Source: a bacterium (GTDB lineage: Bacteria > UBA10199 > 2-02-FULL-44-16 > JAAZCA01). Taken from it: a stretch of DNA of 64,000 nucleotides. This document shows positions 1 to 64,000 of this stretch, in pieces. A model generated the notes under the pieces. It worked only from the letters and a program-made list of their open reading frames with translations. It did no database searches and was not told where the DNA came from. The DNA is taken from NCBI GenBank assembly GCA_963674695.2, contig CAXXGI010000003.1:256001-320000 (forward strand), given 5' to 3'. The first letter of the stretch is position 1, and each line of letters starts with the position of its first letter. The translations under genes and the position numbers were made by a program.

Positions 1-998
1 TGCACGAGCGGGGACGCCAGCGCCGTGCTCCCGGTCGGCAGATCGGTGGCGAGGGAATGTTCATCGAGCTCGGGCAGCAGGAGCGATACGAATGGCGTGT
101 CGCCTCGAACGGCCAGGACGATCGTCGACGCGGCGTCTTTGCATTCGCCTTCGAGCACATGGGCGATGAAGCGCGCCTCTTGGCGGGGCGAGCGGATGCT
201 GTGCACCGAGATGTCGATCGCAGGCGCGGGTCGCGGCGGCAGCGACTCGCTCCGATCGGCGATCGGCTCGAGCGTCGCGCGGGTCTTTTCGTAGAGCTTT
301 CCCTCGAGCGTCTTCTCCTCGGTGGACGTCGTGAGCGCGATGGCGATGTTCGCCTTCGGAACGGCTGTCTTGATCGCATCGATCAACTCGACGGCGCCCG
401 GTTCAAAGCGGATGAACTCGTCGAAGAGGATCGTGTCGATCTGTTGGAGCAGCGATGCTTCCGCGCGTTGCACATGCTTCAGGGCGAGCGGCAACAGGCA
501 TCCCTCATCCAGGAGATGGCTGTGCGTCAGCGCTTCAGCATAGCGCTCATAGACCGTGAGCAGGTCGTTTTCCTTGAGCGATCCGCGCGTCTCCAGCAGC
601 GTGCGCAGGCGTGCGGGCGTGATGCCGTTGCGATGGAGCAGCGCGATCGTCGAGGCGAATTGCGAGGCGATGCCCATCGAGGGGCGATCGCGGCGAAAAT
701 AGCGCAGCGGGTGGTCGCCGAGGATCGGAAAGAGGAAGAGCGCCTGTTGCAGGGGGGTGAGCAGGTAGTCCTGCGCATCCGCGAGCAGCTGCACGAATCG
801 CCCCCAACCGATGATGCGATGCCCGAGCAGTGCCGATTCTCCACCCGAGATCGCCCAGCGCTGCCGCAGCGCCGCAGCCGCAGCCTCCGTGGGCGCGATG
901 AGGAGCCCCGCATCGCGCGCCTGGGCCTCGGAAAACCGCGCCATGAGGGCCGAAGTCTTTCCGGATCCGATCGGTCCGGTGATGAGCGTGACAGGCAT
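1..998 (-). CDS. AddB-like ATP-dependent helicase/nuclease subunit, N-terminal part (runs off window start)
   Basis: Not in the ORF track. Manual translation from ATG at 998 gives MPVTLITGPIGSGKTSALMARF... with an N-terminal Walker A, then 'LLTVYERY', 'ILFDEFIRF' and 'SPRQEARFIA', which resemble AddB/RexB. The frame is open to the window edge. Confidence 0.7.
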   Translation of the reverse strand, partial: MPVTLITGPIGSGKTSALMARFSEAQARDAGLLIAPTEAAAAALRQRWAISGGESALLGHRIIGWGRFVQLLADAQDYLLTPLQQALFLFPILGDHPLRYFRRDRPSMGIASQFASTIALLHRNGITPARLRTLLETRGSLKENDLLTVYERYAEALTHSHLLDEGCLLPLALKHVQRAEASLLQQIDTILFDEFIRFEPGAVELIDAIKTAVPKANIAIALTTSTEEKTLEGKLYEKTRATLEPIADRSESLPPRPAPAIDISVHSIRSPRQEARFIAHVLEGECKDAASTIVLAVRGDTPFVSLLLPELDEHSLATDLPTGSTALASPLV

Positions 999-1588
999 GC
1001 GGCATACATGACAGGCACGGGGAAGGGGGTCAAGACTTCACTCTGTGAGGGGGAGGTATCATTTTTTGTCAGAAGAAATCCAATTTTTGGTGGTTTTTCC
1101 TTCGGTGTGATGAGTTGTCGTATCGCATCGAAGACCATTTTAAACTTCGCGTCATATCGCTGTTCAACCTGATCGATGCGGAGGGTCAGCTCCTTATGGG
1201 AGAGGATCATCTCTCGCAGATGAATGAAGGCACGAACGATCTGGATGCTCGCTTCGACCGCTGTGGGGCTTCTCAAAATGTTGGCCAGCATGATGGTGCC
1301 GTGTTCGGTGAAGGCGTAGGGGGCATACTTTCGGTGGGCTCCGCGACCGCTCTTTATGGTCGCAAAATGCGACCTTAAAGAGCTAACCTCTTGAATAGTA
1401 AGTTGAAATGCAAAATCCACCGGGAACCGATTCGCGTTTCGACGAACCTGTTCATTCAATCTTTTCGTCGTTACGCCATACAGGGTCGCCAGATCCTCAT
1501 CGAGCATGACGCGGTGGCCACGGATCGTGTGAATACAGCTTTCAATTGCAGTGACGTTGATAGGCTTCATCGGTGTCTTCCCCTTCAT
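527..1588 (-). CDS. ORF6N-domain DNA-binding protein; apparent read-through tail overlaps the AddB-like gene
   Basis: IRGHRVMLDEDLATLYGVTTKRLNEQVRRN..RFP.DF.FQLT and PYAFTEHG are typical ORF6N motifs. Recognisable similarity ends at KIGF (~aa 171, nt ~1075). Confidence 0.8.
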   Translation of the reverse strand: MKGKTPMKPINVTAIESCIHTIRGHRVMLDEDLATLYGVTTKRLNEQVRRNANRFPVDFAFQLTIQEVSSLRSHFATIKSGRGAHRKYAPYAFTEHGTIMLANILRSPTAVEASIQIVRAFIHLREMILSHKELTLRIDQVEQRYDAKFKMVFDAIRQLITPKEKPPKIGFLLTKNDTSPSQSEVLTPFPVPVMYAACLSRSSPDRSDPERLRPSWRGFPRPRRAMRGSSSRPRRLRLRRCGSAGRSRVENRHCSGIASSVGGDSCSCSRMRRTTCSPPCNRRSSSFRSSATTRCAIFAAIAPRWASPRNSPRRSRCSIATASRPHACARCWRRADRSRKTTCSRSMSAMLKR

Positions 1589-1591
1589 GGA

Positions 1592-3112
1592 TCAAAGCGC
1601 ATCGATCGTCGGCCGAAATTGAAGGGCTTCAGCCAGATGTTCGACGGCGATCTCGTCGGCTTGGGCCAGATCCGCGATCGTGCGCGCGACCTTGAGCACG
1701 CGGTGGAGGGCACGCCCGGAGAGGACATGCGCCTCGGCGGCCTTTCGCAAAAAACGATGTTCCTCCGTTCCGAGGCGGCAGTGGTGGCGCACGTTGCGTC
1801 CGGTGAGTCCGGCGTTGGTCGCTCCCTCCTGACGGTAGCGCTGCGCCTGGCGATCGCGCGCCATGAGCACGCGTTCGCGGACATCGCGCGAGCGCTCTTC
1901 GGTGCCGGTATCGAGCAACGCTTCATGCGGCGGAGGGCCGACCTCGATGTGCAGGTCGATGCGGTCCATGAGGGGTCCCGAGAGCTTGGTCTGATAGCGA
2001 CGGATCTGCGGGACGGTGCAGCTGCACGCCCGTGCCGGATGCGTGAGAAACCCACAGGGGCAGTTGTTCCACGCTGCGGCCAGGAGAAACCGTGCGGGAT
2101 AGTGGATCGAGACGCCCGCGCGCACGATGTGCACGCGACCCGATTCCATCGGCTGGCGCAGGACTTCGAGCACGTCCTTGCGGAACTCGGCCATCTCGTC
2201 GAGGAAGAGGACGCCTCGGTGCGCGAGCGAGATCTCTCCCAGACGCGCCGCGCCTCCCACGCCACCGCCGACCAGCCCCGCATAGGAGGCCGAATGATGT
2301 GGCGCCCGAAAGGGGCGGTGATGCGGCAGTTCCTGTCCGCGCAGCAGTCCGTGCCAGCTCTGGATCATGGCGACCTCGATCGCCTCGGCTTCCGTCAGTG
2401 GCGGCAGGATCGTCGAGAGTCGTTCGGCGAGCATCGTCTTCCCCGTCCCCGGCGGTCCGCGGAAGGCGACGTTGTGACCACCGGCCGCGGCGATGGTAAG
2501 CCCGCGTTTCGCAAACGGTTGCCCGCGCACATCGGCGAGATCGCCGACATCTCTCTGTGCATCGAGCGGCGGCGGCACGGGCGGCATCGGCGGGACGATG
2601 TCGTCGGCCAGAAACTGCACCGCGTCGGCAAGCGTGCGCACGGGCACGACCTGAATGTCGCCGGCCAGCTGCGCCTCCCAGGCGTTTTCCGCCGGGACGA
2701 TGACGCCGGAGAGATTGCGATCGAGGGCCGACTTGGCCAGCATCAGCACGCCGCTCACCGGAAGCACGTCGCCGGTGAGCGAGAGCTCCCCGGCGATGAG
2801 GTGACATCGGCTGCGCGATGGTTTGCACGCGCCGACGGCCGTGAGCAGCGCCACCGCGATGGGGAGATCGTAGTGCGCGCCCGCCTTTTTCAGATCCGCC
2901 GGCGAGAGGTTGATGAGCGTCTTGCGGTTGGGCAGCCCGAAACCGGCGTTGCGGATGGCGCTCTCCACGCGTTCACGCGCCTCCTTCACGGCAGTCTCCA
3001 GAAGCCCCACCATGTTCCAGCCGGGCAGCCCCTGCATCTGGACGTCGACCTCGACGGTGACGGGGAGGGCCTCTATGCCAGCCAGCGCAGCTGCATGAAC
3101 GTATGCGTGCAT
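1592..3112 (-). CDS. comM: ComM/YifB Mg-chelatase-like AAA+ ATPase
   Basis: INLSPADLKKAGAHYDLPIA, GPPGTGKTMLA, PFRAPHHSAS, GEISLAHRGVLFLDE, LSGPLMDRID and RVLKVARTIADL. Start placed at MHAYVH (3112). Confidence 0.93.
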   Translation of the reverse strand: MHAYVHAAALAGIEALPVTVEVDVQMQGLPGWNMVGLLETAVKEARERVESAIRNAGFGLPNRKTLINLSPADLKKAGAHYDLPIAVALLTAVGACKPSRSRCHLIAGELSLTGDVLPVSGVLMLAKSALDRNLSGVIVPAENAWEAQLAGDIQVVPVRTLADAVQFLADDIVPPMPPVPPPLDAQRDVGDLADVRGQPFAKRGLTIAAAGGHNVAFRGPPGTGKTMLAERLSTILPPLTEAEAIEVAMIQSWHGLLRGQELPHHRPFRAPHHSASYAGLVGGGVGGAARLGEISLAHRGVLFLDEMAEFRKDVLEVLRQPMESGRVHIVRAGVSIHYPARFLLAAAWNNCPCGFLTHPARACSCTVPQIRRYQTKLSGPLMDRIDLHIEVGPPPHEALLDTGTEERSRDVRERVLMARDRQAQRYRQEGATNAGLTGRNVRHHCRLGTEEHRFLRKAAEAHVLSGRALHRVLKVARTIADLAQADEIAVEHLAEALQFRPTIDAL

Positions 3113-3125
3113 GCCGTCCCTCATT

Positions 3126-3217
3126 GCACCGGTTGTGCCAATGACGAGGGTCGATGATTCAAGGGGTTAGATGAAATCCACTGCCGCCATTTGCAGCAGC
3201 TGCATCAAATGGCGGCA
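3126..3217 (-). promoter_or_regulatory. sigma54-type promoter + IHF-like site + 36-bp palindrome upstream of comM
   Basis: Minus strand TGGCAC-AACCG-GTGC (3140-3126). ATTCAAGGGGTTA at 3157-3169 resembles IHF WATCAANNNNTTR. Palindrome TGCCGCCATTTG-N12-CAAATGGCGGCA at 3182-3217. Confidence 0.75.
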
Positions 3218-3301
3218 CCTGAACGGGCTCGGCGCCCATCCTTGACCTTTTGCGGGGAATCGGCCAAGTTGCCCGGACTCATTCTGTTTTTTGGAGGGGG
3301 C

Positions 3302-4243
3302 ATGGCACATGATATCGTCATCATTGGGACGGGCGCGGCGGGACTCACGGCCGCCATCTATGCGGCGCGGGCCAACATGGAACCCCTGCTCATCGAGGGG
3401 ATGCAGCCGGGCGGGCAGCTCACGATCACGACCGACATCGAGAACTTTCCCGGCTTTGCCGACCCGATCGGCGGACCGGATCTGATGCTGGCCATGCGTG
3501 CGCAGGCCGAGCGTGTCGGCGCGAAGGTGAAGAGCGGCGCGGTCACCAGTGTGGATCTCTCAAAACGGCCGTTCGTCATCGAGGTCGGAGATGAGAAAAT
3601 AGAAGCGCGCGCGCTCATCGTTGCCACCGGTGCCGAGGCACGCTGGCTTGGAATCGAGTCGGAGCACACGCTCATGGGCAAGGGCGTTTCGGCCTGTGCG
3701 ACCTGCGATGGGTTCTTCTTCCGCGGCAAAGAGATCGTCGTCGTCGGCGGGGGCGATACGGCGCTCGAAGAGGCGACCTACCTCACGCATTTTGCGACGA
3801 AGGTGACGATCATCCATCGGCGCGATGAACTGCGCGGATCGAAGGCGATGCAGGAGCGTGCCTTCAAAAACGACAAGATTGCATTCGCCTGGTCGAGCGT
3901 CATCGACGAGATCCTGGATGTGGAAAAGGGGGAGGTGACCGGCGTGCGCCTCAAGGACACCAAGACCGGCGCGCTTCGCGAGCTTCCCTGCCAGGGAGTC
4001 TTCATCGCCATCGGGCACAAGCCGAACACGGACGTCTTCAAAGGGCAGCTCGAGATGAACGCCGAGGGCTATATCGTCACGCCAAAGACGAGCATGCGCA
4101 CCTCGGTCGAAGGCGTCTATGCCGCCGGCGATTGCCAGGACCACGTCTATCGGCAGGCGATCACCGCCGCCGGCACTGGCTGCATGGCGGCCATCGATGC
4201 CGAGCGGTGGTTGCAAGAGCAGACCATAGACCAGAGACCATAG
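3302..4243 (+). CDS. trxB: thioredoxin-disulfide reductase
   Basis: GTGAAGLTAAIY, GVSACATCDG, VVGGGDTALEEA and YRQAITAAGTGC motifs. GGAGG upstream of ATG 3302. Confidence 0.97.
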   Translation: MAHDIVIIGTGAAGLTAAIYAARANMEPLLIEGMQPGGQLTITTDIENFPGFADPIGGPDLMLAMRAQAERVGAKVKSGAVTSVDLSKRPFVIEVGDEKIEARALIVATGAEARWLGIESEHTLMGKGVSACATCDGFFFRGKEIVVVGGGDTALEEATYLTHFATKVTIIHRRDELRGSKAMQERAFKNDKIAFAWSSVIDEILDVEKGEVTGVRLKDTKTGALRELPCQGVFIAIGHKPNTDVFKGQLEMNAEGYIVTPKTSMRTSVEGVYAAGDCQDHVYRQAITAAGTGCMAAIDAERWLQEQTIDQRP

Positions 4244-4255
4244 ACCATGGACCAG
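4221..4255 (+). repeat. heptamer array (AGACCAT/AGACCAG)x5 overlapping trxB stop
   Basis: AGACCAT AGACCAG AGACCAT AGACCAT GGACCAG. Confidence 0.75.
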
Positions 4256-4260
4256 AGGGT

Positions 4261-4353
4261 GTCATTCCCGCGCAGGCGGGAATCTCGACTTTCACGATTC
4301 ATCGAGATCCCCGCTGGAGTTTATCCTGAGCGGAGTCGAAGGGCGGGGATGAC
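4261..4353. repeat. REP-like doublet (GTCATTCCCGCGCAGGCGGGAATC family) with nested insert
   Basis: GTCATTCCCGCGCAGGCGGGAATCTCGA ... TCGAGATCCCCGC[TGGAGTTTATCCTGAGCGGAGTCGAAGG]GCGGGGATGAC. Confidence 0.85.
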
Positions 4354-4400
4354 AAACTCAATCAGATTCGGGCATGACAGAGTATAAGACAGTTTTCTAG

Positions 4401-5489
4401 ATGCGCCACATTGTTGAAAGGCTCTTCTTGAAAAGACTCCTCACGATCATCGTCATCTTCAGCACCTTCGCATCCGGTACGGTGTTCGCACGCGAGTATG
4501 ATGCGTTTGGTCCCATCTCATTGCGGACACAGAATCCCGTCTACCTGCAGTCGTTGGGGCTCACCCCTACGCGCGCCGAGGTCGTTCCCGAGGGGACCTT
4601 TGAGCTGCGCCTCGATTCGGCCTATTCCAATATCTTCGAGCGGGAGCGGAACGCGAATGCCTTTCTCGACCTGGATATGGAACTGTTGCGCATGTCGCTG
4701 CACACCATGTATGGCCTGACCGATGATTTCGAGATCGGCATCGAGATTCCCTTGATGCATTTCAACGGTGGGTTTCTCGACAGCTTCATTCAATCCTATC
4801 ACAAGTTTTTCGGGTTTCCCAACGGCGGGCGCGATCAGGTTCCCAACAATCAATTCGATTATTTTCTGAACCAGGGCGGCCGTCAGCGTTTTCGGTATCC
4901 GTCCGCGGATTTGGGGTTGGGCGATATCGTCTTGCATGTGAAACATCAGCTCACCGGGCAGGATAGCGATTGGCCCGCGCTCTCCATCTTTGCCGAGTTC
5001 AAATTTCCGACCGGGCGGCGTTGTCGGGGTTTTGGCAGCGGCGCGTTCGACTTTGGCTTCGGCACGGCGTTGGAGGCGAGCTACAAGCGCATTCACGGCC
5101 ACTTCAACGCAGCCTATTATGTGTTGGGGGGGAACGCCTACTACGAAGACCTGATGCGCAGCGAGATGTTCTCCTACATGATCGCCGGCGAGGTGTCGCT
5201 TTTGCCCAACTGGTCGGTCATCGTTCAGCTCAACGGCTCGACGCCGCTCCTGCAGGGGACGGGACTCGATCAATGGGACGGCGTGCCGCTCGACCTCGTC
5301 ATCGGCTTTCGCGGTGAAGAGCGCAATCTCATCAACAATACGGATCTCATCTGGCAGTTCGGCTTCTCCGAGGACGTGACCAGCCGCGGACCATCCGTGG
5401 ACTTCACCGTCTTCTTCTCCATCGGCCTGCGCTTCGACGCCTTCGGCCGCACCCGCCCCGTCGGCGATTGGCTGGCCTTAAAACCGTGA
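4401..5489 (+). CDS. DUF3187-like outer-membrane beta-barrel protein
   Basis: Signal-peptide-like N-terminus; 'GGFLDSFIQSYHKFFGFPNGGR' and 'GLGDI...KFPTG...GFGSGAFDFG'. The exact start may be TTG 4428. Confidence 0.75.
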   Translation: MRHIVERLFLKRLLTIIVIFSTFASGTVFAREYDAFGPISLRTQNPVYLQSLGLTPTRAEVVPEGTFELRLDSAYSNIFERERNANAFLDLDMELLRMSLHTMYGLTDDFEIGIEIPLMHFNGGFLDSFIQSYHKFFGFPNGGRDQVPNNQFDYFLNQGGRQRFRYPSADLGLGDIVLHVKHQLTGQDSDWPALSIFAEFKFPTGRRCRGFGSGAFDFGFGTALEASYKRIHGHFNAAYYVLGGNAYYEDLMRSEMFSYMIAGEVSLLPNWSVIVQLNGSTPLLQGTGLDQWDGVPLDLVIGFRGEERNLINNTDLIWQFGFSEDVTSRGPSVDFTVFFSIGLRFDAFGRTRPVGDWLALKP

Positions 5490-5597
5490 ACGGTGAACGG
5501 TGAACGGTGAACGGTGAACGGTGAACGGTGAACGAAAAAACCCCCAAGTATATCACCTTGGGGGTTTTCTGTTCACCGTTTACGGTTCACCGTTCAC
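5486..5597. repeat. (GTGAACG)x7 array, central terminator hairpin, then 4 reverse-complement units
   Basis: 5486-5534 perfect units; 5570-5597 TGTTCAC CGTTTAC GGTTCAC CGTTCAC. Confidence 0.95.
5535..5570. terminator. bidirectional intrinsic terminator between convergent genes
   Basis: AAAAAACCCCCAAG-tatatcac-CTTGGGGGTTTTCT. Confidence 0.8.
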
Positions 5598-5602
5598 GGA
5601 TT

Positions 5603-6040
5603 TTAGAAGGGTACATCGTCCGGGCCGGTGTCGCCGAAGTCCGGCGTGGTGTTGCTCGCTGGGGTCGGGGCGTTTGTGCCATAGCTTTCACCCGTGCTCT
5701 TGGCGCCGGTGGGGGAACCCAAAAATTGCACGCGCTGGGCGACGACTTCTGTCGTGTAGCGTTTGTTGCCGTCCTTATCGTCCCATTGCCGCGTCTGCAG
5801 GCGACCCTCGACATAGACCGGGCGACCCTTCGAGAGGTACTGCGCACAGCTCTCCGCTTGAGCGCCCCAGACGACGACGCGATGCCACTCCGTGCGTTCC
5901 TGCGGTTCGTTGGCACTGTTGCGCCAGCGCTCGCTCGTAGCGATGTTGAAGTTGGTGACCGTCTGTCCCGTTCCGGTGACACGCTTTTCCGGATCTTTGC
6001 CGAGGTTGCCGATGAGGATGACCTTGTTGACGCTTGCCAT
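5603..6040 (-). CDS. ssb: single-stranded DNA-binding protein
   Basis: [38 protein letters not shown] and C-terminal DDVPF. Confidence 0.97.
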
Positions 6041-6085
6041 ATATGCTCCTTTTCCGATGGGTGACGGGATCAATGCAGCCGACGT

Positions 6086-6790
6086 TTAGCGCATGGCCTT
6101 TGCCAGCTTCTTTTCCAACTTCGTGGTCTGTATCTTCCACTCGGGATAGGCGCTGTCGCTGCGCCAGTGCGATGAGAGCTCCTTGGCATCGGCCAGGTGC
6201 TCGATGGCCTGGGAGAACTTGCCCTCGGCGAAGAGCGTCTCTGCGAGCGCGAGCTGGTTTTCCGGGTAGTCGGGCGCGATGGTCACGGCCTTGTGCAGAT
6301 AGGACTCCGCGAGCCCCAGATCGCGCGTGATGCTGTCGACATGCGAACCGGTCTGTGGGAGCTGCGTATAGATTTGGCCGAGGAGTCTGTAGGCGCCGCC
6401 ATATTCATAGCTCGGATCGATGGCGATCACGCGCTTACAGTCGGCGATCATCTGTTTGACGCCGCGCTGATAGCCGATGATGCGGATGCGGTAGTAGAGT
6501 CCCGTGTTGGCGGCGCGCCAGAAATAGCAGCCGGCCGATTCCGGTTCGAGTTCCAGGCACTGCTCCGCAAATGCCACTCCCTTGAGCGCCATATCCTTGG
6601 CCTCGCCCCGGTTGGCCTCCTGGGCGGCAGTTGCGGCGGCATCGCGCGAGGCCTGGAGGAGCTCGTCGGCGTTCCAGCTTGAGCTGTCGCTGGTGAGCGA
6701 CGTTCGTTTAGGAGCTTTGGCACAGCCGAGCGGGGCGACGCTCAGGGCAAGGATGATCAGGGACAATGCAAGGGCGTTTGGTATGCGCAT
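6086..6790 (-). CDS. TPR-like lipoprotein
   Basis: Lipobox 'APLGC'; helical repeats 'AIDPSYEYGGAYRLLGQIY' and 'AVTIAPDYPENQLALAE'. Confidence 0.75.
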   Translation of the reverse strand: MRIPNALALSLIILALSVAPLGCAKAPKRTSLTSDSSSWNADELLQASRDAAATAAQEANRGEAKDMALKGVAFAEQCLELEPESAGCYFWRAANTGLYYRIRIIGYQRGVKQMIADCKRVIAIDPSYEYGGAYRLLGQIYTQLPQTGSHVDSITRDLGLAESYLHKAVTIAPDYPENQLALAETLFAEGKFSQAIEHLADAKELSSHWRSDSAYPEWKIQTTKLEKKLAKAMR

Positions 6791-6885
6791 AGCGAGCGCT
6801 CCTACCACGGGGGGTGGCTGCCTTCAAGGTTTTTTGCAGGATTCTTGACGCCTGAAACACCCTGTGCTAGCAGACGCGAACCCTT

Positions 6886-6958
6886 GGCGGCGTACCCAAA
6901 TGGTTAAGGGGGCGGTTTGCAAAACCGTTATTTACCGGTTCGATTCCGGTCGCCGCCT
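6886..6958 (+). tRNA. tRNA-Cys(GCA), CCA not encoded
   Basis: Acceptor GGCGGCG/CGCCGCC, anticodon loop TTGCAAA, T-arm GGTTCGATTCC. Confidence 0.95.
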
Positions 6959-7067
6959 CATCCCCGAAACTCCTGTTTGAAGCGGAGTTTCGGGTTCTTT
7001 TTTGTGCTGATGCCGCCGAAATCATTGCCAAAAATTCTGTGCTGTGTTCATTTCGGGACGCACGATT

Positions 7068-7156
7068 GCCCGGGTGGAGGAATTGGCAGACTCCAGGGAC
7101 TTAAAATCCCTTGGGGAGGAATCCCCGTACCGGTTCGAATCCGGTCCCGGGCACCA
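7068..7156 (+). tRNA. tRNA-Leu(TAA)
   Basis: GCCCGGG...CCCGGGCACCA, anticodon loop CTTAAAA, long variable arm, GGTTCGAATCC. Confidence 0.95.
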
Positions 7157-7162
7157 AAGAAC

Positions 7163-7211
7163 AGTTAAAAGTTCAAAGTTGAAGAGTGAAAGTTGAAGGG
7201 TGAAGGGCGAG
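7163..7211 (+). repeat. degenerate heptamer array (AGTTCAA drifting to GGGTGAA)
   Basis: AGTTAAA AGTTCAA AGTTGAA GAGTGAA AGTTGAA GGGTGAA GGGCGAG. Confidence 0.75.
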
Positions 7212-7218
7212 GGGAGAT

Positions 7219-7905
7219 ATGGCATTTGATTCCAAGGCATTCGTGCAGTTTCTCATCGACAACGGGGTGGTCGGGTTCTTCGAAAAGCCCGTGACGCTCA
7301 AGTCGGGGCGGCAATCGCACTTCTATTGTAACTGGCGCAACGTTGCGGCCGATACCTTTCTCATCGACCGGTTGGCCGATTTTCTCATCGCCTTCGCGCA
7401 GGATGAGGGTTTTTCATTCGATGCCTTCTACGGCGTCCCCGAAGGGGCGACCAAGCTCGGTGTCATCGCCACCTACAAGTGGGCCCGGCAGCAGCCCGGG
7501 TTTGCGCCCGGCAGCCATCCGCTGCCGATGGGGCGGGCTTGCCCAAAGCAGCACGGTGCGCCGCAGGATCGCTTCTTCGTCGGCGCGCCGCGGGGGCGCA
7601 TCCTCGTCGTGGAAGATGTCACCACGACCGGTGGGTCGCTTTTGAATGCGCTCGACGGGCTCGCCCAACTCGACGATGTTCAGATCGTCGCGGCGGTGGG
7701 GCTCACCAACCGGATGGAAAAGCGCGATGACGGACGCTCCGTTGCTGAAGCCATCGAGGCCAAGGGTGTTGCCTATGTCAGCTTGAGCGATGCGACCCAG
7801 TTTCTGCCGCAGGTCTTTGCGGCGCTCAAACCCGGCGAGGAGATCGCCCGTGCGATCGAGGCCGAATTTTCCGAATATGGCGTCAAACCATTGAAACTTC
7901 TTTAG
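7219..7905 (+). CDS. pyrE: orotate phosphoribosyltransferase
   Basis: TLKSGRQSHFY, PRPP motif ILVVEDVTTTGGS; adjacent to an OMP decarboxylase-like gene. Confidence 0.85.
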   Translation: MAFDSKAFVQFLIDNGVVGFFEKPVTLKSGRQSHFYCNWRNVAADTFLIDRLADFLIAFAQDEGFSFDAFYGVPEGATKLGVIATYKWARQQPGFAPGSHPLPMGRACPKQHGAPQDRFFVGAPRGRILVVEDVTTTGGSLLNALDGLAQLDDVQIVAAVGLTNRMEKRDDGRSVAEAIEAKGVAYVSLSDATQFLPQVFAALKPGEEIARAIEAEFSEYGVKPLKLL

Positions 7906-7920
7906 AGACGAGGAGATATT

Positions 7921-8625
7921 ATGATCATCGCCCAACCCCGAAGCATCATTCCCGCCTGTGATGTCGATGCCGAGCGCTATGAACAGATGGTGAAGGCCAC
8001 CGCCGATGTCCCCGGCATCGGCGCCTATAAGTTGGGCTTTGTGCTCGCGCTCTCCATCGGCCTGCCGCGGGCGGTCGAGATCGCGCGCAAGTATACGGAC
8101 AAACCGCTCATCTACGATCATCAGAAGGCGGGGACCGATATCCCCGAGACGGGCGAGGCGTTTGCGAACGTTTGCCGCAATGCAGGGATCGATGCGGTGA
8201 TCTTCTTCCCGCAGGCGGGCCCCGAGACCGAGCGCGCCTGGATCGATTTCGCGCGCAACGAAAACCTCGGCGTCATCGTTGGGGGCCTCATGACGCACAA
8301 GAAATATGTGCGCAGCGAGTCCGGTTTTATCGCGGATGAGGCGATCGTCGAGATGTACGAGACGGCGGCCAACCTCGGCATCAACGACTACGTCGTCCCG
8401 GGCAACAACCCGGTCGCCATTCGAAAGATTCGCGCGATGCTCGAGCGCGAGCATGCGCATCCGGTCTTCTATTCGCCGGGGTTTGTCGCGCAGGGCGGCG
8501 CGATTTCAGAGGCAGCTCAAGCCGCGGGTGACCACTATCACGCCATCGTCGGACGCGGCATCTACAATGCGCCGGACATGCGGCTCGCCGCCGAGGAGCT
8601 GTGTGCACACCTGCTGGAGAGCTGA
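7921..8625 (+). CDS. pyrF: orotidine-5'-phosphate decarboxylase (divergent)
   Basis: IIPACD, YKLGF, YDHQKAGTDIPET, SPGFVAQGG and IVGRGIY. Confidence 0.8.
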   Translation: MIIAQPRSIIPACDVDAERYEQMVKATADVPGIGAYKLGFVLALSIGLPRAVEIARKYTDKPLIYDHQKAGTDIPETGEAFANVCRNAGIDAVIFFPQAGPETERAWIDFARNENLGVIVGGLMTHKKYVRSESGFIADEAIVEMYETAANLGINDYVVPGNNPVAIRKIRAMLEREHAHPVFYSPGFVAQGGAISEAAQAAGDHYHAIVGRGIYNAPDMRLAAEELCAHLLES

Positions 8626-8682
8626 AGGGTGAAAGGCGAAGGGCGAAAGGTGAAGGGCGAAAGGTGAAGGGTGAAGGGCGAA
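8620..8682 (+). repeat. heptamer array (RGGYGAA)x9 starting at pyrF stop
   Basis: AGCTGAA GGGTGAA AGGCGAA GGGCGAA AGGTGAA GGGCGAA AGGTGAA GGGTGAA GGGCGAA. Confidence 0.9.
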
Positions 8683-8700
8683 GGAGCGATGGAGGGAGAC

Positions 8701-9219
8701 ATGATGAAGCCGGAGATCGACATTCTCTTCTCAAAAGATGAAATCGACGCACGCCTCGATGATCTGGCGGCCCAGATCGAGCGCGACATCCCCGACGGCG
8801 ACCTGGTTGTCGTCGGCGTGCTCAAGGGATCGTTCATCTTCATGGCCGATCTCGTCCGCCGCATCACCCGTCCGCTTGCCTGTGACTTCATTCGTGTGGC
8901 CAGCTATGAGCACGACCAGAGCACCGGGGTCGTGCGCATGGAGTTCGACCTGACCCAACCGGTGGCGGGAAAGCAGGTCTTGCTCGTCGAGGATATCGTC
9001 GATTCCGGTCGTACGCTGCGGTATCTCATCGACCACATGAAGACCAAACACGTGGCCTCCCTCAAGGTTGCGAGCCTCCTCTTCAAGGAGATGGGAACGA
9101 ATTCGCGCCCGCTGGTGGACTATATCGGCTTCGAATGTCCGGAGCGATTCGTCATCGGGTATGGTCTTGATTCCGAGGGGCTCTATCGGTCATTGCCCTA
9201 TGTCGGAGCGTACAAATAG
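8701..9219 (+). CDS. hpt: hypoxanthine phosphoribosyltransferase
   Basis: VGVLKGSFIFMADL, VLLVEDIVDSGRTL, FVIGYGLD and YRSLPYV. Confidence 0.95.
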   Translation: MMKPEIDILFSKDEIDARLDDLAAQIERDIPDGDLVVVGVLKGSFIFMADLVRRITRPLACDFIRVASYEHDQSTGVVRMEFDLTQPVAGKQVLLVEDIVDSGRTLRYLIDHMKTKHVASLKVASLLFKEMGTNSRPLVDYIGFECPERFVIGYGLDSEGLYRSLPYVGAYK

Positions 9220-9247
9220 CAAGTCCTTTTTTTGCGAGTGTGACCGT

Positions 9248-9278
9248 CCCGGGGAATCTCTTCCCCGGGCTTTTTTTC
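9248..9278 (+). terminator. intrinsic terminator after hpt
   Basis: CCCGGGGAA-tctc-TTCCCCGGG followed by a T-run. Confidence 0.8.
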
Positions 9279-9368
9279 CTTCTTCGTCCTCCTGAAGTGT
9301 GATATAAATTGCGTCAATGATGTAAGTCCAACACGTGCTTTCGAGAGCACCGACCAAGGAGGCAGGAC

Positions 9369-9611
9369 ATGAGAAAGACCACGAAGAGGACGACGAGAAA
9401 AGTGAGCCGCACGACGAAACGCAGCCCGGCCAAACGCAAACCGGCCAAGCGCACCACGTCCAAGAAGGGCGCTTTCGGTGGCTACAAGATCAACTTCAAT
9501 GGCTGCAACCACAGCCTGGAGAAGGTCTTCGGTGCCCGCCCGCTCGCACCTTCAGCCATGACCAAGAAGCTCTGGATCTATGTGAAGCGCTACAAACTCG
9601 CGCATCAGTAA
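9369..9611 (+). CDS. small basic protein: K/R-rich tail + SWIB-like helix
   Basis: First ~33 aa are K/R/T-rich; 'LEKVFGARPLAPSAMTKKLWIYVKRYKL' resembles the SWIB/MDM2 start. Has an SD-like sequence and its own terminator. Confidence 0.7.
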   Translation: MRKTTKRTTRKVSRTTKRSPAKRKPAKRTTSKKGAFGGYKINFNGCNHSLEKVFGARPLAPSAMTKKLWIYVKRYKLAHQ

Positions 9612-9629
9612 TCGCGACAGATAGAATGT

Positions 9630-9669
9630 GAAAACGGGTCGTCCGGCACGCCGGGCGGCCCGTTTTTCG
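9630..9669 (+). terminator. intrinsic terminator
   Basis: GAAAACGGGTCGTCCGG-cacg-CCGGGCGGCCCGTTTTTC. Confidence 0.75.
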
Positions 9670-9698
9670 TTCGATGACAATCCCCAGTTGTTCATCGT

Positions 9699-9730
9699 GT
9701 CATTCCCGAGTGATTGAATCGGGAATCCAG
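9699..9730. repeat. REP-like palindrome
   Basis: GTCATTCCCGAGTGATTGAATCGGGAATCCAG; related copies at 17444 and 43591. Confidence 0.75.
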
Positions 9731-9796
9731 CCTTGTCATCTTGCTGAACCACAGAATATTGCGACATTTCTACCCTGTTTCCCTCAAAAAAAGAGG

Positions 9797-9823
9797 GCAA
9801 CTTTCCTTCCATTTTGCCGATAG
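9797..9823 (+). promoter_or_regulatory. sigma28-like promoter
   Basis: GCAACTTT-N11-GCCGATAG versus FliA consensus TAAAGTTT-N11-GCCGATAA; the -10 box starts 49 nt before ATG 9865. Confidence 0.55.
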
Positions 9824-9864
9824 TTTATGCCAGGAGACGTGTATCCAAAAGAAGAGGTCTGGGT

Positions 9865-12800
9865 ATGGTCGATGAAATCAAAGGGGGCGGTTCGCCCAAG
9901 GCGCGTCCTTCGCTTCCGAATCAGACGGCGGATATGAATGCCGCTTCACCCGATGCGGCATCGAGTGCACCGGTCGACGCCTTCCAGGATCGGCGCGAAT
10001 CAGGCGCTGTCCTCAATGCCACGCTTCCCGCCTTCGGCGGTCACTGGGCCTTTGCCGTCGATGCCGAGGAGCCCAAAGAGGCTGGGGAGTCCACGCGCAA
10101 CGAAGCGATCATGCGCCTTTTCCCGCAGATCGATGAGCTCGCGGAGATCGATCGCCGCGGGATTCAGAGCCGTGACGATGTGGAGCACGCCATCGACCTG
10201 ATCTTCGAGATCAGAGATGCGATCCGAGAGCAGTCGGCGAAGGATTTTGAAGCGATGATGAAACGGCGCGGTGCCTGGTCGGTGGCGATCGCGGTGCTGG
10301 CCGAGCTCTTCTCGGCCTATCGCAAACACGACATCCCGTTCCATGTCGTCGAGCCGACTGATGAAGGGGGCGTGGCCTTCGTGGCGCGGACCGCTCGCGA
10401 ACAGCGCGGGCGCATGATGCTTCCGGCCACGACCTATGGGATTACGCTGTCCGAGGGGGAGAGCCTTTCCACCGCCTTTCACGAGATTACCCACGCCGTT
10501 CCCGGCAATGATGTCCTCGTGGCCCTCGATGGATGGATCGCATGGATGGGCGATGAGCGGTTGACTTCGCGGCTCGCCTTTCCGGCGTCTCCGGAGGAGG
10601 GGGACTCGTTCGGAGCGATCTTCGCCAAACTCGCCGGTCAGCGCTTTCGCGACGAGGCCTATTCGGGGATCACCGAAGCGCATCTCTCCGCCGTCCTACG
10701 GGTGGCCGGTGCCGGTGGGCAGCATCTTGCGCGCGGACATCTCGAGACATTGGAAGGAGAGGGAGGCCTCGTTCGATACCTGGGCGACGGAGGGTATCTG
10801 GGCGACAATCACCTGTTGCAATACACCACCGCCGAACTGCTCTCTCTGGCCGAGCGCGTGCAGGACGAACCGGAGCTGCTTGAAAAGGAGATCTCCAAGA
10901 CGATGCCGCCGCGACTTGCGCGCCACGACCGGGATTTCGATCCGCGCATGTGGCAAAAACGTTTCGGTGTCGTCATGGGCGAGTTCTTCGATTTCCTGAA
11001 GCAGCTCGATGCGGATGAGCGATCTAGCCATCCGCTCAAACCGTTTGCGACGCGCGTGATGCCGTTCATGGGACTCGCTGCCGCCATCAACCCGCGCGAA
11101 CTGGTGCGGGAAAAGATCGACCCGACGCACCCCTTCGCGGGGTTGGCCAAACAGATCCTTCCCCATCTGCCGACGCGTCTTCCGATCAATGCTCGCGGCG
11201 AGATTCAAGATGTGGCGCCGCTCGAAGTGGGCGATCGGCCTTTCGTCCGCCCGGGCGCGGACGGCGATCTTCTCACCCGCAATCCGGAGGCCGCGCGCGA
11301 GGCGTATGCTGTTCTCGATCACTTCGCCGAGTCGACGCTCCCGGTCCTTCCGCATGCGATCAGCCAGAAAGAGACCGAGGTGCTCGGGGCGGCGGCACTG
11401 CTCCTGCCGGATGAGGATGTGGTTCCGTTCTGGGGTCGCGTGCTCGCGCAGGAGGCGATCGAGCGCACGCGGGCGCAGGTCTCCGACAACGCCGATATGA
11501 ATTCCTGGTTCGGTCCGATCCTGCTGTCGCTCGTGGCGCAGGGCTATCTGGATGAGGCGCGAGCGGTCCTGCCCAACGCGCGGGCCGACACGTTTGCAGC
11601 TGAACAGTGGGGACGAACGCTCTTTACAGGTTTGCACACGCTCTCCCGCCACGGCGATGCGCGCGCGATCGATTTCTGGATCGATATCATCCGTTCAGAG
11701 ACTGACGAACGATGGATGCATCGAGCGAAAGCGGATCTCCTTCAGATTGTCCGATCGAACGGCCTGCTCGAGCCGGAGGGGTTGAGAATACTGAAGGCAC
11801 ATCTCGACGACTCCGAGACCATGCCGCGCACCGCACGCGATGGCTCTGACCTCGTCTTCGACCTGGTCGAAGAGGGACTCTATCTGCCGGAGTACTATCC
11901 GGCGAAGCTGGAGGAACTCGACGGCGAGGTGGAGGATAGCTACGACTTTGCCCATGCCTGGGAAGGGTCGTTCACCCTGTCGGGGGCACTGGAGTCGGGG
12001 CGAAAGGAATTGCCGGGCTCTGAACAACTCACGCTCATGGCGCGCTCAATGCAAGCACTTCGCGATCGAGGGTTTGCCGAGGCGGCCGAACGCGTCGAGG
12101 AGATCGGTCGTCGTATGCTCTCGGATTTTGTGCACGAGCGCATCGGTTCCATTCGCGAACGCATCGAACACGAGTATGAGAAACGCAACAAGCCGATGCG
12201 GCGCAGCGATTCCTTTCTGACCCACATGGAGAAACTCGACGTCAGCGAAACGCAAGTCCTGGGATACGGCAGCGCATTGGCAGCGGACCTGGCGGCGATC
12301 GTTGAGCTGCCGGAGGCGATGGACGGCGGGTGGACCGCCGCCCTCGATCTCCTCGAGAAGATCCCAGACGGTGCGGTCAAGGTCGCGGCGATGGAGCGGT
12401 GGGCCTCGGAATCGCATCATGTCAGCGCCCCCACCGATGCACAGCGCCTGCGCCTGATCGGGATCTGGCGGCAGACGCTCGAGGTGATTTCAGAGCGGAT
12501 CATTCCGCGGCGTCTGATCCAGCCGGCCCCGGAAGGGGTCGCCATGGATACGGGCCTTGAATCCTGGATCAACGGCATGTCTGCCGGTCGTTCTCCCCTG
12601 GGGGGTGCGCGAAGCTATGGCGCGCGCATTGCCTTTGTGCAGCGCCAGTTCGGCGCGATGCTCGCCTTTCTCCCCGCGCGAGGGTCGAATGAAGTGCAAC
12701 GCGTGCGCCGCGAGATCGTTGCGCAGTTGGAGGGCGAGACGGTTCGGAGTTCGTTTCTTGCGCCGCGCATCCTGCCGCCAAAATATGACTCCGGGCGCGA

Positions 12801-15800
12801 TGTCGAGGATATCGTCCTCGCGCGACAGGGCGATGCGGAAGAAGTTGTGACCACACGACGCGTGCGGACCAAACAGGTCTATGAACTCTATCACGATCCG
12901 AACCGCATTCCGGTGCGCATTATGATCGAGGAGATCGAGCGCGAGCCGACAATAGAGGGGATCGATCGCGTTCGCGAGCGGATCGATGCGGTGCTGGATC
13001 GATTGGCGCCGGAGCTCGCCGTGCCCTATGTCGAATATCTGCTGCGCCTGTCGGTTGCGGCCCGCGCAAGTGATGCCGAACGCTCGGCATCGCTCTATGA
13101 ACGGGCGCACGAGTTGGGCGAGGCCTTGCGCGAGATCCCCGAAGCCCGATGGTCGAAGCGCTATGCCTACAGCTATCTGGAAGAGCATCAGCGCGACTAC
13201 GACCAGGAGGTGCGCGCGCGCATTCATCAGGCGGCCTGGGAGCGCGGGGCGCTCATGAGCCTGGCGCGCCTGGCCGTTTCAGGGAACGTGCAGGAGAGCG
13301 CGCACTATCAGGAGGAGATCGGCCGGATCGTTCAGAACGAGTCGATCTTCGACGTCATGGAGAGCGCAGACTATACGCAGGCCGCGCGCGTCCTGGACGA
13401 GGGGGGGCTGGCCGGTCCGCTCGTCTTCGACCTCTTCGACCAGGCCATCCAGACCCGCGCGCGCGAACAGTTCGAGGCGGCCTATGCGGTCGATCACGAC
13501 CTGGCCACGATCATCGATGCCTCACACCTGGATACCGCTTCACGCGACCAGCTCCTTGAACGCTTGATCGACATGACCTTCGTGCGCGCCTTTCGTTCCT
13601 CCCTGCAGGGGATCGTGGCGTCGCAGAAGCGCGACGAATACCTGGAGCAGGCCGAGCGCCTCTTCGCCCCGATGGATGCCCTGCTCGATCTTGCCCAACA
13701 GCGCGGCTATCCGGGAATGGAGCGCGCGCTCTGGAGGGGATTGCGCCGCGTGACCGAAGGGCTGCTCGACCGCCTGCCGACAGCCCTGCACGCCTTTGCA
13801 CTGGCGCGTCCCGCGCGCTTTGTGCTGGGTCGGCACCCGGAGCTGGTGCACCCGGCCAGTCGCGGTGCGGTGGCCGAGATGGAGCATCTCTTCGATGCGA
13901 CGTTTTCCGACAGCGAACAGCGTGTCTATGAGAACCTCCCCAGCGCCTGGGAGATGCGCGAGGCCTTCTCGTCGTACGAGACGTCGGATGGTGACGAAGA
14001 AGCGCTGTTGCAGCGCATCGTTCACCATCTGGATCCGGATCCGGCTAACGTCGATCCGATGCTCATCGATCTCCTGCAGGTTGCCTTCATCTCCCATGCC
14101 CACCTCATCGATGCGGATGACCCGTTTGAAACGTTTTCCAATCTCGAGGGGCATTCGGTGATAACACCCCTTCTCGAACACTACGGATATGCAGACTCGG
14201 ATCTGAAGCGCTTTGTGCGCGAGCAGCCGGAGATATTCAGCCGTCTGCTGCTCCAGAAACACACGCGCCACAGCGCCCAGCTCTATTTCGGCGCCATGCG
14301 CGATCTGTTGGCGATGCGCGGTGTTCCCCTCGAGGTGCGCGCCGATGCCTTCCGGGTGATCGTGCGTTCGGGTTTTGTCTCGACCTATGTCCAGCAGCAG
14401 TTTGCGCGGGCGCAGCGCTCCAAACAAAAGCTCGCCAGCTTCCTGTATCGCGTCCGGTCGATCTGGAGCGACAAGCCCACCAAGGAGGATCCCTTCCGGC
14501 GGCAGCCGCTTCCGGATTTCGTCATCGCGCCGCAGTTCGATGCGATGCTCGCGCCCGAACGCCCGTTGGCCGACGAGGCCAAGAAGAGCGGCATGGTCGT
14601 CGACGAGGAGTTCTCCGAGCTCCTCATCCGTGATCCCAGTCCGTATCAGGTCCTGGCCACCATCTGGAATGAGCCGGGCGAGATCCCGATACGGCGTTTC
14701 GCGTCCGATCCGGACCCGCGCTATTTCTATCAACGCATCGAAGATGGCGCGATGATGGTCTATGGGATGGTCGAGTCCGGGGTCATCGCGGATGAGGGAG
14801 AAGAAGAGGACGACTTTGATCTGTTTGACCCGGAACGGATGCAGCGCGAGACACAGCTCGAAGCGTGGCAGGAGCAGGAGCGTCTGACGAGGATCGATGA
14901 TGAGGAGCTGGAGGAGGTCGAGCGTGCAGTCGATGCGGAGAATGCGATTCAGGAGATGACGGAACAGGAACGTGCGGTTCGGCTGCGCGTCAGTTCCGAA
15001 GTGGGCCATATCTTCCGGCGCAATTCGCTCCTGGTGCGCACGGGGTCGATCACAATGCCCGACGCCTTCGATCGGGTCGATCCGCGACTGCGCCTGGCCC
15101 TGGGCGGCTATATGACATTAGTTCCCGCCTCAACCCGCATGCTGCTCCTCGGCGCGCTCTCGCAGACGCAGGAGCGCATGGGCGAGCGCGAGGTGCTCCA
15201 TCGCTTCTTCGAGATGACGGGGCTGGAGAAACTCGCACAGTTCTTGAGCGTGCAGAAGGACGTCGTGCCCGAGCGCTATCGCAAGACCCTGGCGCGCTTT
15301 CAGCAGGACCTCAAACCCAGCACGCAGCAGGAGATATTGGATACGCTGCGCATCAGCGGAATTGATCTGGAGACGAATTTTGCGTCCGAATCGACGCTTC
15401 AGTTCGAGCATGCGGGAACTGTGGGCGAGCTCTGGCAGGGCGTGCATCGCGACGGCCGCAAGGTTGCCGTGAAGATTCTGCCCTGGAAGAAGCGGCGCCG
15501 CAACGAGGAGTCGTTGCGTGCGCTGAAGCGACTCGCCGGTGAGCTGCACCTGTTCCGGCACGACCACTTCGGCGGCGTGGACTTCAACGATCTCTACGCG
15601 CGCTATCGCGATTCGCTGCTCGCCGAGATGGACTATCGCGGCGAGATGGAGAACCTCCATACGTTGCGCCCGGGGCTTATGCGCCACGGCATCGCCTTTC
15701 CGAACGTGCATGAGGACCTGCTGCGCCGCGACGCGATGGTGATGGATTATGAGGACGCCATCGATGTCGAGGCGATTCCCGATGTGGCCGATCGCGAGCG

Positions 15801-16587
15801 CCTCGTCCAGACGACCGCACGATGGTTGGCGCGTTCGATCTTTGAAGACGGTGTCTTCTACGAAGACTTCCATCCCGGCAACGTCAAGTGGCGTCCGGGA
15901 AAGGCAGGCGAGCCCGGCCGTCCGCTCGTGCTCGACTATGGACGCATCGGCCGACTGGAAGCGGGGGAGCGTGACGCGCTCGTGGATCTCATCGCCGCCT
16001 TCGGGCAGAACGATCGCCCTGCGGTCCTGCGATCGCTCGTACGGATGAGCACGGCGGATCAGAAACCGTCGCAGGTCAACGCCCTCTCCGACGAGATCGA
16101 TCGGATCTTCGATGAAGCCGAGGGGGGTGCCTCCTCGAAGATGGTCCAACAGTTCTTCGGCGCGGCCGCCAAACATGGTCTTCCGCTGCGTCCGAACTAT
16201 CTGCAGTTTCTGAAGGCCGTCGTCTCCTGGGAGGGGATGATGGACCGCGTGGACGGGACGGCCTCGACGCATCTGCAGTGGAATATCCTGGAAATCCTCG
16301 TGGAGAAGGCGAGCGGTTCCTCGAATGGCGGAGCGGCGCCGGCCAGCGACAGCGGCCCAGTTGCGCCTTCAGAGAATCCGCCGCCGACGGACACAGGACC
16401 GCAGACGGCACCGCTGGTGGTTGAGAATGACACGTCGATGCTCGGCGCCGACCTCATGCCCATCGATCCCCTCATGGCCCAACCGGGCATGGAGATGATG
16501 AACCTCGGCGCAGATGTCTTCATGGATCCAATGATGGCGATGCCGACGATGGCCATGGGCAGCGCCGCCATGGGCGCGGTGTTGTGA
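9865..16587 (+). CDS. giant protein with N-terminal HExxH motif and C-terminal ABC1/AarF/UbiB atypical kinase domain
   Basis: ~2240-aa ORF; AFHEITH; kinase motifs EKLAQFLS, GTVGELWQG, VAVKIL, EMDYRGEMEN, EDFHPGNV and LDYGRIG. Confidence 0.85.
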   Translation: MVDEIKGGGSPKARPSLPNQTADMNAASPDAASSAPVDAFQDRRESGAVLNATLPAFGGHWAFAVDAEEPKEAGESTRNEAIMRLFPQIDELAEIDRRGIQSRDDVEHAIDLIFEIRDAIREQSAKDFEAMMKRRGAWSVAIAVLAELFSAYRKHDIPFHVVEPTDEGGVAFVARTAREQRGRMMLPATTYGITLSEGESLSTAFHEITHAVPGNDVLVALDGWIAWMGDERLTSRLAFPASPEEGDSFGAIFAKLAGQRFRDEAYSGITEAHLSAVLRVAGAGGQHLARGHLETLEGEGGLVRYLGDGGYLGDNHLLQYTTAELLSLAERVQDEPELLEKEISKTMPPRLARHDRDFDPRMWQKRFGVVMGEFFDFLKQLDADERSSHPLKPFATRVMPFMGLAAAINPRELVREKIDPTHPFAGLAKQILPHLPTRLPINARGEIQDVAPLEVGDRPFVRPGADGDLLTRNPEAAREAYAVLDHFAESTLPVLPHAISQKETEVLGAAALLLPDEDVVPFWGRVLAQEAIERTRAQVSDNADMNSWFGPILLSLVAQGYLDEARAVLPNARADTFAAEQWGRTLFTGLHTLSRHGDARAIDFWIDIIRSETDERWMHRAKADLLQIVRSNGLLEPEGLRILKAHLDDSETMPRTARDGSDLVFDLVEEGLYLPEYYPAKLEELDGEVEDSYDFAHAWEGSFTLSGALESGRKELPGSEQLTLMARSMQALRDRGFAEAAERVEEIGRRMLSDFVHERIGSIRERIEHEYEKRNKPMRRSDSFLTHMEKLDVSETQVLGYGSALAADLAAIVELPEAMDGGWTAALDLLEKIPDGAVKVAAMERWASESHHVSAPTDAQRLRLIGIWRQTLEVISERIIPRRLIQPAPEGVAMDTGLESWINGMSAGRSPLGGARSYGARIAFVQRQFGAMLAFLPARGSNEVQRVRREIVAQLEGETVRSSFLAPRILPPKYDSGRDVEDIVLARQGDAEEVVTTRRVRTKQVYELYHDPNRIPVRIMIEEIEREPTIEGIDRVRERIDAVLDRLAPELAVPYVEYLLRLSVAARASDAERSASLYERAHELGEALREIPEARWSKRYAYSYLEEHQRDYDQEVRARIHQAAWERGALMSLARLAVSGNVQESAHYQEEIGRIVQNESIFDVMESADYTQAARVLDEGGLAGPLVFDLFDQAIQTRAREQFEAAYAVDHDLATIIDASHLDTASRDQLLERLIDMTFVRAFRSSLQGIVASQKRDEYLEQAERLFAPMDALLDLAQQRGYPGMERALWRGLRRVTEGLLDRLPTALHAFALARPARFVLGRHPELVHPASRGAVAEMEHLFDATFSDSEQRVYENLPSAWEMREAFSSYETSDGDEEALLQRIVHHLDPDPANVDPMLIDLLQVAFISHAHLIDADDPFETFSNLEGHSVITPLLEHYGYADSDLKRFVREQPEIFSRLLLQKHTRHSAQLYFGAMRDLLAMRGVPLEVRADAFRVIVRSGFVSTYVQQQFARAQRSKQKLASFLYRVRSIWSDKPTKEDPFRRQPLPDFVIAPQFDAMLAPERPLADEAKKSGMVVDEEFSELLIRDPSPYQVLATIWNEPGEIPIRRFASDPDPRYFYQRIEDGAMMVYGMVESGVIADEGEEEDDFDLFDPERMQRETQLEAWQEQERLTRIDDEELEEVERAVDAENAIQEMTEQERAVRLRVSSEVGHIFRRNSLLVRTGSITMPDAFDRVDPRLRLALGGYMTLVPASTRMLLLGALSQTQERMGEREVLHRFFEMTGLEKLAQFLSVQKDVVPERYRKTLARFQQDLKPSTQQEILDTLRISGIDLETNFASESTLQFEHAGTVGELWQGVHRDGRKVAVKILPWKKRRRNEESLRALKRLAGELHLFRHDHFGGVDFNDLYARYRDSLLAEMDYRGEMENLHTLRPGLMRHGIAFPNVHEDLLRRDAMVMDYEDAIDVEAIPDVADRERLVQTTARWLARSIFEDGVFYEDFHPGNVKWRPGKAGEPGRPLVLDYGRIGRLEAGERDALVDLIAAFGQNDRPAVLRSLVRMSTADQKPSQVNALSDEIDRIFDEAEGGASSKMVQQFFGAAAKHGLPLRPNYLQFLKAVVSWEGMMDRVDGTASTHLQWNILEILVEKASGSSNGGAAPASDSGPVAPSENPPPTDTGPQTAPLVVENDTSMLGADLMPIDPLMAQPGMEMMNLGADVFMDPMMAMPTMAMGSAAMGAVL

Positions 16588-16602
16588 GAAGATTTGAACG
16601 CG

Positions 16603-16679
16603 CCCCTCCTTTGTAAGGAGGGGAAGGGGGAGGTAGACCCAGGATCTACCCCCTCTGACTCCCCCTTACAAAGGGGGAG
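16603..16679. repeat. inverted pair of CCCC-T-CCTT..GGAGGGG-type palindromes (MITE/REP-like)
   Basis: CCCCTCCTTTGTAAGGAGGGGAAGGGGGAGGTAG ... CTACCCCCTCTGACTCCCCCTTACAAAGGGGGAG between convergent genes. Confidence 0.7.
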
Positions 16680-16684
16680 AAAAG

Positions 16685-17362
16685 TCACTCTTCCCTGACC
16701 AACAACCGATTGACCAGATTCATCAAGTCGATCGTGGCGTCGATCGATTGGATCGGCGCTTCGCCGTCTTTCACCAGGGCATCCTCGTCGCCCGGGTTGG
16801 TGAACTTCACACCGTAGGTGTGATGGTCGCCTTCCGGGAGTTCGTAGACCACCTGTCCCATCTTGGCCAGCTCGTGCACCTCTTCGTCCAGTTCGATCTC
16901 GAAGGTGAAGACCAGCGGATGATCGGCGGTGATCTCTTCAGCCGATTCGATGCGCAAGCCTCCGGCACTCAGGTTGATCATGCGCCCGGAGGTGACCCTC
17001 CCGCTGCCGTCCTCGCAGATGGCGACATCGATCGGAGGGGTGAAGCTGTAGCGCGGGTACTGCCGGCGATTGACCTTGCGCACAGACATCGGGTCGATGC
17101 GCACGCGGACGGTGTTCGGCATCTGATCGGGCTTCTCCTCCATATTGACCATACCCTCGATCTCGTAGATGCCGTCGCCCCGAAGCGTGGGGATATAGCC
17201 GAGGATCGTCTTGCGCATCGGCGCGTTCTTCGGGCGGTCGATGACGATCTCTTCAGGCCCGATCTCCCAGAGCTTGAGCCGCATCGCTTCCTCTCCGGTC
17301 AGCAGAAAGAAGAAGGCGTGTGCGTCGGTAAAAATTTCTTCGAGTGTCGGTTTTGCGGTCAT
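16685..17362 (-). CDS. PilZ-domain protein
   Basis: RxxxR (NRRQYPR) and NLSAGG c-di-GMP-binding motifs; YGVKF. Confidence 0.85.
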   Translation of the reverse strand: MTAKPTLEEIFTDAHAFFFLLTGEEAMRLKLWEIGPEEIVIDRPKNAPMRKTILGYIPTLRGDGIYEIEGMVNMEEKPDQMPNTVRVRIDPMSVRKVNRRQYPRYSFTPPIDVAICEDGSGRVTSGRMINLSAGGLRIESAEEITADHPLVFTFEIELDEEVHELAKMGQVVYELPEGDHHTYGVKFTNPGDEDALVKDGEAPIQSIDATIDLMNLVNRLLVREE

Positions 17363-17374
17363 AACTCCTCCGGA

Positions 17375-17650
17375 AAAATGAAAAGTAAGAAATGAGAAAT
17401 GAAAAACACAAATAAGTGCACTTCTAAAAACCCAGTTTTGACTGTCATCCCCGAGTGGTGTAATCGGGGATCCAGTCCCGGAAAGTCGTACACAAAGGCA
17501 CTTGGCTGGATTCCCGCTTTAAGCATGCGGGAATGACATGCGTAAAAAACACGTTTTTAGAAGTGCCCATATTCTATTTCCCCACGCTGTGTTTATATTT
17601 GTCTATTTTTGATCTGTGTTTTTCATTTCCTGTTTTTAATTTTTCATTTC
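17375..17650. mobile_element. nested inverted-repeat structure: heptamer arms > IS-like TIR pair > REP doublet
   Basis: GAAATGAAAAACACA 17396-17410 / TGTGTTTTTCATTTC 17615-17629; AATAAGTGCACTTCTAAAAAC 17411-17431 / GTTTTTAGAAGTGCCCATATT 17553-17573; REPs at 17444-17475 and 17506-17537. Confidence 0.75.
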
Positions 17651-19099
17651 GAAGAACGGCTTCCACTTTTCCTCCGGCGGTTTCTTGCCCAACAACGATA
17701 CCACAATGAGCAGGAGGGCGGCCAGCCCAAAGGCGGGGATGATGATGTATTCGGCCAGCTCCTCGTGCGGGATGCCGAAGCGGAGGTTGAAGAAGGCCTG
17801 CACCGAAGTCAGGCCGAAGACGATGTTCGTGCCGATCGTGCCGACGATGCCGCCCAGGATCGATGCCAGCCCCCCGGCGGTGGTGACGCGTTTCCAGAAG
17901 AAGGCGGCCAGGATCGCCGGGGTGAGCCCCGCGCCGATCATCGTGTAGGCGGCCAGCGCCATGGAGAGCACGTTGCGAAAGCGCGTGAGCAGGATGTAGG
18001 CCAGAAGCCCCAGGCAGACGATGGAGAGTCGGTTGACGATGACGATCGCGCGCTGCGAGAGCGTCTTGCCGAAGAAGCGCTGGATGATGTCGTGCGTGAT
18101 ATTGGTGGCCGGTGCGAGCAGGAAGGAGTTGGCCGTCGAGAAGACGATGGCCATGCCGGCGGTCAAGAGGATGAGCCCCGCCCAGGTGGGAAGCCCATGG
18201 CGCGCGATGTCGAGGATGACGCGTTCAGCGTGTCCTTCGGCACCGAGCTGTGGAAACTTCACGCGCCCGAGGATGGCCAGCGTGACGATCAAAAAATCGA
18301 CCACGACGATGCCGATGATCCAGCCGATCACCGAGCGGCGCGCGGTCTTCTCATCCTTGGCCGAGAAGAACTTCTGGTACATCGAGGGTTCGCCCAGGAG
18401 CAGGAAGAAGACCGGAAAGAAGACGGCGATCGCCCAGATGAAATTGCGCCCGCCGAAGACAGAGAAATATCCGTCGGGGAGGGCAGCGACCACGGCCGTC
18501 GGTCCACCCAGGTCCATCAACAGGATCGGCACGGCGATCACGATGCCGACGAGGATGAGGATCCCGTTGAGCAGATCGAGCGAGACGATCGACTTCATGC
18601 CGGCAAGTGCGGTGACGAGCACCACCATGGCGGCCATGAGGATCACGCCGGTATCGCTGGGAATGCCGGCGGTCAGCTCCAGGACGTAGGCGCCGCCTTT
18701 GAACTGATAGCCGACGATCGTCGTGCATCCGATGATCAGCGCGATCGATCCGAACAGGCGCGCGGCGCTGTTGTAGCGTTTCTCCAGGATATCGGGCAGC
18801 GTGTATTCCCCGATGTGCCGCACGCGGCCAGCGAGCTTATAGATGAGGAGAATAGCGGCCCAGGCGCCGACGGCCATCCAGAGCTCCGAGTACCCCTGCC
18901 GATAGGCCAAAGAGGCCCCACCGATGAGGCTCCCCGCGCCCGTCCAGGTGGCCACGAGCGTGGTTATCATCATGAAGGTGGAGACGCTGCGTCCGCCCAC
19001 CATGAAGTCCTTCTGGTCGCGCACGCGCAGCGAGCGATAGATGCCAATGCCGGCGATGACGACGAGATACAGGATGATGATGCCGAGATAGATGTTCAT
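17636..19099 (-). CDS. sodium:solute symporter family protein
   Basis: DFMVGGRS, ATWTGAGSLIG, YTLPDILEKRY and MYQKFFSAKDEKTARR; many TM segments. Confidence 0.92.
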   Translation of the reverse strand: MNIYLGIIILYLVVIAGIGIYRSLRVRDQKDFMVGGRSVSTFMMITTLVATWTGAGSLIGGASLAYRQGYSELWMAVGAWAAILLIYKLAGRVRHIGEYTLPDILEKRYNSAARLFGSIALIIGCTTIVGYQFKGGAYVLELTAGIPSDTGVILMAAMVVLVTALAGMKSIVSLDLLNGILILVGIVIAVPILLMDLGGPTAVVAALPDGYFSVFGGRNFIWAIAVFFPVFFLLLGEPSMYQKFFSAKDEKTARRSVIGWIIGIVVVDFLIVTLAILGRVKFPQLGAEGHAERVILDIARHGLPTWAGLILLTAGMAIVFSTANSFLLAPATNITHDIIQRFFGKTLSQRAIVIVNRLSIVCLGLLAYILLTRFRNVLSMALAAYTMIGAGLTPAILAAFFWKRVTTAGGLASILGGIVGTIGTNIVFGLTSVQAFFNLRFGIPHEELAEYIIIPAFGLAALLLIVVSLLGKKPPEEKWKPFFEMKN

Positions 19100-19140
19100 G
19101 AAACGCTCCTTGCGATAGTGTCATCCCTGAATTCTTTGCT

Positions 19141-19392
19141 GCCATCCCCGCGAAGGCGGGGATCTCGATGTGCCGTGAGAGTCGAGGGATCTCCTGTTTT
19201 TGTCATCCCCGCGCAGGCGGGGATCTCGATGTGCCGTGAGAGTCGAGGGATCTCCTGTTTTTGTCATCCCCGCGCAGGCGGGGATCTCGATGTGCCGTGA
19301 GAGTCGAGGGATCTCCTGTTTTTGTCATCCCCGCGAAGGCGGGGATCTCGGTGTGCCGTGAGAGTCGAGATTCCCGCCTTCGCGGGAATGAC
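19141..19392. repeat. 4 x 61-bp tandem REP units closed by an inverted REP (BIME-like)
   Basis: Units start at 19141, 19202, 19263 and 19324 (GTCATCCCCGCGCAGGCGGGGATCTCGATGTGCCGTGAGAGTCGAG...); ends with GATTCCCGCCTTCGCGGGAATGAC. Confidence 0.93.
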
Positions 19393-19432
19393 AGCTTTTA
19401 AGAAATGATCGCGGTCTCTCTATGCGATCTGC

Positions 19433-20107
19433 TCACGGCGTATCCGGTTGAGGTGTTTTCGTGAGTGGCAGGACGTTGTCCCGATCAGCGTGATCTTCCC
19501 CCACGACCGTGAAGAGCGGCTCCTCTTTCTGCGCCGCCAGATCCCCCTCATAGCAGGCACGGCAACGCGCCTCGTATTTCTCGGTGGCGCCCAGGGCCAC
19601 GCGGGTTGTCTCCGGCGAGAGCCGCTGTGACTTGCTGGCCCAGCCGCCGCAGGTCGTGCAGACCGCCTTGAGCTTGAGGATCGACTCGGCCAGCGCCAGC
19701 AGCTGCGGCATCGGGCCGAAGGGTTCGCCGCGATAGTCCTGATCGAGCCCCGCCACGATGACGCGCAGCCCCCGGTTGGCGATCTTTTCGCAGACCTGTA
19801 CGATCGCGTCGTCGAAGAACTGCGCCTCGTCGATGCCGACCACGCGGGTCGAGTCGTCCATCATCTCGAGGATCTGTTCCGCGCGGGTGATCGGCGTGCA
19901 GGTGAACTTCTGGTCGTTGTGTGAGACGATGTGGCGCTGGGCATAGCGCGTGTCGACGGCGGGCTTGAAGATCTCGACGCGCTGGCGGGCGATGCGCGCC
20001 AGGCGCAGACGCCGGATGAGTTCCTCGGTCTTGCCCGAAAACATCGGTCCGCAGACGACCTCGATCCAACCGGTGGGCTTGCCGTGATGGCCGTGATGAA
20101 CATGCAT
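19433..20107 (-). CDS. tdk: thymidine kinase (type II)
   Basis: GPMFSGKTEEL, GIDEAQFF, VAGLDQDYRGEPFG, CxxC and YEARCRAC. Confidence 0.96.
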   Translation of the reverse strand: MHVHHGHHGKPTGWIEVVCGPMFSGKTEELIRRLRLARIARQRVEIFKPAVDTRYAQRHIVSHNDQKFTCTPITRAEQILEMMDDSTRVVGIDEAQFFDDAIVQVCEKIANRGLRVIVAGLDQDYRGEPFGPMPQLLALAESILKLKAVCTTCGGWASKSQRLSPETTRVALGATEKYEARCRACYEGDLAAQKEEPLFTVVGEDHADRDNVLPLTKTPQPDTP

Positions 20108-20176
20108 GGCGTCATTCCCCCTCGAAGCAGTTGCCGCCCGTTGCATCACGAATGCTCCCGAAAATCAATTCCTCTT

Positions 20177-20417
20177 GTCATCCCCGCATGGTGTCAGCGG
20201 GCCTACGCCGCGCCGAAGCGGCTCCGGCCGCGCAGGCGGCTGTGCCCGCCGGTTTTGTGGCGGGGGATCCAGCCTTGGCAGTGTCATCCCCGCTTGCCCA
20301 CCCGCCTGTCATCCCCGAGGGGGTCATCGGCCTGCCCGCCGATGCTTGGTGGCGGGGGATCCAGCCTCACTTGCTGTTATCCCCTGGTTTTGTCATCCCC
20401 GTGAAAACGGGGATCTC
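20177..20417. repeat. cluster of REP-like GTCATCCCC palindromes with nested inserts
   Basis: Several GTCATCCCC(G) starts; inserts GCCTACGCCGCGCCGAAGCGGCTCCGGCCGCGCAGGC and TGCCCGCC...GTGGCGGG. Confidence 0.75.
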
Positions 20418-20435
20418 GCTTTACCGAAATGCGGC

Positions 20436-20579
20436 AGATTGCTGACAAAGTCTTCTCGTGCTGTCATTCTTGTCAAACTAAAGATTGTCATTCCCGCGCA
20501 GGCGGGAATCTCGCTTTTAACGGCACACCGAGATCCCCGCTTTCGCGAGGATGACAAGGCATGGGTTTGTCATCAATCT
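20436..20579. mobile_element. MITE copy 1 (TIR AGATTGCTGACAAA / TTTGTCATCAATCT) carrying a REP doublet
   Basis: Homologous over its length to 28953-29121. Confidence 0.8.
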
Positions 20580-20672
20580 CGGCTGTTTTCATTTGTGAAC
20601 GGTTTTTTACTCTCCAGAGCAACCTTGCACCCCTCCGGTGCCGATAAGAAAGGCGGGGGCAAGGAGTCTTTC

Positions 20673-22229
20673 ATGAATCGAATCCCTCTCATTCTCATGT
20701 TGTTCGTCACGATTGCCATCGGCGTTGCTCTGGTCGGGTGCAGCGGAACCGGTGTTCCCGCAGAGAACCCGTTTGTGGCTGCGCCCGACCTGCCGGACGC
20801 AGATGTGCCGAAGCCTGATATCCCTCAAGCCGAAGATGGAGACGAGCAGCCAATGTGTGCCGAGGGAGAGCTCTTCCATCTCGGTGCATGTGTGGATGGA
20901 AATACGGTCATCTCCGTTCCGGATCCGGGCCTGCGTGCGTGCATGCACGTCGCCCTCGGAACCTCCGAAGAGGTCCCCATCACGATTGCAGAGGCCAGGA
21001 GCGTAACAGCGATTTCCACGAGTAGCTATTATAAACCCAGTAACGATTCTGAAGAGATTGCGGATCTCACCGGCATCGAGCACTTCACGAACCTCACGCA
21101 GCTTTGGATCAAGGACGGAACGATTGACGATATCAGTGCCCTCAGGGGGTTGGTGCATCTGGATGCGCTTGTTCTTTATCGCAACCAGATCACCGACATC
21201 AGCCCCCTCGAAAACCTGAGGGAGCTGCGGTTTCTTATTCTCAGTGAGAACCAGATCTCCGATATTCGCCCCCTCACAAATTTGAGCAATCTTGAGGCCC
21301 TTTCGCTCTCTTCAAATATGATCAGCGATGTCGGGGCGCTCTCGTCGATGACGAATCTATGCATACTCGATCTATCGGAGAACAGCTCTGATTTTGAATT
21401 GGAAACGCTTCAGACGCTCAGGGTGCTCTCTGATGCCGGCGCCTTTCGGCGGTCAGCTTTTCTTGATGGAGGATACATTGGGTACGGGATAGATCTCAGC
21501 GGTTCTGTGGATCTGGATGATCCGGATGTCATCGCCTTCGTCGAAGAACTGCGGAGCCAGGGTGTCGATGTGAAGATTGATGAGAGGCCTCAACCCTCCG
21601 ATGGTACTGTCAATAAATATAAGGAGACAGTTGTGAACATCCCCGATCCCGTCTTAAGAATGCGAATCAAGGAGGCCCTCAGCATCAATCCCGACGATTC
21701 TATCCTATCGACACACGCAAAAACACTGACCAGCCTTGACGCCCGAGGTTGCGGGAGTGATGTGAGGTGCGACACCGATGATGATGAAGAGAAGATCCAG
21801 AGTATTGCAGGCCTGGCCTCCTTCACCAACCTCGAATCGCTCAATCTCGGATGCAACCAGATCAGTGATATCAGCGATCTCGAGGGGATGGAGAATCTGA
21901 CGTGGATCAGCCTCTCTTACAACCAGATCAGCGATATCAGCGCACTCGAGGGAATGGGGGATCTGGAGGCTCTTTATCTTTCCGGTAATCAAATCCGCAA
22001 CATATCGCCGTTGAAGCGGATGGGTCATGTCAACTACCTTACGTTGGTTTCAAATCCGCTGGGGGATATCATGGCGTTGCGTCGGATGTACGAGGCGGGG
22101 TCGTTTGCCGAGGATTCGCGTGTGAGCGATTATAATATCCAGATCTCGGTGTCGGACTTATGGCCTCGACAAAATTTCATCACTCTGAACTATCTGGAAT
22201 CTAGGGATGTCGAGATTGAGAGATATTGA
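20673..22229 (+). CDS. internalin-like leucine-rich-repeat lipoprotein (two LRR blocks)
   Basis: Lipobox 'ALVGC'; two cap motifs (VPDPGLRAC, IPDPVLRMR); repeats LxLxxNQIxDIxPL. Confidence 0.9.
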   Translation: MNRIPLILMLFVTIAIGVALVGCSGTGVPAENPFVAAPDLPDADVPKPDIPQAEDGDEQPMCAEGELFHLGACVDGNTVISVPDPGLRACMHVALGTSEEVPITIAEARSVTAISTSSYYKPSNDSEEIADLTGIEHFTNLTQLWIKDGTIDDISALRGLVHLDALVLYRNQITDISPLENLRELRFLILSENQISDIRPLTNLSNLEALSLSSNMISDVGALSSMTNLCILDLSENSSDFELETLQTLRVLSDAGAFRRSAFLDGGYIGYGIDLSGSVDLDDPDVIAFVEELRSQGVDVKIDERPQPSDGTVNKYKETVVNIPDPVLRMRIKEALSINPDDSILSTHAKTLTSLDARGCGSDVRCDTDDDEEKIQSIAGLASFTNLESLNLGCNQISDISDLEGMENLTWISLSYNQISDISALEGMGDLEALYLSGNQIRNISPLKRMGHVNYLTLVSNPLGDIMALRRMYEAGSFAEDSRVSDYNIQISVSDLWPRQNFITLNYLESRDVEIERY

Positions 22230-22283
22230 GAGAAGACGCTGACACATCATCCATCCCTCCCCATCCCCCCGCACACCCCGCCC

Positions 22284-22375
22284 GTCATCCCCGAGGGGGT
22301 AATCGGGCTTGCTGTCATCCCCCGGTTTTGTCATTCCCGCGAAGGCGGGAATCTCGATTTTCCCTGTCATCCCCA
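22284..22375. repeat. REP-like cluster
   Basis: GTCATCCCCGAGGGGG, GTCATTCCCGCGAAGGCGGGAATCTC and GTCATCCCC. Confidence 0.75.
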
Positions 22376-22440
22376 CATTGACAAGTGAACGCCCCCGACC
22401 GTAGGGTTTGTTCATCAAACCCCTATGAAGGTGCCCCCTC

Positions 22441-23061
22441 ATGAATAACGACAAATCCCGTTTCATGGTCGCATTCGAAGATTTCAAAATCCGTCGCGTT
22501 TATGATGAGCCGTCGGAGACCTGGTTCTTTTCGGTGGTCGACATCATCCAGGCGCTCATTCAACAACCGGACTACCAGGCAGCGCGAAATTACTGGAAAG
22601 TCCTTAAAAATCGACTCAAGACAGAGGGGAGTGAAGTGGTTACACATTGTAACCGGTTGAAAATGTTGGCTCAAGACGGCAAGTTACGCCAGACCGACGC
22701 CGCTGATCCTGAAACCCTCCTCCGGCTCATCCAATCCGTCCCCAGTCCCAAGGCTGAACCCATCAAGCTCTGGCTTGCCAAGGTGGGGTATGAACGCATG
22801 CAGGAGATGGCCGATCCCTCTCGTTCTCTCGATCGTGCTCGCGAGACCTGGAAGAAGTATGGTCGCAGTACAAAATGGATTCAGCAGCGCATGATGGGTC
22901 AGGAGACCCGCAATAAATTGACCGATTACTGGAGCGTGCACGACATCAAAGAGGGGGAGGAGTATGCCATTCTCACCAACATCATCCACCAGGAATGGGC
23001 CGGCGTTTCGGTGAAAGAGCAACAAAAGTGTAAAGGGCCTCAAGACGCAAAATCTTCGTGA
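22441..23061 (+). pseudogene. BRO-N-domain (antirepressor-like) gene, frameshifted and apparently truncated
   Basis: IRRVYDE..WFFSVVDII, RNYWKVLKNRL and LRLIQSVPSPKAEPIKLWLA. After ...SVKE the family-like sequence KSVKGLKTQNLRDHMS continues in another frame (extra base near 23021). Confidence 0.7.
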
Positions 23062-23296
23062 CCACATGTCTGCAAAAAAAGCGTCAGACGAAGCAGAATT
23101 GGAAGTGCGAGGGGGCGAGGGGCTCAATGTGTCTCATAATAAGCTCGGTGCGGAGATGGGGTGTTTGTTCTGCTCGATTGTGACTCGATTTGAGGCACGA
23201 ATGCGCTGGTCGTTTGCGTGATATCGAAACGGGGGTGTGCTCCACGCACACCCCTGCCTTGGTTTGAAACAACTATGATGAGAAATGCGATTTTGT

Positions 23297-24022
23297 TTAT
23301 TCTGAGGTGACAGCGAGCGGAGTGTCAGGCGGCGGTCCCGTGATGCGCGAGGCCATATGGTTGGTTACCCTGCGTCCCATACGCTGACAGAGCTCTCGAT
23401 ACTGGGCCAATACCCAATCCGGATCGCCGATGAAGGGCGTGTTCGAGATGTTCATCCGTTTGCGCTGAAACATCATCGCCTCGACGATGCCCCGATATTC
23501 GCATTGTCGTTCAATCGGTGTCCGGCCCAAGGCGAGATACGATGGTGACGGTGTGAGCAGCCGATCGGGCCTGCCGTATGCATAATACTGATATGATGAC
23601 CACTCGTTCTTCTTTGGATGCGGGACTTTTCCCGCCCGATGGGGGTTGAGATCGACATAGGCCATGGCCTTGAGCATGTGCTCGTCTGACTCGATGCGAG
23701 GGGATTTGAAGCGATCCATGACCACCTGTCCGCGCCGACCCAGGCGCTTGTTGACCTTTCGGGCAAACTGGCTGTGGACGGTCTGAAAGAGGCGGGAGAA
23801 CTGCTCTCGATCGCTCAGCGTTCCGATCAGATGCGGATGGTTGTCCATGAAGCTGTAGGCGTGGAAGATGACGCCATACTTGTCCTTATACTTCACCAAG
23901 AGGTCATAGTAGATCCGCTTGGCCCAATCCCACTTCAGGAGCCAGTCCTTGTTGTGACACTGCCACGTCACGTGGAAGGAAACACCGTCATACACGATTT
24001 CGCGTCGGGGGAGGTAGGCCAT
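23297..24022 (-). CDS. HUH Y1 tyrosine transposase/nuclease (RAYT / IS200-like)
   Basis: FHVTWQCHN, HUH-like motif MDNHPHL, DRFKS, catalytic-Tyr region YVDLNPHRAG and WSSY. Confidence 0.88.
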   Translation of the reverse strand: MAYLPRREIVYDGVSFHVTWQCHNKDWLLKWDWAKRIYYDLLVKYKDKYGVIFHAYSFMDNHPHLIGTLSDREQFSRLFQTVHSQFARKVNKRLGRRGQVVMDRFKSPRIESDEHMLKAMAYVDLNPHRAGKVPHPKKNEWSSYQYYAYGRPDRLLTPSPSYLALGRTPIERQCEYRGIVEAMMFQRKRMNISNTPFIGDPDWVLAQYRELCQRMGRRVTNHMASRITGPPPDTPLAVTSE

Positions 24023-24035
24023 GCCCCTTCCCAAA

Positions 24036-24127
24036 GCAAGCGGCGTGCCAGGAACGGACCACGGAAAAACAGATACTTAGGTGAGGACTGCCGCCGCCAT
24101 TTGCAGCAGCTGCAGCAAATGGCGGCA
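24036..24127 (-). promoter_or_regulatory. sigma54 promoter + IHF-like site + 36-bp palindrome upstream of HUH nuclease
   Basis: Minus strand TGGCACGCCGCTTGC (24050-24036); AAACAGATACTTA at 24067-24079; palindrome at 24092-24127 (34/36 identical to the comM copy). Confidence 0.8.
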
Positions 24128-24296
24128 CTGCTTCGTCTGACGTGTCCCAACTGATATTTCAAAAAAGCGGCCGGATATCGGTTTGATATTACAGGCCAAT
24201 TTCTAAATGGCGAACTTGGGCACCGTGTTGCGCAACATGAAACTGTCACCTGCCGATAACAACAGAGAGAACACAGGACATCTCCGGAGGTTGGAT

Positions 24297-25298
24297 ATGA
24301 AGACAACGCGCACGAAGATAACGATTCTGGCAACGATTCTGCTGCTCGCTCTCACCGCCTGTTCCGGCATGGCCGGGAGTGGTGGCAACGATCCCGAGAA
24401 CTGTGTGGGCGATGCGTGCGACATCAATCTGAATGAGGGTTGCACAATCGGTGAGATCGATCCGGACGACCCGCTCTGTTTCTGCCTCGAAGGGCGCGAT
24501 GGCAACGGCGCCTGGGATTGTACCGATCCCGAATCCGTCGACGTTGACGGCGACGCCGACGGCGATGGAGTCGCCGACGATGAGGATAACTGTCTCGCTT
24601 TTGCCAACCCGGATCAGAAGGATATCGATTTAGACGGCGTGGGTGACCTCTGTGATGTCTGCCCCGCGGGCAGGTACGACAACGACGACTTTGAACCGAT
24701 CATGAACGAAAGCGGATATCCGAACGTGAGTGCGGTTCAAGGCAGGTTCGCTGATGATGGATCGTTCACGACCAACCTGGCAGCTTATGTGAGCCCCAAC
24801 GCCGTTGACTCCTCGATGGAGACCTCTATTGAACTGACACCGGTTTTAAGACGCGTCGATGGCCGTTTCACCCCCGTTGGAAATGATGTGAAATTATACT
24901 TCTCTGCACCGATCGGCCATACATTCCGCGACCGGTTGCGCGAAGTATTCGCCGCACAAGCTCTTTCAGTCGGCACAAACAAATCAACACCGGTCGAACC
25001 GAACGCACCCACAATGGCAACGCCGGTTCTCCTTCTCGTCGAAGATGTCTATGTCTATGCGAAGCGAAGCTCTGTTGATGGGCATTACACGTATAGTCTC
25101 CACATGACCGCCCCCAGCACCGACTCCGTCACCATCATCACCGACGGCTGTGCGGAACTCAAAAACCGCTGTGTCCCTGGTGCGCGGTTTTCGCTGAGTG
25201 ATTCCAACAACTACGGCTCAGGACTTGCTTGCCACTGTGAGGCCGATGGAACGGGCGACGGTCAATGGGAGTGTAGCATGGCAATCCCTGAGTTCTAG
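24297..25298 (+). CDS. Cys-rich lipoprotein with thrombospondin type-3-like Ca-binding repeat
   Basis: Lipobox 'ALTAC'; DADGDGVADDEDNC...NPDQKDIDLDGVGDLCD; repeated CxC...G.GxWxC module at both ends. Confidence 0.8.
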   Translation: MKTTRTKITILATILLLALTACSGMAGSGGNDPENCVGDACDINLNEGCTIGEIDPDDPLCFCLEGRDGNGAWDCTDPESVDVDGDADGDGVADDEDNCLAFANPDQKDIDLDGVGDLCDVCPAGRYDNDDFEPIMNESGYPNVSAVQGRFADDGSFTTNLAAYVSPNAVDSSMETSIELTPVLRRVDGRFTPVGNDVKLYFSAPIGHTFRDRLREVFAAQALSVGTNKSTPVEPNAPTMATPVLLLVEDVYVYAKRSSVDGHYTYSLHMTAPSTDSVTIITDGCAELKNRCVPGARFSLSDSNNYGSGLACHCEADGTGDGQWECSMAIPEF

Positions 25299-25365
25299 TG
25301 CCCCGAAAGATACCCTCCCGGACGAGGGCTCACGATCACGCGACGAGTTCGACTCGTGGTGCATG

Positions 25366-26340
25366 TCATGATCCGACATCGACCCGATACCGTCCGTCCG
25401 GTTCCACCTCGATGATGATGTCTCCGTTGGCGATGATCGGTTCCTCGCGCGCCGTGAACCCGGCCTCGGTCTGATAGACCACGATCCCCGCCTCGACGAG
25501 TCGATCGACGACGTCCTCGTGCGGATGATTGAAGTCGTTGTCGTCGCCCACGGAGATGATGGCGACCTCCGGGGTGGTGGCATCGAGAAAGGCCGCGTTC
25601 GTGCTCGTGCGGCTGCCGTGATGGGCGACGCGCAGGATGTCGATGTCTCCGACAAGATTGCCGAGCGGTGTCTCGACATCCGGCGTTTCATGCGGCGGGT
25701 TCCCGCCGCCGCCGGTGATGTCGCCGCCGAGGAACATGCGGAAGGCGCCGTATTCGATTACGAGCGCGATGCTCGCGGCGTTCTCATCGATGGGATCGCC
25801 GAGGTCGATGACTTCTCCATCGCTGAGGATGCCACTCGATGCCACCACCGATAGGTGAGCACCCCCAAGACGCAGCTCGTCGCCGGCAGCAAGGGTTCGT
25901 CGCAGACCATCTGTTGCAGCTTCGTACGCCGGATAGAGCGCGCCTTCGCTTCCCTCTGGTTCACCTCGATCATAGATCCCTCCAACGGTGATGCGATCGT
26001 CGGCGACGATCTCGATGAGGCCGCCGATGTGGTCGCTGTGGTAGTGCGTGGCGATGATGCCGGTGAGCTGGGTGATGCCCTGTGTGGCGAGATACGGGGC
26101 GATGACGCCTGCGCCCATGCCCGGATCCCCGCCATCGATGAGGAGCACCTCGCCCGTCGGTGCGACGACGAGCGTGGCGTCCCCCTGACCGACGTCGAGG
26201 CAGGCGATGCGAAGAGGGCCTTCGTTGTTTGCGGTCTCATCGGCGACGGGCGTGCGGGAGGAAGCGAAGCGATCGAGTCCGGGGGGACTCCCGCAGCCGC
26301 AGAGCGCGCAACAGATGATGATAATGCCGAGGCGTCTCAT
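25366..26340 (-). CDS. ComEC/Rec2-like metallo-beta-lactamase-fold hydrolase, probable lipoprotein
   Basis: LDVGQGDA, LIDGG, THYHSDHIGG, ENAASI, LGGD, VAHHGS, AIISVG..N.FNHPH; N-terminal lipobox-like 'ALCGCG'; no ComEC membrane domain. Confidence 0.9.
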   Translation of the reverse strand: MRRLGIIIICCALCGCGSPPGLDRFASSRTPVADETANNEGPLRIACLDVGQGDATLVVAPTGEVLLIDGGDPGMGAGVIAPYLATQGITQLTGIIATHYHSDHIGGLIEIVADDRITVGGIYDRGEPEGSEGALYPAYEAATDGLRRTLAAGDELRLGGAHLSVVASSGILSDGEVIDLGDPIDENAASIALVIEYGAFRMFLGGDITGGGGNPPHETPDVETPLGNLVGDIDILRVAHHGSRTSTNAAFLDATTPEVAIISVGDDNDFNHPHEDVVDRLVEAGIVVYQTEAGFTAREEPIIANGDIIIEVEPDGRYRVDVGS

Positions 26341-26353
26341 GCGGTGAGAGAAA

Positions 26354-26500
26354 GCAATCGACGTGCCAGTTTGAGCCCTTCAGGAAACAGGGGGTTAGGC
26401 TATGCAGCTGCCGCCATTTGCAGCAGCTGCATCAAATGGCGGCAGTGCGGTTTGCGTAAGTGCTTGAATTGCAGGGGGCGCCTTTTGGCACGCGGCTTGC
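26354..26500. promoter_or_regulatory. divergent pair of sigma54 promoters, each with an IHF-like site, sharing one 36-bp palindrome
   Basis: Minus TGGCACGTCGATTGC (26368-26354); plus TGGCACGCGGCTTGC (26486-26500); IHF-like AAACAGGGGGTTA (26385-26397) and TAAGTGCTTGAAT (26457-26469); palindrome at 26409-26444 identical to the comM copy. Confidence 0.85.
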
Positions 26501-26514
26501 TCTCTGCAGAGCGC

Positions 26515-27180
26515 ATGTATCCCGGTGCCATCATTCTGCTCATCGCAGCACTCTCCCTCGGAGGCGATGCCGATCTCCGCGACGGGGCGCCTCCGGTCGT
26601 GCTGGTGCAGCAACAGGCCATCGCGCACGCGCGTCTGGAGCCGCAGGAGATCTCCACCTGGCGGAAGCGCGCGCGCATGGCGGCCTATCTGCCCAAACTG
26701 CAGGTCGAGTATCAGCGCCGCGTTCGCGACTTCGTCAACGTCGACGTCAACTCGAACGTCTACGTCGGTTCCAACGGCGTGACGGTCGGTCCCGACGACA
26801 ACGCCTATACCCAGGACTATCACTGCGACAACAACATCGGCGTGAAGGCGATCTGGTCGCTCGGCGATGTGGTCTTCAATCAGAACATGCTGCGCGTCTC
26901 AACGGAGGCGCGGCACCTGGCCCGCCAGCGCCAGTCGCTCTTGGCCGAGGTCAACGAGAACTACTACGGTCGAAAACGGTTGGTCGGCGAGATCGTTCTG
27001 TTGCGAGAAGAGCTGCAGCGCGCGCCGCGATCGAATGCGGTGCGCCGCGAGCTCTTCCTCAAACAGGTGGCCTGTCGCGAAGCGGGGGCGGCGCTCGATG
27101 CGCTGACCGGCGGGTGGTTCTCCACACAGATGAAGCCGTCCGAACGGGGCGCGTCGGTTGCATCAAACGGATGCGACTAA
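26515..27180 (+). CDS. exported hypothetical protein (weakly TolC/outer-membrane-efflux-like helices)
   Basis: Hydrophobic N-terminus MYPGAIILLIAALSLGG; 'RARMAAYLPKLQVEY', 'GVKAIWSL', 'LLAEVNENYY' and 'LDALTGGWF'. Confidence 0.65.
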   Translation: MYPGAIILLIAALSLGGDADLRDGAPPVVLVQQQAIAHARLEPQEISTWRKRARMAAYLPKLQVEYQRRVRDFVNVDVNSNVYVGSNGVTVGPDDNAYTQDYHCDNNIGVKAIWSLGDVVFNQNMLRVSTEARHLARQRQSLLAEVNENYYGRKRLVGEIVLLREELQRAPRSNAVRRELFLKQVACREAGAALDALTGGWFSTQMKPSERGASVASNGCD

Positions 27181-27192
27181 AAAGGAGGGTGT

Positions 27193-28290
27193 ATGCGGTG
27201 GATGCTTGTGCTGGCCATGCTCATGGTATGTGGCTGCGGCGGTCTGCCGATGCCCGATCCGGGAGCATTTGAACGCGAGCAGCCGCGCGTGCTGACGATT
27301 GCGCCCTCCGATGGCGAGATCGCAGGCGCCGATGCGGCCATCGCCGTGGAGTTCTCTCGCCCGGTCGAACCGACGAGCATCACGACGCACACGCTCGCCG
27401 TCGTTGCGCAGGGGGAGTCGAGTGCGATCGATGAGATCATCGAGGATGTCGTCGACGGCGATGTGGGTGGCATCGCGGGCACCTATATGATCGAGGGCGA
27501 GGGGCAGATCGTTCAGTTTCGATCGGATGCGCCGCTCGTTGCGGGCACGACCTATCTGGTGATCGCCACCTCGGGCATTCTGAGCACGGAGCTGCTTCCA
27601 TTGAGTCAGCGTCCGGACGGCGCGCCCGATCCCTTCGTGAGTGTCTTCACGGTCTCCGCGGTGGCCGGTGTTCCGGGCGGTGGTTCGCCTTCAGAATCGG
27701 ACGGCGGCGGCGGATCGGACGGAGCCAGCGGGGGCGGTTCCGAAGGCGAGGGGTCGGCGCCCGTCGCGCGCAATCGTCCTTCGCAGCTTCTCCTCAACGA
27801 GCTGCTCTACGATGTGCCGGGTTCCGATACCGATGGCGAGGTCTTCGTCGAACTCGTGGGCGAGGCGGGTGGCGATATCACCGGTTTTCAGGTGCTGCTC
27901 ATCAACGGTCCGGACGGCGCCATCAAGGACACGATCACGCTTCCCGACGATGCCATTATCCCGGCCGACGGCATCTATCTGATAGCCGATGCGCGCACGG
28001 GGAGCAAGGGGACGACGAATGTTCCCAACGCCGATTTCGTCGATACCTTCGATCCGCAGAACGGTCCCGACTGCGTGCAGCTGCTCGATCAGAACGGCGC
28101 GCTCCTCGATGCGCTCGGCTACGGCGAGCCGCTCATCGATGCCGCTGAGAACGGCCATCCCTGCCATGAGGGGACGCCCGCGATGAAGGCCGTCTCCGGC
28201 CAAAGCCTCTCGCGCATGGGCGGCACCGACACCGACGACAACTTCCTCGACTTCACCTTCCTGGATATCCCCACTCCGGGAGAGATCTGA
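27193..28290 (+). CDS. lipoprotein with Ig-like (Big_5-type) and lamin-tail domains
   Basis: Lipobox 'VCGC'; PRVLTIAPSDG...VEFSRPV; G/S linker; LTD motifs LLLNELLYD, FVEL, LQN-like PQNGPDCVQL, LDALGYG, SLSR, DTDDN..DF and PTPG. Confidence 0.82.
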   Translation: MRWMLVLAMLMVCGCGGLPMPDPGAFEREQPRVLTIAPSDGEIAGADAAIAVEFSRPVEPTSITTHTLAVVAQGESSAIDEIIEDVVDGDVGGIAGTYMIEGEGQIVQFRSDAPLVAGTTYLVIATSGILSTELLPLSQRPDGAPDPFVSVFTVSAVAGVPGGGSPSESDGGGGSDGASGGGSEGEGSAPVARNRPSQLLLNELLYDVPGSDTDGEVFVELVGEAGGDITGFQVLLINGPDGAIKDTITLPDDAIIPADGIYLIADARTGSKGTTNVPNADFVDTFDPQNGPDCVQLLDQNGALLDALGYGEPLIDAAENGHPCHEGTPAMKAVSGQSLSRMGGTDTDDNFLDFTFLDIPTPGEI

Positions 28291-28943
28291 TGCGTGAGTC
28301 GCTTGTCCGTCTTTCCGAATCAGCCATTCGTGAGGTCGTGGATGCTATTCCCCTATCGATGCAGCATATTGTTCTTCCCTCCATTCAAGCGAATGATCGC
28401 TGTCGGTTTGATCCCGTACGAGGAGAGCGCGAACGGGCCAGATATTGCTCCGGAAACGGCATGATCATTGTTTATGGTTTTTCACGAGCGGAGATCGAAT
28501 GTTTTGACTACGTTGATATCGTCCTTCATGAAATCGGCCACAAGATATTCGGGGAGATGTTGAATCAGGAACAACGCTCTGCTTGGATGAGCTGTTGTTC
28601 ACATGAGGGCTTTGTCATTGAGTTGAGCGACATCTATATGCTAAGAGAAATACGGGAAGAGGAGTTCAGTATTGTCTTTTCGGTCGTGTATTTACAGCGT
28701 TTTCTGCGGAGGAAGAAGATGAAGAAATCAGCGGACAGAGTGCGCAATCGGCTGGAAGAAATATCAGAGCGTTCCACGTTGGTTGAACGCTTGGTTGAGG
28801 GTGCTGGATCGACACACCCGGAGAAGCGCGGGGGCGTCTGTTATCAGCGTATTCATGAGCGTGTTCGACGATTTCTCTTTGGTGACATGACGATTCGGGA
28901 ATTCGAACAAGGCGCTGATAAAACCCAGGATTCGTCAAACTAA
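28290..28943 (+). CDS. hypothetical protein with HExxH zinc-binding motif
   Basis: VLHEIGH with downstream EEEF; start overlaps the upstream stop (TGATG); more AT-rich than neighbours. Confidence 0.6.
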   Translation: MRESLVRLSESAIREVVDAIPLSMQHIVLPSIQANDRCRFDPVRGERERARYCSGNGMIIVYGFSRAEIECFDYVDIVLHEIGHKIFGEMLNQEQRSAWMSCCSHEGFVIELSDIYMLREIREEEFSIVFSVVYLQRFLRRKKMKKSADRVRNRLEEISERSTLVERLVEGAGSTHPEKRGGVCYQRIHERVRRFLFGDMTIREFEQGADKTQDSSN

Positions 28944-28952
28944 TCATGTCTC

Positions 28953-29121
28953 AGACTGCTGACAAAGTCTTCTTGTGCTGTCATTCCCGTAAAACCAAAG
29001 GTTGTCATTCCCGCGCAGGCCGCCTGCCCGCCGGTTGTGTGGCGGGGGAATCTCGATTGTGACGGCACGTCGAGATCCCCGCTTTCGCGGGGATGACAAC
29101 GGCCGGGTTTGTCATCACCCT
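28953..29121. mobile_element. MITE copy 2 with REP doublet and nested insert
   Basis: AGACTGCTGACAAAGTCTTCT... TTTGTCATCACCCT; extra CGCCTGCCCGCCGGTTGTGTGGCG inside the first REP. Confidence 0.8.
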
Positions 29122-29354
29122 CGTCTTCTCGTTTATTCCTTATCGATTTCTTCCGCCCGGGGGGCAGGGGTTAGCTATTAAGCCCTTGAAATATTTGGGC
29201 ATTCTTTTTTTCGGAGGGGTTGGTCTGATCTTTTCGATCAGAGCCACCCTGTGCTGACGGTGCGAGTGCCTTCGGTGGAAAATGGCGAAAAACTCCTTGC
29301 ACCTCAGGTACTTTTATATATAGTCCCGCGCGTTGCACGGTTGAGCGGTAGTTG

Positions 29355-29389
29355 GAGGAAGTGGGCCCGGCGGGACCACTTTTTTTTTC
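29355..29389 (+). promoter_or_regulatory. rimP leader-like hairpin/attenuator
   Basis: AAGTGG-GCCCGGCGGGA-CCACTT followed by a long T-run just upstream of rimP. Confidence 0.6.
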
Positions 29390-29418
29390 ATCTTTTTTGA
29401 CTTTTGGACGTTGGGACG

Positions 29419-29919
29419 ATGGATACACAAGAGATACTGGAAAAGGTGGAAGTGCTGGTGGCGCCGGTCCTGGCCAACCTTGGGTATGATCTGATCGAGC
29501 GCGAGCTTATCAACGAATCAGGGCGATGGGTGCTGCGACTCTTTATCGACAAGAATGGCGGCGTGACCATCGACGATTGCAAGCAGACCAGCCGCAGCAT
29601 CGAGGATCTCCTCGAGGTCGAAGATGTCGTTCCGGTGCGTTATAACCTTGAGGTCTCCTCGCCTGGTATCTTTCGTCCGTTGCGCCGACGCGAGGACTTT
29701 ACGGAATTTTTCGGCGAGCGCGCTTCCATCCGGGCGAAAAAAGCGCTTGAGGATCGGCGCAATTTCGTCGGTCTTTTGGGCGGTCTCGAGGGGGACGATG
29801 TGATCATCGTCGTGGATGGCCAGCGCTATCGTGTGCCGTTTGCGATGATAGAACGGGCGCGCCTCGAGCCAGAAGATATTTTCAATAAAGGAAAGAAGGA
29901 GAAGGGCGGACGGCGGTAG
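29419..29919 (+). CDS. rimP: ribosome maturation factor RimP
   Basis: VLRLFIDK.GGVTIDDC, YNLEVSSPG..RPL; position before nusA. Confidence 0.95.
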   Translation: MDTQEILEKVEVLVAPVLANLGYDLIERELINESGRWVLRLFIDKNGGVTIDDCKQTSRSIEDLLEVEDVVPVRYNLEVSSPGIFRPLRRREDFTEFFGERASIRAKKALEDRRNFVGLLGGLEGDDVIIVVDGQRYRVPFAMIERARLEPEDIFNKGKKEKGGRR

Positions 29920-29960
29920 ATCCACAAATGACACATGACGAATGATGGAGGATTGAACCA

Positions 29961-31493
29961 ATGGCAACACAGGACGGGATGTTTCAGAATCTGGGACGCG
30001 TGCTCGAGCAGGTGAGCAAGGACAAAGGCATTCCCATCGACATGCTCATCGAGGCGGTCGAGACGGCCTTTCTCTCGGCGGCTCGCAAAAAGTGGGGCCA
30101 CCTGGGCGATCTGGAGGCTCAATATAATGAAGAGGGCGGCGAGATCGAACTCTTCCAGTTCAAGACGGCGGTCGAGCTTGTGGAGAACGAAAATCTCGAG
30201 CTGCCGCTGGATGAGGCGCGTCGCCTCGATCCCGAGGCCGAGCCCGGCGACAGCATCGGCGTGAAGATGGATCATTCCGTGTTCGGGCGCATTGCGGCGC
30301 AGACGGCCAAGCAGGTCATCATCCAAAAAATTCGCGAGGCCGAGCGCAATATCATCTTCGAGGAGTTCAAGGATCGCTTGGGCGAGTTGGTCACCGGTAT
30401 CGTACGCCGCTTCGAAAAGGGCGACATGATCATCGATCTCGGTCGCACCGAGGCCATGGTGCCGCGTCGCGAGCAGATTCAGGGTGAGAATTACCGCACC
30501 GGCGAGCGCCTGCAGGGTTTTTTCCTCCGGATCGATCGCGAGGGGAAGGGCCCGCCGGTGGTCTTGTCGCGCAAGAACCTGGGACTCATGATCGGGCTCT
30601 TTGCGATGGAGGTTCCCGAAATCGCCGAGGGGATCGTCGAGATTCGCGCAGCCGCACGCGAAGCCGGAGTGCGCTCCAAGATTGCGGTGACCTCCCGCGA
30701 TTCGGATGTCGATCCGGTCGGCGCTTGCGTCGGTATGAAGGGCTCGCGCGTGCAGAGCGTGGTGGGCGAGCTGCGCGGTGAGAAGATCGATATCGTCGCC
30801 TGGGATTCCGATCCGGCGCGTTTTGTCTGTAATGCGCTGGCGCCGGCCGAGGTCGTCAAGGTGATCATCCGCGAGAAGGAGCACGCCATGGAGGTGGTCG
30901 TCCCCGACGATCAGCTCTCGCTCGCGATCGGGCGCCGCGGGCAGAATGTGCGCCTCGCGGCCCAGCTCACCGGCTGGAACATCGATGTCTATAGCGAGAC
31001 GAAGATCGAGCAGGTGGCCTTGCGCGCGCGTCGCGTGCTCACCGAGACGCTCGGCGTCGACGACAGTATGGCCATGGTTCTCTATACGCATTCCTTCCGT
31101 TGTTTCGAAGACATCGCGAACGCCGACATTGAAGCGTTCAGCCAGGTCCCCGGTCTTGGGGAGGCGACGATTGCCGAACTGCACGCCAAGGCCAAAGGTC
31201 TGATCGAAGAAGGGATCAACACCCAGATGCGCATCGCTGAGATCATCAAAGAGGAAGAGGAGATCGCAGCCAAGCGTCGTGAGGAAGAGGCCGTGCGTGC
31301 AGCGGAAGAAGCTGTTGTTGCGGCCGCGGAAGCCGAGGCGGAAGCAGAAGCCAAAGCCGCGGCCGACGAGGCAGGGGCTGAAATAGCGGAGGGCGACGCG
31401 GTCGAGGAAGCGGTGGAAAAGGTGGACGGATCCGAGGCTGAGGATGAAACCCTGGAGGATGTCGCCCCGCCAAAGGGCGATGAGGCTTCATAG
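29961..31493 (+). CDS. nusA: transcription termination factor NusA
   Basis: FGRIAAQTAKQVI, DPVGACVGMKGSRV and LSLAIGRRGQNVRLA. Confidence 0.97.
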   Translation: MATQDGMFQNLGRVLEQVSKDKGIPIDMLIEAVETAFLSAARKKWGHLGDLEAQYNEEGGEIELFQFKTAVELVENENLELPLDEARRLDPEAEPGDSIGVKMDHSVFGRIAAQTAKQVIIQKIREAERNIIFEEFKDRLGELVTGIVRRFEKGDMIIDLGRTEAMVPRREQIQGENYRTGERLQGFFLRIDREGKGPPVVLSRKNLGLMIGLFAMEVPEIAEGIVEIRAAAREAGVRSKIAVTSRDSDVDPVGACVGMKGSRVQSVVGELRGEKIDIVAWDSDPARFVCNALAPAEVVKVIIREKEHAMEVVVPDDQLSLAIGRRGQNVRLAAQLTGWNIDVYSETKIEQVALRARRVLTETLGVDDSMAMVLYTHSFRCFEDIANADIEAFSQVPGLGEATIAELHAKAKGLIEEGINTQMRIAEIIKEEEEIAAKRREEEAVRAAEEAVVAAAEAEAEAEAKAAADEAGAEIAEGDAVEEAVEKVDGSEAEDETLEDVAPPKGDEAS

Positions 31494-31549
31494 CGGCGCG
31501 GTCTGGTTTTGGTCTGGTGGGAAATCACAGTAGGCGAGAGGATGTTAGC

Positions 31550-34033
31550 ATGGATGAGAAGATGAGCAGCGAAATCATCGAACCGAAGGTCGAGGTCGTC
31601 GAGAAGCGTGTTCAGCCGACCGTCATTCGTCGTCGCAAGAAACGCGTCGCCCCTCCTCCTCCTCCTATTCTGGAGGTAAAGGCGGAGGCCGTTGTGGCGC
31701 CGGAGGAGGCGGCGGTTGCTGAAAGCGATGCGCCAGAGATAGCGGTGACGGCGGCCGTCCCCCAGGTGGAAGTGGGCGAACAGGTGGCGCAGGAGCCTTC
31801 CGTCGACGTTTCTGAACAGACCGCAGCCGCTGATGGCGAGGTGCAGGCTGCTCCTGAGCCGAAGGAAAAAGAGAAAGTCGAAGAGCGCACCGAGGCTTCG
31901 CTCGAGCAGGAGGATCTGTTGCGCACCGGGGTGAAACTCGCCAAGCCCTCTGAGGAAGATCGCAAAATCGGCGTGGTGGGGTATATCGATCTGAATGCGC
32001 AGCGGCCCTCAACGCCCGCTGCGCCCGGCGCGCCGCGCGAAGATTGGCGGGATAAGCAGCGTCGGAGTCGCCGACGGAAGAGTCGTGCAGAGCTCGAGAT
32101 GGAAGCTATCCAGCGCACGGGTGGCCTGCGCCAGTTCGTGGGCGACTTCAAGGGTGGGCCCGCCGTGGAGGGTGCTCCTTCCGTCGATCGCATCTATCAG
32201 CCGGGGTCGACGGGACGGCGCCGCAAGACGCTGCGCAAGGATTTCAAGAGGACCTCCATTACGGAACCCAAGGCGATCAAGAAGGTCATTCGCATGGAAG
32301 AGGGCATCAGCGTGGCCTCACTCTCGCAGTCGCTTGGGGTCAAGGCGGGTGAACTCATTAAGAAGTTGATGGGCCTGGAGATCATGGCGACCGTCAATCA
32401 GATGGTCGATCGCGACACCGCCACGCTCATCTCTGAGGAATATGGCTACACGGTCGAACGGAGCGGATTCAATGAAGAGGATGTTCTCATCGAGCCCGAG
32501 GCGCATGTCTCCGTCGAAAACCTGACGCCGCGCGCACCGGTGGTGACGGTGATGGGGCACGTCGATCACGGCAAGACCTCCGTTCTGGATGTCATTCGCA
32601 AAAGCAACGTGGTCAGTGGCGAGGCTGGTGGAATTACCCAGCACATCGGTGCCTACGAGGTAGCGCATTCGAAGGGAACGATCACCTTTATCGATACCCC
32701 AGGGCACGCGGCTTTCACGACCATGCGTATGCGCGGCGCCCAGGTGACCGATATCGTCATTCTCGTCGTCGCGGCCGATGACGGCATCATGCCGCAGACG
32801 GTCGAGGCGATCGACCATGCCAAGGCCGCAGGCGTTCCGATCATCGTGGCAATCAACAAGATCGACATCGCCGATGCTCAGCCCGATCGAGTCAAGCAGG
32901 CCATGACCGAACACGGTCTCGTCCCCGAAGATTGGGGCGGCGATATCATCTGCGTGCCGACCTCCGCCAAGACCAAAGAGGGGATCGACACGCTCCTCGA
33001 TATGGTGCTGCTGCAGGCCGAGGTGCTCGAACTCAAGGCGGATCCGACCATCCGCGCCAAGGGCGTGGTCATCGAGGCGATGCTCGACCGTGGGCGCGGA
33101 CCGGTGGCGACCGTCCTGATTCAGGAGGGGACGCTTCGAACGGGTGACTATATTGTCTGCGGTACCTACGAGGGCAAAGTGCGCGCGATGCTCGATGCCA
33201 CGGGGAATCAGATCAGCGAGGCGAGTTTGTCCAAGCCGGTCGAGATTTTGGGGTTGTCGGGCGTGCCCACAGCCGGTGACGATATGGTGGGCGTCGAAGA
33301 CGATCGCGGGGCACGGCTCGTGGCCGAGCAGCGTCGCGTGAAGGCGCGCGAGAAGGATCTGATGCGGCCGGTGCATGCTTCTCTCGAAGATCTCACGCGC
33401 CAGCTCGAGGCGGGCGAATCGCACGAACTGGCGGTCATCATCAAGGCCGATGTGAACGGTTCGCTCGAAGCGGTGCGCGATTCGTTGGAGAAGCTCTCCA
33501 CCGATCAGGTTCGGATCAAGGTGCTCCACGGCGGTGTGGGAACCATCAACGAAAGCGATGTGATGCTGGCCTCAGCCTCCAACGCGATCGTGGTCGGGTT
33601 CAACGTGACGGCCGATGCGAATGCGCGCAGGGCGTCCGAGAGCGAGGGGATCGATGTGCGTACCTATCGCATCATCTACGAGATGATCGACGAAGTGCGC
33701 AAGGCCATGGAAGGATTGCTCGCCCCCGAAGAGAAGGAAGTTTCGCTGGGCATCGCCGAAGTGCGCGAGGCGTTCAGTGTGTCCAAGATTGGAACCATCG
33801 CGGGCTGCATGGTGACCTCGGGCAAGATTCAGCGCAATGCGCGCGCACGGTTGGTGCGCGACCAGGCTATCATCTTCGACGGCAAGATCTCTTCGCTCAA
33901 GCGCTTCAAGGAGGATGCGAAAGAGGTGGCCGAAGGACACGAGTGCGGCATCGGCTTGGAGAACTTCAACGACATCAAGGCCGGCGACACGCTCGATATC
34001 TACCGCATCGATCAGATCGCGGCGAAACTCTAA
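31550..34033 (+). CDS. infB: translation initiation factor IF-2
   Basis: [37 protein letters not shown] and [12 protein letters not shown]. Confidence 0.97.
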
Positions 34034-34037
34034 CGAC

Positions 34038-34118
34038 CGTGACACGTGACACGTAACCCGTGATTCGTAATTGGTGATGAAGGATTTTACCAATCACAAA
34101 TCACAGATCACCAATCAC
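34038..34118. repeat. heptamer array with reverse-complement arm between infB and rbfA
   Basis: CGTGACA CGTGACA CGTAACC CGTGATT CGTAATT GGTGATG ... CAATCAC AAATCAC AGATCAC CAATCAC. Confidence 0.85.
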
Positions 34119-34127
34119 TGTTCTTCT

Positions 34128-34502
34128 ATGAATCGGAATCTTCCCTATAATCGTGCCGAGCGTCTGGCGCACGAGATGTTGCAGGTGCTCGCGCAGGCGG
34201 TGGCAACCGAGGTTGCCGACCCGCGTGTGAAAGGGGCTCGGATCACGCGCGTGCGCATGACATCGGATCTGCGCCTGGCGCGCATCTCTTTTTATCTCCA
34301 CGATTCGACCCCGGAGCAGCAGGAGGCAGCGCTGGCGGGACTCATGCGCGCGGCCGGTTTTCTCAAGCGCCGCATCGGGCGGGAGATCACACTCAAGTTT
34401 ATGCCGGAGCTGACGTTTTTCTACGACGAAAAGATTGACGGTGTGGTACGCATCGAGGAGCTCATCGATTCCCTTCACGAACGGGAGCCGCACGATGATT
34501 GA
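34128..34502 (+). CDS. rbfA: ribosome-binding factor A
   Basis: RAERLA, DPRV, SDLRLA, AAGFLK and PELTFFYD. Confidence 0.93.
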   Translation: MNRNLPYNRAERLAHEMLQVLAQAVATEVADPRVKGARITRVRMTSDLRLARISFYLHDSTPEQQEAALAGLMRAAGFLKRRIGREITLKFMPELTFFYDEKIDGVVRIEELIDSLHEREPHDD

Positions 34503-35508
34503 TTATGTCTCTTTCAGTGAACAGTTGAAACGGGCGAAACGCGTGTTGATCGTTTCGCACTACAGCCCCGACGGCGACGCCATCGGTTCGACCATCGCCC
34601 TGGGGTTGGCGATCGAGCGCAGGGGAAAAGAGGTCGTGCTCTACAACCGCGACGGTGTTCCCACACAGGTGGCGCATCTGCCGGAATGCGGGCGGATCGA
34701 GCAGAGTCTTGATCCGAAATCTTCCTTCGACATGACGATCATGGTCGACTGTGCGCAACCCAAGCGTGTCTCCGACGAGTTCGATGCCCTTGCGGGCAAA
34801 GGGGTGCTGGCCATCATCGATCACCACATCCTGGAACAGACGCCCGCCGAGGTGACGCTCATCGACGATGGGGCGGCCTCCACCGGCGAGGTGGTCCTGC
34901 GCTTCATGGACCACGAGGGGATGGAGCTCGATACTCCGATTGCCGAGTGCATCTACACCACGCTCGTGGTCGACACCGGTTTCTTCCGCTATTCGAACAC
35001 GAACGAGCGCGTCCTGGCCCTGGCCAGCCGCCTCGTCGCCGCCGGTGCCAGTCCTTGGGCCACCGCCCGGCAGATGGAGGAGAGCTATACCCCGGCGCGG
35101 ATGAAGCTCTTGGGTCTGGCGCTCGAGAGCATCGCGTTCGAGTATGATGGGCAGTACTCCCATATGACGGTGACCCAGCAGATGCTCACGCAGGCGGGGG
35201 CGAAAATGGATGAGACGGACGAGTTCGCCACCTATCCGCGCGCAGTCGCGGGTGTGGAAGTCTCCGCGCTCTTCCGCGAGATGGACGATGGCGGGGTGAA
35301 GGTGAGCCTGCGGTCGAAGGATCGCGTCGATGTGGCGATGATCGCCAAGCAGTTCGAAGGCGGTGGGCATGCCCGAGCCGCCGGCTGCCGGATGAAGGGG
35401 ACTGTTGCCCAGATGCAGCAGGCCATACGAACCGCGGTTGAAAAAGCCCTCACGGGCAAATCCAAAATCCAAAGCTCAAATGTCGAAACACATTCCAAAT
35501 CCAAATGA
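34495..35508 (+). CDS. nrnA: DHH/DHHA1 phosphoesterase (NrnA-like oligoribonuclease/pAp phosphatase)
   Basis: HYSPDGDAIGS, IIDHH, DTGFFRY, KVSLRS and GGGHARAAG. Confidence 0.88.
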   Translation: MIDYVSFSEQLKRAKRVLIVSHYSPDGDAIGSTIALGLAIERRGKEVVLYNRDGVPTQVAHLPECGRIEQSLDPKSSFDMTIMVDCAQPKRVSDEFDALAGKGVLAIIDHHILEQTPAEVTLIDDGAASTGEVVLRFMDHEGMELDTPIAECIYTTLVVDTGFFRYSNTNERVLALASRLVAAGASPWATARQMEESYTPARMKLLGLALESIAFEYDGQYSHMTVTQQMLTQAGAKMDETDEFATYPRAVAGVEVSALFREMDDGGVKVSLRSKDRVDVAMIAKQFEGGGHARAAGCRMKGTVAQMQQAIRTAVEKALTGKSKIQSSNVETHSKSK

Positions 35509-35577
35509 CCAATGCTCAACGGTTTCGTTGTAGAAGTTATTCGACATTTTGTATTTGGATTTAGAGATTGGAATTTT
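35457..35577. repeat. degenerate CAAA-heptamer array with reverse-complement arm
   Basis: CAAATC CAAAATC CAAAGCT CAAATGT ... CAAATGA CCAATGC ... then CGACATTTTG TATTTGG ATTTAGA GATTGGA ATTTT. Confidence 0.7.
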
Positions 35578-35579
35578 AT

Positions 35580-36260
35580 ATGGACGGAATTCTCATTATC
35601 GATAAGCCCGCAGGCCCCACGTCGCACGACGTCGTTCAGATCGTCAAGCGATTGACTGGTGCCAATAAAGTGGGACACCTGGGCACCCTCGATCCGGCCG
35701 CGACCGGCGTGCTTCCGCTCGTCCTCAATGGGGCGACCAAGCGGGCCGCCGAACTCGCTGGAATCGAGAAGGTCTATGAGTTCGACCTCTGCCTTGGGGT
35801 CACCACCGACTCGGATGATGACACCGGAAAGGTGCTCGAAGAACAGTCTGTTTCCAATGACTTGCAATCTACTTTAAAGGTTGAACTTGAAGAGTTCATC
35901 GGCAATATCCTCCAGCGTCCGCCTCAATTTTCGGCCATCAAGGTGGGGGGGAAGCGTGCCTATAAGAGCGCTCGCAAGGGGTTCGATCCCCGGTTGGAGC
36001 CACGCCCTATCCACATCGATTCGATCGAGATCGTCGGGGGGAAGTGGCCTCGGCTCCGCCTTCGGGTCGAATGCCGCAGCGGCACCTACGTTCGCTCGCT
36101 CGCCCGTGACATCGGCGAAAAATTGGGCTGTGGTGGTCATGCCGCCGAAATCCGACGCTTTCGGAGCGGAAAATGGCGTATCGAAGATGCCGTTTCTCTC
36201 GATGCGCTCCAGGAAAAACCCGCGTGCTGGAAAGATGCCCTCATTTTGCTCGATGGGTGA
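35580..36260 (+). CDS. truB: tRNA pseudouridine(55) synthase (short, no PUA domain)
   Basis: DKPAGPTSHDVV, VGHLGTLDPAATGVL, FSAIKVGGKRAY and SGTYVRSLARD. Confidence 0.96.
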   Translation: MDGILIIDKPAGPTSHDVVQIVKRLTGANKVGHLGTLDPAATGVLPLVLNGATKRAAELAGIEKVYEFDLCLGVTTDSDDDTGKVLEEQSVSNDLQSTLKVELEEFIGNILQRPPQFSAIKVGGKRAYKSARKGFDPRLEPRPIHIDSIEIVGGKWPRLRLRVECRSGTYVRSLARDIGEKLGCGGHAAEIRRFRSGKWRIEDAVSLDALQEKPACWKDALILLDG

Positions 36261-36380
36261 TTTTCGTCATAAACACCACTCCATGTCATTTTATTGACGA
36301 CCCTTCTCATCCTGATTGGTGCGGATCTCCCCAAACATCCCCTATTCGGTATATTTCCGATCTCTTTGCTGCGTGGCTTA

Positions 36381-36395
36381 TGGCACGTTGCATGC
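36381..36395 (+). promoter_or_regulatory. sigma54-type promoter (no palindrome module)
   Basis: TGGCACGTTGCATGC starting 56 nt before ATG 36437, which has a GGAGG SD. Confidence 0.5.
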
Positions 36396-36436
36396 AGACA
36401 AATCTATATGGTGAGGGGTGAAATGCAGGAGGTCCT

Positions 36437-38398
36437 ATGCGGTACCATCGCTGTCCTATGTCCGTCGTTTCTCTGGTCGTCTTGATCATTCTCTTCGTTT
36501 TGACCGCCCCGGCGCAGGCACAATTCTCACGTGCCGGTGGTCTGTCGATCAAGCGGGCACCCGCTGTCGCCCCGGCGGCGGGCGGGGCCGAAACCGAGAA
36601 TGCGTCAGACGAAGCAAATCAGGGGATGGGCGAGTCGGCGCTCTATATGCTCTTGCAGGGGTATGCCTATAAAGACGATTCCTCGATCGTCGGCTGTCCC
36701 GCTGGGCTCCATCAGCCCGGGGGCGAGGATGTTCCGGCCTATGCGGTGGCCACGCGCATTGGCGAGCCGTTGCCGGACGGTTCCTCTCTCCTGCTCGTGG
36801 ATGTGGATCTCATCGATGAAGAGAGCGGTGAGACGAGCCGATTGCCGCTCGTCTGCCCCGATCCAGACGATGGAGGCATTCCGGTGCTGGCCGATCAGCG
36901 CTATCAAGTCGTCGTGGCCGTGGCGCCGAAGAACATGACCTATGACGTGCGCTTGATCGTCGGATCGCAGGGCGATGAGAAGCCGGTGACCAAGCCGATC
37001 GATCTGAGCTATCTGTTGCATCACATGGAGGTGCCGGGCCTGCCGGAGGGCGAGGTCGAACCCGAGGGACCGGAAGTGCAGGAACCGGAGGTCGAGGCTC
37101 CGGAGATGGGGATGGAAGCGGATGTACAGAAGATTGAACTCGATGCGGAGGAGAAGAACGCGATCGACGTGGGTCGCGACACGCCCGGTATCGGTGAGGG
37201 ACTGATTCCCGGCGATAAATTTCACATCGGAAATGACAGAAGGGTTGGCGTTGGCCTGGGCACGGGGTTTATGCCGGGCACGGTTCCGGGCGGGGGCCAG
37301 ACGAGCGACAGCATAACAATTCCGGGACAGAATATTCCAGGCGGGGGGAATGAAATCGGCGGATCGCACAATGGAATCGTGGACAACGATGTGGAGATCC
37401 CTGGCCATGGCATCGATGATCATTTTTCCGGAGATGATACCAATGATACCGTTCCGGGCAACGTCAATAACGAAGGAAAGATGATCCCAGGAGATACCGA
37501 TGCTCCATCCGGTCGTAACGATGGGACCGGCCCGGATGGAAAGACGGCTGCTGATTGGATGAACAACTATTCTCCGGGTGATGACATGGTCGATACGAGC
37601 GGCCAAGAGACGAACGTTTCAAATGGCATCGAACAAGGGCAGCGTGGCGCGGGTCAGGGATCCGATCTGGCCCAGGAGACGGAGAACAAAATCGATTCGA
37701 CAAGGAGAGGGGCGTCCGAAGGAGTGGTGGAGACGGGGGAAGAATGGAACAACGAAGGGCAGACCACGACTGAGGTGATCATCGGAGATGAATCGGCTGC
37801 TTACGTCGACGGGGAACGCATGGATGCGGATGATGAACGAAATGCTATCGCCGATGCCTTTAGCGGGCCGGTGGCTTCTAACTTGGATGAGGGGCAGTCC
37901 AGCGACGATGATGACGCTACGACGGGCGATGATGATGACGCCACGACGGGCGACGATGACGATGATGATGACGATACCACCACCGCAACAGGCGACGACG
38001 ATGACGACGACGATGATGACAGCGAGGCGCTCCCCAATCCCTATGCGGAGGATGAATCGGCCGATGGGAGTCTCACGCCCGCCGATATCATGTGGTGGCG
38101 GATGCAGGTCGGAAACGGCGTGGGGTGGTTTCTTCAGACGATCTCCGGCGGTCGCTTTGGCGATCCGATCGAGGACGTCGAGGAGACCTACGATACCCGC
38201 CCGGCGATGAACCGCATCGGCGGAACGCTCGGCGACAAGGGGGACATCGACACGGTTGACGAGGACGACGATGACGATACGGGCGTGGTGGCGCCGATGA
38301 CGCCGGAGCAGCAGCGCGAGCTCATCGAATCGGGCGGCAAGGTGGGGCCGCGGGTCATCGAGGGACATCGCAGCAATATGCAGATTGAGCGGAAGTGA
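36437..38398 (+). CDS. secreted acidic low-complexity protein
   Basis: Signal peptide (…TAPAQA|Q); G/D/N-rich with repeated IPG motifs and poly-Asp DDDDATTG repeats. Confidence 0.75.
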   Translation: MRYHRCPMSVVSLVVLIILFVLTAPAQAQFSRAGGLSIKRAPAVAPAAGGAETENASDEANQGMGESALYMLLQGYAYKDDSSIVGCPAGLHQPGGEDVPAYAVATRIGEPLPDGSSLLLVDVDLIDEESGETSRLPLVCPDPDDGGIPVLADQRYQVVVAVAPKNMTYDVRLIVGSQGDEKPVTKPIDLSYLLHHMEVPGLPEGEVEPEGPEVQEPEVEAPEMGMEADVQKIELDAEEKNAIDVGRDTPGIGEGLIPGDKFHIGNDRRVGVGLGTGFMPGTVPGGGQTSDSITIPGQNIPGGGNEIGGSHNGIVDNDVEIPGHGIDDHFSGDDTNDTVPGNVNNEGKMIPGDTDAPSGRNDGTGPDGKTAADWMNNYSPGDDMVDTSGQETNVSNGIEQGQRGAGQGSDLAQETENKIDSTRRGASEGVVETGEEWNNEGQTTTEVIIGDESAAYVDGERMDADDERNAIADAFSGPVASNLDEGQSSDDDDATTGDDDDATTGDDDDDDDDTTTATGDDDDDDDDDSEALPNPYAEDESADGSLTPADIMWWRMQVGNGVGWFLQTISGGRFGDPIEDVEETYDTRPAMNRIGGTLGDKGDIDTVDEDDDDDTGVVAPMTPEQQRELIESGGKVGPRVIEGHRSNMQIERK

Positions 38399-40755
38399 GG
38401 TTTGGAATGCGTTGTGCGAGATGCATGGTGGGAGTCATTCTGGTTTGCTCTGCGTGTGCGTATCACGCACACGCCGCGCAGGTGGTTCGGCGCTCGATTC
38501 CCACCGTACGCACGCAGCCGAACGTTTCGGTCGATGTTCCCGTCGGACTGACCAGCTCGCTCGCGGCGCTACGCGAAAAACTCTCCGGTACGGAGCTCTC
38601 TGATACGCGCCAGCGCGCGGCGATCGAGGCCTGGATCAATGCGCAGCCCGAGGTGCAGGCAGCACGGGCGGCAAGCGGCGATATCGCGGCAGCACTGGCG
38701 CAATCGGCCTTGCCGCCGGCGCTCGACGGGATGCCCGAGGCGCTCATCGCGCGGGTCAAAGCGGTGACCGGAAAATTCTCGACCGGGGCGCTGGCCCTCA
38801 CGGTCGAGGATGCGCAGGCGCTTCCGGGGCTCGCCCTCGAGTCGGACGATCAGACGGGCGCCATCATACGCCAGCTCTATCGCCGCGAATACGGGAGCGG
38901 CGTGCTGCACGACGTGGGTGCGTATCTCGATGCGGAGACCGATGCGGTCTTTGCGATGACGGTCGCGGCGTTGGCACTCCCTGCGCGCAAGGGGGCGGCG
39001 CTCCTTCCCGCCCAGCAGCGCATGGCGGAGAAGCTGCGTGCAGACGACGAGACGACCGCACGCGTATCGGCCTATTTTCTCTGGAGCGGGCTCGGCATGC
39101 TCTTGCAGCGCGCGCCGGACGGTCCCTTTGCAGAGGATGGATCACTTTCGGAACTGTTTGCGAATCGTGTTCGCGAACGCGTTTTCGCCGCTTCGAAATC
39201 AATGCCCGAATCGGTTTTCCAGCAGCTCTCTTTTCTCGGCGATGAGGATTCTGTTGCGGCGTTGCGCAATATTGCACCAGCCTTTTTCGAACTGTTGCGG
39301 CGCAAGTCCCAGGAGATCGTCCTCTCCGATGGGCCGAGCGATCAGGAGGTCCTGGAGGAGTCGACCAGACCAGATCTGGGCCTCGTTGTGCCGACAGTGG
39401 CATCGGCAGCGAGCAAGGTGGACGACAAGTCAGAGGTAACCATACTCGTGAGCAGCGATTCTCGTCTTTGGAAGAACATGCAGCGGGCGGTGTCATGGAT
39501 GACGCGCGTGGCCGCTTTGGCCTCAAGTGCTCTCCCGACGACATGGGGGACGCAGGACCAACAGGTTTTTTTGGACGACCTGTGCCTTTTCTTTCACGCT
39601 CTTGCACAGGTGACCGTCTTGGATGATGCCTTTGTCGTGCGGGAAGATAATGTATCGGAGGAAGTCGAACGGATGGCCAATGCCGTCGCTCGTCTGCTCA
39701 ACGGGGCCCAACTCGTCGAATTCGGCAATTCCGCTACGCTTGCAGGATATAGAGGGTCAAGTGAGCCGGGAAGCCATTCGACGCTGTTGCTCTCACCGAT
39801 TTTTTTCGCCTATGGTGGTCCGGAACAGTGGGCTGCGACGCTTGTCCATGAGTTTGCGCATGCTTTTCTTGATCGCATCGGACCAGTGTTAATGAGGCAG
39901 CCTTTCTTAGATGGACCCGCACTTATTCCCAGTCCGGATTATCCCTATCAGGCATTGGTGACGGTTTCCGGTATCGGACTCTTTGTGGAGGGCATGGCTG
40001 TTGCCACGGAGGAAACTTTCCTGGCCGTCAGCCAATCAGGTGCGCGTTCGTTGGATGGAGTGAGTCAACAAGTCGGGGATCGCTCGGGCCTCGTCGATGT
40101 TTTTCGCGAGGGGTCGATGATCGAGGATATTCTGTTGGCTGGCGTTGCCTCCTATGGGGGTTGTGGCGATTTTACAGATCAATTCCATCCCTACGGTTCA
40201 TGTCGTCGTTACGTCGCTTATTTCGATGGGGGGGTGAGGCCCGAGCAGGCCTTCTATCCGCGGGCCATTCGAAACACGTTTGCCCATGTTCAGATTCTCC
40301 TTGAGGAGAATCTTGATCGTTATGGACGGCTTCATCATCCATTAAAAATTCCGAACATTACACATCGCTATCGCGGTCTTATGGTTGATTCTGGTTCCGA
40401 TCTCGGAAATTGGGCGGCGCCACAGCAGCTGGAATCGTGGCGATATGCGTCCAAGCGTTCTTCCCTCCCCGCACTTGATCCCTGTACTCCTTTTGCGCTT
40501 TTCGGCCTTTATGAAGAGACAATCGGTGGAGTGAATATAGGATTCATCGATGTTCTTCCCTATTTCCCGATCGCGCATTACTATGGGTTTCGCTCGGATG
40601 AGCATGGAGAAGAACGCTTTGCGCCAAATGTTGTGGTCAGCGTTCCGCCCGAGGGGACTATGACACAGCCGTTTTCTGTGAATGTTGAGTACGACAGAGC
40701 TTTTGCTGAACATGAGCGAGAGCTCGCGGGGTGTCAGTCGTCCCCGCCCAAATGA
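38395..40755 (+). CDS. exported hypothetical protein with HExxH motif
   Basis: Long ORF overlapping the upstream stop (GTGA); signal-like N-terminus; ATLVHEFAH and downstream FVEGMA (gluzincin-like pattern). Confidence 0.7.
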   Translation: MRFGMRCARCMVGVILVCSACAYHAHAAQVVRRSIPTVRTQPNVSVDVPVGLTSSLAALREKLSGTELSDTRQRAAIEAWINAQPEVQAARAASGDIAAALAQSALPPALDGMPEALIARVKAVTGKFSTGALALTVEDAQALPGLALESDDQTGAIIRQLYRREYGSGVLHDVGAYLDAETDAVFAMTVAALALPARKGAALLPAQQRMAEKLRADDETTARVSAYFLWSGLGMLLQRAPDGPFAEDGSLSELFANRVRERVFAASKSMPESVFQQLSFLGDEDSVAALRNIAPAFFELLRRKSQEIVLSDGPSDQEVLEESTRPDLGLVVPTVASAASKVDDKSEVTILVSSDSRLWKNMQRAVSWMTRVAALASSALPTTWGTQDQQVFLDDLCLFFHALAQVTVLDDAFVVREDNVSEEVERMANAVARLLNGAQLVEFGNSATLAGYRGSSEPGSHSTLLLSPIFFAYGGPEQWAATLVHEFAHAFLDRIGPVLMRQPFLDGPALIPSPDYPYQALVTVSGIGLFVEGMAVATEETFLAVSQSGARSLDGVSQQVGDRSGLVDVFREGSMIEDILLAGVASYGGCGDFTDQFHPYGSCRRYVAYFDGGVRPEQAFYPRAIRNTFAHVQILLEENLDRYGRLHHPLKIPNITHRYRGLMVDSGSDLGNWAAPQQLESWRYASKRSSLPALDPCTPFALFGLYEETIGGVNIGFIDVLPYFPIAHYYGFRSDEHGEERFAPNVVVSVPPEGTMTQPFSVNVEYDRAFAEHERELAGCQSSPPK

Positions 40756-40986
40756 GTGTGGAATAAGTCATTGTATTGCAAGTAGTTAGGATGAAATCGT
40801 TCTTGCGTTTTCGTTCGGGGTGGGAGTCGATTTTCCCAATTCCATTTGAAAAATAACCCTTTACAGTCCGAATGGGGGTGTGATAGTCACGGCCCCTCAC
40901 TGCGGGGTGGATCTTTCGGAAAGCCCGGAAGGGGTCTGCGCCGACAGCACGTGGGCGGGGTAAACCGCTCGAAAGGATGGAACATC

Positions 40987-41256
40987 ATGTCGTTGGCACT
41001 CGTGAAGAAGACCGAACTCATCAACAAATTTCAGACGCATGAGGGCGATACCGGCTCGGCCGAGGTCCAGATTGCGTTGCTGACCGAGCGTATCACCACG
41101 CTCACCGATCACTTCAAGACGCATAAGAAGGATCATCACAGCCGTCGCGGCCTGCTCAAGATGGTGAGCCGTCGGCGCAAGCTCCTCGACTATATGAAGA
41201 AGCACAACGTCGCGGGCTACAAGACGATCATCGGGGAACTGGGTATCCGGAAATAG
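40987..41256 (+). CDS. rpsO: 30S ribosomal protein S15
   Basis: [16 protein letters not shown] and [15 protein letters not shown]. Confidence 0.98.
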
Positions 41257-41473
41257 TTCCCGGAAGGCGAGTTCGGAGGATGCGGAGCTGATAATTTATT
41301 CGTGCGCTCGTGTGTATCGAGCGTTCGGGTAAGTTATCAGTTCATCCCATCCGTGAGACGACCGCCGTACCCACCATTTCCCTTGTACAAGAGCGGAGCC
41401 ATTCACCCGACAGCATGGAGCCCTTTGGGTCTCGCTGCGCGTGTGTATGCGCTGTGCACAGAGGAGGACGCAT

Positions 41474-43582
41474 ATGTCCCAAACAGTAGAAGTTCAAGTC
41501 GGCGGTCGCACGATGACCCTGGAAACGGGTCACATCGCCAAACAGGCCGGCGGGTCGGTCGTGGTGCGCTACGGCGATTCGGTCGTGCTCGTCACCGCAA
41601 CGGCGCGCGCAGAGGTGTCGCTCAACCGCTCGTTTCTGCCGCTGACCTGCGATTACATCGAGAAGACCTACGCCGCGGGAAAGATCCCGGGCGGTTTTTT
41701 CAAGCGCGAAGGGCGCCAGACCGAGCGAGAAATTTTGGCCTCCCGCATGATCGATCGTCCGATCCGTCCGCTCTTTCCCGACGGCTATTTCAACGAGACG
41801 CAGCTCATCGCCACGGTCCTCTCGAGCGAAAACGATCACGATCCGGATACGCTCGGCATGATCGGCGCATCAGCGGCGCTGACCATTTCGCCCTATCCGT
41901 TCCAGGGCCCGATCGCCAGCGTGCGCGTCGGTCGTGTCGATGGGAAATTCCTCATCAACCCGACGGAAGAGCAGCGCGACGCGAGCGATATCGACATGAT
42001 CGTCGCGGGTTCGCGCGATGCCATCGTCATGGTCGAGGGCGGTTCGCAGATGGTCTCGGAAGAGGATATGGTCGAGGCCCTCATGTTCGCCCACGAGGGG
42101 ATGCAGCCGATCATCGATGCCCAGCTTGAGTTGCAGAAGAAGGCGGGAAAAGAGAAGTGGGCCGATCCGGTCCTGCCCGATTTCTCCGATCTGGAGAAGA
42201 AGGTTGAAGCCACGCTCGGCGATCGCCTGGCCAAGGCCGTTACGATTCCGACGAAGATGGAGCGCTATGCGGCCCTCGACGAGCTGAAGAGCGCGGTTGT
42301 GGCTGAGATCGTGCCCGAGGATGACCAGACCGATATGGCCACAGCCGTGAAGGCGATCTTCGGCGATTGCAAAAAACGCTATGTGCGCAACATGATCGTG
42401 AGCGATGGCAAGCGCATCGATGGTCGTGGACTGACCGATGTGCGCCCGATCGAGACCGAGGTGAAGATGCTTCCGCGTGCACACGGTTCAGCGGTCTTTA
42501 CGCGCGGCGAGACGCAGGCGCTGGCCACCGTGACGCTGGGAACGAAGCGGGATCAGCAGCTCATCGAGAACAACACCGCCGACTACTACAAGAAGTTTAT
42601 GCTGCATTACAATTTCCCGCCCTTCTGCGTGGGCGAGGTGAAGTTCCTGCGCGGTGCTTCCCGCCGCGAGATCGGGCACGGCGCATTGGCCGAACGCTCG
42701 ATCCGGCGCGTTCTTCCGGACGAGGGTGACTTTCCGTATACCATCCGCGTCGTCTCCGAGGTGCTCGAATCAAACGGTTCCTCATCGATGGCCACCGTCT
42801 GCGGCGCGACGCTTGCGCTCATGGACAGCGGCGTTCCCATCACTGCTCCGGTGGCAGGGGTCGCCATGGGACTCATCAGTGAGAAGGGCAATATGGCGGT
42901 GCTGACCGATATCCTGGGCGATGAAGATCACCTGGGCGACATGGACTTCAAGGTGACCGGAACGCGCGAAGGCGTGACCGCGCTCCAGATGGACATCAAG
43001 ATCAGCGGCATCGATCGCGACGTGCTCACCAAGGCGTTGGCCCAGGCACGTGACGCCCGTTTGCACATCCTGGACGAGATGGCCAAGACGATCAAAGAGC
43101 CCCGCGCGGAGATGTCGCCGTATGCGCCCAAGCTCACGGTCCTCAACATTCCGGTCGATCGGATCGGCGATCTCATCGGCCCGGGCGGAAAGAACGTGCG
43201 CAAGATCATCGAGGCCACCGGTGCCAGCGTCGATATCAACGACGATGGTTCGGTCGTCATCGGTGCCACCGATCAGGCCTCCGGCGACGAAGCGATTCGC
43301 ATGGTCAAGCGCTGCACGGCAAGCCCTGAGGCGGGAAAATATTACATGGGGCGCGTGGTGCGCATCGCCGATTTCGGTGCCTTCGTGGAGATCTTCCCGA
43401 AGGTCGACGGTCTGCTGCATATCTCGCAGATCGCCGAGGAGCGCATCAAGCAGGTCTCCGACGTCCTCAAGATGGGCGACGAGTTGGTCGTGAAGGTCTT
43501 AGAGATCGATCCGGCGACCAAGAAGATCCGTCTCTCGCGCAAGGATGCCATCGGCCACGAGAACGAGGTGGAAGAGGGCTAA
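41474..43582 (+). CDS. pnp: polyribonucleotide nucleotidyltransferase (PNPase)
   Basis: GKIPGGFFKREG, FTRGETQAL, ESNGSSSMA and DHLGDMDFKV; KH and S1 domains. Confidence 0.98.
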   Translation: MSQTVEVQVGGRTMTLETGHIAKQAGGSVVVRYGDSVVLVTATARAEVSLNRSFLPLTCDYIEKTYAAGKIPGGFFKREGRQTEREILASRMIDRPIRPLFPDGYFNETQLIATVLSSENDHDPDTLGMIGASAALTISPYPFQGPIASVRVGRVDGKFLINPTEEQRDASDIDMIVAGSRDAIVMVEGGSQMVSEEDMVEALMFAHEGMQPIIDAQLELQKKAGKEKWADPVLPDFSDLEKKVEATLGDRLAKAVTIPTKMERYAALDELKSAVVAEIVPEDDQTDMATAVKAIFGDCKKRYVRNMIVSDGKRIDGRGLTDVRPIETEVKMLPRAHGSAVFTRGETQALATVTLGTKRDQQLIENNTADYYKKFMLHYNFPPFCVGEVKFLRGASRREIGHGALAERSIRRVLPDEGDFPYTIRVVSEVLESNGSSSMATVCGATLALMDSGVPITAPVAGVAMGLISEKGNMAVLTDILGDEDHLGDMDFKVTGTREGVTALQMDIKISGIDRDVLTKALAQARDARLHILDEMAKTIKEPRAEMSPYAPKLTVLNIPVDRIGDLIGPGGKNVRKIIEATGASVDINDDGSVVIGATDQASGDEAIRMVKRCTASPEAGKYYMGRVVRIADFGAFVEIFPKVDGLLHISQIAEERIKQVSDVLKMGDELVVKVLEIDPATKKIRLSRKDAIGHENEVEEG

Positions 43583-43590
43583 CAACGACT

Positions 43591-43670
43591 GTCATCCCCG
43601 AGTGTTTGAATCGGGGATCCAGCTTCGTAGATGTTTCAACAACCCCCGCGGGCAACCGCGGGGGTTTTTT
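43591..43670 (+). terminator. REP-like palindrome (43591-43622) followed by intrinsic terminator (43641-43670)
   Basis: GTCATCCCCGAGTGTTTGAATCGGGGATCCAG; AACCCCCGCGG-gcaa-CCGCGGGGGTTTTTT. Confidence 0.85.
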
Positions 43671-43800
43671 GTGCGTGGATGGCGGCGGAGAACGGGCGGT
43701 ATCACCGGTTACCGGTTTTTCTCGAGGTCGTCCCGAGTGCCTTGACGATGGGGCTTGCCTCTCGATAGAAAGTGTTATACGACGACAAGTGGAGGGCGTT

Positions 43801-44895
43801 ATGTCGATCTCCATCATGGAACCGATTGCTGCTGCCTTTGCTCCATCTCTTCTCTTGGCGACAGAATATGAGCTCATTCGCGAAGGGGCGCAGACAGCCC
43901 TCACGGAGGAGGGTGCCGTCTTTCTCGGCATCAATATGGCCTTAGAGAGTGAATTTCCTCCTGCAGATGTAGATTTTCCGTCAACCAAAAACCCGATACT
44001 CGTTCAAACAGCGATGCGAAGGATTTCCGAGGGGCCTCCCAAGGCATGGGGAGAGGATGTCGTTCGAAGGCTCGACAAGAGCTTCGAGCTTTTCGGGCGG
44101 CATGAACGGGAGAGCGGAAGAACGATCTATGACGACGCGCGGACGGGATTGTCTCGTCTGGGCGCCCCGCAGGGGCGGTGGGTCGGCGAGTCCGACGATA
44201 TCGAAGGGATGATCCCGTGGATGAACCGGGGCATCACGGTCGCCCATCAGTCGGTGGGGGCGCGCAGCACGATTTCGCTGGGCGATCTCATCACGAGAGA
44301 TGCGCCACGGACGATCGAGGAAGCGACCGCAGGCGTTTTTCTCGCCGGAGGACTTGCCTCCCGCATCTTCGTGACACGGGCAGACTGGAACAGCCTGCTG
44401 CGATGGCGGATGGGATTTATGAGCCTGCCGACGATGGGGCATCCTGAAGAGCTTTCGTTGATTGCGTTGGATGAGGAGGATGGTTCCCCCACGCCGTTTG
44501 CCGAGGCGGGTTCATGGACGGTCGATCCGACGATGCCCTTCTGGTTCGGTCTCAGACATCGGTATGAGCAGACGCCTGATTTTGAGATGAGGGCATCCGT
44601 TGGCGAGCCCTTTTCCGAACTCATCGCGCTGACGATGATGCCGCAGATCGGCGAGGGGAGAAACGAGGCCTTTCGGGCGATGCAGCGCGATCGCGCGGCC
44701 GCTTTCCTCCTCGGCGCGCGCGACTGGCTGAGGCAGGAGGGAGAAGCGGCGACGGCGACGACCGCACGCATCATCCGTTTGGCACAGATGACGCACGATC
44801 ATGTCTATCGATCCCGTGCCTTGGGTATTCCTTTCGGTGGAGTGGAAAAGGTCTCTTCCCCCTCGTTCAGCGACAAGGACGGAGAGGGAGCATAG
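43801..44895 (+). CDS. hypothetical protein
   Basis: 364-aa ORF with GGAGG SD before ATG 43801; no motif recognised. Confidence 0.6.
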   Translation: MSISIMEPIAAAFAPSLLLATEYELIREGAQTALTEEGAVFLGINMALESEFPPADVDFPSTKNPILVQTAMRRISEGPPKAWGEDVVRRLDKSFELFGRHERESGRTIYDDARTGLSRLGAPQGRWVGESDDIEGMIPWMNRGITVAHQSVGARSTISLGDLITRDAPRTIEEATAGVFLAGGLASRIFVTRADWNSLLRWRMGFMSLPTMGHPEELSLIALDEEDGSPTPFAEAGSWTVDPTMPFWFGLRHRYEQTPDFEMRASVGEPFSELIALTMMPQIGEGRNEAFRAMQRDRAAAFLLGARDWLRQEGEAATATTARIIRLAQMTHDHVYRSRALGIPFGGVEKVSSPSFSDKDGEGA

Positions 44896-45166
44896 CGCTG
44901 CAATCGGGTGGAGCCGCGGCTCCTCACCATCGAGCCAAGCTCGGCTCCATGGCGTATTGGTTTCGCTCATCGGGAAACCATGTTGTGATCTCCAACGGCC
45001 CCGAGGGATGTCCCCCCCGGGGCCGTCGTGTAGAGCGGGCAGGGATGTGACATCTTTAAGCGGACGTCGAACAAGTCGTATTCGAGGGAAGGAAGAATTT
45101 CACGCAACAAATATCGTTCGGATGCGATAAGGGGGGGAACGCAACTAACGGCAGGAGATCCATCCG

Positions 45167-46354
45167 ATGACGCTCACACCGATGACGACCAATCCCTCGT
45201 TGAATCTTGCCTGTGGCCTCTACGCGCAGTTTGTTGAGGATCCGCTGTCCACAAACGGCAATATCCTTTTTTCGCCGCAGGCCGCGGCGGAGACGCTCGC
45301 CCTGACCGAGGAACTCGCCGTCGGGGCGACGCAGGTGGAGGTCCAACAGGCGCTCGGGTGGAACGCGTCCGTGGAACAGGCGCGCGAGCATTTCGTCCGT
45401 CAGCGGCGGGCGCTCGAAAAAACGCGCGAAGGGATCACCGTTCGATCGGCCAACGGTCTGTGGCGGGATTTCCGCGTTTTGGTCGGGCAAGCGACATACG
45501 AGCGCCTCTTCGAACGCTTTGGCACATCGGTCAGGGGAGCTGCGTTTGAACCCTTCGAACAGGCCGTCCAATACATCGATCGATGGGTTCACGAGCGGAC
45601 CGATGGTGCTATTTCCCATATCGTTTCTCCGCGGGATATCGTCGAGGTGGGGCAGCTCATCCTTATCAATGCCCTTTCGTTTCAGGGGGCGCTGGCAATG
45701 CCGTTTGCTCCCAGTCGAAATGCTCCACGCGGATTTCGACGCGCCGATGGGGTCTCGCCGTATGTGAGGTTCATGAATGCGACGGGGCGTTGTTCCTTCT
45801 TTCACGACATCGAATACGGAGTGTCCGTTCTCGGGTTGCCGTATCGCGACGATCGGACGCAGCTGATCGCGATGATCCCCGAAGGCCGAACGCCGATCAG
45901 TGCGCTCGAACAAAACCTCTCGCCCGACCTGATCGGCCGGTGGCTGGAGCGGATGGAATCGCGCGAGGTGGAAGTTTCCTTTCCGCATCTCGATCTTCAG
46001 GCGACCTGGAATCTTGAAGGGGCGCTCCGGGCGATGGGGATGGAGCAGGCCTTTGATGCGAGAGCCGAATTCAGCGGTTTCGATTCCGGTGGGATCCATC
46101 TCGGGCGGGCGATGCAGAAGGTCGCCCTGCGCGTTGATCGGGAAGAGGGAGTGTCGATTTCTGCGCCGAAGAAGAAGTTTCGCGTTTCGCGATCGGTGCA
46201 GCGCGTTTCAGCGGCGCGTCCCTTTCTCTTTATGATCTGGGATCGCTTTGTCGGGACGCCGCTACTCATGGGTCGCGTCATGGACCCGAGCAATGGGGCG
46301 GGGGACTTTCTGCTCCAGGGAGAGATGGCGTCGGATTCCCCCCTGTATCACTGA
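45167..46354 (+). CDS. serpin family protein
   Basis: NILFSP, GA..T..E, IDRWVHERTDGAI, LILINALSFQG, FPHLDL and RPFLFMIWD...LLMGRVMDP. Confidence 0.9.
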   Translation: MTLTPMTTNPSLNLACGLYAQFVEDPLSTNGNILFSPQAAAETLALTEELAVGATQVEVQQALGWNASVEQAREHFVRQRRALEKTREGITVRSANGLWRDFRVLVGQATYERLFERFGTSVRGAAFEPFEQAVQYIDRWVHERTDGAISHIVSPRDIVEVGQLILINALSFQGALAMPFAPSRNAPRGFRRADGVSPYVRFMNATGRCSFFHDIEYGVSVLGLPYRDDRTQLIAMIPEGRTPISALEQNLSPDLIGRWLERMESREVEVSFPHLDLQATWNLEGALRAMGMEQAFDARAEFSGFDSGGIHLGRAMQKVALRVDREEGVSISAPKKKFRVSRSVQRVSAARPFLFMIWDRFVGTPLLMGRVMDPSNGAGDFLLQGEMASDSPLYH

Positions 46355-46377
46355 ACGCGACGACGCTATCAGAACCG

Positions 46378-46415
46378 AACGGCCCCGAGGGATCGCTCCC
46401 CCGGGGCCGTTTTTT
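46378..46415. terminator. terminator between serpin and coaE; near copy at 44994-45026
   Basis: AACGGCCCCGAGGGA-tcgc-TCCCCCGGGGCCGTTTTTT. Confidence 0.75.
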
Positions 46416-46434
46416 ACGAGTCACGAGTCACGAA

Positions 46435-47061
46435 TTACGGCTTCTTCGGAAACGTGCCTTTTTCCATCTCGCGGAAGAGTCGCTCGACCTGGACCTTCGT
46501 CTCGGAGAGCTCGCCGTCGTTGTCGATGACGGCGTCGGCGGATTCGACCTTGCGCTCCAGCGGCAGCTGGGCACCCAGACGCAGGAGCGTCTCCTCGCGA
46601 TCGAAGCCGAACTTCTCTTTGCAGCGTCGAATCTCCTCCTCTTCATCGCAGCGCACGACGATGATCGCGTCGAACATCTCCTTCCAACCGGCCTCATAGA
46701 GCAGCGGGACTTCGACGATCACCAGCGGGAGCTCGGCCTTGGCGACCTTGGCCACGCGATGTTCGATCTCCTCGCGCACGTGCGGATGGATGACCGACTC
46801 GATGAAGCGGCGCTCATCCGGGTCCTGAAAGACGACCTGCGCCAGCGCCTTGCGGTCGATGATCTCATCCGCGAGCAGGACGGTCTTGCCGTAGCGCTCG
46901 AAGATCGCCTTCCACGCCCGTGTCTTTGGGGCAATGACGTCATGCGCGATTTCGTCGGCATCGAGGATGGGAATGCCTCGCTCTTGAAACATCCAGGCGA
47001 CGGTCGATTTCCCCGTGCCGATATTTCCGGTCAGTCCGATGATCTTCGTTTTATCCTTCAT
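46435..47061 (-). CDS. coaE: dephospho-CoA kinase
   Basis: IGLTGNIGTGKSTV, DADEIAH, IHPHV, EVPLLYE and ADAVIDN. Confidence 0.96.
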   Translation of the reverse strand: MKDKTKIIGLTGNIGTGKSTVAWMFQERGIPILDADEIAHDVIAPKTRAWKAIFERYGKTVLLADEIIDRKALAQVVFQDPDERRFIESVIHPHVREEIEHRVAKVAKAELPLVIVEVPLLYEAGWKEMFDAIIVVRCDEEEEIRRCKEKFGFDREETLLRLGAQLPLERKVESADAVIDNDGELSETKVQVERLFREMEKGTFPKKP

Positions 47062-47518
47062 CGTTTGGCTCCTGATCGATGTTCTCCGTCGATGCTTTCT
47101 TGAAGTCGAGCATCAAGCCGATCGCCGCGCGTGTGGCGATCTCGCCCATGGCGACGAGTTCTTCGATGAGCGCGCCGCGCGCCGCGTCGTCTTCGATGAT
47201 CATGATGCGGGTGATCTGCTCTGCCGCTTGTTTCCACTCCGGGGAGAGGCGGGCGTGTATCTGACGGATGGGCGGGTGTTCGCGCTCCTGTTTGTCCATG
47301 ACCCAGCTCATCGATTCGGCAAAGTCGGCCATCTCCCAATCGCCGGGGAGCTTGTCCTGCACGGCCAGCAACTTGTCGTAAATGTCCGGATGATCGGGAT
47401 CGGCGGCCAGCGCCTTGCGATAGTGCTTGAGGGCTTTTTCCAGCTTTCCCTTTTCCAGGAGCGCATCAGCTTTGCGGACGTGGCGTTCGGCTTTCTTGGG
47501 ATTCGGCGGTTTCGGCAT
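47051..47518 (-). CDS. TPR-containing protein
   Basis: ADALLEKGKLEKALKHYRKALAADPDHPDIY. Confidence 0.7.
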   Translation of the reverse strand: MPKPPNPKKAERHVRKADALLEKGKLEKALKHYRKALAADPDHPDIYDKLLAVQDKLPGDWEMADFAESMSWVMDKQEREHPPIRQIHARLSPEWKQAAEQITRIMIIEDDAARGALIEELVAMGEIATRAAIGLMLDFKKASTENIDQEPNDEG

Positions 47519-48974
47519 GAGCGGGCGTCTCCCCCGTGGTCTTTCCCCGCGCTGGTCGTGAGGCGATGGCGCGGTGAACTTCGGGAGTTTCGCTCAATTG
47601 GCGGGCCAGTGCAAGGAGTTCATCCCGCGTGTTGCGCTCGGGCTCGTCCAGGACGCATTCGACGAGGGCATGGAGCACGATCCCGATGGCCGGACCCTCG
47701 GCGAGCCCCAGCTCCATCAAGTCGCTGCCGTTCACGGCCAGATCCTTCGGCCCGAACGGGGGTTTCTTCGCCATCTCCTCGCGAATGCGGCGGCGCAGGC
47801 GCAGCACGCCCTTGATGCCATTCGGGTGCTTTCCGCCGCGGTTGTCGGCGATCCGCAGGTCGATGAGTTTTTCGATGCGCTCCGGTCCGATCTTGGCGAC
47901 GAAACGGCGGATGGCGCGGTCAGTGTAGTGGGCCTTGGTCTCGAACATGTGATGTTCGATGAGGGTCAGAATTTCTTTGGTGTCGATGCCGCTGCTGGTG
48001 AGTTTCATCCGCTCCATCCAGCGACGTGCCAGGCGTTGCGAAACGATTTGGTGCCCGAAGAAGACGACGCGTTTGGAGGGGGCGTGGTAGCGCGCGGTGC
48101 GCTTCTTGCCGATGTCGTGGAGGAGTGCGGCGAAGACCAGTTCCAGATTGCCGCGCCCCTCGATCGCCTCGTCGGATCGCGCGGCGTCCAGGACGCGCAT
48201 GGTGTGGGCGAAGACGTCGTCGCCCGGCTGTTTGTCCTGCTCAATGCCGACGAGTGCGGAAAGCTCCGGGAGGATTCCTTCGAGCAAACCGCAGTCGCGC
48301 ATGAGGGTAAAGCCGACCGAGGGTTTCGGTGCCTGCATGAGTTTGGTCAGTTCCATGCTGATGCGTTCGCTCGATACCGTGCCGATGAGCGGGGCATGTC
48401 GTTGCATGGCCTCCCACGTCGATGCTTCGATCGTGAGGCCAAAGCGTGCTGTAAACTGGATGGCGCGCACCAGCCGCAGGGGATCCTCTTCGAAGGCGCG
48501 GTCGAAGACCTGGCGGAGCACGCCGTCGGCGAGATCTTTGCGGCCACCGTGCGGATCGATGATCGTGCCGTCGGCGAGGCGTAGCGCCATCGCATTGATC
48601 GTGAAGTCGCGTCTGCCGAGATCCTCTTCGACACTGAGCTCGGGATCGAAGCACACATCGAAGTCGCGGTGGCCGACCCCCGTGGAATGCTCGCGGCGCG
48701 GGAGCGCGATGTCGATTTCAAACGCCGGTTCGTGGCGCGGCGTGAACTTGATGACGCCGAAGGATTTTCCGACGGTCGCCACCTTTCCGAATGGGCGCAG
48801 GGTCTTTACGATCGTTTCGGGGGAGAGCTTTCGACAGAGCAGGTCGCGATCCTTCGAGGTGCGGCCCATGAGTCGATCGCGCACCGGGCCGCCCACTTCA
48901 TAGAGATCGGCGCCGGCCGCGATGAGGGCCTGGATGTACGGCGATCCTTCCGATGGGTTCGGTGTAGCGATCAT
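47466..48974 (-). CDS. CCA tRNA nucleotidyltransferase / poly(A) polymerase family with HD domain
   Basis: VGGPVRD..MGR..KDRD, EDLGRRDFTINAMA, EDPLRLVRA, AALLHDIGK and LAVNGSDL. Confidence 0.92.
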   Translation of the reverse strand: MIATPNPSEGSPYIQALIAAGADLYEVGGPVRDRLMGRTSKDRDLLCRKLSPETIVKTLRPFGKVATVGKSFGVIKFTPRHEPAFEIDIALPRREHSTGVGHRDFDVCFDPELSVEEDLGRRDFTINAMALRLADGTIIDPHGGRKDLADGVLRQVFDRAFEEDPLRLVRAIQFTARFGLTIEASTWEAMQRHAPLIGTVSSERISMELTKLMQAPKPSVGFTLMRDCGLLEGILPELSALVGIEQDKQPGDDVFAHTMRVLDAARSDEAIEGRGNLELVFAALLHDIGKKRTARYHAPSKRVVFFGHQIVSQRLARRWMERMKLTSSGIDTKEILTLIEHHMFETKAHYTDRAIRRFVAKIGPERIEKLIDLRIADNRGGKHPNGIKGVLRLRRRIREEMAKKPPFGPKDLAVNGSDLMELGLAEGPAIGIVLHALVECVLDEPERNTRDELLALARQLSETPEVHRAIASRPARGKTTGETPAHAETAESQESRTPRPQS

Positions 48975-49100
48975 GAAGAAACGGCCCTTAACCCCTCGAA
49001 GGACGATGGACGTCCGCGAATGTTGCTCGCTAGGACGAAGGACGTAAACGCTCTTTCGTCCGAGATGCCGGAGGTATCGATCCTCCCTCGTCCTTCGTAT

Positions 49101-50108
49101 TTATTCTTTTTCTTCCAGGTAGCTCTTGATCTTCGCGTTCGCAGCAAGGCGTGACATCCAGGATTGGTAGAAGCTGCTCTCGGGCGGTGTGCTCGCAGCG
49201 GCGCCGTCGTCCGTGGCTTGTTCCACCAGACGTACGACGGTGAGAACGCCTCCGCGTTTGATCGGTTTCGCGACGACAGGTTTTTTATCGGAGAGGGTGA
49301 AGATCGCGGTCCAATCCTCGATGGTGCCGCCGTCCATAACGCGTTCGCGCTCGGCGATGCGGATCGGTCCCACCTTCTTTGCTTCCAGGCCGTGTTCCTT
49401 GAGCCAGCCCGCCCACTTCTTCGGCGGCAGGGCGGAAAGCCCCGCGGCGATCGCCTCGGCTTCTCCCTCCTGGGCGATGGTCTTCTTCTCCAGCAGGAGG
49501 GCCGGGTCGATCGTGACCACCTCGAAGGTCCAGCGCGCACGGTCGCCGGTTGCAGCGGGATCGGTTCCCAGCGGCGACGTGTTGTCCACCCCCGCGAAGA
49601 TCATTTCATAGGCATCGAGCTGCAGGTCCTGACGGACGAGATCCTCATAGCTCAGGCCGAAGCGACCCTTGAAATAGGGGAGGAAGCGGGTGCGGTAGGC
49701 ATGGTCGTCGAACGCCTCGCCCGACTGCGCCGTCATGGCACGTTTGATCGCCGCGGCGACCTCCTGGTCGGGGATGACGATGCCGAGCTGATCGGCTTGC
49801 TGCAGCCCGACTTCGCGGCCTATCATCTGCCGGGCGGTCGTTGTGCGCACCAGCTGCGGCAGAAACTCCTGGGCCTGCTGCCCCTGGAAAGCGGTGCGGT
49901 AGCGCTCATAGGTGTTCGTATAGAAGTAGTCGAACAGCGAGGCCGAGATCGGCTGTCCGTTGACCTCAAGGACGGGCTCCCCCTGTCCGCCACGGCTGCC
50001 TCGATCGAACCTGCTGTAGCCGAAGAAGAGGGCAAAGGTGACGATGATCGCCCCGAGCATGACTTTGATGCCCCAGGACTGTGCATGTTTTCGCATGATA
50101 TCGAGCAT
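49101..50108 (-). CDS. SurA N-terminal-domain membrane chaperone (PpiD-like, shortened)
   Basis: MLDIMRKHAQSWGIKVMLGAIIVTFALFFG, VNGQPIS and LGIVIPDQEV. Confidence 0.8.
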   Translation of the reverse strand: MLDIMRKHAQSWGIKVMLGAIIVTFALFFGYSRFDRGSRGGQGEPVLEVNGQPISASLFDYFYTNTYERYRTAFQGQQAQEFLPQLVRTTTARQMIGREVGLQQADQLGIVIPDQEVAAAIKRAMTAQSGEAFDDHAYRTRFLPYFKGRFGLSYEDLVRQDLQLDAYEMIFAGVDNTSPLGTDPAATGDRARWTFEVVTIDPALLLEKKTIAQEGEAEAIAAGLSALPPKKWAGWLKEHGLEAKKVGPIRIAERERVMDGGTIEDWTAIFTLSDKKPVVAKPIKRGGVLTVVRLVEQATDDGAAASTPPESSFYQSWMSRLAANAKIKSYLEEKE

Positions 50109-50206
50109 GGCGCGGGAACCTAGCCGAGAAAGTGTTTGAAATCAACAATATTGTTGATCTTTGGGGGGTGCTTTGTTAGACGAGCGACACTTTAATGATG
50201 GCGAGA

Positions 50207-50327
50207 CAGGCTAGTCAGGCCAGTCAAGCCAGTCAGGCGAGTCAGGCCAGTCAGGCCAGTCAGGGAAAGCAAAGGATGGCAAAACGTTTTTCCCTTCCAC
50301 CTGACTGGCTTGTCTCGCTTGACTGGC
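50207..50327. repeat. 9-mer array (CAGGCCAGT)x6 with partial reverse-complement arm upstream of mreB
   Basis: CAGGCTAGT CAGGCCAGT CAAGCCAGT CAGGCGAGT CAGGCCAGT CAGGCCAGT CAGG ... CCTGACTGGCTTGTCTCGCTTGACTGGC. Confidence 0.85.
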
Positions 50328-50336
50328 GCTCTTTAA

Positions 50337-51382
<1,046 letters not shown>

Positions 51383-51383
<1 letters not shown>

Positions 51384-51430
51384 TGAGATCGCTGAATCGT
51401 GAGATGGCTCGATGGCGAGATCGCTTGATA
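51383..51430 (+). repeat. 8-mer array (GTGAGATC-like) after mreB stop
   Basis: GTGAGATC GCTGAATC GTGAGATG GCTCGATG GCGAGATC GCTTGATA. Confidence 0.75.
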
Positions 51431-51449
51431 CGGATATAGTGACATTCGA

Positions 51450-52361
51450 ATGGCCTTTCTCTCCCGAAAACGACATCTGCTTCCCTTCCTGATTCCGCTG
51501 CTCTTGGCGCTCGTGTTCTTTTCGCTCACCGCGGAGACGGCGCGCCGCGCGCCCTGGTATGTCGAGGTCTTCTGGAATCTGCTCACCCCACCGCAGCGAA
51601 TTGTCACCGGCATGTCCGACACCGCCCATGGGGCATGGCGTCACTATGTGGCGCTGATGGGAGCGCAGCGTGAAAGCGAGCGTTTGGGGCGAACGGTTGC
51701 AGAGCTTCAGGGAGAGGTGGTGCGTTTGAACGAGGTGCGCCAGGAGAACGATCGCCTCCGCGCGCTGCTCGCCTTTCAAGAGACGATTCCCCAACGCACG
51801 ATTGTCGCGCGCGTGATCGCCAACGATCCGCGTGCGGAGTTCAAGAGCATCATGATTTCTCGCGGTGCGCGCGACGGGATCGAGCCGCTCATGCCGGTGG
51901 TCGGTCCGCGCGGGTTGGTCGGACGCGTCGGCGAGGTTGCGGCACGCACGTCGCGGGTGTTGCTCATCGTCGATCCGAACAGCGCTGTCGATGCGATGGT
52001 GCAGCGTTCGCGTGCACGAGGTCTCATCGTTGGGGCGCTTTTGCGCACGGAATTCAAGCACGGGTTCTATCTCGCGCGCTTGGAATACCTGCGCCGGGTC
52101 AGCGATATTCGCGACGGGGATGTGGTGGTGACCTCCGGACTCGATCGCGTCTTTCCGCCGGGCATCCCGGTGGGGACCGTCAGCGAGGTGAGCACATCGC
52201 GCTATGGCGTTTTCACTGAGGCGACGGTCGTTCCCTTCGAGAATATGGCGGAGTTGCAGGAAGTGTTGGTGATCGCCAGCGATATGCCCCTTCCCGGGGA
52301 AGCGGATGCCGATCTGCCCGGCTCCGAGATGTCGACGGACACATCCACGTCGAGGGAATAG
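51450..52361 (+). CDS. mreC: rod shape-determining protein MreC
   Basis: ENDRLRALL, GLVGRV and GDVVVTSGLDRVFPPGIPVG. Confidence 0.95.
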   Translation: MAFLSRKRHLLPFLIPLLLALVFFSLTAETARRAPWYVEVFWNLLTPPQRIVTGMSDTAHGAWRHYVALMGAQRESERLGRTVAELQGEVVRLNEVRQENDRLRALLAFQETIPQRTIVARVIANDPRAEFKSIMISRGARDGIEPLMPVVGPRGLVGRVGEVAARTSRVLLIVDPNSAVDAMVQRSRARGLIVGALLRTEFKHGFYLARLEYLRRVSDIRDGDVVVTSGLDRVFPPGIPVGTVSEVSTSRYGVFTEATVVPFENMAELQEVLVIASDMPLPGEADADLPGSEMSTDTSTSRE

Positions 52362-52367
52362 TTCCCT

Positions 52368-52889
52368 ATGCGGTTTTTTCTACTCATGGCGGTCTATGGT
52401 CTTTTTGCGCTCGTCCTGGAGAGCACGGTGCTCTCGGGATGGCCGACGCAGATGCTGCGCTTCGATCTGCTCATCGTGGCGGTGGCGGCGCTGGCGTTCA
52501 ATCAGGAATGGCGGCGAGCTGTTCCGGTGCTCGTCTTCTATGGGTTTCTCTTCGACGTGGCATCGGGGACGCCGTTCGGCATGACGGTGCTGGCCTATCT
52601 GCTTGTCTACGGCGGCATCCGCTTGGTCATCGCCAAGATCTCCTTTCAAGGTGGCGTGGGCTTGCTCTTCTGGGTGGCGATCATCAGCCTGGTGCAGCAG
52701 CTGATTGCATCGGTGTCGCTGGCGGCCACGACGGGTTCGATAGCCACGTCGCACATCATTCTTCGACATGCACCGGCACAGGCGCTCATCGATGCCGTCG
52801 TCGGCATGGGGATGGTGCCGTTCCTGAAATGGTATGGGGATCTCTCCTGGGAGCGACTGACGCGCCCGAAGGGGTTGGTGCTGAAATAA
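52368..52889 (+). CDS. mreD: rod shape-determining protein MreD
   Basis: Hydrophobic 173-aa ORF between mreC and mrdA; GFLFDVASG.PFG. Confidence 0.85.
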   Translation: MRFFLLMAVYGLFALVLESTVLSGWPTQMLRFDLLIVAVAALAFNQEWRRAVPVLVFYGFLFDVASGTPFGMTVLAYLLVYGGIRLVIAKISFQGGVGLLFWVAIISLVQQLIASVSLAATTGSIATSHIILRHAPAQALIDAVVGMGMVPFLKWYGDLSWERLTRPKGLVLK

Positions 52890-52892
52890 CTC

Positions 52893-52999
52893 GTGAGATC
52901 GCGAGATGGCTGGATGGTGAGATGGCTAAAAAGCACGATCGGAAACCTAAATTATTGTTCAGAGCTATCACGCTATTGAGCGATCTCACCATCTCACGA
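52893..52999. repeat. 8-mer array with reverse-complement arm between mreD and mrdA
   Basis: GTGAGATC GCGAGATG GCTGGATG GTGAGATG ... CTATCACG CTATTGAG CGATCTCA CCATCTCA CG. Confidence 0.8.
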
Positions 53000-53012
53000 G
53001 TTTACGAGGATT

Positions 53013-54914
53013 ATGCGGCTTACACACGAATACACGCTCGATATCGAGCATCGGTTTAAGTATGCCTATGTGGCGGTGCTTGTGCTGCTGCTGGTGGTCA
53101 TGGCGCGCCTCTATTATCTGCAGGTCATTCGCGGCGAGTTCTATCACTTCTTCTCCACCGAAAACAGCATCAAGGCGATGCGCATTCCCGCCGTGCGCGG
53201 CATGATCTTCGATCGGCGTGGCCAGGTGATGGTCGACAACCGGCCTGCCTTCAACATCACGATCATTCCGCAGTATGTCGTCGAGCCGAAAAAGACGCTC
53301 GAATCCCTGCACAAGCTCCTGCTCATTCCGCTCGAAGAGCTCGAAGCCATCTGGGCAAAGCGGCATACGCAGCCGCGCTATCGACCGCTGGTCGTGAAGG
53401 CGGATGTCTCGCTCGGGGACGTGGGGCTCATTCGATCCCGAAAGAATCCATGGCCGCAGCCGGACGATACCTTTGAACTGCGCGGCGTCGAGGTGGATGT
53501 CACCTATCAGCGCACCTATCCCGAGGCCAACATCGCTACGCACGTGTTGGGCTATACGCGCGAGATCGATCAGAAGCGGCTGAAGCAGTATCAGGAGACC
53601 TATCCGGGACGCTATCGTCTGGGCGATGTGGTCGGCGTGCGGGGGATCGAGGAGCGATGGGATCTGGTGCTGCGCGGAACCGACGGGTATGAGGAGCGCA
53701 TCGTCAATGCCCGCGGTCGCGAGGTCGACTATGCCGGCATCTCCGACGAACTGGAACGCCGAGCGGCGGTTCCGGGGCAGAGCGTGAAGCTGACCCTCGA
53801 TCGCGACATGCAGGAGCTGGCGCGCGATCTCTTCGGCGATCGCAAGGGGGCGGCCGTCGTCGTCGATGTGCGCACCGGCGGGATCGTGACGATGTACAGC
53901 TCGCCCTCCTATGATCTCAATCGGCTGGCCGGCCCTGAGGGCGGGCGTTATTTCAACCAATTGGCGGTGCATCCCTCCAAGGCGCTGCTCAACCGCGCGA
54001 TCCAGGGAGGCTATCCGCCCGGCTCGACCTACAAAATCGTGACGGCCATCGGCGCTCTCTCGGAGGGAGTGGTCACGCCCGAAGAGAAGATCACCTGCCG
54101 CGGTGCCCTCGTTTTCGGAGGCCGACCGTTTCACTGTTGGCGCAAGGGCGGGCATGGTGCCATCAGCCTGCATCGGTCGATCGTCTCCTCCTGCGATGTC
54201 TACTATTACTTGATGGGGCTGCGCCTGGGCGTCGATCGTTTGGCGAAGTATGCGAACCTCTTCAATTTTGGAAGGCTCACCGGCGTGCCGCTGTCCGGCG
54301 AGCGTGCCGGACTCATCCCGACCTCCGCGTGGAAGGAAAAACGCTTCGGTGTACCGTGGCAGGAGGGGGAGACGCTCTCGATTTCGGTGGGACAGGGATA
54401 CGACGTCGTGACCCCGATCCAGAACGCCTATTTTGCGGCGCAGGTCGCCAACGGTGGGCGCAAGCTGAAGCTCCACTTTGTGGAGTCGGCCTTCGATGTG
54501 CAGGGACAGGAGACGAGTCGCATGCAGGACCCCGTCGAGACCGATCGGGTTCCCGTCGATCCGAAGATCATCGCCATGGTGCGCGAGGCGATGGTGGGTG
54601 TGGTTGCAGAGCCGGGCGGGACGGGCCATCGCCAGTCGGTGCGCCCCGTGACCATGGGCGGAAAGACCGGCACCGCGCAGGTGGTGAGCTTGGACACCGC
54701 GTGTCATGGCGATGAATGTCGCGACCACGCCTGGTTCATCGGTTTTTCACCGGCGGATGAGCCGAAGGTGGCCGCGGCGGTGGTCGTGGAGCACGGCGGA
54801 TTCGGTTCGGCGGCGGCGGCCCCCATCGTGGGGGCACTCTTCGAGAAGTATTACTTGATCGAGAAGGGGGAGGTAGCACCCGAGGGTGAAGAAGCCGATA
54901 CAGGGAAACGGTGA
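53013..54914 (+). CDS. mrdA: penicillin-binding protein 2
   Basis: RGMIFDR.G, SxxK (GSTYK), SxD variant (SCD) and KTG. Confidence 0.95.
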   Translation: MRLTHEYTLDIEHRFKYAYVAVLVLLLVVMARLYYLQVIRGEFYHFFSTENSIKAMRIPAVRGMIFDRRGQVMVDNRPAFNITIIPQYVVEPKKTLESLHKLLLIPLEELEAIWAKRHTQPRYRPLVVKADVSLGDVGLIRSRKNPWPQPDDTFELRGVEVDVTYQRTYPEANIATHVLGYTREIDQKRLKQYQETYPGRYRLGDVVGVRGIEERWDLVLRGTDGYEERIVNARGREVDYAGISDELERRAAVPGQSVKLTLDRDMQELARDLFGDRKGAAVVVDVRTGGIVTMYSSPSYDLNRLAGPEGGRYFNQLAVHPSKALLNRAIQGGYPPGSTYKIVTAIGALSEGVVTPEEKITCRGALVFGGRPFHCWRKGGHGAISLHRSIVSSCDVYYYLMGLRLGVDRLAKYANLFNFGRLTGVPLSGERAGLIPTSAWKEKRFGVPWQEGETLSISVGQGYDVVTPIQNAYFAAQVANGGRKLKLHFVESAFDVQGQETSRMQDPVETDRVPVDPKIIAMVREAMVGVVAEPGGTGHRQSVRPVTMGGKTGTAQVVSLDTACHGDECRDHAWFIGFSPADEPKVAAAVVVEHGGFGSAAAAPIVGALFEKYYLIEKGEVAPEGEEADTGKR

Positions 54915-55047
54915 CGAAGGGGTTACAAGGGCGCCTCCCGGGGAAATCATGTGCATCTTCACAGATGATGCTTGTTCCAGACGCACATGATTTCCCCTCG
55001 CGGCGCGAATGCTGTGTCGCCTTCGGATGGTATGCTCTTCGGTTGTA

Positions 55048-55087
55048 ACGAGACCACGAGACCACGATTTACGAGACCACGAATTTA
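55048..55087 (+). repeat. ACGAGACC array abutting rodA start
   Basis: ACGAGACC ACGAGACC ACGATTT ACGAGACC ACGAATTT ATG. Confidence 0.75.
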
Positions 55088-56187
55088 TGACCAAAAAATA
55101 CACCGAAACATTTCACTGGCCGCTCTTTTGGGTGACGATGGCGCTCGTCGTCATCGGGCTGATCAATCTCTTCAGCGCGGTCTATTTTTGGGGTGCGGGC
55201 GGGGCGCTCTCGCTCTTCTGGTCGCAGCTGATCTGGACGGTCGTCGGCGTGGGGCTGATGCTCCTGGTCATGATGCTCGATTATCGGGTCTTCTCCCGGT
55301 TTGCGCTTCCCGCCTATGTCGTGGTTTGCCTCTTGCTGTTGCTGGCTTTTTTCATGGGCAAGGCGGTGCGGGGAACGCATGGATGGTTGCGCCTGGGTCC
55401 GGTGTCGTTGCAGCCGTCGGAGTTTGCCAAGATCGTCTACATCTTTGTCGCCGCGCGCTTTTTTGCCGACCGTCCGAATCTGGAGGGCTATTCGCTCTTC
55501 GGTCTCTGGCGCCCGATGCTGCTTATGCTCGTGCCGTTCGGACTGATCATCCTACAGGGCGATCTTGGGCAGTCGCTCTTCCTGCTCTTGATCTTCATCT
55601 CGATGGCGCTTTTTGCGAAGGTGCGTCGGCGTACGTTGATCATCTGCGCGCTCCTGGCGGTGGTGGGCGCGTCGACGGTCTACACCTATGGCCTCAAGGA
55701 ATATCAGCGGCAGCGCATTCTCACGTTCATGCATCCCGAGCAGGATGTGCGCGGCAGCGGCTATCACTTGATGCAGTCCAAGATCGCCGTCGGGTCGGGC
55801 CGGCTCCTCGGCACGGGATACCTGCGGGGAAATACCAACAAACTCGAATATCTGCCCGAGCGCCACACGGATTTTATCTTTCCGGTCTTTGCCGAGGAGT
55901 GGGGATTTTTGGGATCGTTGGTGGTGATGGGACTCTATGCCGCATTATTGATGATGGGCGTCGAGGTGGGGGCGAAGGCGCGCGATCGATTCGGCGCGTT
56001 CGCGGCCATCGGCATCGTGACGCTGCTCTTCTGGCACCTGGCGATCAACCTGGGCGGCGTGTTGGGTCTCATGCCGCTCACCGGTGTGACGCTGCCGCTC
56101 ATGAGCTATGGCGGATCGTCGATGATCGCGATCCTTGTCGCCATCGGTGTGCTCTTTTCCATTCATCGCCGACGGTTCATGTTTTGA
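55087..56187 (+). CDS. rodA: rod shape-determining protein RodA
   Basis: LQPSEFAK, QSKIAVGSG, LPERHTDFIF and GVTLPLMSYGGSS. Confidence 0.96.
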   Translation: MTKKYTETFHWPLFWVTMALVVIGLINLFSAVYFWGAGGALSLFWSQLIWTVVGVGLMLLVMMLDYRVFSRFALPAYVVVCLLLLLAFFMGKAVRGTHGWLRLGPVSLQPSEFAKIVYIFVAARFFADRPNLEGYSLFGLWRPMLLMLVPFGLIILQGDLGQSLFLLLIFISMALFAKVRRRTLIICALLAVVGASTVYTYGLKEYQRQRILTFMHPEQDVRGSGYHLMQSKIAVGSGRLLGTGYLRGNTNKLEYLPERHTDFIFPVFAEEWGFLGSLVVMGLYAALLMMGVEVGAKARDRFGAFAAIGIVTLLFWHLAINLGGVLGLMPLTGVTLPLMSYGGSSMIAILVAIGVLFSIHRRRFMF

Positions 56188-56328
56188 TGTTGCGGCGCAG
56201 AAGCCTGGGCGCCTCCCGGGGAAGATCGGAATCATCGGTTCAAGCGTGGAGTGGCTCAAAACCCTTGCCATTTCAGGGGGGCTTCGTTACTGAAGGAGAC
56301 ATTCGTACTCTACAGAGAGGGAGGGGTG

Positions 56329-56655
56329 ATGGCCGCAAACGTCTTTGAAGTCAGCGATGCCAATTTTCAGCAGGAGGTTTTGGAATCGGCCGTTCCGGTG
56401 CTCGTCGATTTTTGGGCGTCCTGGTGCGGGCCGTGTCGGGCGCTTGCCCCCACGGTGGAAGCGGTTGCCTCCGAACATGGCGACACCCTCAAGGTGTGCA
56501 AGGTCGATGTCGATGGCAATCCGAACGTAGCGGGACAGTTTGGAATTCGCTCGATTCCGACGCTGTTGCTCTTCAGCGGGGGAGAGAATGTCGGTCAGCT
56601 CATCGGCAATGTTCCGAAGGGTGCCATCGAAGAACTCTTGAAAAAGGTGGGATAG
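56329..56655 (+). CDS. trxA: thioredoxin
   Basis: VDFWASWCGPC and IRSIPTL. Confidence 0.96.
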   Translation: MAANVFEVSDANFQQEVLESAVPVLVDFWASWCGPCRALAPTVEAVASEHGDTLKVCKVDVDGNPNVAGQFGIRSIPTLLLFSGGENVGQLIGNVPKGAIEELLKKVG

Positions 56656-56915
56656 GTGATGGGGGTCCACGTCCATCGATGCCCGCTGCAGCCAGCTGTG
56701 GCGGGTTTCGTCTCTGCGCGCACGGTCCATAGAGACGGGAATTCGAGAAATATCCTTTGAAATTGGTGTGATAGACTGCCTGCTTGAAGTGTTGCTTGCC
56801 CAAGTGGTTTGATTTGTCTGAAAAACCAATTTTCTTGACTTTTTTTGGCCGATTCCCTATCTGGTGTCGCCCCGGGAAGTGGGGTGTAACCAGCGAAGAT
56901 TGCAGGGTTATCATC

Positions 56916-56989
56916 GGGCGTATGGCTCAGTTGGCTAGAGCACTACCTTGACATGGTAGGGGTCACAGGTTCGAGTCCTGTTACGCCCA
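56916..56989 (+). tRNA. tRNA-Val(GAC), CCA not encoded
   Basis: GGGCGTA/TACGCCC acceptor, anticodon loop TTGACAT, GGTTCGAGTCC. Confidence 0.95.
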
Positions 56990-56998
56990 CAGAACGGC

Positions 56999-57041
56999 AG
57001 TTCAAAGTTCAACGTTGAAAGTTCAAAGTTTAACGTTCAAA
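56999..57041 (+). repeat. heptamer array (GTTCAAA)x6 after tRNA-Val
   Basis: GTTCAAA GTTCAAC GTTGAAA GTTCAAA GTTTAAC GTTCAAA. Confidence 0.85.
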
Positions 57042-57116
57042 GGGACGGTCGCTCGATGATGTGATCGAGGGACGGGTTTATCTGTATGTGGACTCAGAAG
57101 AAAGTTGGATGCTGCG

Positions 57117-58856
57117 ATGACCGAGAAGGGTGATCAACAACTCATCGAGCTGGAGCGGCTTCGGCACTCGGCGGCGCATGTGATGGCCGACGCGGTCAAG
57201 CGTCTCTTTCCGTCCGTGCGCGTCGCGATCGGACCCGCCGTCGAAGATGGTTTCTACTACGACTTCGATTTCGAGCGTCCCTTCTCGACCGAGGATCTCG
57301 AAAAGATCGAAGCCGAGATGCGTTGCATCGTTGCGGCGAATCAACCTTTCGTGCGCGAGGAGATATCGCGTGCGGATGCCAAGAAACTCTTCGCGGATGA
57401 GCCGTACAAAATCGAACTCATCGACGAGCTGCCCGAGGATGAGGTGATCACCATCTATCGGCATGGCGAGTTTGTCGATCTCTGCCGCGGACCGCACATC
57501 GAGCAGACAGGGCAGATCGGGGCGTTCAAACTCTTGAAGGTTGCCGGGGCCTATTGGCGCGGCGATGAGACGAAGACGCAGTTGCAGCGCATCTATGGAA
57601 CGGCGTTTGCGACCGCCGCCGAGCTTGAAACCTATCTCACCCTGCGCGAGGAAGCGATCAAGCGCGACCATCGCCGCATCGGCCGCGATCTCGACCTCTT
57701 TTCCACGCAGGAGGACGTCGGCCCCGGCCTCATTCTCTGGCATCCGAAGGGCGGGCGCATTCGTCATGCCCTCGAGGATTTTTGGCGCAGCGAGCATACG
57801 CGCAACGGGTATGAGCTGCTCTTCACGCCGCATATCGCGCGCCTCGATCTCTGGAAGAAATCAGGTCACTGGGATTTTTATCGCGAGAATATGTACGCCC
57901 CGATGACGATCGACGAAGTGGAATACGAGCTGAAACCGATGAACTGCCCGTTCCACATCGCGATCTACAAGTCGGGGTTGCACAGCTATCGCGAGTTCCC
58001 CCTGCGCTGGGCGGAGCTGGGAACGGTCTATCGCTATGAGCGCTCGGGCGTTCTCCATGGCATGATGCGCGCGCGCGGATTTACGCAGGATGACGCGCAT
58101 ATCTTTTGTCGCCCCGATCAGTTGGCCGACGAGGTGCGCACGACCTTTGATTTTTCGCTGCATATTCTGCGCGCGTTTGGATTCTCTGAATTTGAGATCT
58201 ATCTTTCGACCAAGCCTGAAAAATATGTGGGCAGCGACCATGAATGGGATGAGGCGACCGCGGCTTTGCGCAGTGCATTGGATGCGTCGGGCCTGCCCTA
58301 TGAGGTCGATCCCGGCGAGGGCGTCTTCTACGGTCCCAAGATCGATATCAAGATCAAAGATTCGCTGGGGCGTATGTGGCAGTGTTCGACCATCCAGGTC
58401 GATTTCAATCTTCCCGAACGCTATGACCTCACCTTCGTGGGCAGCGACGGCGCTCGGCATCGGCCCATCATGATCCATCGCGCGCTGATGGGATCGCTCG
58501 AGCGGTTTTTCGGCGTGCTCGTCGAGCACTACGGTGGAGCGTTTCCGGCGTGGCTCGCTCCCGTGCAAGCGGTCATCCTTCCTATTGCGAAGGATCATAT
58601 CGCGTTTGCGGGCGAGGCAGCCGCAGCGCTGGCCGATCGCGGGGTGCGCGTGGAGTTAGACGATCGCAACGAGAAGTTGGGGCTCAAGATTCGCGAGGCC
58701 CAGCTGCAGAAAATACCCTATATGCTGGTTATCGGTGGCCGGGAAGTGGATGCCCGTGCCGTTGCGGTGCGTTCGCGTTCCGATGGGGATCTCGGATCGA
58801 TGCCGATCGGCGCATTCGTCGATCGCATTACAGCTGAGATAGAGCAACGGCGCTAG
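57117..58856 (+). CDS. thrS: threonine--tRNA ligase (no TGS domain)
   Basis: RHSAAHVMA, DLCRGPH, GAYWRGD, RDHR, KPMNCP and FYGPKID. Confidence 0.97.
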   Translation: MTEKGDQQLIELERLRHSAAHVMADAVKRLFPSVRVAIGPAVEDGFYYDFDFERPFSTEDLEKIEAEMRCIVAANQPFVREEISRADAKKLFADEPYKIELIDELPEDEVITIYRHGEFVDLCRGPHIEQTGQIGAFKLLKVAGAYWRGDETKTQLQRIYGTAFATAAELETYLTLREEAIKRDHRRIGRDLDLFSTQEDVGPGLILWHPKGGRIRHALEDFWRSEHTRNGYELLFTPHIARLDLWKKSGHWDFYRENMYAPMTIDEVEYELKPMNCPFHIAIYKSGLHSYREFPLRWAELGTVYRYERSGVLHGMMRARGFTQDDAHIFCRPDQLADEVRTTFDFSLHILRAFGFSEFEIYLSTKPEKYVGSDHEWDEATAALRSALDASGLPYEVDPGEGVFYGPKIDIKIKDSLGRMWQCSTIQVDFNLPERYDLTFVGSDGARHRPIMIHRALMGSLERFFGVLVEHYGGAFPAWLAPVQAVILPIAKDHIAFAGEAAAALADRGVRVELDDRNEKLGLKIREAQLQKIPYMLVIGGREVDARAVAVRSRSDGDLGSMPIGAFVDRITAEIEQRR

Positions 58857-58915
58857 AGAGCGCATCAGGGTGACGCGCACGGGGGGATCCCGTGCCCGAA
58901 AAAGGAGGTGGCCTT

Positions 58916-59593
58916 ATTCGACGGAAAAAGCCCATGGATATGCGACGAAATCGCGGCAAGGATGATTTGCGCACCAACCGCCGCATTCGAATTCCCGAAG
59001 TTCGGTTGATCGATGAGAACAACGAGCAGCTCGGGGTCTTTATCACGCGTGAGGCGCTGCGCCGCGCCGAGGAGTCTGGTCTCGATCTCGTTGAGATCTC
59101 TCCGCAGGCACGGCCGCCGGTCTGTAAGATCATGGACTACGGGAAATACAAATACGAGCAGAGCAAGAAACAGCATGAGCAGCGCATGCGCCAGGCCATC
59201 GTGGCGACCAAAGAGATCAAGATGCGCCCCGCCACCGATGATCATGATTTTGAGGTGAAGGTGCGTCATGCGAAAGAGTTTCTCGACGATGGCTATAAGG
59301 TGAAATTTTCGATTCGTTTTCGTGGTCGCGAGATGGCGCACATCGATCTCGGACATGAGCGGATGAAGCGCGCTGCCGAAGAGATCAAGGCGTTGGGAGA
59401 GGTCGAGTATTATCCAAAAATGGAAGGGCGACAGATGTTCATGATCGTCGCTCCGTTCAAACGCAGGACGAAAGCGGATAAACAGCACGTAAAAGCGGAT
59501 GAGAAGAAGGTTTCGAATAAGTCGAAAAAGGTCGAAAAGACTGATGATAAGGCGACTGACGATAAGGCGACCGACGTAAATCCGTCGGAATGA
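58916..59593 (+). CDS. infC: translation initiation factor IF-3 (ATT start)
   Basis: GLDLVEISP, PPVCKIMDYGKYKYE and FRGRE; in-frame ATT at 58916 behind a GGAGGT SD. Confidence 0.95.
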   Translation: MRRKKPMDMRRNRGKDDLRTNRRIRIPEVRLIDENNEQLGVFITREALRRAEESGLDLVEISPQARPPVCKIMDYGKYKYEQSKKQHEQRMRQAIVATKEIKMRPATDDHDFEVKVRHAKEFLDDGYKVKFSIRFRGREMAHIDLGHERMKRAAEEIKALGEVEYYPKMEGRQMFMIVAPFKRRTKADKQHVKADEKKVSNKSKKVEKTDDKATDDKATDVNPSE

Positions 59594-59631
59594 ATTGCGC
59601 CGGTTGCCTCGAGAGAGGAAGGTGAATTGCG

Positions 59632-59829
59632 ATGCCGAAGATGAAGACTAGCCGTGGAGCGGCAAAACGTTTCCGCGCGACAAAGAGTGGGAAGATCAAA
59701 CGCAAGCGGTCGAAGCTGCGTCACATCCTGAGCAGCAAGACCACGAAGCAAAAGCGACGTCTGCGCTCGAAGGCCTATGTGTCCAAGGCTGATGAGAAGC
59801 AGGTGTGCCGGCTCCTCTGTATTGGATGA
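59632..59829 (+). CDS. rpmI: 50S ribosomal protein L35
   Basis: [14 protein letters not shown]...HILSSK. Confidence 0.97.
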
Positions 59830-59911
59830 GGAACGGCGATCGTCGCCGTCGGCTTTAAGCCACATCGAGCGGAAATCAGACAGCTAAGCAGATGCTGTCG
59901 GGAGGGAAGTT

Positions 59912-60262
59912 ATGCCAAGAGCAAAAAGAGGATTTAAAGCGCGTCGTCGGCGCAACCGGGTACTCAAGCAGGCCAAGGGATTTCATGCTGGTCGTGGAAA
60001 TCTCATCCGGGGCGCGATGGAGGCGGTCGACAACGCCCTGTTGCAGGCCTACATCGGTCGCAAGCTGAAGAAGCGCGATTATCGTGCATTGTGGCAGACG
60101 CGTATCTCCGCTGCGGCAAAGCAGCACGGTACGAGTTACAGCCGTCTGATGGGTGCGCTGAAGGTGAAGGAGGCTGGCCTTGATCGCAAGGTGCTCTCCG
60201 AGATCGCCATCCATCATCCGGAAGACTTCAAGACGATCGTCGAGTGGGCAACCGCTTCCTGA
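59912..60262 (+). CDS. rplT: 50S ribosomal protein L20
   Basis: MPRAKRG, RKLKKRDYRALWQTRISAA and LDRKVLSEIA. Confidence 0.97.
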   Translation: MPRAKRGFKARRRRNRVLKQAKGFHAGRGNLIRGAMEAVDNALLQAYIGRKLKKRDYRALWQTRISAAAKQHGTSYSRLMGALKVKEAGLDRKVLSEIAIHHPEDFKTIVEWATAS

Positions 60263-60344
60263 ACGCCTGCTCTCCTGTCGGCGACATCCGTCGTGATGGT
60301 GCCAGGGTCGTTCATGAAAGAGTCCGGAAGGGGGATGGACGGCG

Positions 60345-61373
60345 GTGAAAGATCGTCTGCTCAAACAGGTCGAAGAGCTGCAAGTGCAAGCCCGTCAGGA
60401 ACTGAATTCCATCACCGATGCGGGCGGCGCGGAGAGTTGCCGCGTGCGCTATCTTGGCCGCAAGGGGCTGGTCACGGCGGTGCTCAAGTCCATGGGCCAG
60501 GTTGCGCCTGAAGATCGCCCTGCGGTCGGGCAGGCGGTCAATGAGCTCAAGGACTGGATCGAGGACGCGCTCAAAGGTCTCTCCGGCGGTCTCAAACAGA
60601 AACAGCTCGATGCGCGCATCGCCTCAGGTCGCGTCGATATCACCCTCGCCGGTCGGCATGTTCCACGCGGGCATGCCCATCCCCTCAAGCAGGTCATGCG
60701 TGAGATCGTCGCGATCTTCGCCGGAATGGGTTTTTCGGTTCACACCGGACCTGAGATCGAAACCGACTACTATAACTTCGAGGCCCTCAACGTTCCGGCC
60801 GATCATCCTGCCCGCGATATGCAGGATACCTTCTATATCGATGGCGGGTTTCTGCTGCGCACGCACACCTCTCCCGTTCAAATTCACGTCATGGAAAATC
60901 AGCGTCCGCCGATCTTCGGGATCTTCCCGGGCGCGGTCTACCGTCGCGACAACGACGTTTCGCATTCGCCGATGTTCCATCAGGTCGAGGGACTCATGGT
61001 CGATGAACAGATCACCATGGGCGATCTCAAGGGCGTGCTTTCCACCTTTTTGCATCAGGTTTTTGGGGGAAGTATCGGTGTTCGGTTTCGGCCGAGCTAC
61101 TTTCCCTTTACCGAGCCCTCTGCCGAGGTGGATATCGCGTGCGTCATCTGCGGGGGCAAGGGGTGTCGGGTCTGCAAACAGAGTGGATGGCTCGAAATTC
61201 TCGGGTGTGGCATGGTGGACCCGGAGGTCTTCAAGGCGGTGCGCATCGATCCCAAGCGCTACAGCGGATTCGCTTTCGGGATGGGTGTGGAACGCATCGC
61301 GATGCTCAAGTATATGGTGAATGACATCCGGCTCTTTTTTGAAAACGATATGCGGTTTTTGGAACAATTTTAA
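60345..61373 (+). CDS. pheS: phenylalanine--tRNA ligase alpha subunit
   Basis: HPARDMQDTF, LRTHTSPVQ, FRPSYFPFTEPS and GFAFGMGVER. Confidence 0.98.
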   Translation: MKDRLLKQVEELQVQARQELNSITDAGGAESCRVRYLGRKGLVTAVLKSMGQVAPEDRPAVGQAVNELKDWIEDALKGLSGGLKQKQLDARIASGRVDITLAGRHVPRGHAHPLKQVMREIVAIFAGMGFSVHTGPEIETDYYNFEALNVPADHPARDMQDTFYIDGGFLLRTHTSPVQIHVMENQRPPIFGIFPGAVYRRDNDVSHSPMFHQVEGLMVDEQITMGDLKGVLSTFLHQVFGGSIGVRFRPSYFPFTEPSAEVDIACVICGGKGCRVCKQSGWLEILGCGMVDPEVFKAVRIDPKRYSGFAFGMGVERIAMLKYMVNDIRLFFENDMRFLEQF

Positions 61374-61375
61374 CG

Positions 61376-61485
61376 GTGAACGGTGAACGGTGAACGGTGA
61401 ACGGTGAACGGTGAACGGTGAACGGTGAATTCTGTGGTGTAGCACGATTTTGCTCACGGTTCACGGTTCACAGTTTACCGTTCAC
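61376..61485. repeat. (GTGAACG)x7-8 array with 5-unit reverse-complement arm between pheS and pheT
   Basis: 61376-61430 direct units; 61451-61485 TGCTCAC GGTTCAC GGTTCAC AGTTTAC CGTTCAC. Confidence 0.95.
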
Positions 61486-61495
61486 GAATGATTCT

Positions 61496-63559
61496 ATGCG
61501 CGTTTCCCTTGAATGGCTCAAAACATTTGTGACGCTGCGCGGAAAGCCAGAGCGTCTGGCCCATCGCCTCACCATGGGTGGGGTGGAGGTGGAGGAGATC
61601 GAGCGCGTGGGCACCGATGTGATCTTCGAGTTGGGGCTCACGCCCAACCGCGCCGATTGCCTCTCCGTGATGGGCGTTGCGCGCGAGATCGCCGCCGTCA
61701 CGGGTGCGCCGATCAAGGTGCCTGCCGTGCGCGCGCCGCGCGGGATGGGCAAGATGTCCAAGCAGGTGCGCGTCTCCGTGCGCAGTCGGAAACGCTGTCC
61801 GCGGTATGCGGCGCGCATCATCGAGGGGGTTCAGATCGGACCATCCCCCTCCTGGATGGTGAAGCGCCTTGCGGCCGCGGGTATCCGTTCGATCAATAAC
61901 GTCGTCGACGCCACCAACTATGTGATGCTCGAGTGCGGGCAACCGTTGCATGCCTTCGATCTGCGTTTTGTCCGGGACGAAAAACTCATCATCCGTGAGG
62001 CGGGCAAGGCGATGACCTTTACGACCCTCGACGGTCTGGAACGCAAGCTGCTTCCTGAGGATCTGCTCATCTGCGACGGGCAGGGGCCGGTCGCGCTCGC
62101 CGGCATCATGGGGGGCGAGAATTCAGAGGTGCGTCAGTCGACCACGACGCTTTTGCTCGAGAGCGCGTATTTCGAGCCCTCCGGCGTTCGCCGAACATCG
62201 CGTCGCTTGGGGCTGGCTACCGAATCTTCTCGCCGCTTCGAGCGTGGCGTCGATCCGAACGGTGTGCTCACCGCACTCCATCGCCTGACCGAAATCATCT
62301 GCGAGACGGCGGGCGGAAAACCCACGGCCGATCATATCGATCTCTATCCCAAGCGCATCGCGCCGAAGCGCGTCTCCGTGACCGTCGATGAGGTGAATCG
62401 CATTCTGGGGACGAAGCTTACGCGTGCCCAGATGGTGAAATGCCTCAAGGGGTTGGGATTTGCTGTCGGTGCCGGGGGAGGGAAGCGCTTGTCGGTATTG
62501 GTGCCGACCGTTCGTCCGGATATCACCCGCCCCATCGATCTGATCGAAGAGGTGGCGCGCATTCACGGATATGATCAGATCCCCGAAACGATGCCGATGG
62601 TGCGCGTGGCGCCGCTTTCCAAACCACATGGATGGAAGCAGGAGGAGGATGTTCGACAGGCGCTGATCGATACAGGGTTTACGGAAACGGTCCTCTACGG
62701 TTTTCGCAGCGAAGAGGCGGTTGCCCCTTTCGATGAGTTGGGGAGCAATCCGATCCTTTTGACCAATCCGCTTTCGCGTGAGCAGGGAGTGATGCAGCCC
62801 ACCCTCGTTCCAGGAGTGCTCGATGTGCTGCGGTTCAATGCCACTCGGCAACGCGGCGACTGTCGTGCCTTTGCCTTGCAGCACGTCTTCCATCGTCCCT
62901 GTGGTGTCGGTCCGTGCGAAGAGCCGCGCATGGTCTCCGGCGCGATGACCGGCGTTCGTTTCCCCGGGGCTTGGGAGCGATCCAGCGAGATGCTCGACTT
63001 CTATGACGCCAAGGGCGTGGTCGATCTCATCCTGGAAACGCTCGGTCTCTCCGGCGAGGTCATCTTTCAGCGCGGCGAGGGATATCGGTTTCTCCATCCG
63101 GGACGGTTCGCGTATATTCTGCTGGGATCGAAGCGGGTTGGTTATGTCGGGCAGTTGCATCCGGATGTCGCGGCACAATGGGATCTGGAAAAGGATGTGT
63201 TTCTCTTCGAGTGTGACTTCGATCATTTGGCGGATCTGTCTCTGGCCGAGTCGAAGCGCTATCAGGAGTATTCGCGTTTTCCGCATGTCGATCGCGATCT
63301 GGCCATCGTCATCGATGCAGCCACGCCGGCCGTCGAGGTGGAGCGCACGATCCAGGATTCGGGCGCGGATTTCATCGAGCAGGTTCGGATCTTCGACGTC
63401 TATCGGGGCAAGGGGGTCGATGAGGCCTCCAAGAGCCTTGGGGTGAGCGTGCGGTTTTCTCGGAATGACGGGACGCTCACCGATGCCCAGGTCGATGCGG
63501 CCCAATCGCGTATCCTATTGCAATTACAGAAGAAATTGGGCGCGCAGCTCCGTTCCTGA
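61496..63559 (+). CDS. pheT: phenylalanine--tRNA ligase beta subunit (lacks B2 tRNA-binding OB insert)
   Basis: MRVSLEWL, TPNRADCLS directly after VEEIE, NNVVDATNY, RFERGVD, DLIEEVARIHGY and SRFP.V.RD. Confidence 0.97.
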   Translation: MRVSLEWLKTFVTLRGKPERLAHRLTMGGVEVEEIERVGTDVIFELGLTPNRADCLSVMGVAREIAAVTGAPIKVPAVRAPRGMGKMSKQVRVSVRSRKRCPRYAARIIEGVQIGPSPSWMVKRLAAAGIRSINNVVDATNYVMLECGQPLHAFDLRFVRDEKLIIREAGKAMTFTTLDGLERKLLPEDLLICDGQGPVALAGIMGGENSEVRQSTTTLLLESAYFEPSGVRRTSRRLGLATESSRRFERGVDPNGVLTALHRLTEIICETAGGKPTADHIDLYPKRIAPKRVSVTVDEVNRILGTKLTRAQMVKCLKGLGFAVGAGGGKRLSVLVPTVRPDITRPIDLIEEVARIHGYDQIPETMPMVRVAPLSKPHGWKQEEDVRQALIDTGFTETVLYGFRSEEAVAPFDELGSNPILLTNPLSREQGVMQPTLVPGVLDVLRFNATRQRGDCRAFALQHVFHRPCGVGPCEEPRMVSGAMTGVRFPGAWERSSEMLDFYDAKGVVDLILETLGLSGEVIFQRGEGYRFLHPGRFAYILLGSKRVGYVGQLHPDVAAQWDLEKDVFLFECDFDHLADLSLAESKRYQEYSRFPHVDRDLAIVIDAATPAVEVERTIQDSGADFIEQVRIFDVYRGKGVDEASKSLGVSVRFSRNDGTLTDAQVDAAQSRILLQLQKKLGAQLRS

Positions 63560-63713
63560 TCATCGGGCATGCTGGTGGCGTCCATCGATAGGTGTTATTT
63601 TTTCAACCGTTAGCTGGACATTGTGAGAAAATATTTGATATGATGTGAGAAATACGTTGTTGTATGAGTGAAATCCGTCAGATCGAACCCTGCATGCGGG
63701 GAAGGAGGACGAC

Positions 63714-64000
63714 ATGACGAAGGCCGAGATTATCGAGCAGATCTATGAAAAGGTTGGGTTTTCCAAGAAGGAATCGGCAGAGATCGTGGAGCTGGTCTTT
63801 GACACGATGAAGGAAACGCTTGAGAAGGGCGAGAAGATTAAGATTTCTGGATTTGGAAACTTCGTCGTGCGGCAGAAACGGCCGCGCATCGGGCGCAATC
63901 CGCAGACGGGAGAGGAGATCGAGATCTCCGCGCGCCGGGTGCTCACCTTCCGACCCAGCCAGGTGCTCAAGTCGGCGCTGAATCGCGGTGGTGGCGAAGA
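63714..64000 (+). CDS. ihfA: integration host factor alpha subunit (runs off window end)
   Basis: Manual translation MTKAEIIEQIYEKVGFSKKESAEIVE...KISGFGNF..RQK..RIGRNPQTGEEIEISARRVLTFRPSQ; follows pheT. Confidence 0.95.
   Translation, partial: MTKAEIIEQIYEKVGFSKKESAEIVELVFDTMKETLEKGEKIKISGFGNFVVRQKRPRIGRNPQTGEEIEISARRVLTFRPSQVLKSALNRGGGE

Follow-up and report, generated by a model that had tools for sequence, protein, structure and literature searches.

Four genes in the window considered here (the whole 64,000-nucleotide stretch of bacterial DNA that was analyzed) begin 28 or 29 nt after the T of a match to TGGCAC-N5-KTGC. The first is comM/yifB (1592..3112, minus strand), whose 506-aa product is identified by a full-length match to TIGR00368 above the curated cut-off (540.8 bits against 362.4). 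It is followed after 3 nt by a gene with an ORF6N domain (527..1588, minus strand) and, beyond the window's edge, by genes that resemble addB and addA, all of them possibly in the comM transcription unit. The second, HUH1 (23297..24022, minus strand), encodes a 241-aa Y1/HUH RAYT-like transposase (TIRYT). The last two are divergent: a gene for a 324-aa MBL-fold lipoprotein resembling the C-terminal domain of ComEC (25366..26340, minus strand) and one for an exported protein of 221 aa that belongs to no known family (26515..27180, plus strand). The latter is followed on the same strand by genes for a lipoprotein that has a Big_5 domain and weakly matches the lamin-tail domain, LTD (27193..28290; 20.7 bits against PF00932, under the gathering cut-off of 34.3), and for a 217-aa protein with a HEIGH (HExxH) motif and no family match (28290..28943); the three are taken as one operon.

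The MBL lipoprotein is not to be taken for ComEC/Rec2. It matches TIGR00361 only at positions 442-660 (E 1.8e-30), and its 105.7 bits are below the cut-off of 190. Its MBL domain stands alone, and the true ComEC, 803 aa long with an MBL domain of its own, is encoded at C3:130512-132920. The exported protein has no match in Pfam or NCBIfam. Its predicted model has a half-TolC-like topology, which is a lead only: in a Foldseek search every one of the best 14 rows, and all but one of the first 30 rows, is a TolC/OprM-type chain (E 2e-3 and worse, TMq 0.22-0.42), and VIA-align compares the model with TolC-type chains at Z 6.2-6.6 over 130-188 residues (rmsd 4.7-8.8 A). A wide structure search with the same model had no TolC/OprM-type chain in its top 50.

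Upstream of the four genes lies a 36-bp palindrome, hereafter the dyad, found before comM (3182..3217, 0 mismatches), before HUH1 (24092..24127, 2 mismatches) and once between the divergent pair, common to both promoters (26409..26444, 0 mismatches). In 100 shuffles of the sequence there were 0 matches. The dyad is made of two inverted 17-bp NtrC-type sites in a 17+2+17 layout (TGCCGC-N5-GCAGCA, 2 bp, TGCWKC-N5-GCGGCA). From its end it is 41-42 nt to the T of the promoter-like element, which has four exact matches in the window: TGGCACAACCGGTGC before comM (3126..3140, T at 3140(-)), TGGCACGCCGCTTGC before HUH1 (24036..24050, T at 24050(-)), TGGCACGTCGATTGC on the MBL side (26354..26368, T at 26368(-)) and TGGCACGCGGCTTGC on the exported-protein side (26486..26500, T at 26486(+)). 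Shuffled sequence gives a mean of 0.24 such matches, and four were reached in 0 of 100 shuffles. By the form and spacing of their -24 and -12 elements, these are putative sigma-54-type promoters.

Between dyad and promoter lies an IHF-like box, YAA-N4-YTG-WWW, that starts 29 nt and ends exactly 16 nt before the promoter T: TAACCCCTTGAAT for comM (3157..3169, minus strand), TAAGTATCTGTTT for HUH1 (24067..24079, minus strand), TAACCCCCTGTTT on the MBL side (26385..26397, minus strand) and TAAGTGCTTGAAT on the exported-protein side (26457..26469, plus strand). The position is the same in all four cassettes of the window and in 9 of 9 genome-wide; all nine match this relaxed pattern, and few match the strict WATCAA-N4-TTR (complement YAA-N4-TTGATW). 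Sequence between the motifs is not conserved. Downstream, the distances from T to ATG are 28, 28, 28 and 29 nt, taking the promoters in the order given. The start codons themselves are supported by the MBL protein, the exported protein and an M23 peptidase considered below, each of which opens with a signal or lipoprotein peptide directly from its ATG, by the alignment of the YifB model, which begins at ComM residue 5, and by alignments of HUH orthologues, which begin at residue 1. A sequence-only reading of this DNA had described the palindromes (including the copy with two mismatches), the four promoters, their spacings and the unconserved sequence in between, and had read them as sigma-54-type promoters, each preceded by a dyad and an IHF-like box; all of this stands, and its fixed distance of 30 bp for the box agrees in substance with that given here.

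The genome as a whole (3.03 Mb) has this one cassette geometry at 8 promoters, a ninth copy being weaker. An nhmmer census finds 8 full-length cassettes at E <= 2.6e-19 (about nine copies in all), and a composite-pattern search of G000 gives 7 matches against 0 for the reversed control. Two of the nine cassettes have weaker -24 elements: TGGCTT before the gene for a 2087-aa RHS protein, a target seen in this genome, and TGGAAC before the M23 peptidase gene, which is divergent from a candidate activator gene. The pgpA-cinA-thpR-recA operon has a TGGCAC sigma-54-type promoter with the end of a half-site 41 nt ahead of it; comEC and dprA have no cassette. Pilus genes offer one weak TadE-like candidate, and dyad-like sites also adjoin toxin-antitoxin genes. 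There is a second, related class of 38-bp sites, so paralogous activators could cross-recognize similar sites. As for the machinery, the genome contains rpoN (Sigma54_DBD match, E 2.0e-63, at C3:673270), six HU/IHF-family genes and 14 matches to PF00158, 10 of them at E < 1e-60, which makes about ten strong enhancer-binding proteins, three of them in tandem at C3:184-188 kb. The rpoN gene and the further palindromes linked to sigma-54 boxes that the sequence-only reading called for are both present.

The same arrangement can be followed through the order. In 22 genomes of 18 genera I looked for -24/-12 elements whose T is followed at 24-33 nt by an in-frame start codon, and found one, with 3 mismatches needed in several relatives, before comM at 18/20 loci, before the HUH gene at 26/29 and before the exported-protein gene at 17/19 on the first pass and 19/19 once the region was widened. 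The MBL gene is divergent to the exported-protein gene in 14 of 18 relatives' loci. At two comM loci of one genus (g7) the promoter is 64 nt upstream and a Shine-Dalgarno sequence is present. The upstream site varies between genomes and is alike within each. In one relative (G014), for example, CGGAC-N7-GTCCG stands before comM, the exported-protein gene and the HUH gene alike. The longest substrings common to upstream-site regions average 8.8 for different genes within a genome (n=94), 7.1 for different genes between genomes (n=2100) and 7.5 for the same gene between genomes (n=714), although the pairs are mutually dependent and p-values therefore overstate the case. Likeness within a genome and difference between genomes is what one expects of a single co-evolving regulator. 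The comparison supports, at the level of sequence, the earlier suggestion of a regulon, here one conserved across the order; its core in the relatives is comM, the TIRYT gene, the module of MBL, exported-protein and LTD genes, and M23.

The HUH gene requires separate attention. It had been called an HUH nuclease under the cassette's control, and the cassette is there, but the gene is actually part of a transposase unit, a TIRtron (23083..24141, minus strand). The 14-bp inverted repeat GTCAGACGAAGCAG marks either end of the unit (23083-23096 and 24128-24141), and the left repeat abuts the dyad. A Y1_Tnp-fold gene (25.3 bits against PF01797, cut-off 23) with HUH and Tyr motifs (NHPH and YVDLNP) lies between terminal inverted repeats, as TIRtrons and TIRYTs have it. 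After the stop codon is a GC-rich hairpin, GGGGTGTGC-N5-GCACACCCC (23232..23254, minus strand), kept in 3/3 paralogous units, for the genome contains three TIRYT transposase units, each with terminal inverted repeats. The protein was also considered as a REP-associated tyrosine transposase (RAYT) and rejected as such, since its 55.7 bits against NF047646 are under the cut-off of 80 and its flanks are 14-bp repeats rather than REP hairpins.

Might the palindromes then be REP- or TIR-like repeats spread by HUH transposases, close to promoters merely as a by-product of insertion preference? Three of the eight dyad copies are inside TIRtron units, directly beside the terminal inverted repeat, and there is the RAYT score, below its cut-off. 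But the actual ends of the units are a different 14-bp repeat, which is not found beside the dyads at comM, MBL/exported protein or M23; the genome has only about nine copies of the dyad; and across 18 genera orthologous host genes have the site at an unchanged distance from the -24 element and in a genome-specific sequence, which the enhancer inside TIRtron units follows as well. I regard this explanation as very improbable.

If the dyad is an enhancer, what binds it? The sequence-only reading placed the activator outside the window, and a candidate is indeed found there, at C1:55420-57054, its gene divergent from one copy of the dyad. The protein, of 545 aa, is laid out FHA-FHA-AAA+-HTH (PF00158, E 2.3e-67; FHA twice; HTH_8, E 7.4e-12). 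Both GAFTGA and the Walker A sequence GESGTGKE can be read in it, and together with the C-terminal Fis-type HTH they make it an enhancer-binding protein of the NtrC family. It is the most likely candidate, judged by the adjacency of its gene to a dyad; about nine other enhancer-binding proteins exist. One of these, for instance one of the tandem three, might bind the dyad as a true sigma-54 enhancer, the FHA-FHA gene standing beside one only because its M23 neighbor is a target. The number of strong enhancer-binding proteins and the related 38-bp sites, which show that paralogous site families exist, speak for such a view. So do the family f2 orthologues (L028, L030), which lack the divergent M23 cassette, and some f4 and f3 genomes, where the best matches are partial or FHA-less yet comM has its cassette. 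Differences in the recognition helix do not clearly track differences in the site. Against another activator, 10 of 12 orthologue loci, in 9 genera, keep a divergent M23-type gene behind a -24/-12 element (ATG 27-30 nt on) with dyad-like sites in between, and enhancer-binding proteins are usually encoded beside their own enhancer. I consider a different activator unlikely.

I propose, as the probable explanation, that the dyad is the upstream activating sequence of one sigma-54 regulon with leaderless transcripts, served by the FHA-FHA protein and devoted to DNA recombination/processing and the envelope. The activator would oligomerize on the dyad, its FHA domains reading a phospho-signal from Ser/Thr kinases as a gate. 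A protein of the HU/IHF family would bend the DNA at the fixed box, whose center is some 23 nt ahead of the -24 element, and the activator would then open the RpoN holoenzyme complex at TGGCAC-N5-TTGC. By the -24/-12 rule, the A of an ATG 28-29 nt after the T would be at about +3 or +4, giving leaderless or nearly leaderless transcripts, as is implied by the fixed spacing and its conservation. This implication does not appear in the sequence-only reading, and a search of full-text literature found no description of leaderless mRNAs from sigma-54 promoters. If it is right, such promoters may routinely yield mRNAs that begin just before the start codon, which bears on how they are translated. 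The comM loci of genus g7, with their distant promoter and Shine-Dalgarno sequence, indicate that leaderlessness is not obligatory.

What is the regulon for? A competence or DNA-scavenging program had been suggested. Its theme of DNA processing gains support from the half-site and sigma-54 promoter of the recA operon, but comEC and dprA, which are central to uptake, have no cassette, so this is not a classical uptake regulon, and with an M23 peptidase and an RHS protein among the targets competence is only one possible reading. The theme is DNA recombination/processing together with envelope functions, and the best reading is an inducible program of the former coupled to remodeling of the envelope. 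A real regulon might instead serve envelope stress, inter-bacterial antagonism or a response to DNA damage, in which case the effectors would be the outer-membrane module together with the RHS protein and the M23 peptidase, and comM and recA would be there for repair. RHS and M23 as targets would fit, as would the absence of comEC and dprA, the repair genes cinA-recA and AddAB-like, and the dyad-like sites beside toxin-antitoxin genes. However, a LexA-like protein (winged helix and S24 peptidase) makes a separate SOS system likely, RHS was looked at, and seen, as a target in this genome alone, and the conserved core consists of the set given above. I find such a purpose rather doubtful.

Bolder, and improbable as a whole, is the idea that a sigma-54 program gated by a phospho-signal takes in and recombines foreign DNA by means of parts not known to work together. 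The M23 peptidase and RHS toxin would release the DNA of neighboring cells. A hexameric half-TolC-like outer-membrane channel would take it in or process it in the envelope with the LTD lipoprotein and the ComEC-type MBL nuclease. The program would have enlisted a resident TIRYT transposase to process ssDNA, integration would fall to ComM, CinA and RecA, and with leaderless mRNAs throughout, the response would be set by transcription initiation alone.

If the proposed regulon is true, a poorly known bacterial class gains a conserved sigma-54 wiring diagram, with one activator, one enhancer grammar and defined targets, in which the recombination functions of recA and comM are wired to uncharacterized envelope proteins. 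Experiments on the exported protein of 221 aa, and on the LTD and MBL proteins encoded beside it, would then have a regulatory context to guide them.

How does this compare with known systems? The sigma-54 promoters at which IHF assists looping, such as glnAp2, nifH and Pu, are served by activators of the NtrC/NifA type. They share with those described here the -24 GG/-12 GC, tandem 17-bp TGC-N-GCA dyad sites and an IHF-like box in between, and the activators share the AAA+ domain with GAFTGA and the Fis-type HTH. Here, in contrast, just 41 nt separate the enhancer from the -24 element, and the distances stay fixed all the way to the start codon, implying a leader of 0-3 nt. The set of targets comprises genes for recombination, transposases and the envelope, and the candidate activator has two FHA domains in place of a receiver or GAF sensory domain. 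Enhancer-binding proteins with FHA domains were reportedly described in Myxococcus xanthus by Jelsbak, Givskov and Kaiser in 2005. The likeness is in domain layout, with FHA joined to the sigma-54 AAA+ domain and an HTH, and both presumably read out Ser/Thr kinases, of which eight of the Hanks type are encoded here; but here there are two FHA domains, genomes of 1-4.6 Mb and a different conserved set of targets.

Among known competence regulons, those under CRP-S/Sxy in Haemophilus, ComX in Streptococcus and TfoX/QstR in Vibrio have comM and cinA-recA as members. As would be the case here, these genes are co-induced there with functions for lysis or killing, such as a murein hydrolase or a toxin, but here the regulator would be sigma-54 with an enhancer-binding protein, and comEC and dprA lack the site.

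Finally, TIRtrons as characterized in passages of Di Nocera et al. 2013 (PMC3733652) are units of about 1 kb with a RAYT-like Y1 transposase gene and terminal inverted repeats rather than REPs. The units described here agree in all three respects. They differ from what those passages describe in that each carries the host regulon's enhancer, IHF-like box and sigma-54 promoter. A TIRtron that carries the enhancer of a host regulon, and co-evolves with it, makes a concrete case for the domestication of an HUH transposase or its control by the host.

Four promoters in the window are built to a single plan. A 36-nt palindrome (exact at window 3182-3217 and 26409-26444, with 2 mismatches at 24092-24127; 0 of 100 shuffles matched) accompanies a sigma-54-type element, TGGCAC-N5-KTGC, that occurs four times, with its first T at 3140(-), ahead of comM, at 24050(-), ahead of a gene for an HUH protein, at 26368(-), ahead of a gene for an MBL lipoprotein, and at 26486(+), ahead of a gene for an exported protein of 221 aa. 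The mean number of such elements in shuffled sequence is 0.24. Both in the DNA itself and in the aligned cassettes, the end of the dyad lies 41-42 nt from the T, and the T lies 28, 28, 28 and 29 nt from the ATG. The alignment finds the sequence between the motifs unrelated, as the sequence-only reading had maintained. That reading also put an IHF-like box at a fixed position; every cassette has one, YAA-N4-YTG-WWW, with exactly 16 nt from its end to the T. The dyad resolves into two inverted 17-mers, TGCCGC-N5-GCAGCA and TGCWKC-N5-GCGGCA, 2 bp apart, in size and form like NtrC-type sites; the promoter-proximal half is the better conserved in the cassette alignment. There is, then, a real and conserved sigma-54 regulon whose promoter grammar is unusually rigid. 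Beyond this, I infer the identity of its activator, the leaderless nature of its transcripts, and its physiological role.

The plan is not confined to the window. The genome under study (3.03 Mb, 58.6% G+C, three contigs, C1 to C3; the window is C3:256001-320000) contains eight full-length copies detected by a profile derived from the cassettes (E 3.9e-25 to 2.6e-19). Profile matches stand ahead of the genes for an M23 peptidase (T at C1:55292, minus strand), an RHS protein of 2087 aa (C1:544413, minus strand) and two HUH paralogues (C1:749673, plus strand; C3:474539, minus strand). A ninth, weaker cassette, at C2:685210, precedes the gene for a 118-aa protein that matches no family and whose N-terminus I would read as TadE-like. 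A dyad scan of the genome that allows 6 mismatches is noisy. A composite pattern (site hexamer, 38-43 nt, -24/-12 element, 12-15 nt, ATG) gives 7 matches and, in the reversed control, 0. The machinery to use such promoters is there as well: rpoN, whose absence had been named as fatal to the idea, is present in one copy, along with 14 matches (ten strong) to the sigma-54 interaction domain and six genes of the HU/IHF family. One of these six lies at the very end of the window (63714-63983).

How old is the arrangement? A search across the order took in 22 genomes from 4 families and 18 genera. Among 40 relatives none contained a match to the exact dyad pattern. The site has diverged, and for this reason the comparison was anchored on orthologous genes. 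At comM, a -24/-12-like element is followed by an in-frame start at 28-31 nt in 18 of 20 loci, and in the two exceptions, both from one genus (g7), the promoter lies 64 nt upstream and a Shine-Dalgarno sequence is present. The HUH gene has the element with an in-frame start at 28-32 nt in 26 of 29 loci. Of the 22 genomes, 19 encode an orthologue of the exported protein, and at these the element with an in-frame start at 24-33 nt was found in 17 of 19 loci on the first pass and in all 19 when the region was widened. The MBL gene lies divergent to the exported-protein gene, with an LTD lipoprotein gene downstream, in 14 of 18 relatives' loci; in family f2 no MBL gene was found beside it. In other orders of the class, 6 of 15 comM loci were recognised by script, with the start at 28-29 nt, and two more by eye, with a TTGA variant of the -12 element and the start at 28 nt; the element is further upstream in others and absent in one. 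At two comM loci from these other orders (L259 and L260), arrays of TACGCAC-like repeats replace the dyad, which suggests another DNA-binding specificity ahead of the same promoter-to-ATG geometry.

What varies is the upstream site, which is similar at different genes of one genome and different between genomes. It is TGCCGC-N5-GCAGCA in the genome under study, TGCAGC-N5-GCWGCA in several genera of family f1, TGGAGC-N5-GCTCCA in f4, and CGGAC-N7-GTCCG in one further genome (G014). The longest common substring of 64-nt site regions has a mean of 8.8 for different genes within a genome (n = 94, the genome under study left out), 7.1 for different genes between genomes (n = 2100) and 7.5 for the same gene between genomes (n = 714); Mann-Whitney p values of 3e-10 and 7e-6 are indicative only, because the pairs are not independent. 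On these comparisons the regulon is an old one with a co-evolving site.

I propose as activator a 545-aa protein (C1:55420-57054) with two FHA domains, an AAA+ domain that carries GAFTGA (E 2.3e-67) and a Fis-type HTH. The dyad copy at C1:55333-55368 lies 52 nt from the start of its gene, which runs divergently to that for M23. Full-length orthologues, 45-54% identical to it, are encoded by 11 of the family's 12 other genomes and by 3 of 4 f2 genomes; in the rest of the order the best matches are weaker or partial. Among 12 orthologue loci inspected (ten from f1, two from f2), the same divergent gene, recognised by a conserved C-A-D-[LV]-R-I-D/A-E stretch or, in one relative (G003), by its M23 match, lies opposite the activator gene in 10, which are all ten of f1 and neither of f2. 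At those ten loci its ATG comes 27-30 nt after a -24/-12 element, and the space between the two genes holds dyad-like sites, TGCAGC-N5-GCTGCA. In most of the orthologue loci (L019-L030) the activator gene itself has TTGAC-N17-TAnnnn upstream, about 7 nt before its ATG. The activator may likewise come from a leaderless mRNA, and the dyad beside the -35 element could permit autoregulation. Recognition helix and half-site vary too little across genomes for a judgement of one against the other, and a family search of the gene's neighbours gave no informative families. A search for relatives of the activator returned 80 loci, mostly the generic AAA+ domain of unrelated phyla, useless for orthology or taxonomy. 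Protein atlas searches returned only 'hypothetical' and Y1_Tnp clusters; the few members that have a record belong most often to Myxococcota, a taxonomic lead and not a result. The genome also encodes eight Hanks-type kinases, one of them (C1:546828-547610) just upstream of the RHS cassette. Two of the eight share long frames with enhancer-binding-protein domains: the open frames at C1:766119-770435 (1931 aa) and C2:447605-452005 (1702 aa) each hold a kinase domain and a sigma-54 interaction domain, and would be kinase/enhancer-binding-protein fusions.

Consider now the genes controlled. ComM is a full YifB-family protein (TIGR00368, 540.8 bits). An ORF6N gene lies 3 nt beyond comM, and after it come AddB-like (PD-(D/E)XK) and AddA-like (UvrD + nuclease) genes; in one relative (G007) a cassette lies directly ahead of an ORF6N gene. 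A 2257-aa open reading frame (window 9814-16587, plus strand) lies within the span of the window's cassettes. The MBL lipoprotein's match to ComEC is confined to the C-terminal nuclease part, and the M23 protein matches models of peptidoglycan endopeptidases. The exported protein matches no family; the product of the next gene in its operon has a Big_5 domain and matches LTD below threshold. A model of the exported protein, built from 19 orthologues (pLDDT 77), shows two long strands together with long helical hairpins. TolC/OprM-type chains take the top 14 rows of a Foldseek search and 29 of the first 30 listed, all weak (E 2e-3 and worse, TMq 0.22-0.42), and belong to the small number of matches that cover most of the model, at Z 6.2-6.6 over 130-188 residues with rmsd 4.7-8.8 A. 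An independent, wide VIA-align search returned generic helical hairpins only (Z <= 7.6), with no TolC chain in the top 50. I treat 'half-TolC-like' as no more than a lead.

The expectation that competence genes would lie behind the cassette held for recA, there in the form of a half-site, and failed for comEC and dprA. A complete ComEC is encoded elsewhere, its gene inside an operon and without a cassette; dprA, also without one, follows an HU-like gene and has a Shine-Dalgarno sequence. The last gene of pgpA-cinA-thpR-recA (gaps -4, -4 and +24 nt) is recA, and upstream of this operon, with a short leader, is TGGCACGCCTCCTGC, and a 17-mer one mismatch from the site ends 41 nt before the T of the sigma-54-type promoter. 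At pgpA, 10 of 22 loci of the order pass the script and five more were accepted by eye (L227, L232, L235, L237, L238), with longer leaders. The notion that this genome lacks LexA was rejected: PF01726 has no match, yet a LexA-like architecture is present at C1:302471-303085, a winged-helix N-terminus and S24 peptidase in a 204-aa frame that escapes Pfam LexA_DNA_bind.

The sequence-only reading had an HUH nuclease here. That does not stand: the HUH genes sit in TIRtrons, units of a RAYT-like transposase gene (TIRYT) with terminal inverted repeats; both terms are defined in a passage of Di Nocera et al. 2013 (PMC3733652). Similarity among the three paralogous loci begins at the dyad and ceases just beyond the stop codon, and each unit is bordered by 14-bp inverted repeats (in the window GTCAGACGAAGCAG, 23083-23096 and 24128-24141) and has a GC hairpin after the stop codon. 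The terminal repeat occurs about nine times in the genome. The promoter lies inside the unit, and its enhancer is that of the host genes, in the genome-specific version. Across families the HUH proteins are 65-72% identical, as against identities within the family of 61-68% for comM and 48-54% for the activator, which could reflect constraint or mobility. A lone terminal repeat, GTCAGACGAAGCA, is at window 36604-36616, with no HUH gene seen alongside. A degenerate dyad, GCCGCCAATCGCTGCAGACGCAGCAAACGTCGGC, at C1:702282-702315, 12 nt from a copy of the repeat and lacking a recognisable sigma-54 promoter, may be the remnant of a TIRtron end.

Related sites occur elsewhere in the genome. A second, 38-bp enhancer class outside the window (C3:835277-835312, C3:836.1 kb, C3:157.5 kb and C1:26923-26958; e.g. 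TGCCTCCATTTGCAGCACCGCTGCTGCGTATTTCGGCA) stands, at other spacings, ahead of sigma-54 promoters of the type TGGCACGCTCC(G/T)TGC. The genes behind it encode a HicA-like toxin, an ORF6N protein, a 120-aa protein and a distant HUH paralogue (29% identity). Six copies of the 15-mer TGGCACGCTCCTTGC are present in the genome. At C1:113658-113693 a dyad variant with 8 mismatches precedes RelE/HigB-like toxin and XRE antitoxin genes, which have a sigma-70-like promoter; upstream of them a sigma-54 promoter reads through the dyad. In one relative (G010, L033) a double site adjoins a HicA-like toxin gene.

It remains to ask where the transcripts begin. If GG is placed at -24 and GC at -12, the T of TGGCAC falls at -26, and the A of an ATG 28-29 nt on is at +3 or +4, so that the cassette transcripts would be leaderless. 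The start codons are backed by signal and lipoprotein peptides that start there and by alignments, to models or to orthologues, that start within residues 1-5. Two strong sigma-54-type promoters without a dyad (C1:32622 and C2:423546) also have the ATG at 29 nt; the other dyad-less ones have ordinary leaders. Among the papers listed by full-text literature searches, none describes the regulon or leaderless sigma-54 mRNAs, and sigma-54 is linked there to competence through pilus genes only, for example in Ralstonia. Leaderless mRNAs, where PMC3616915 treats them, are not tied to sigma-54, and a myxobacterial study (PMC12754779) proposes a leaderless mRNA from a sigma-A promoter that lies beside a sigma-54 target.
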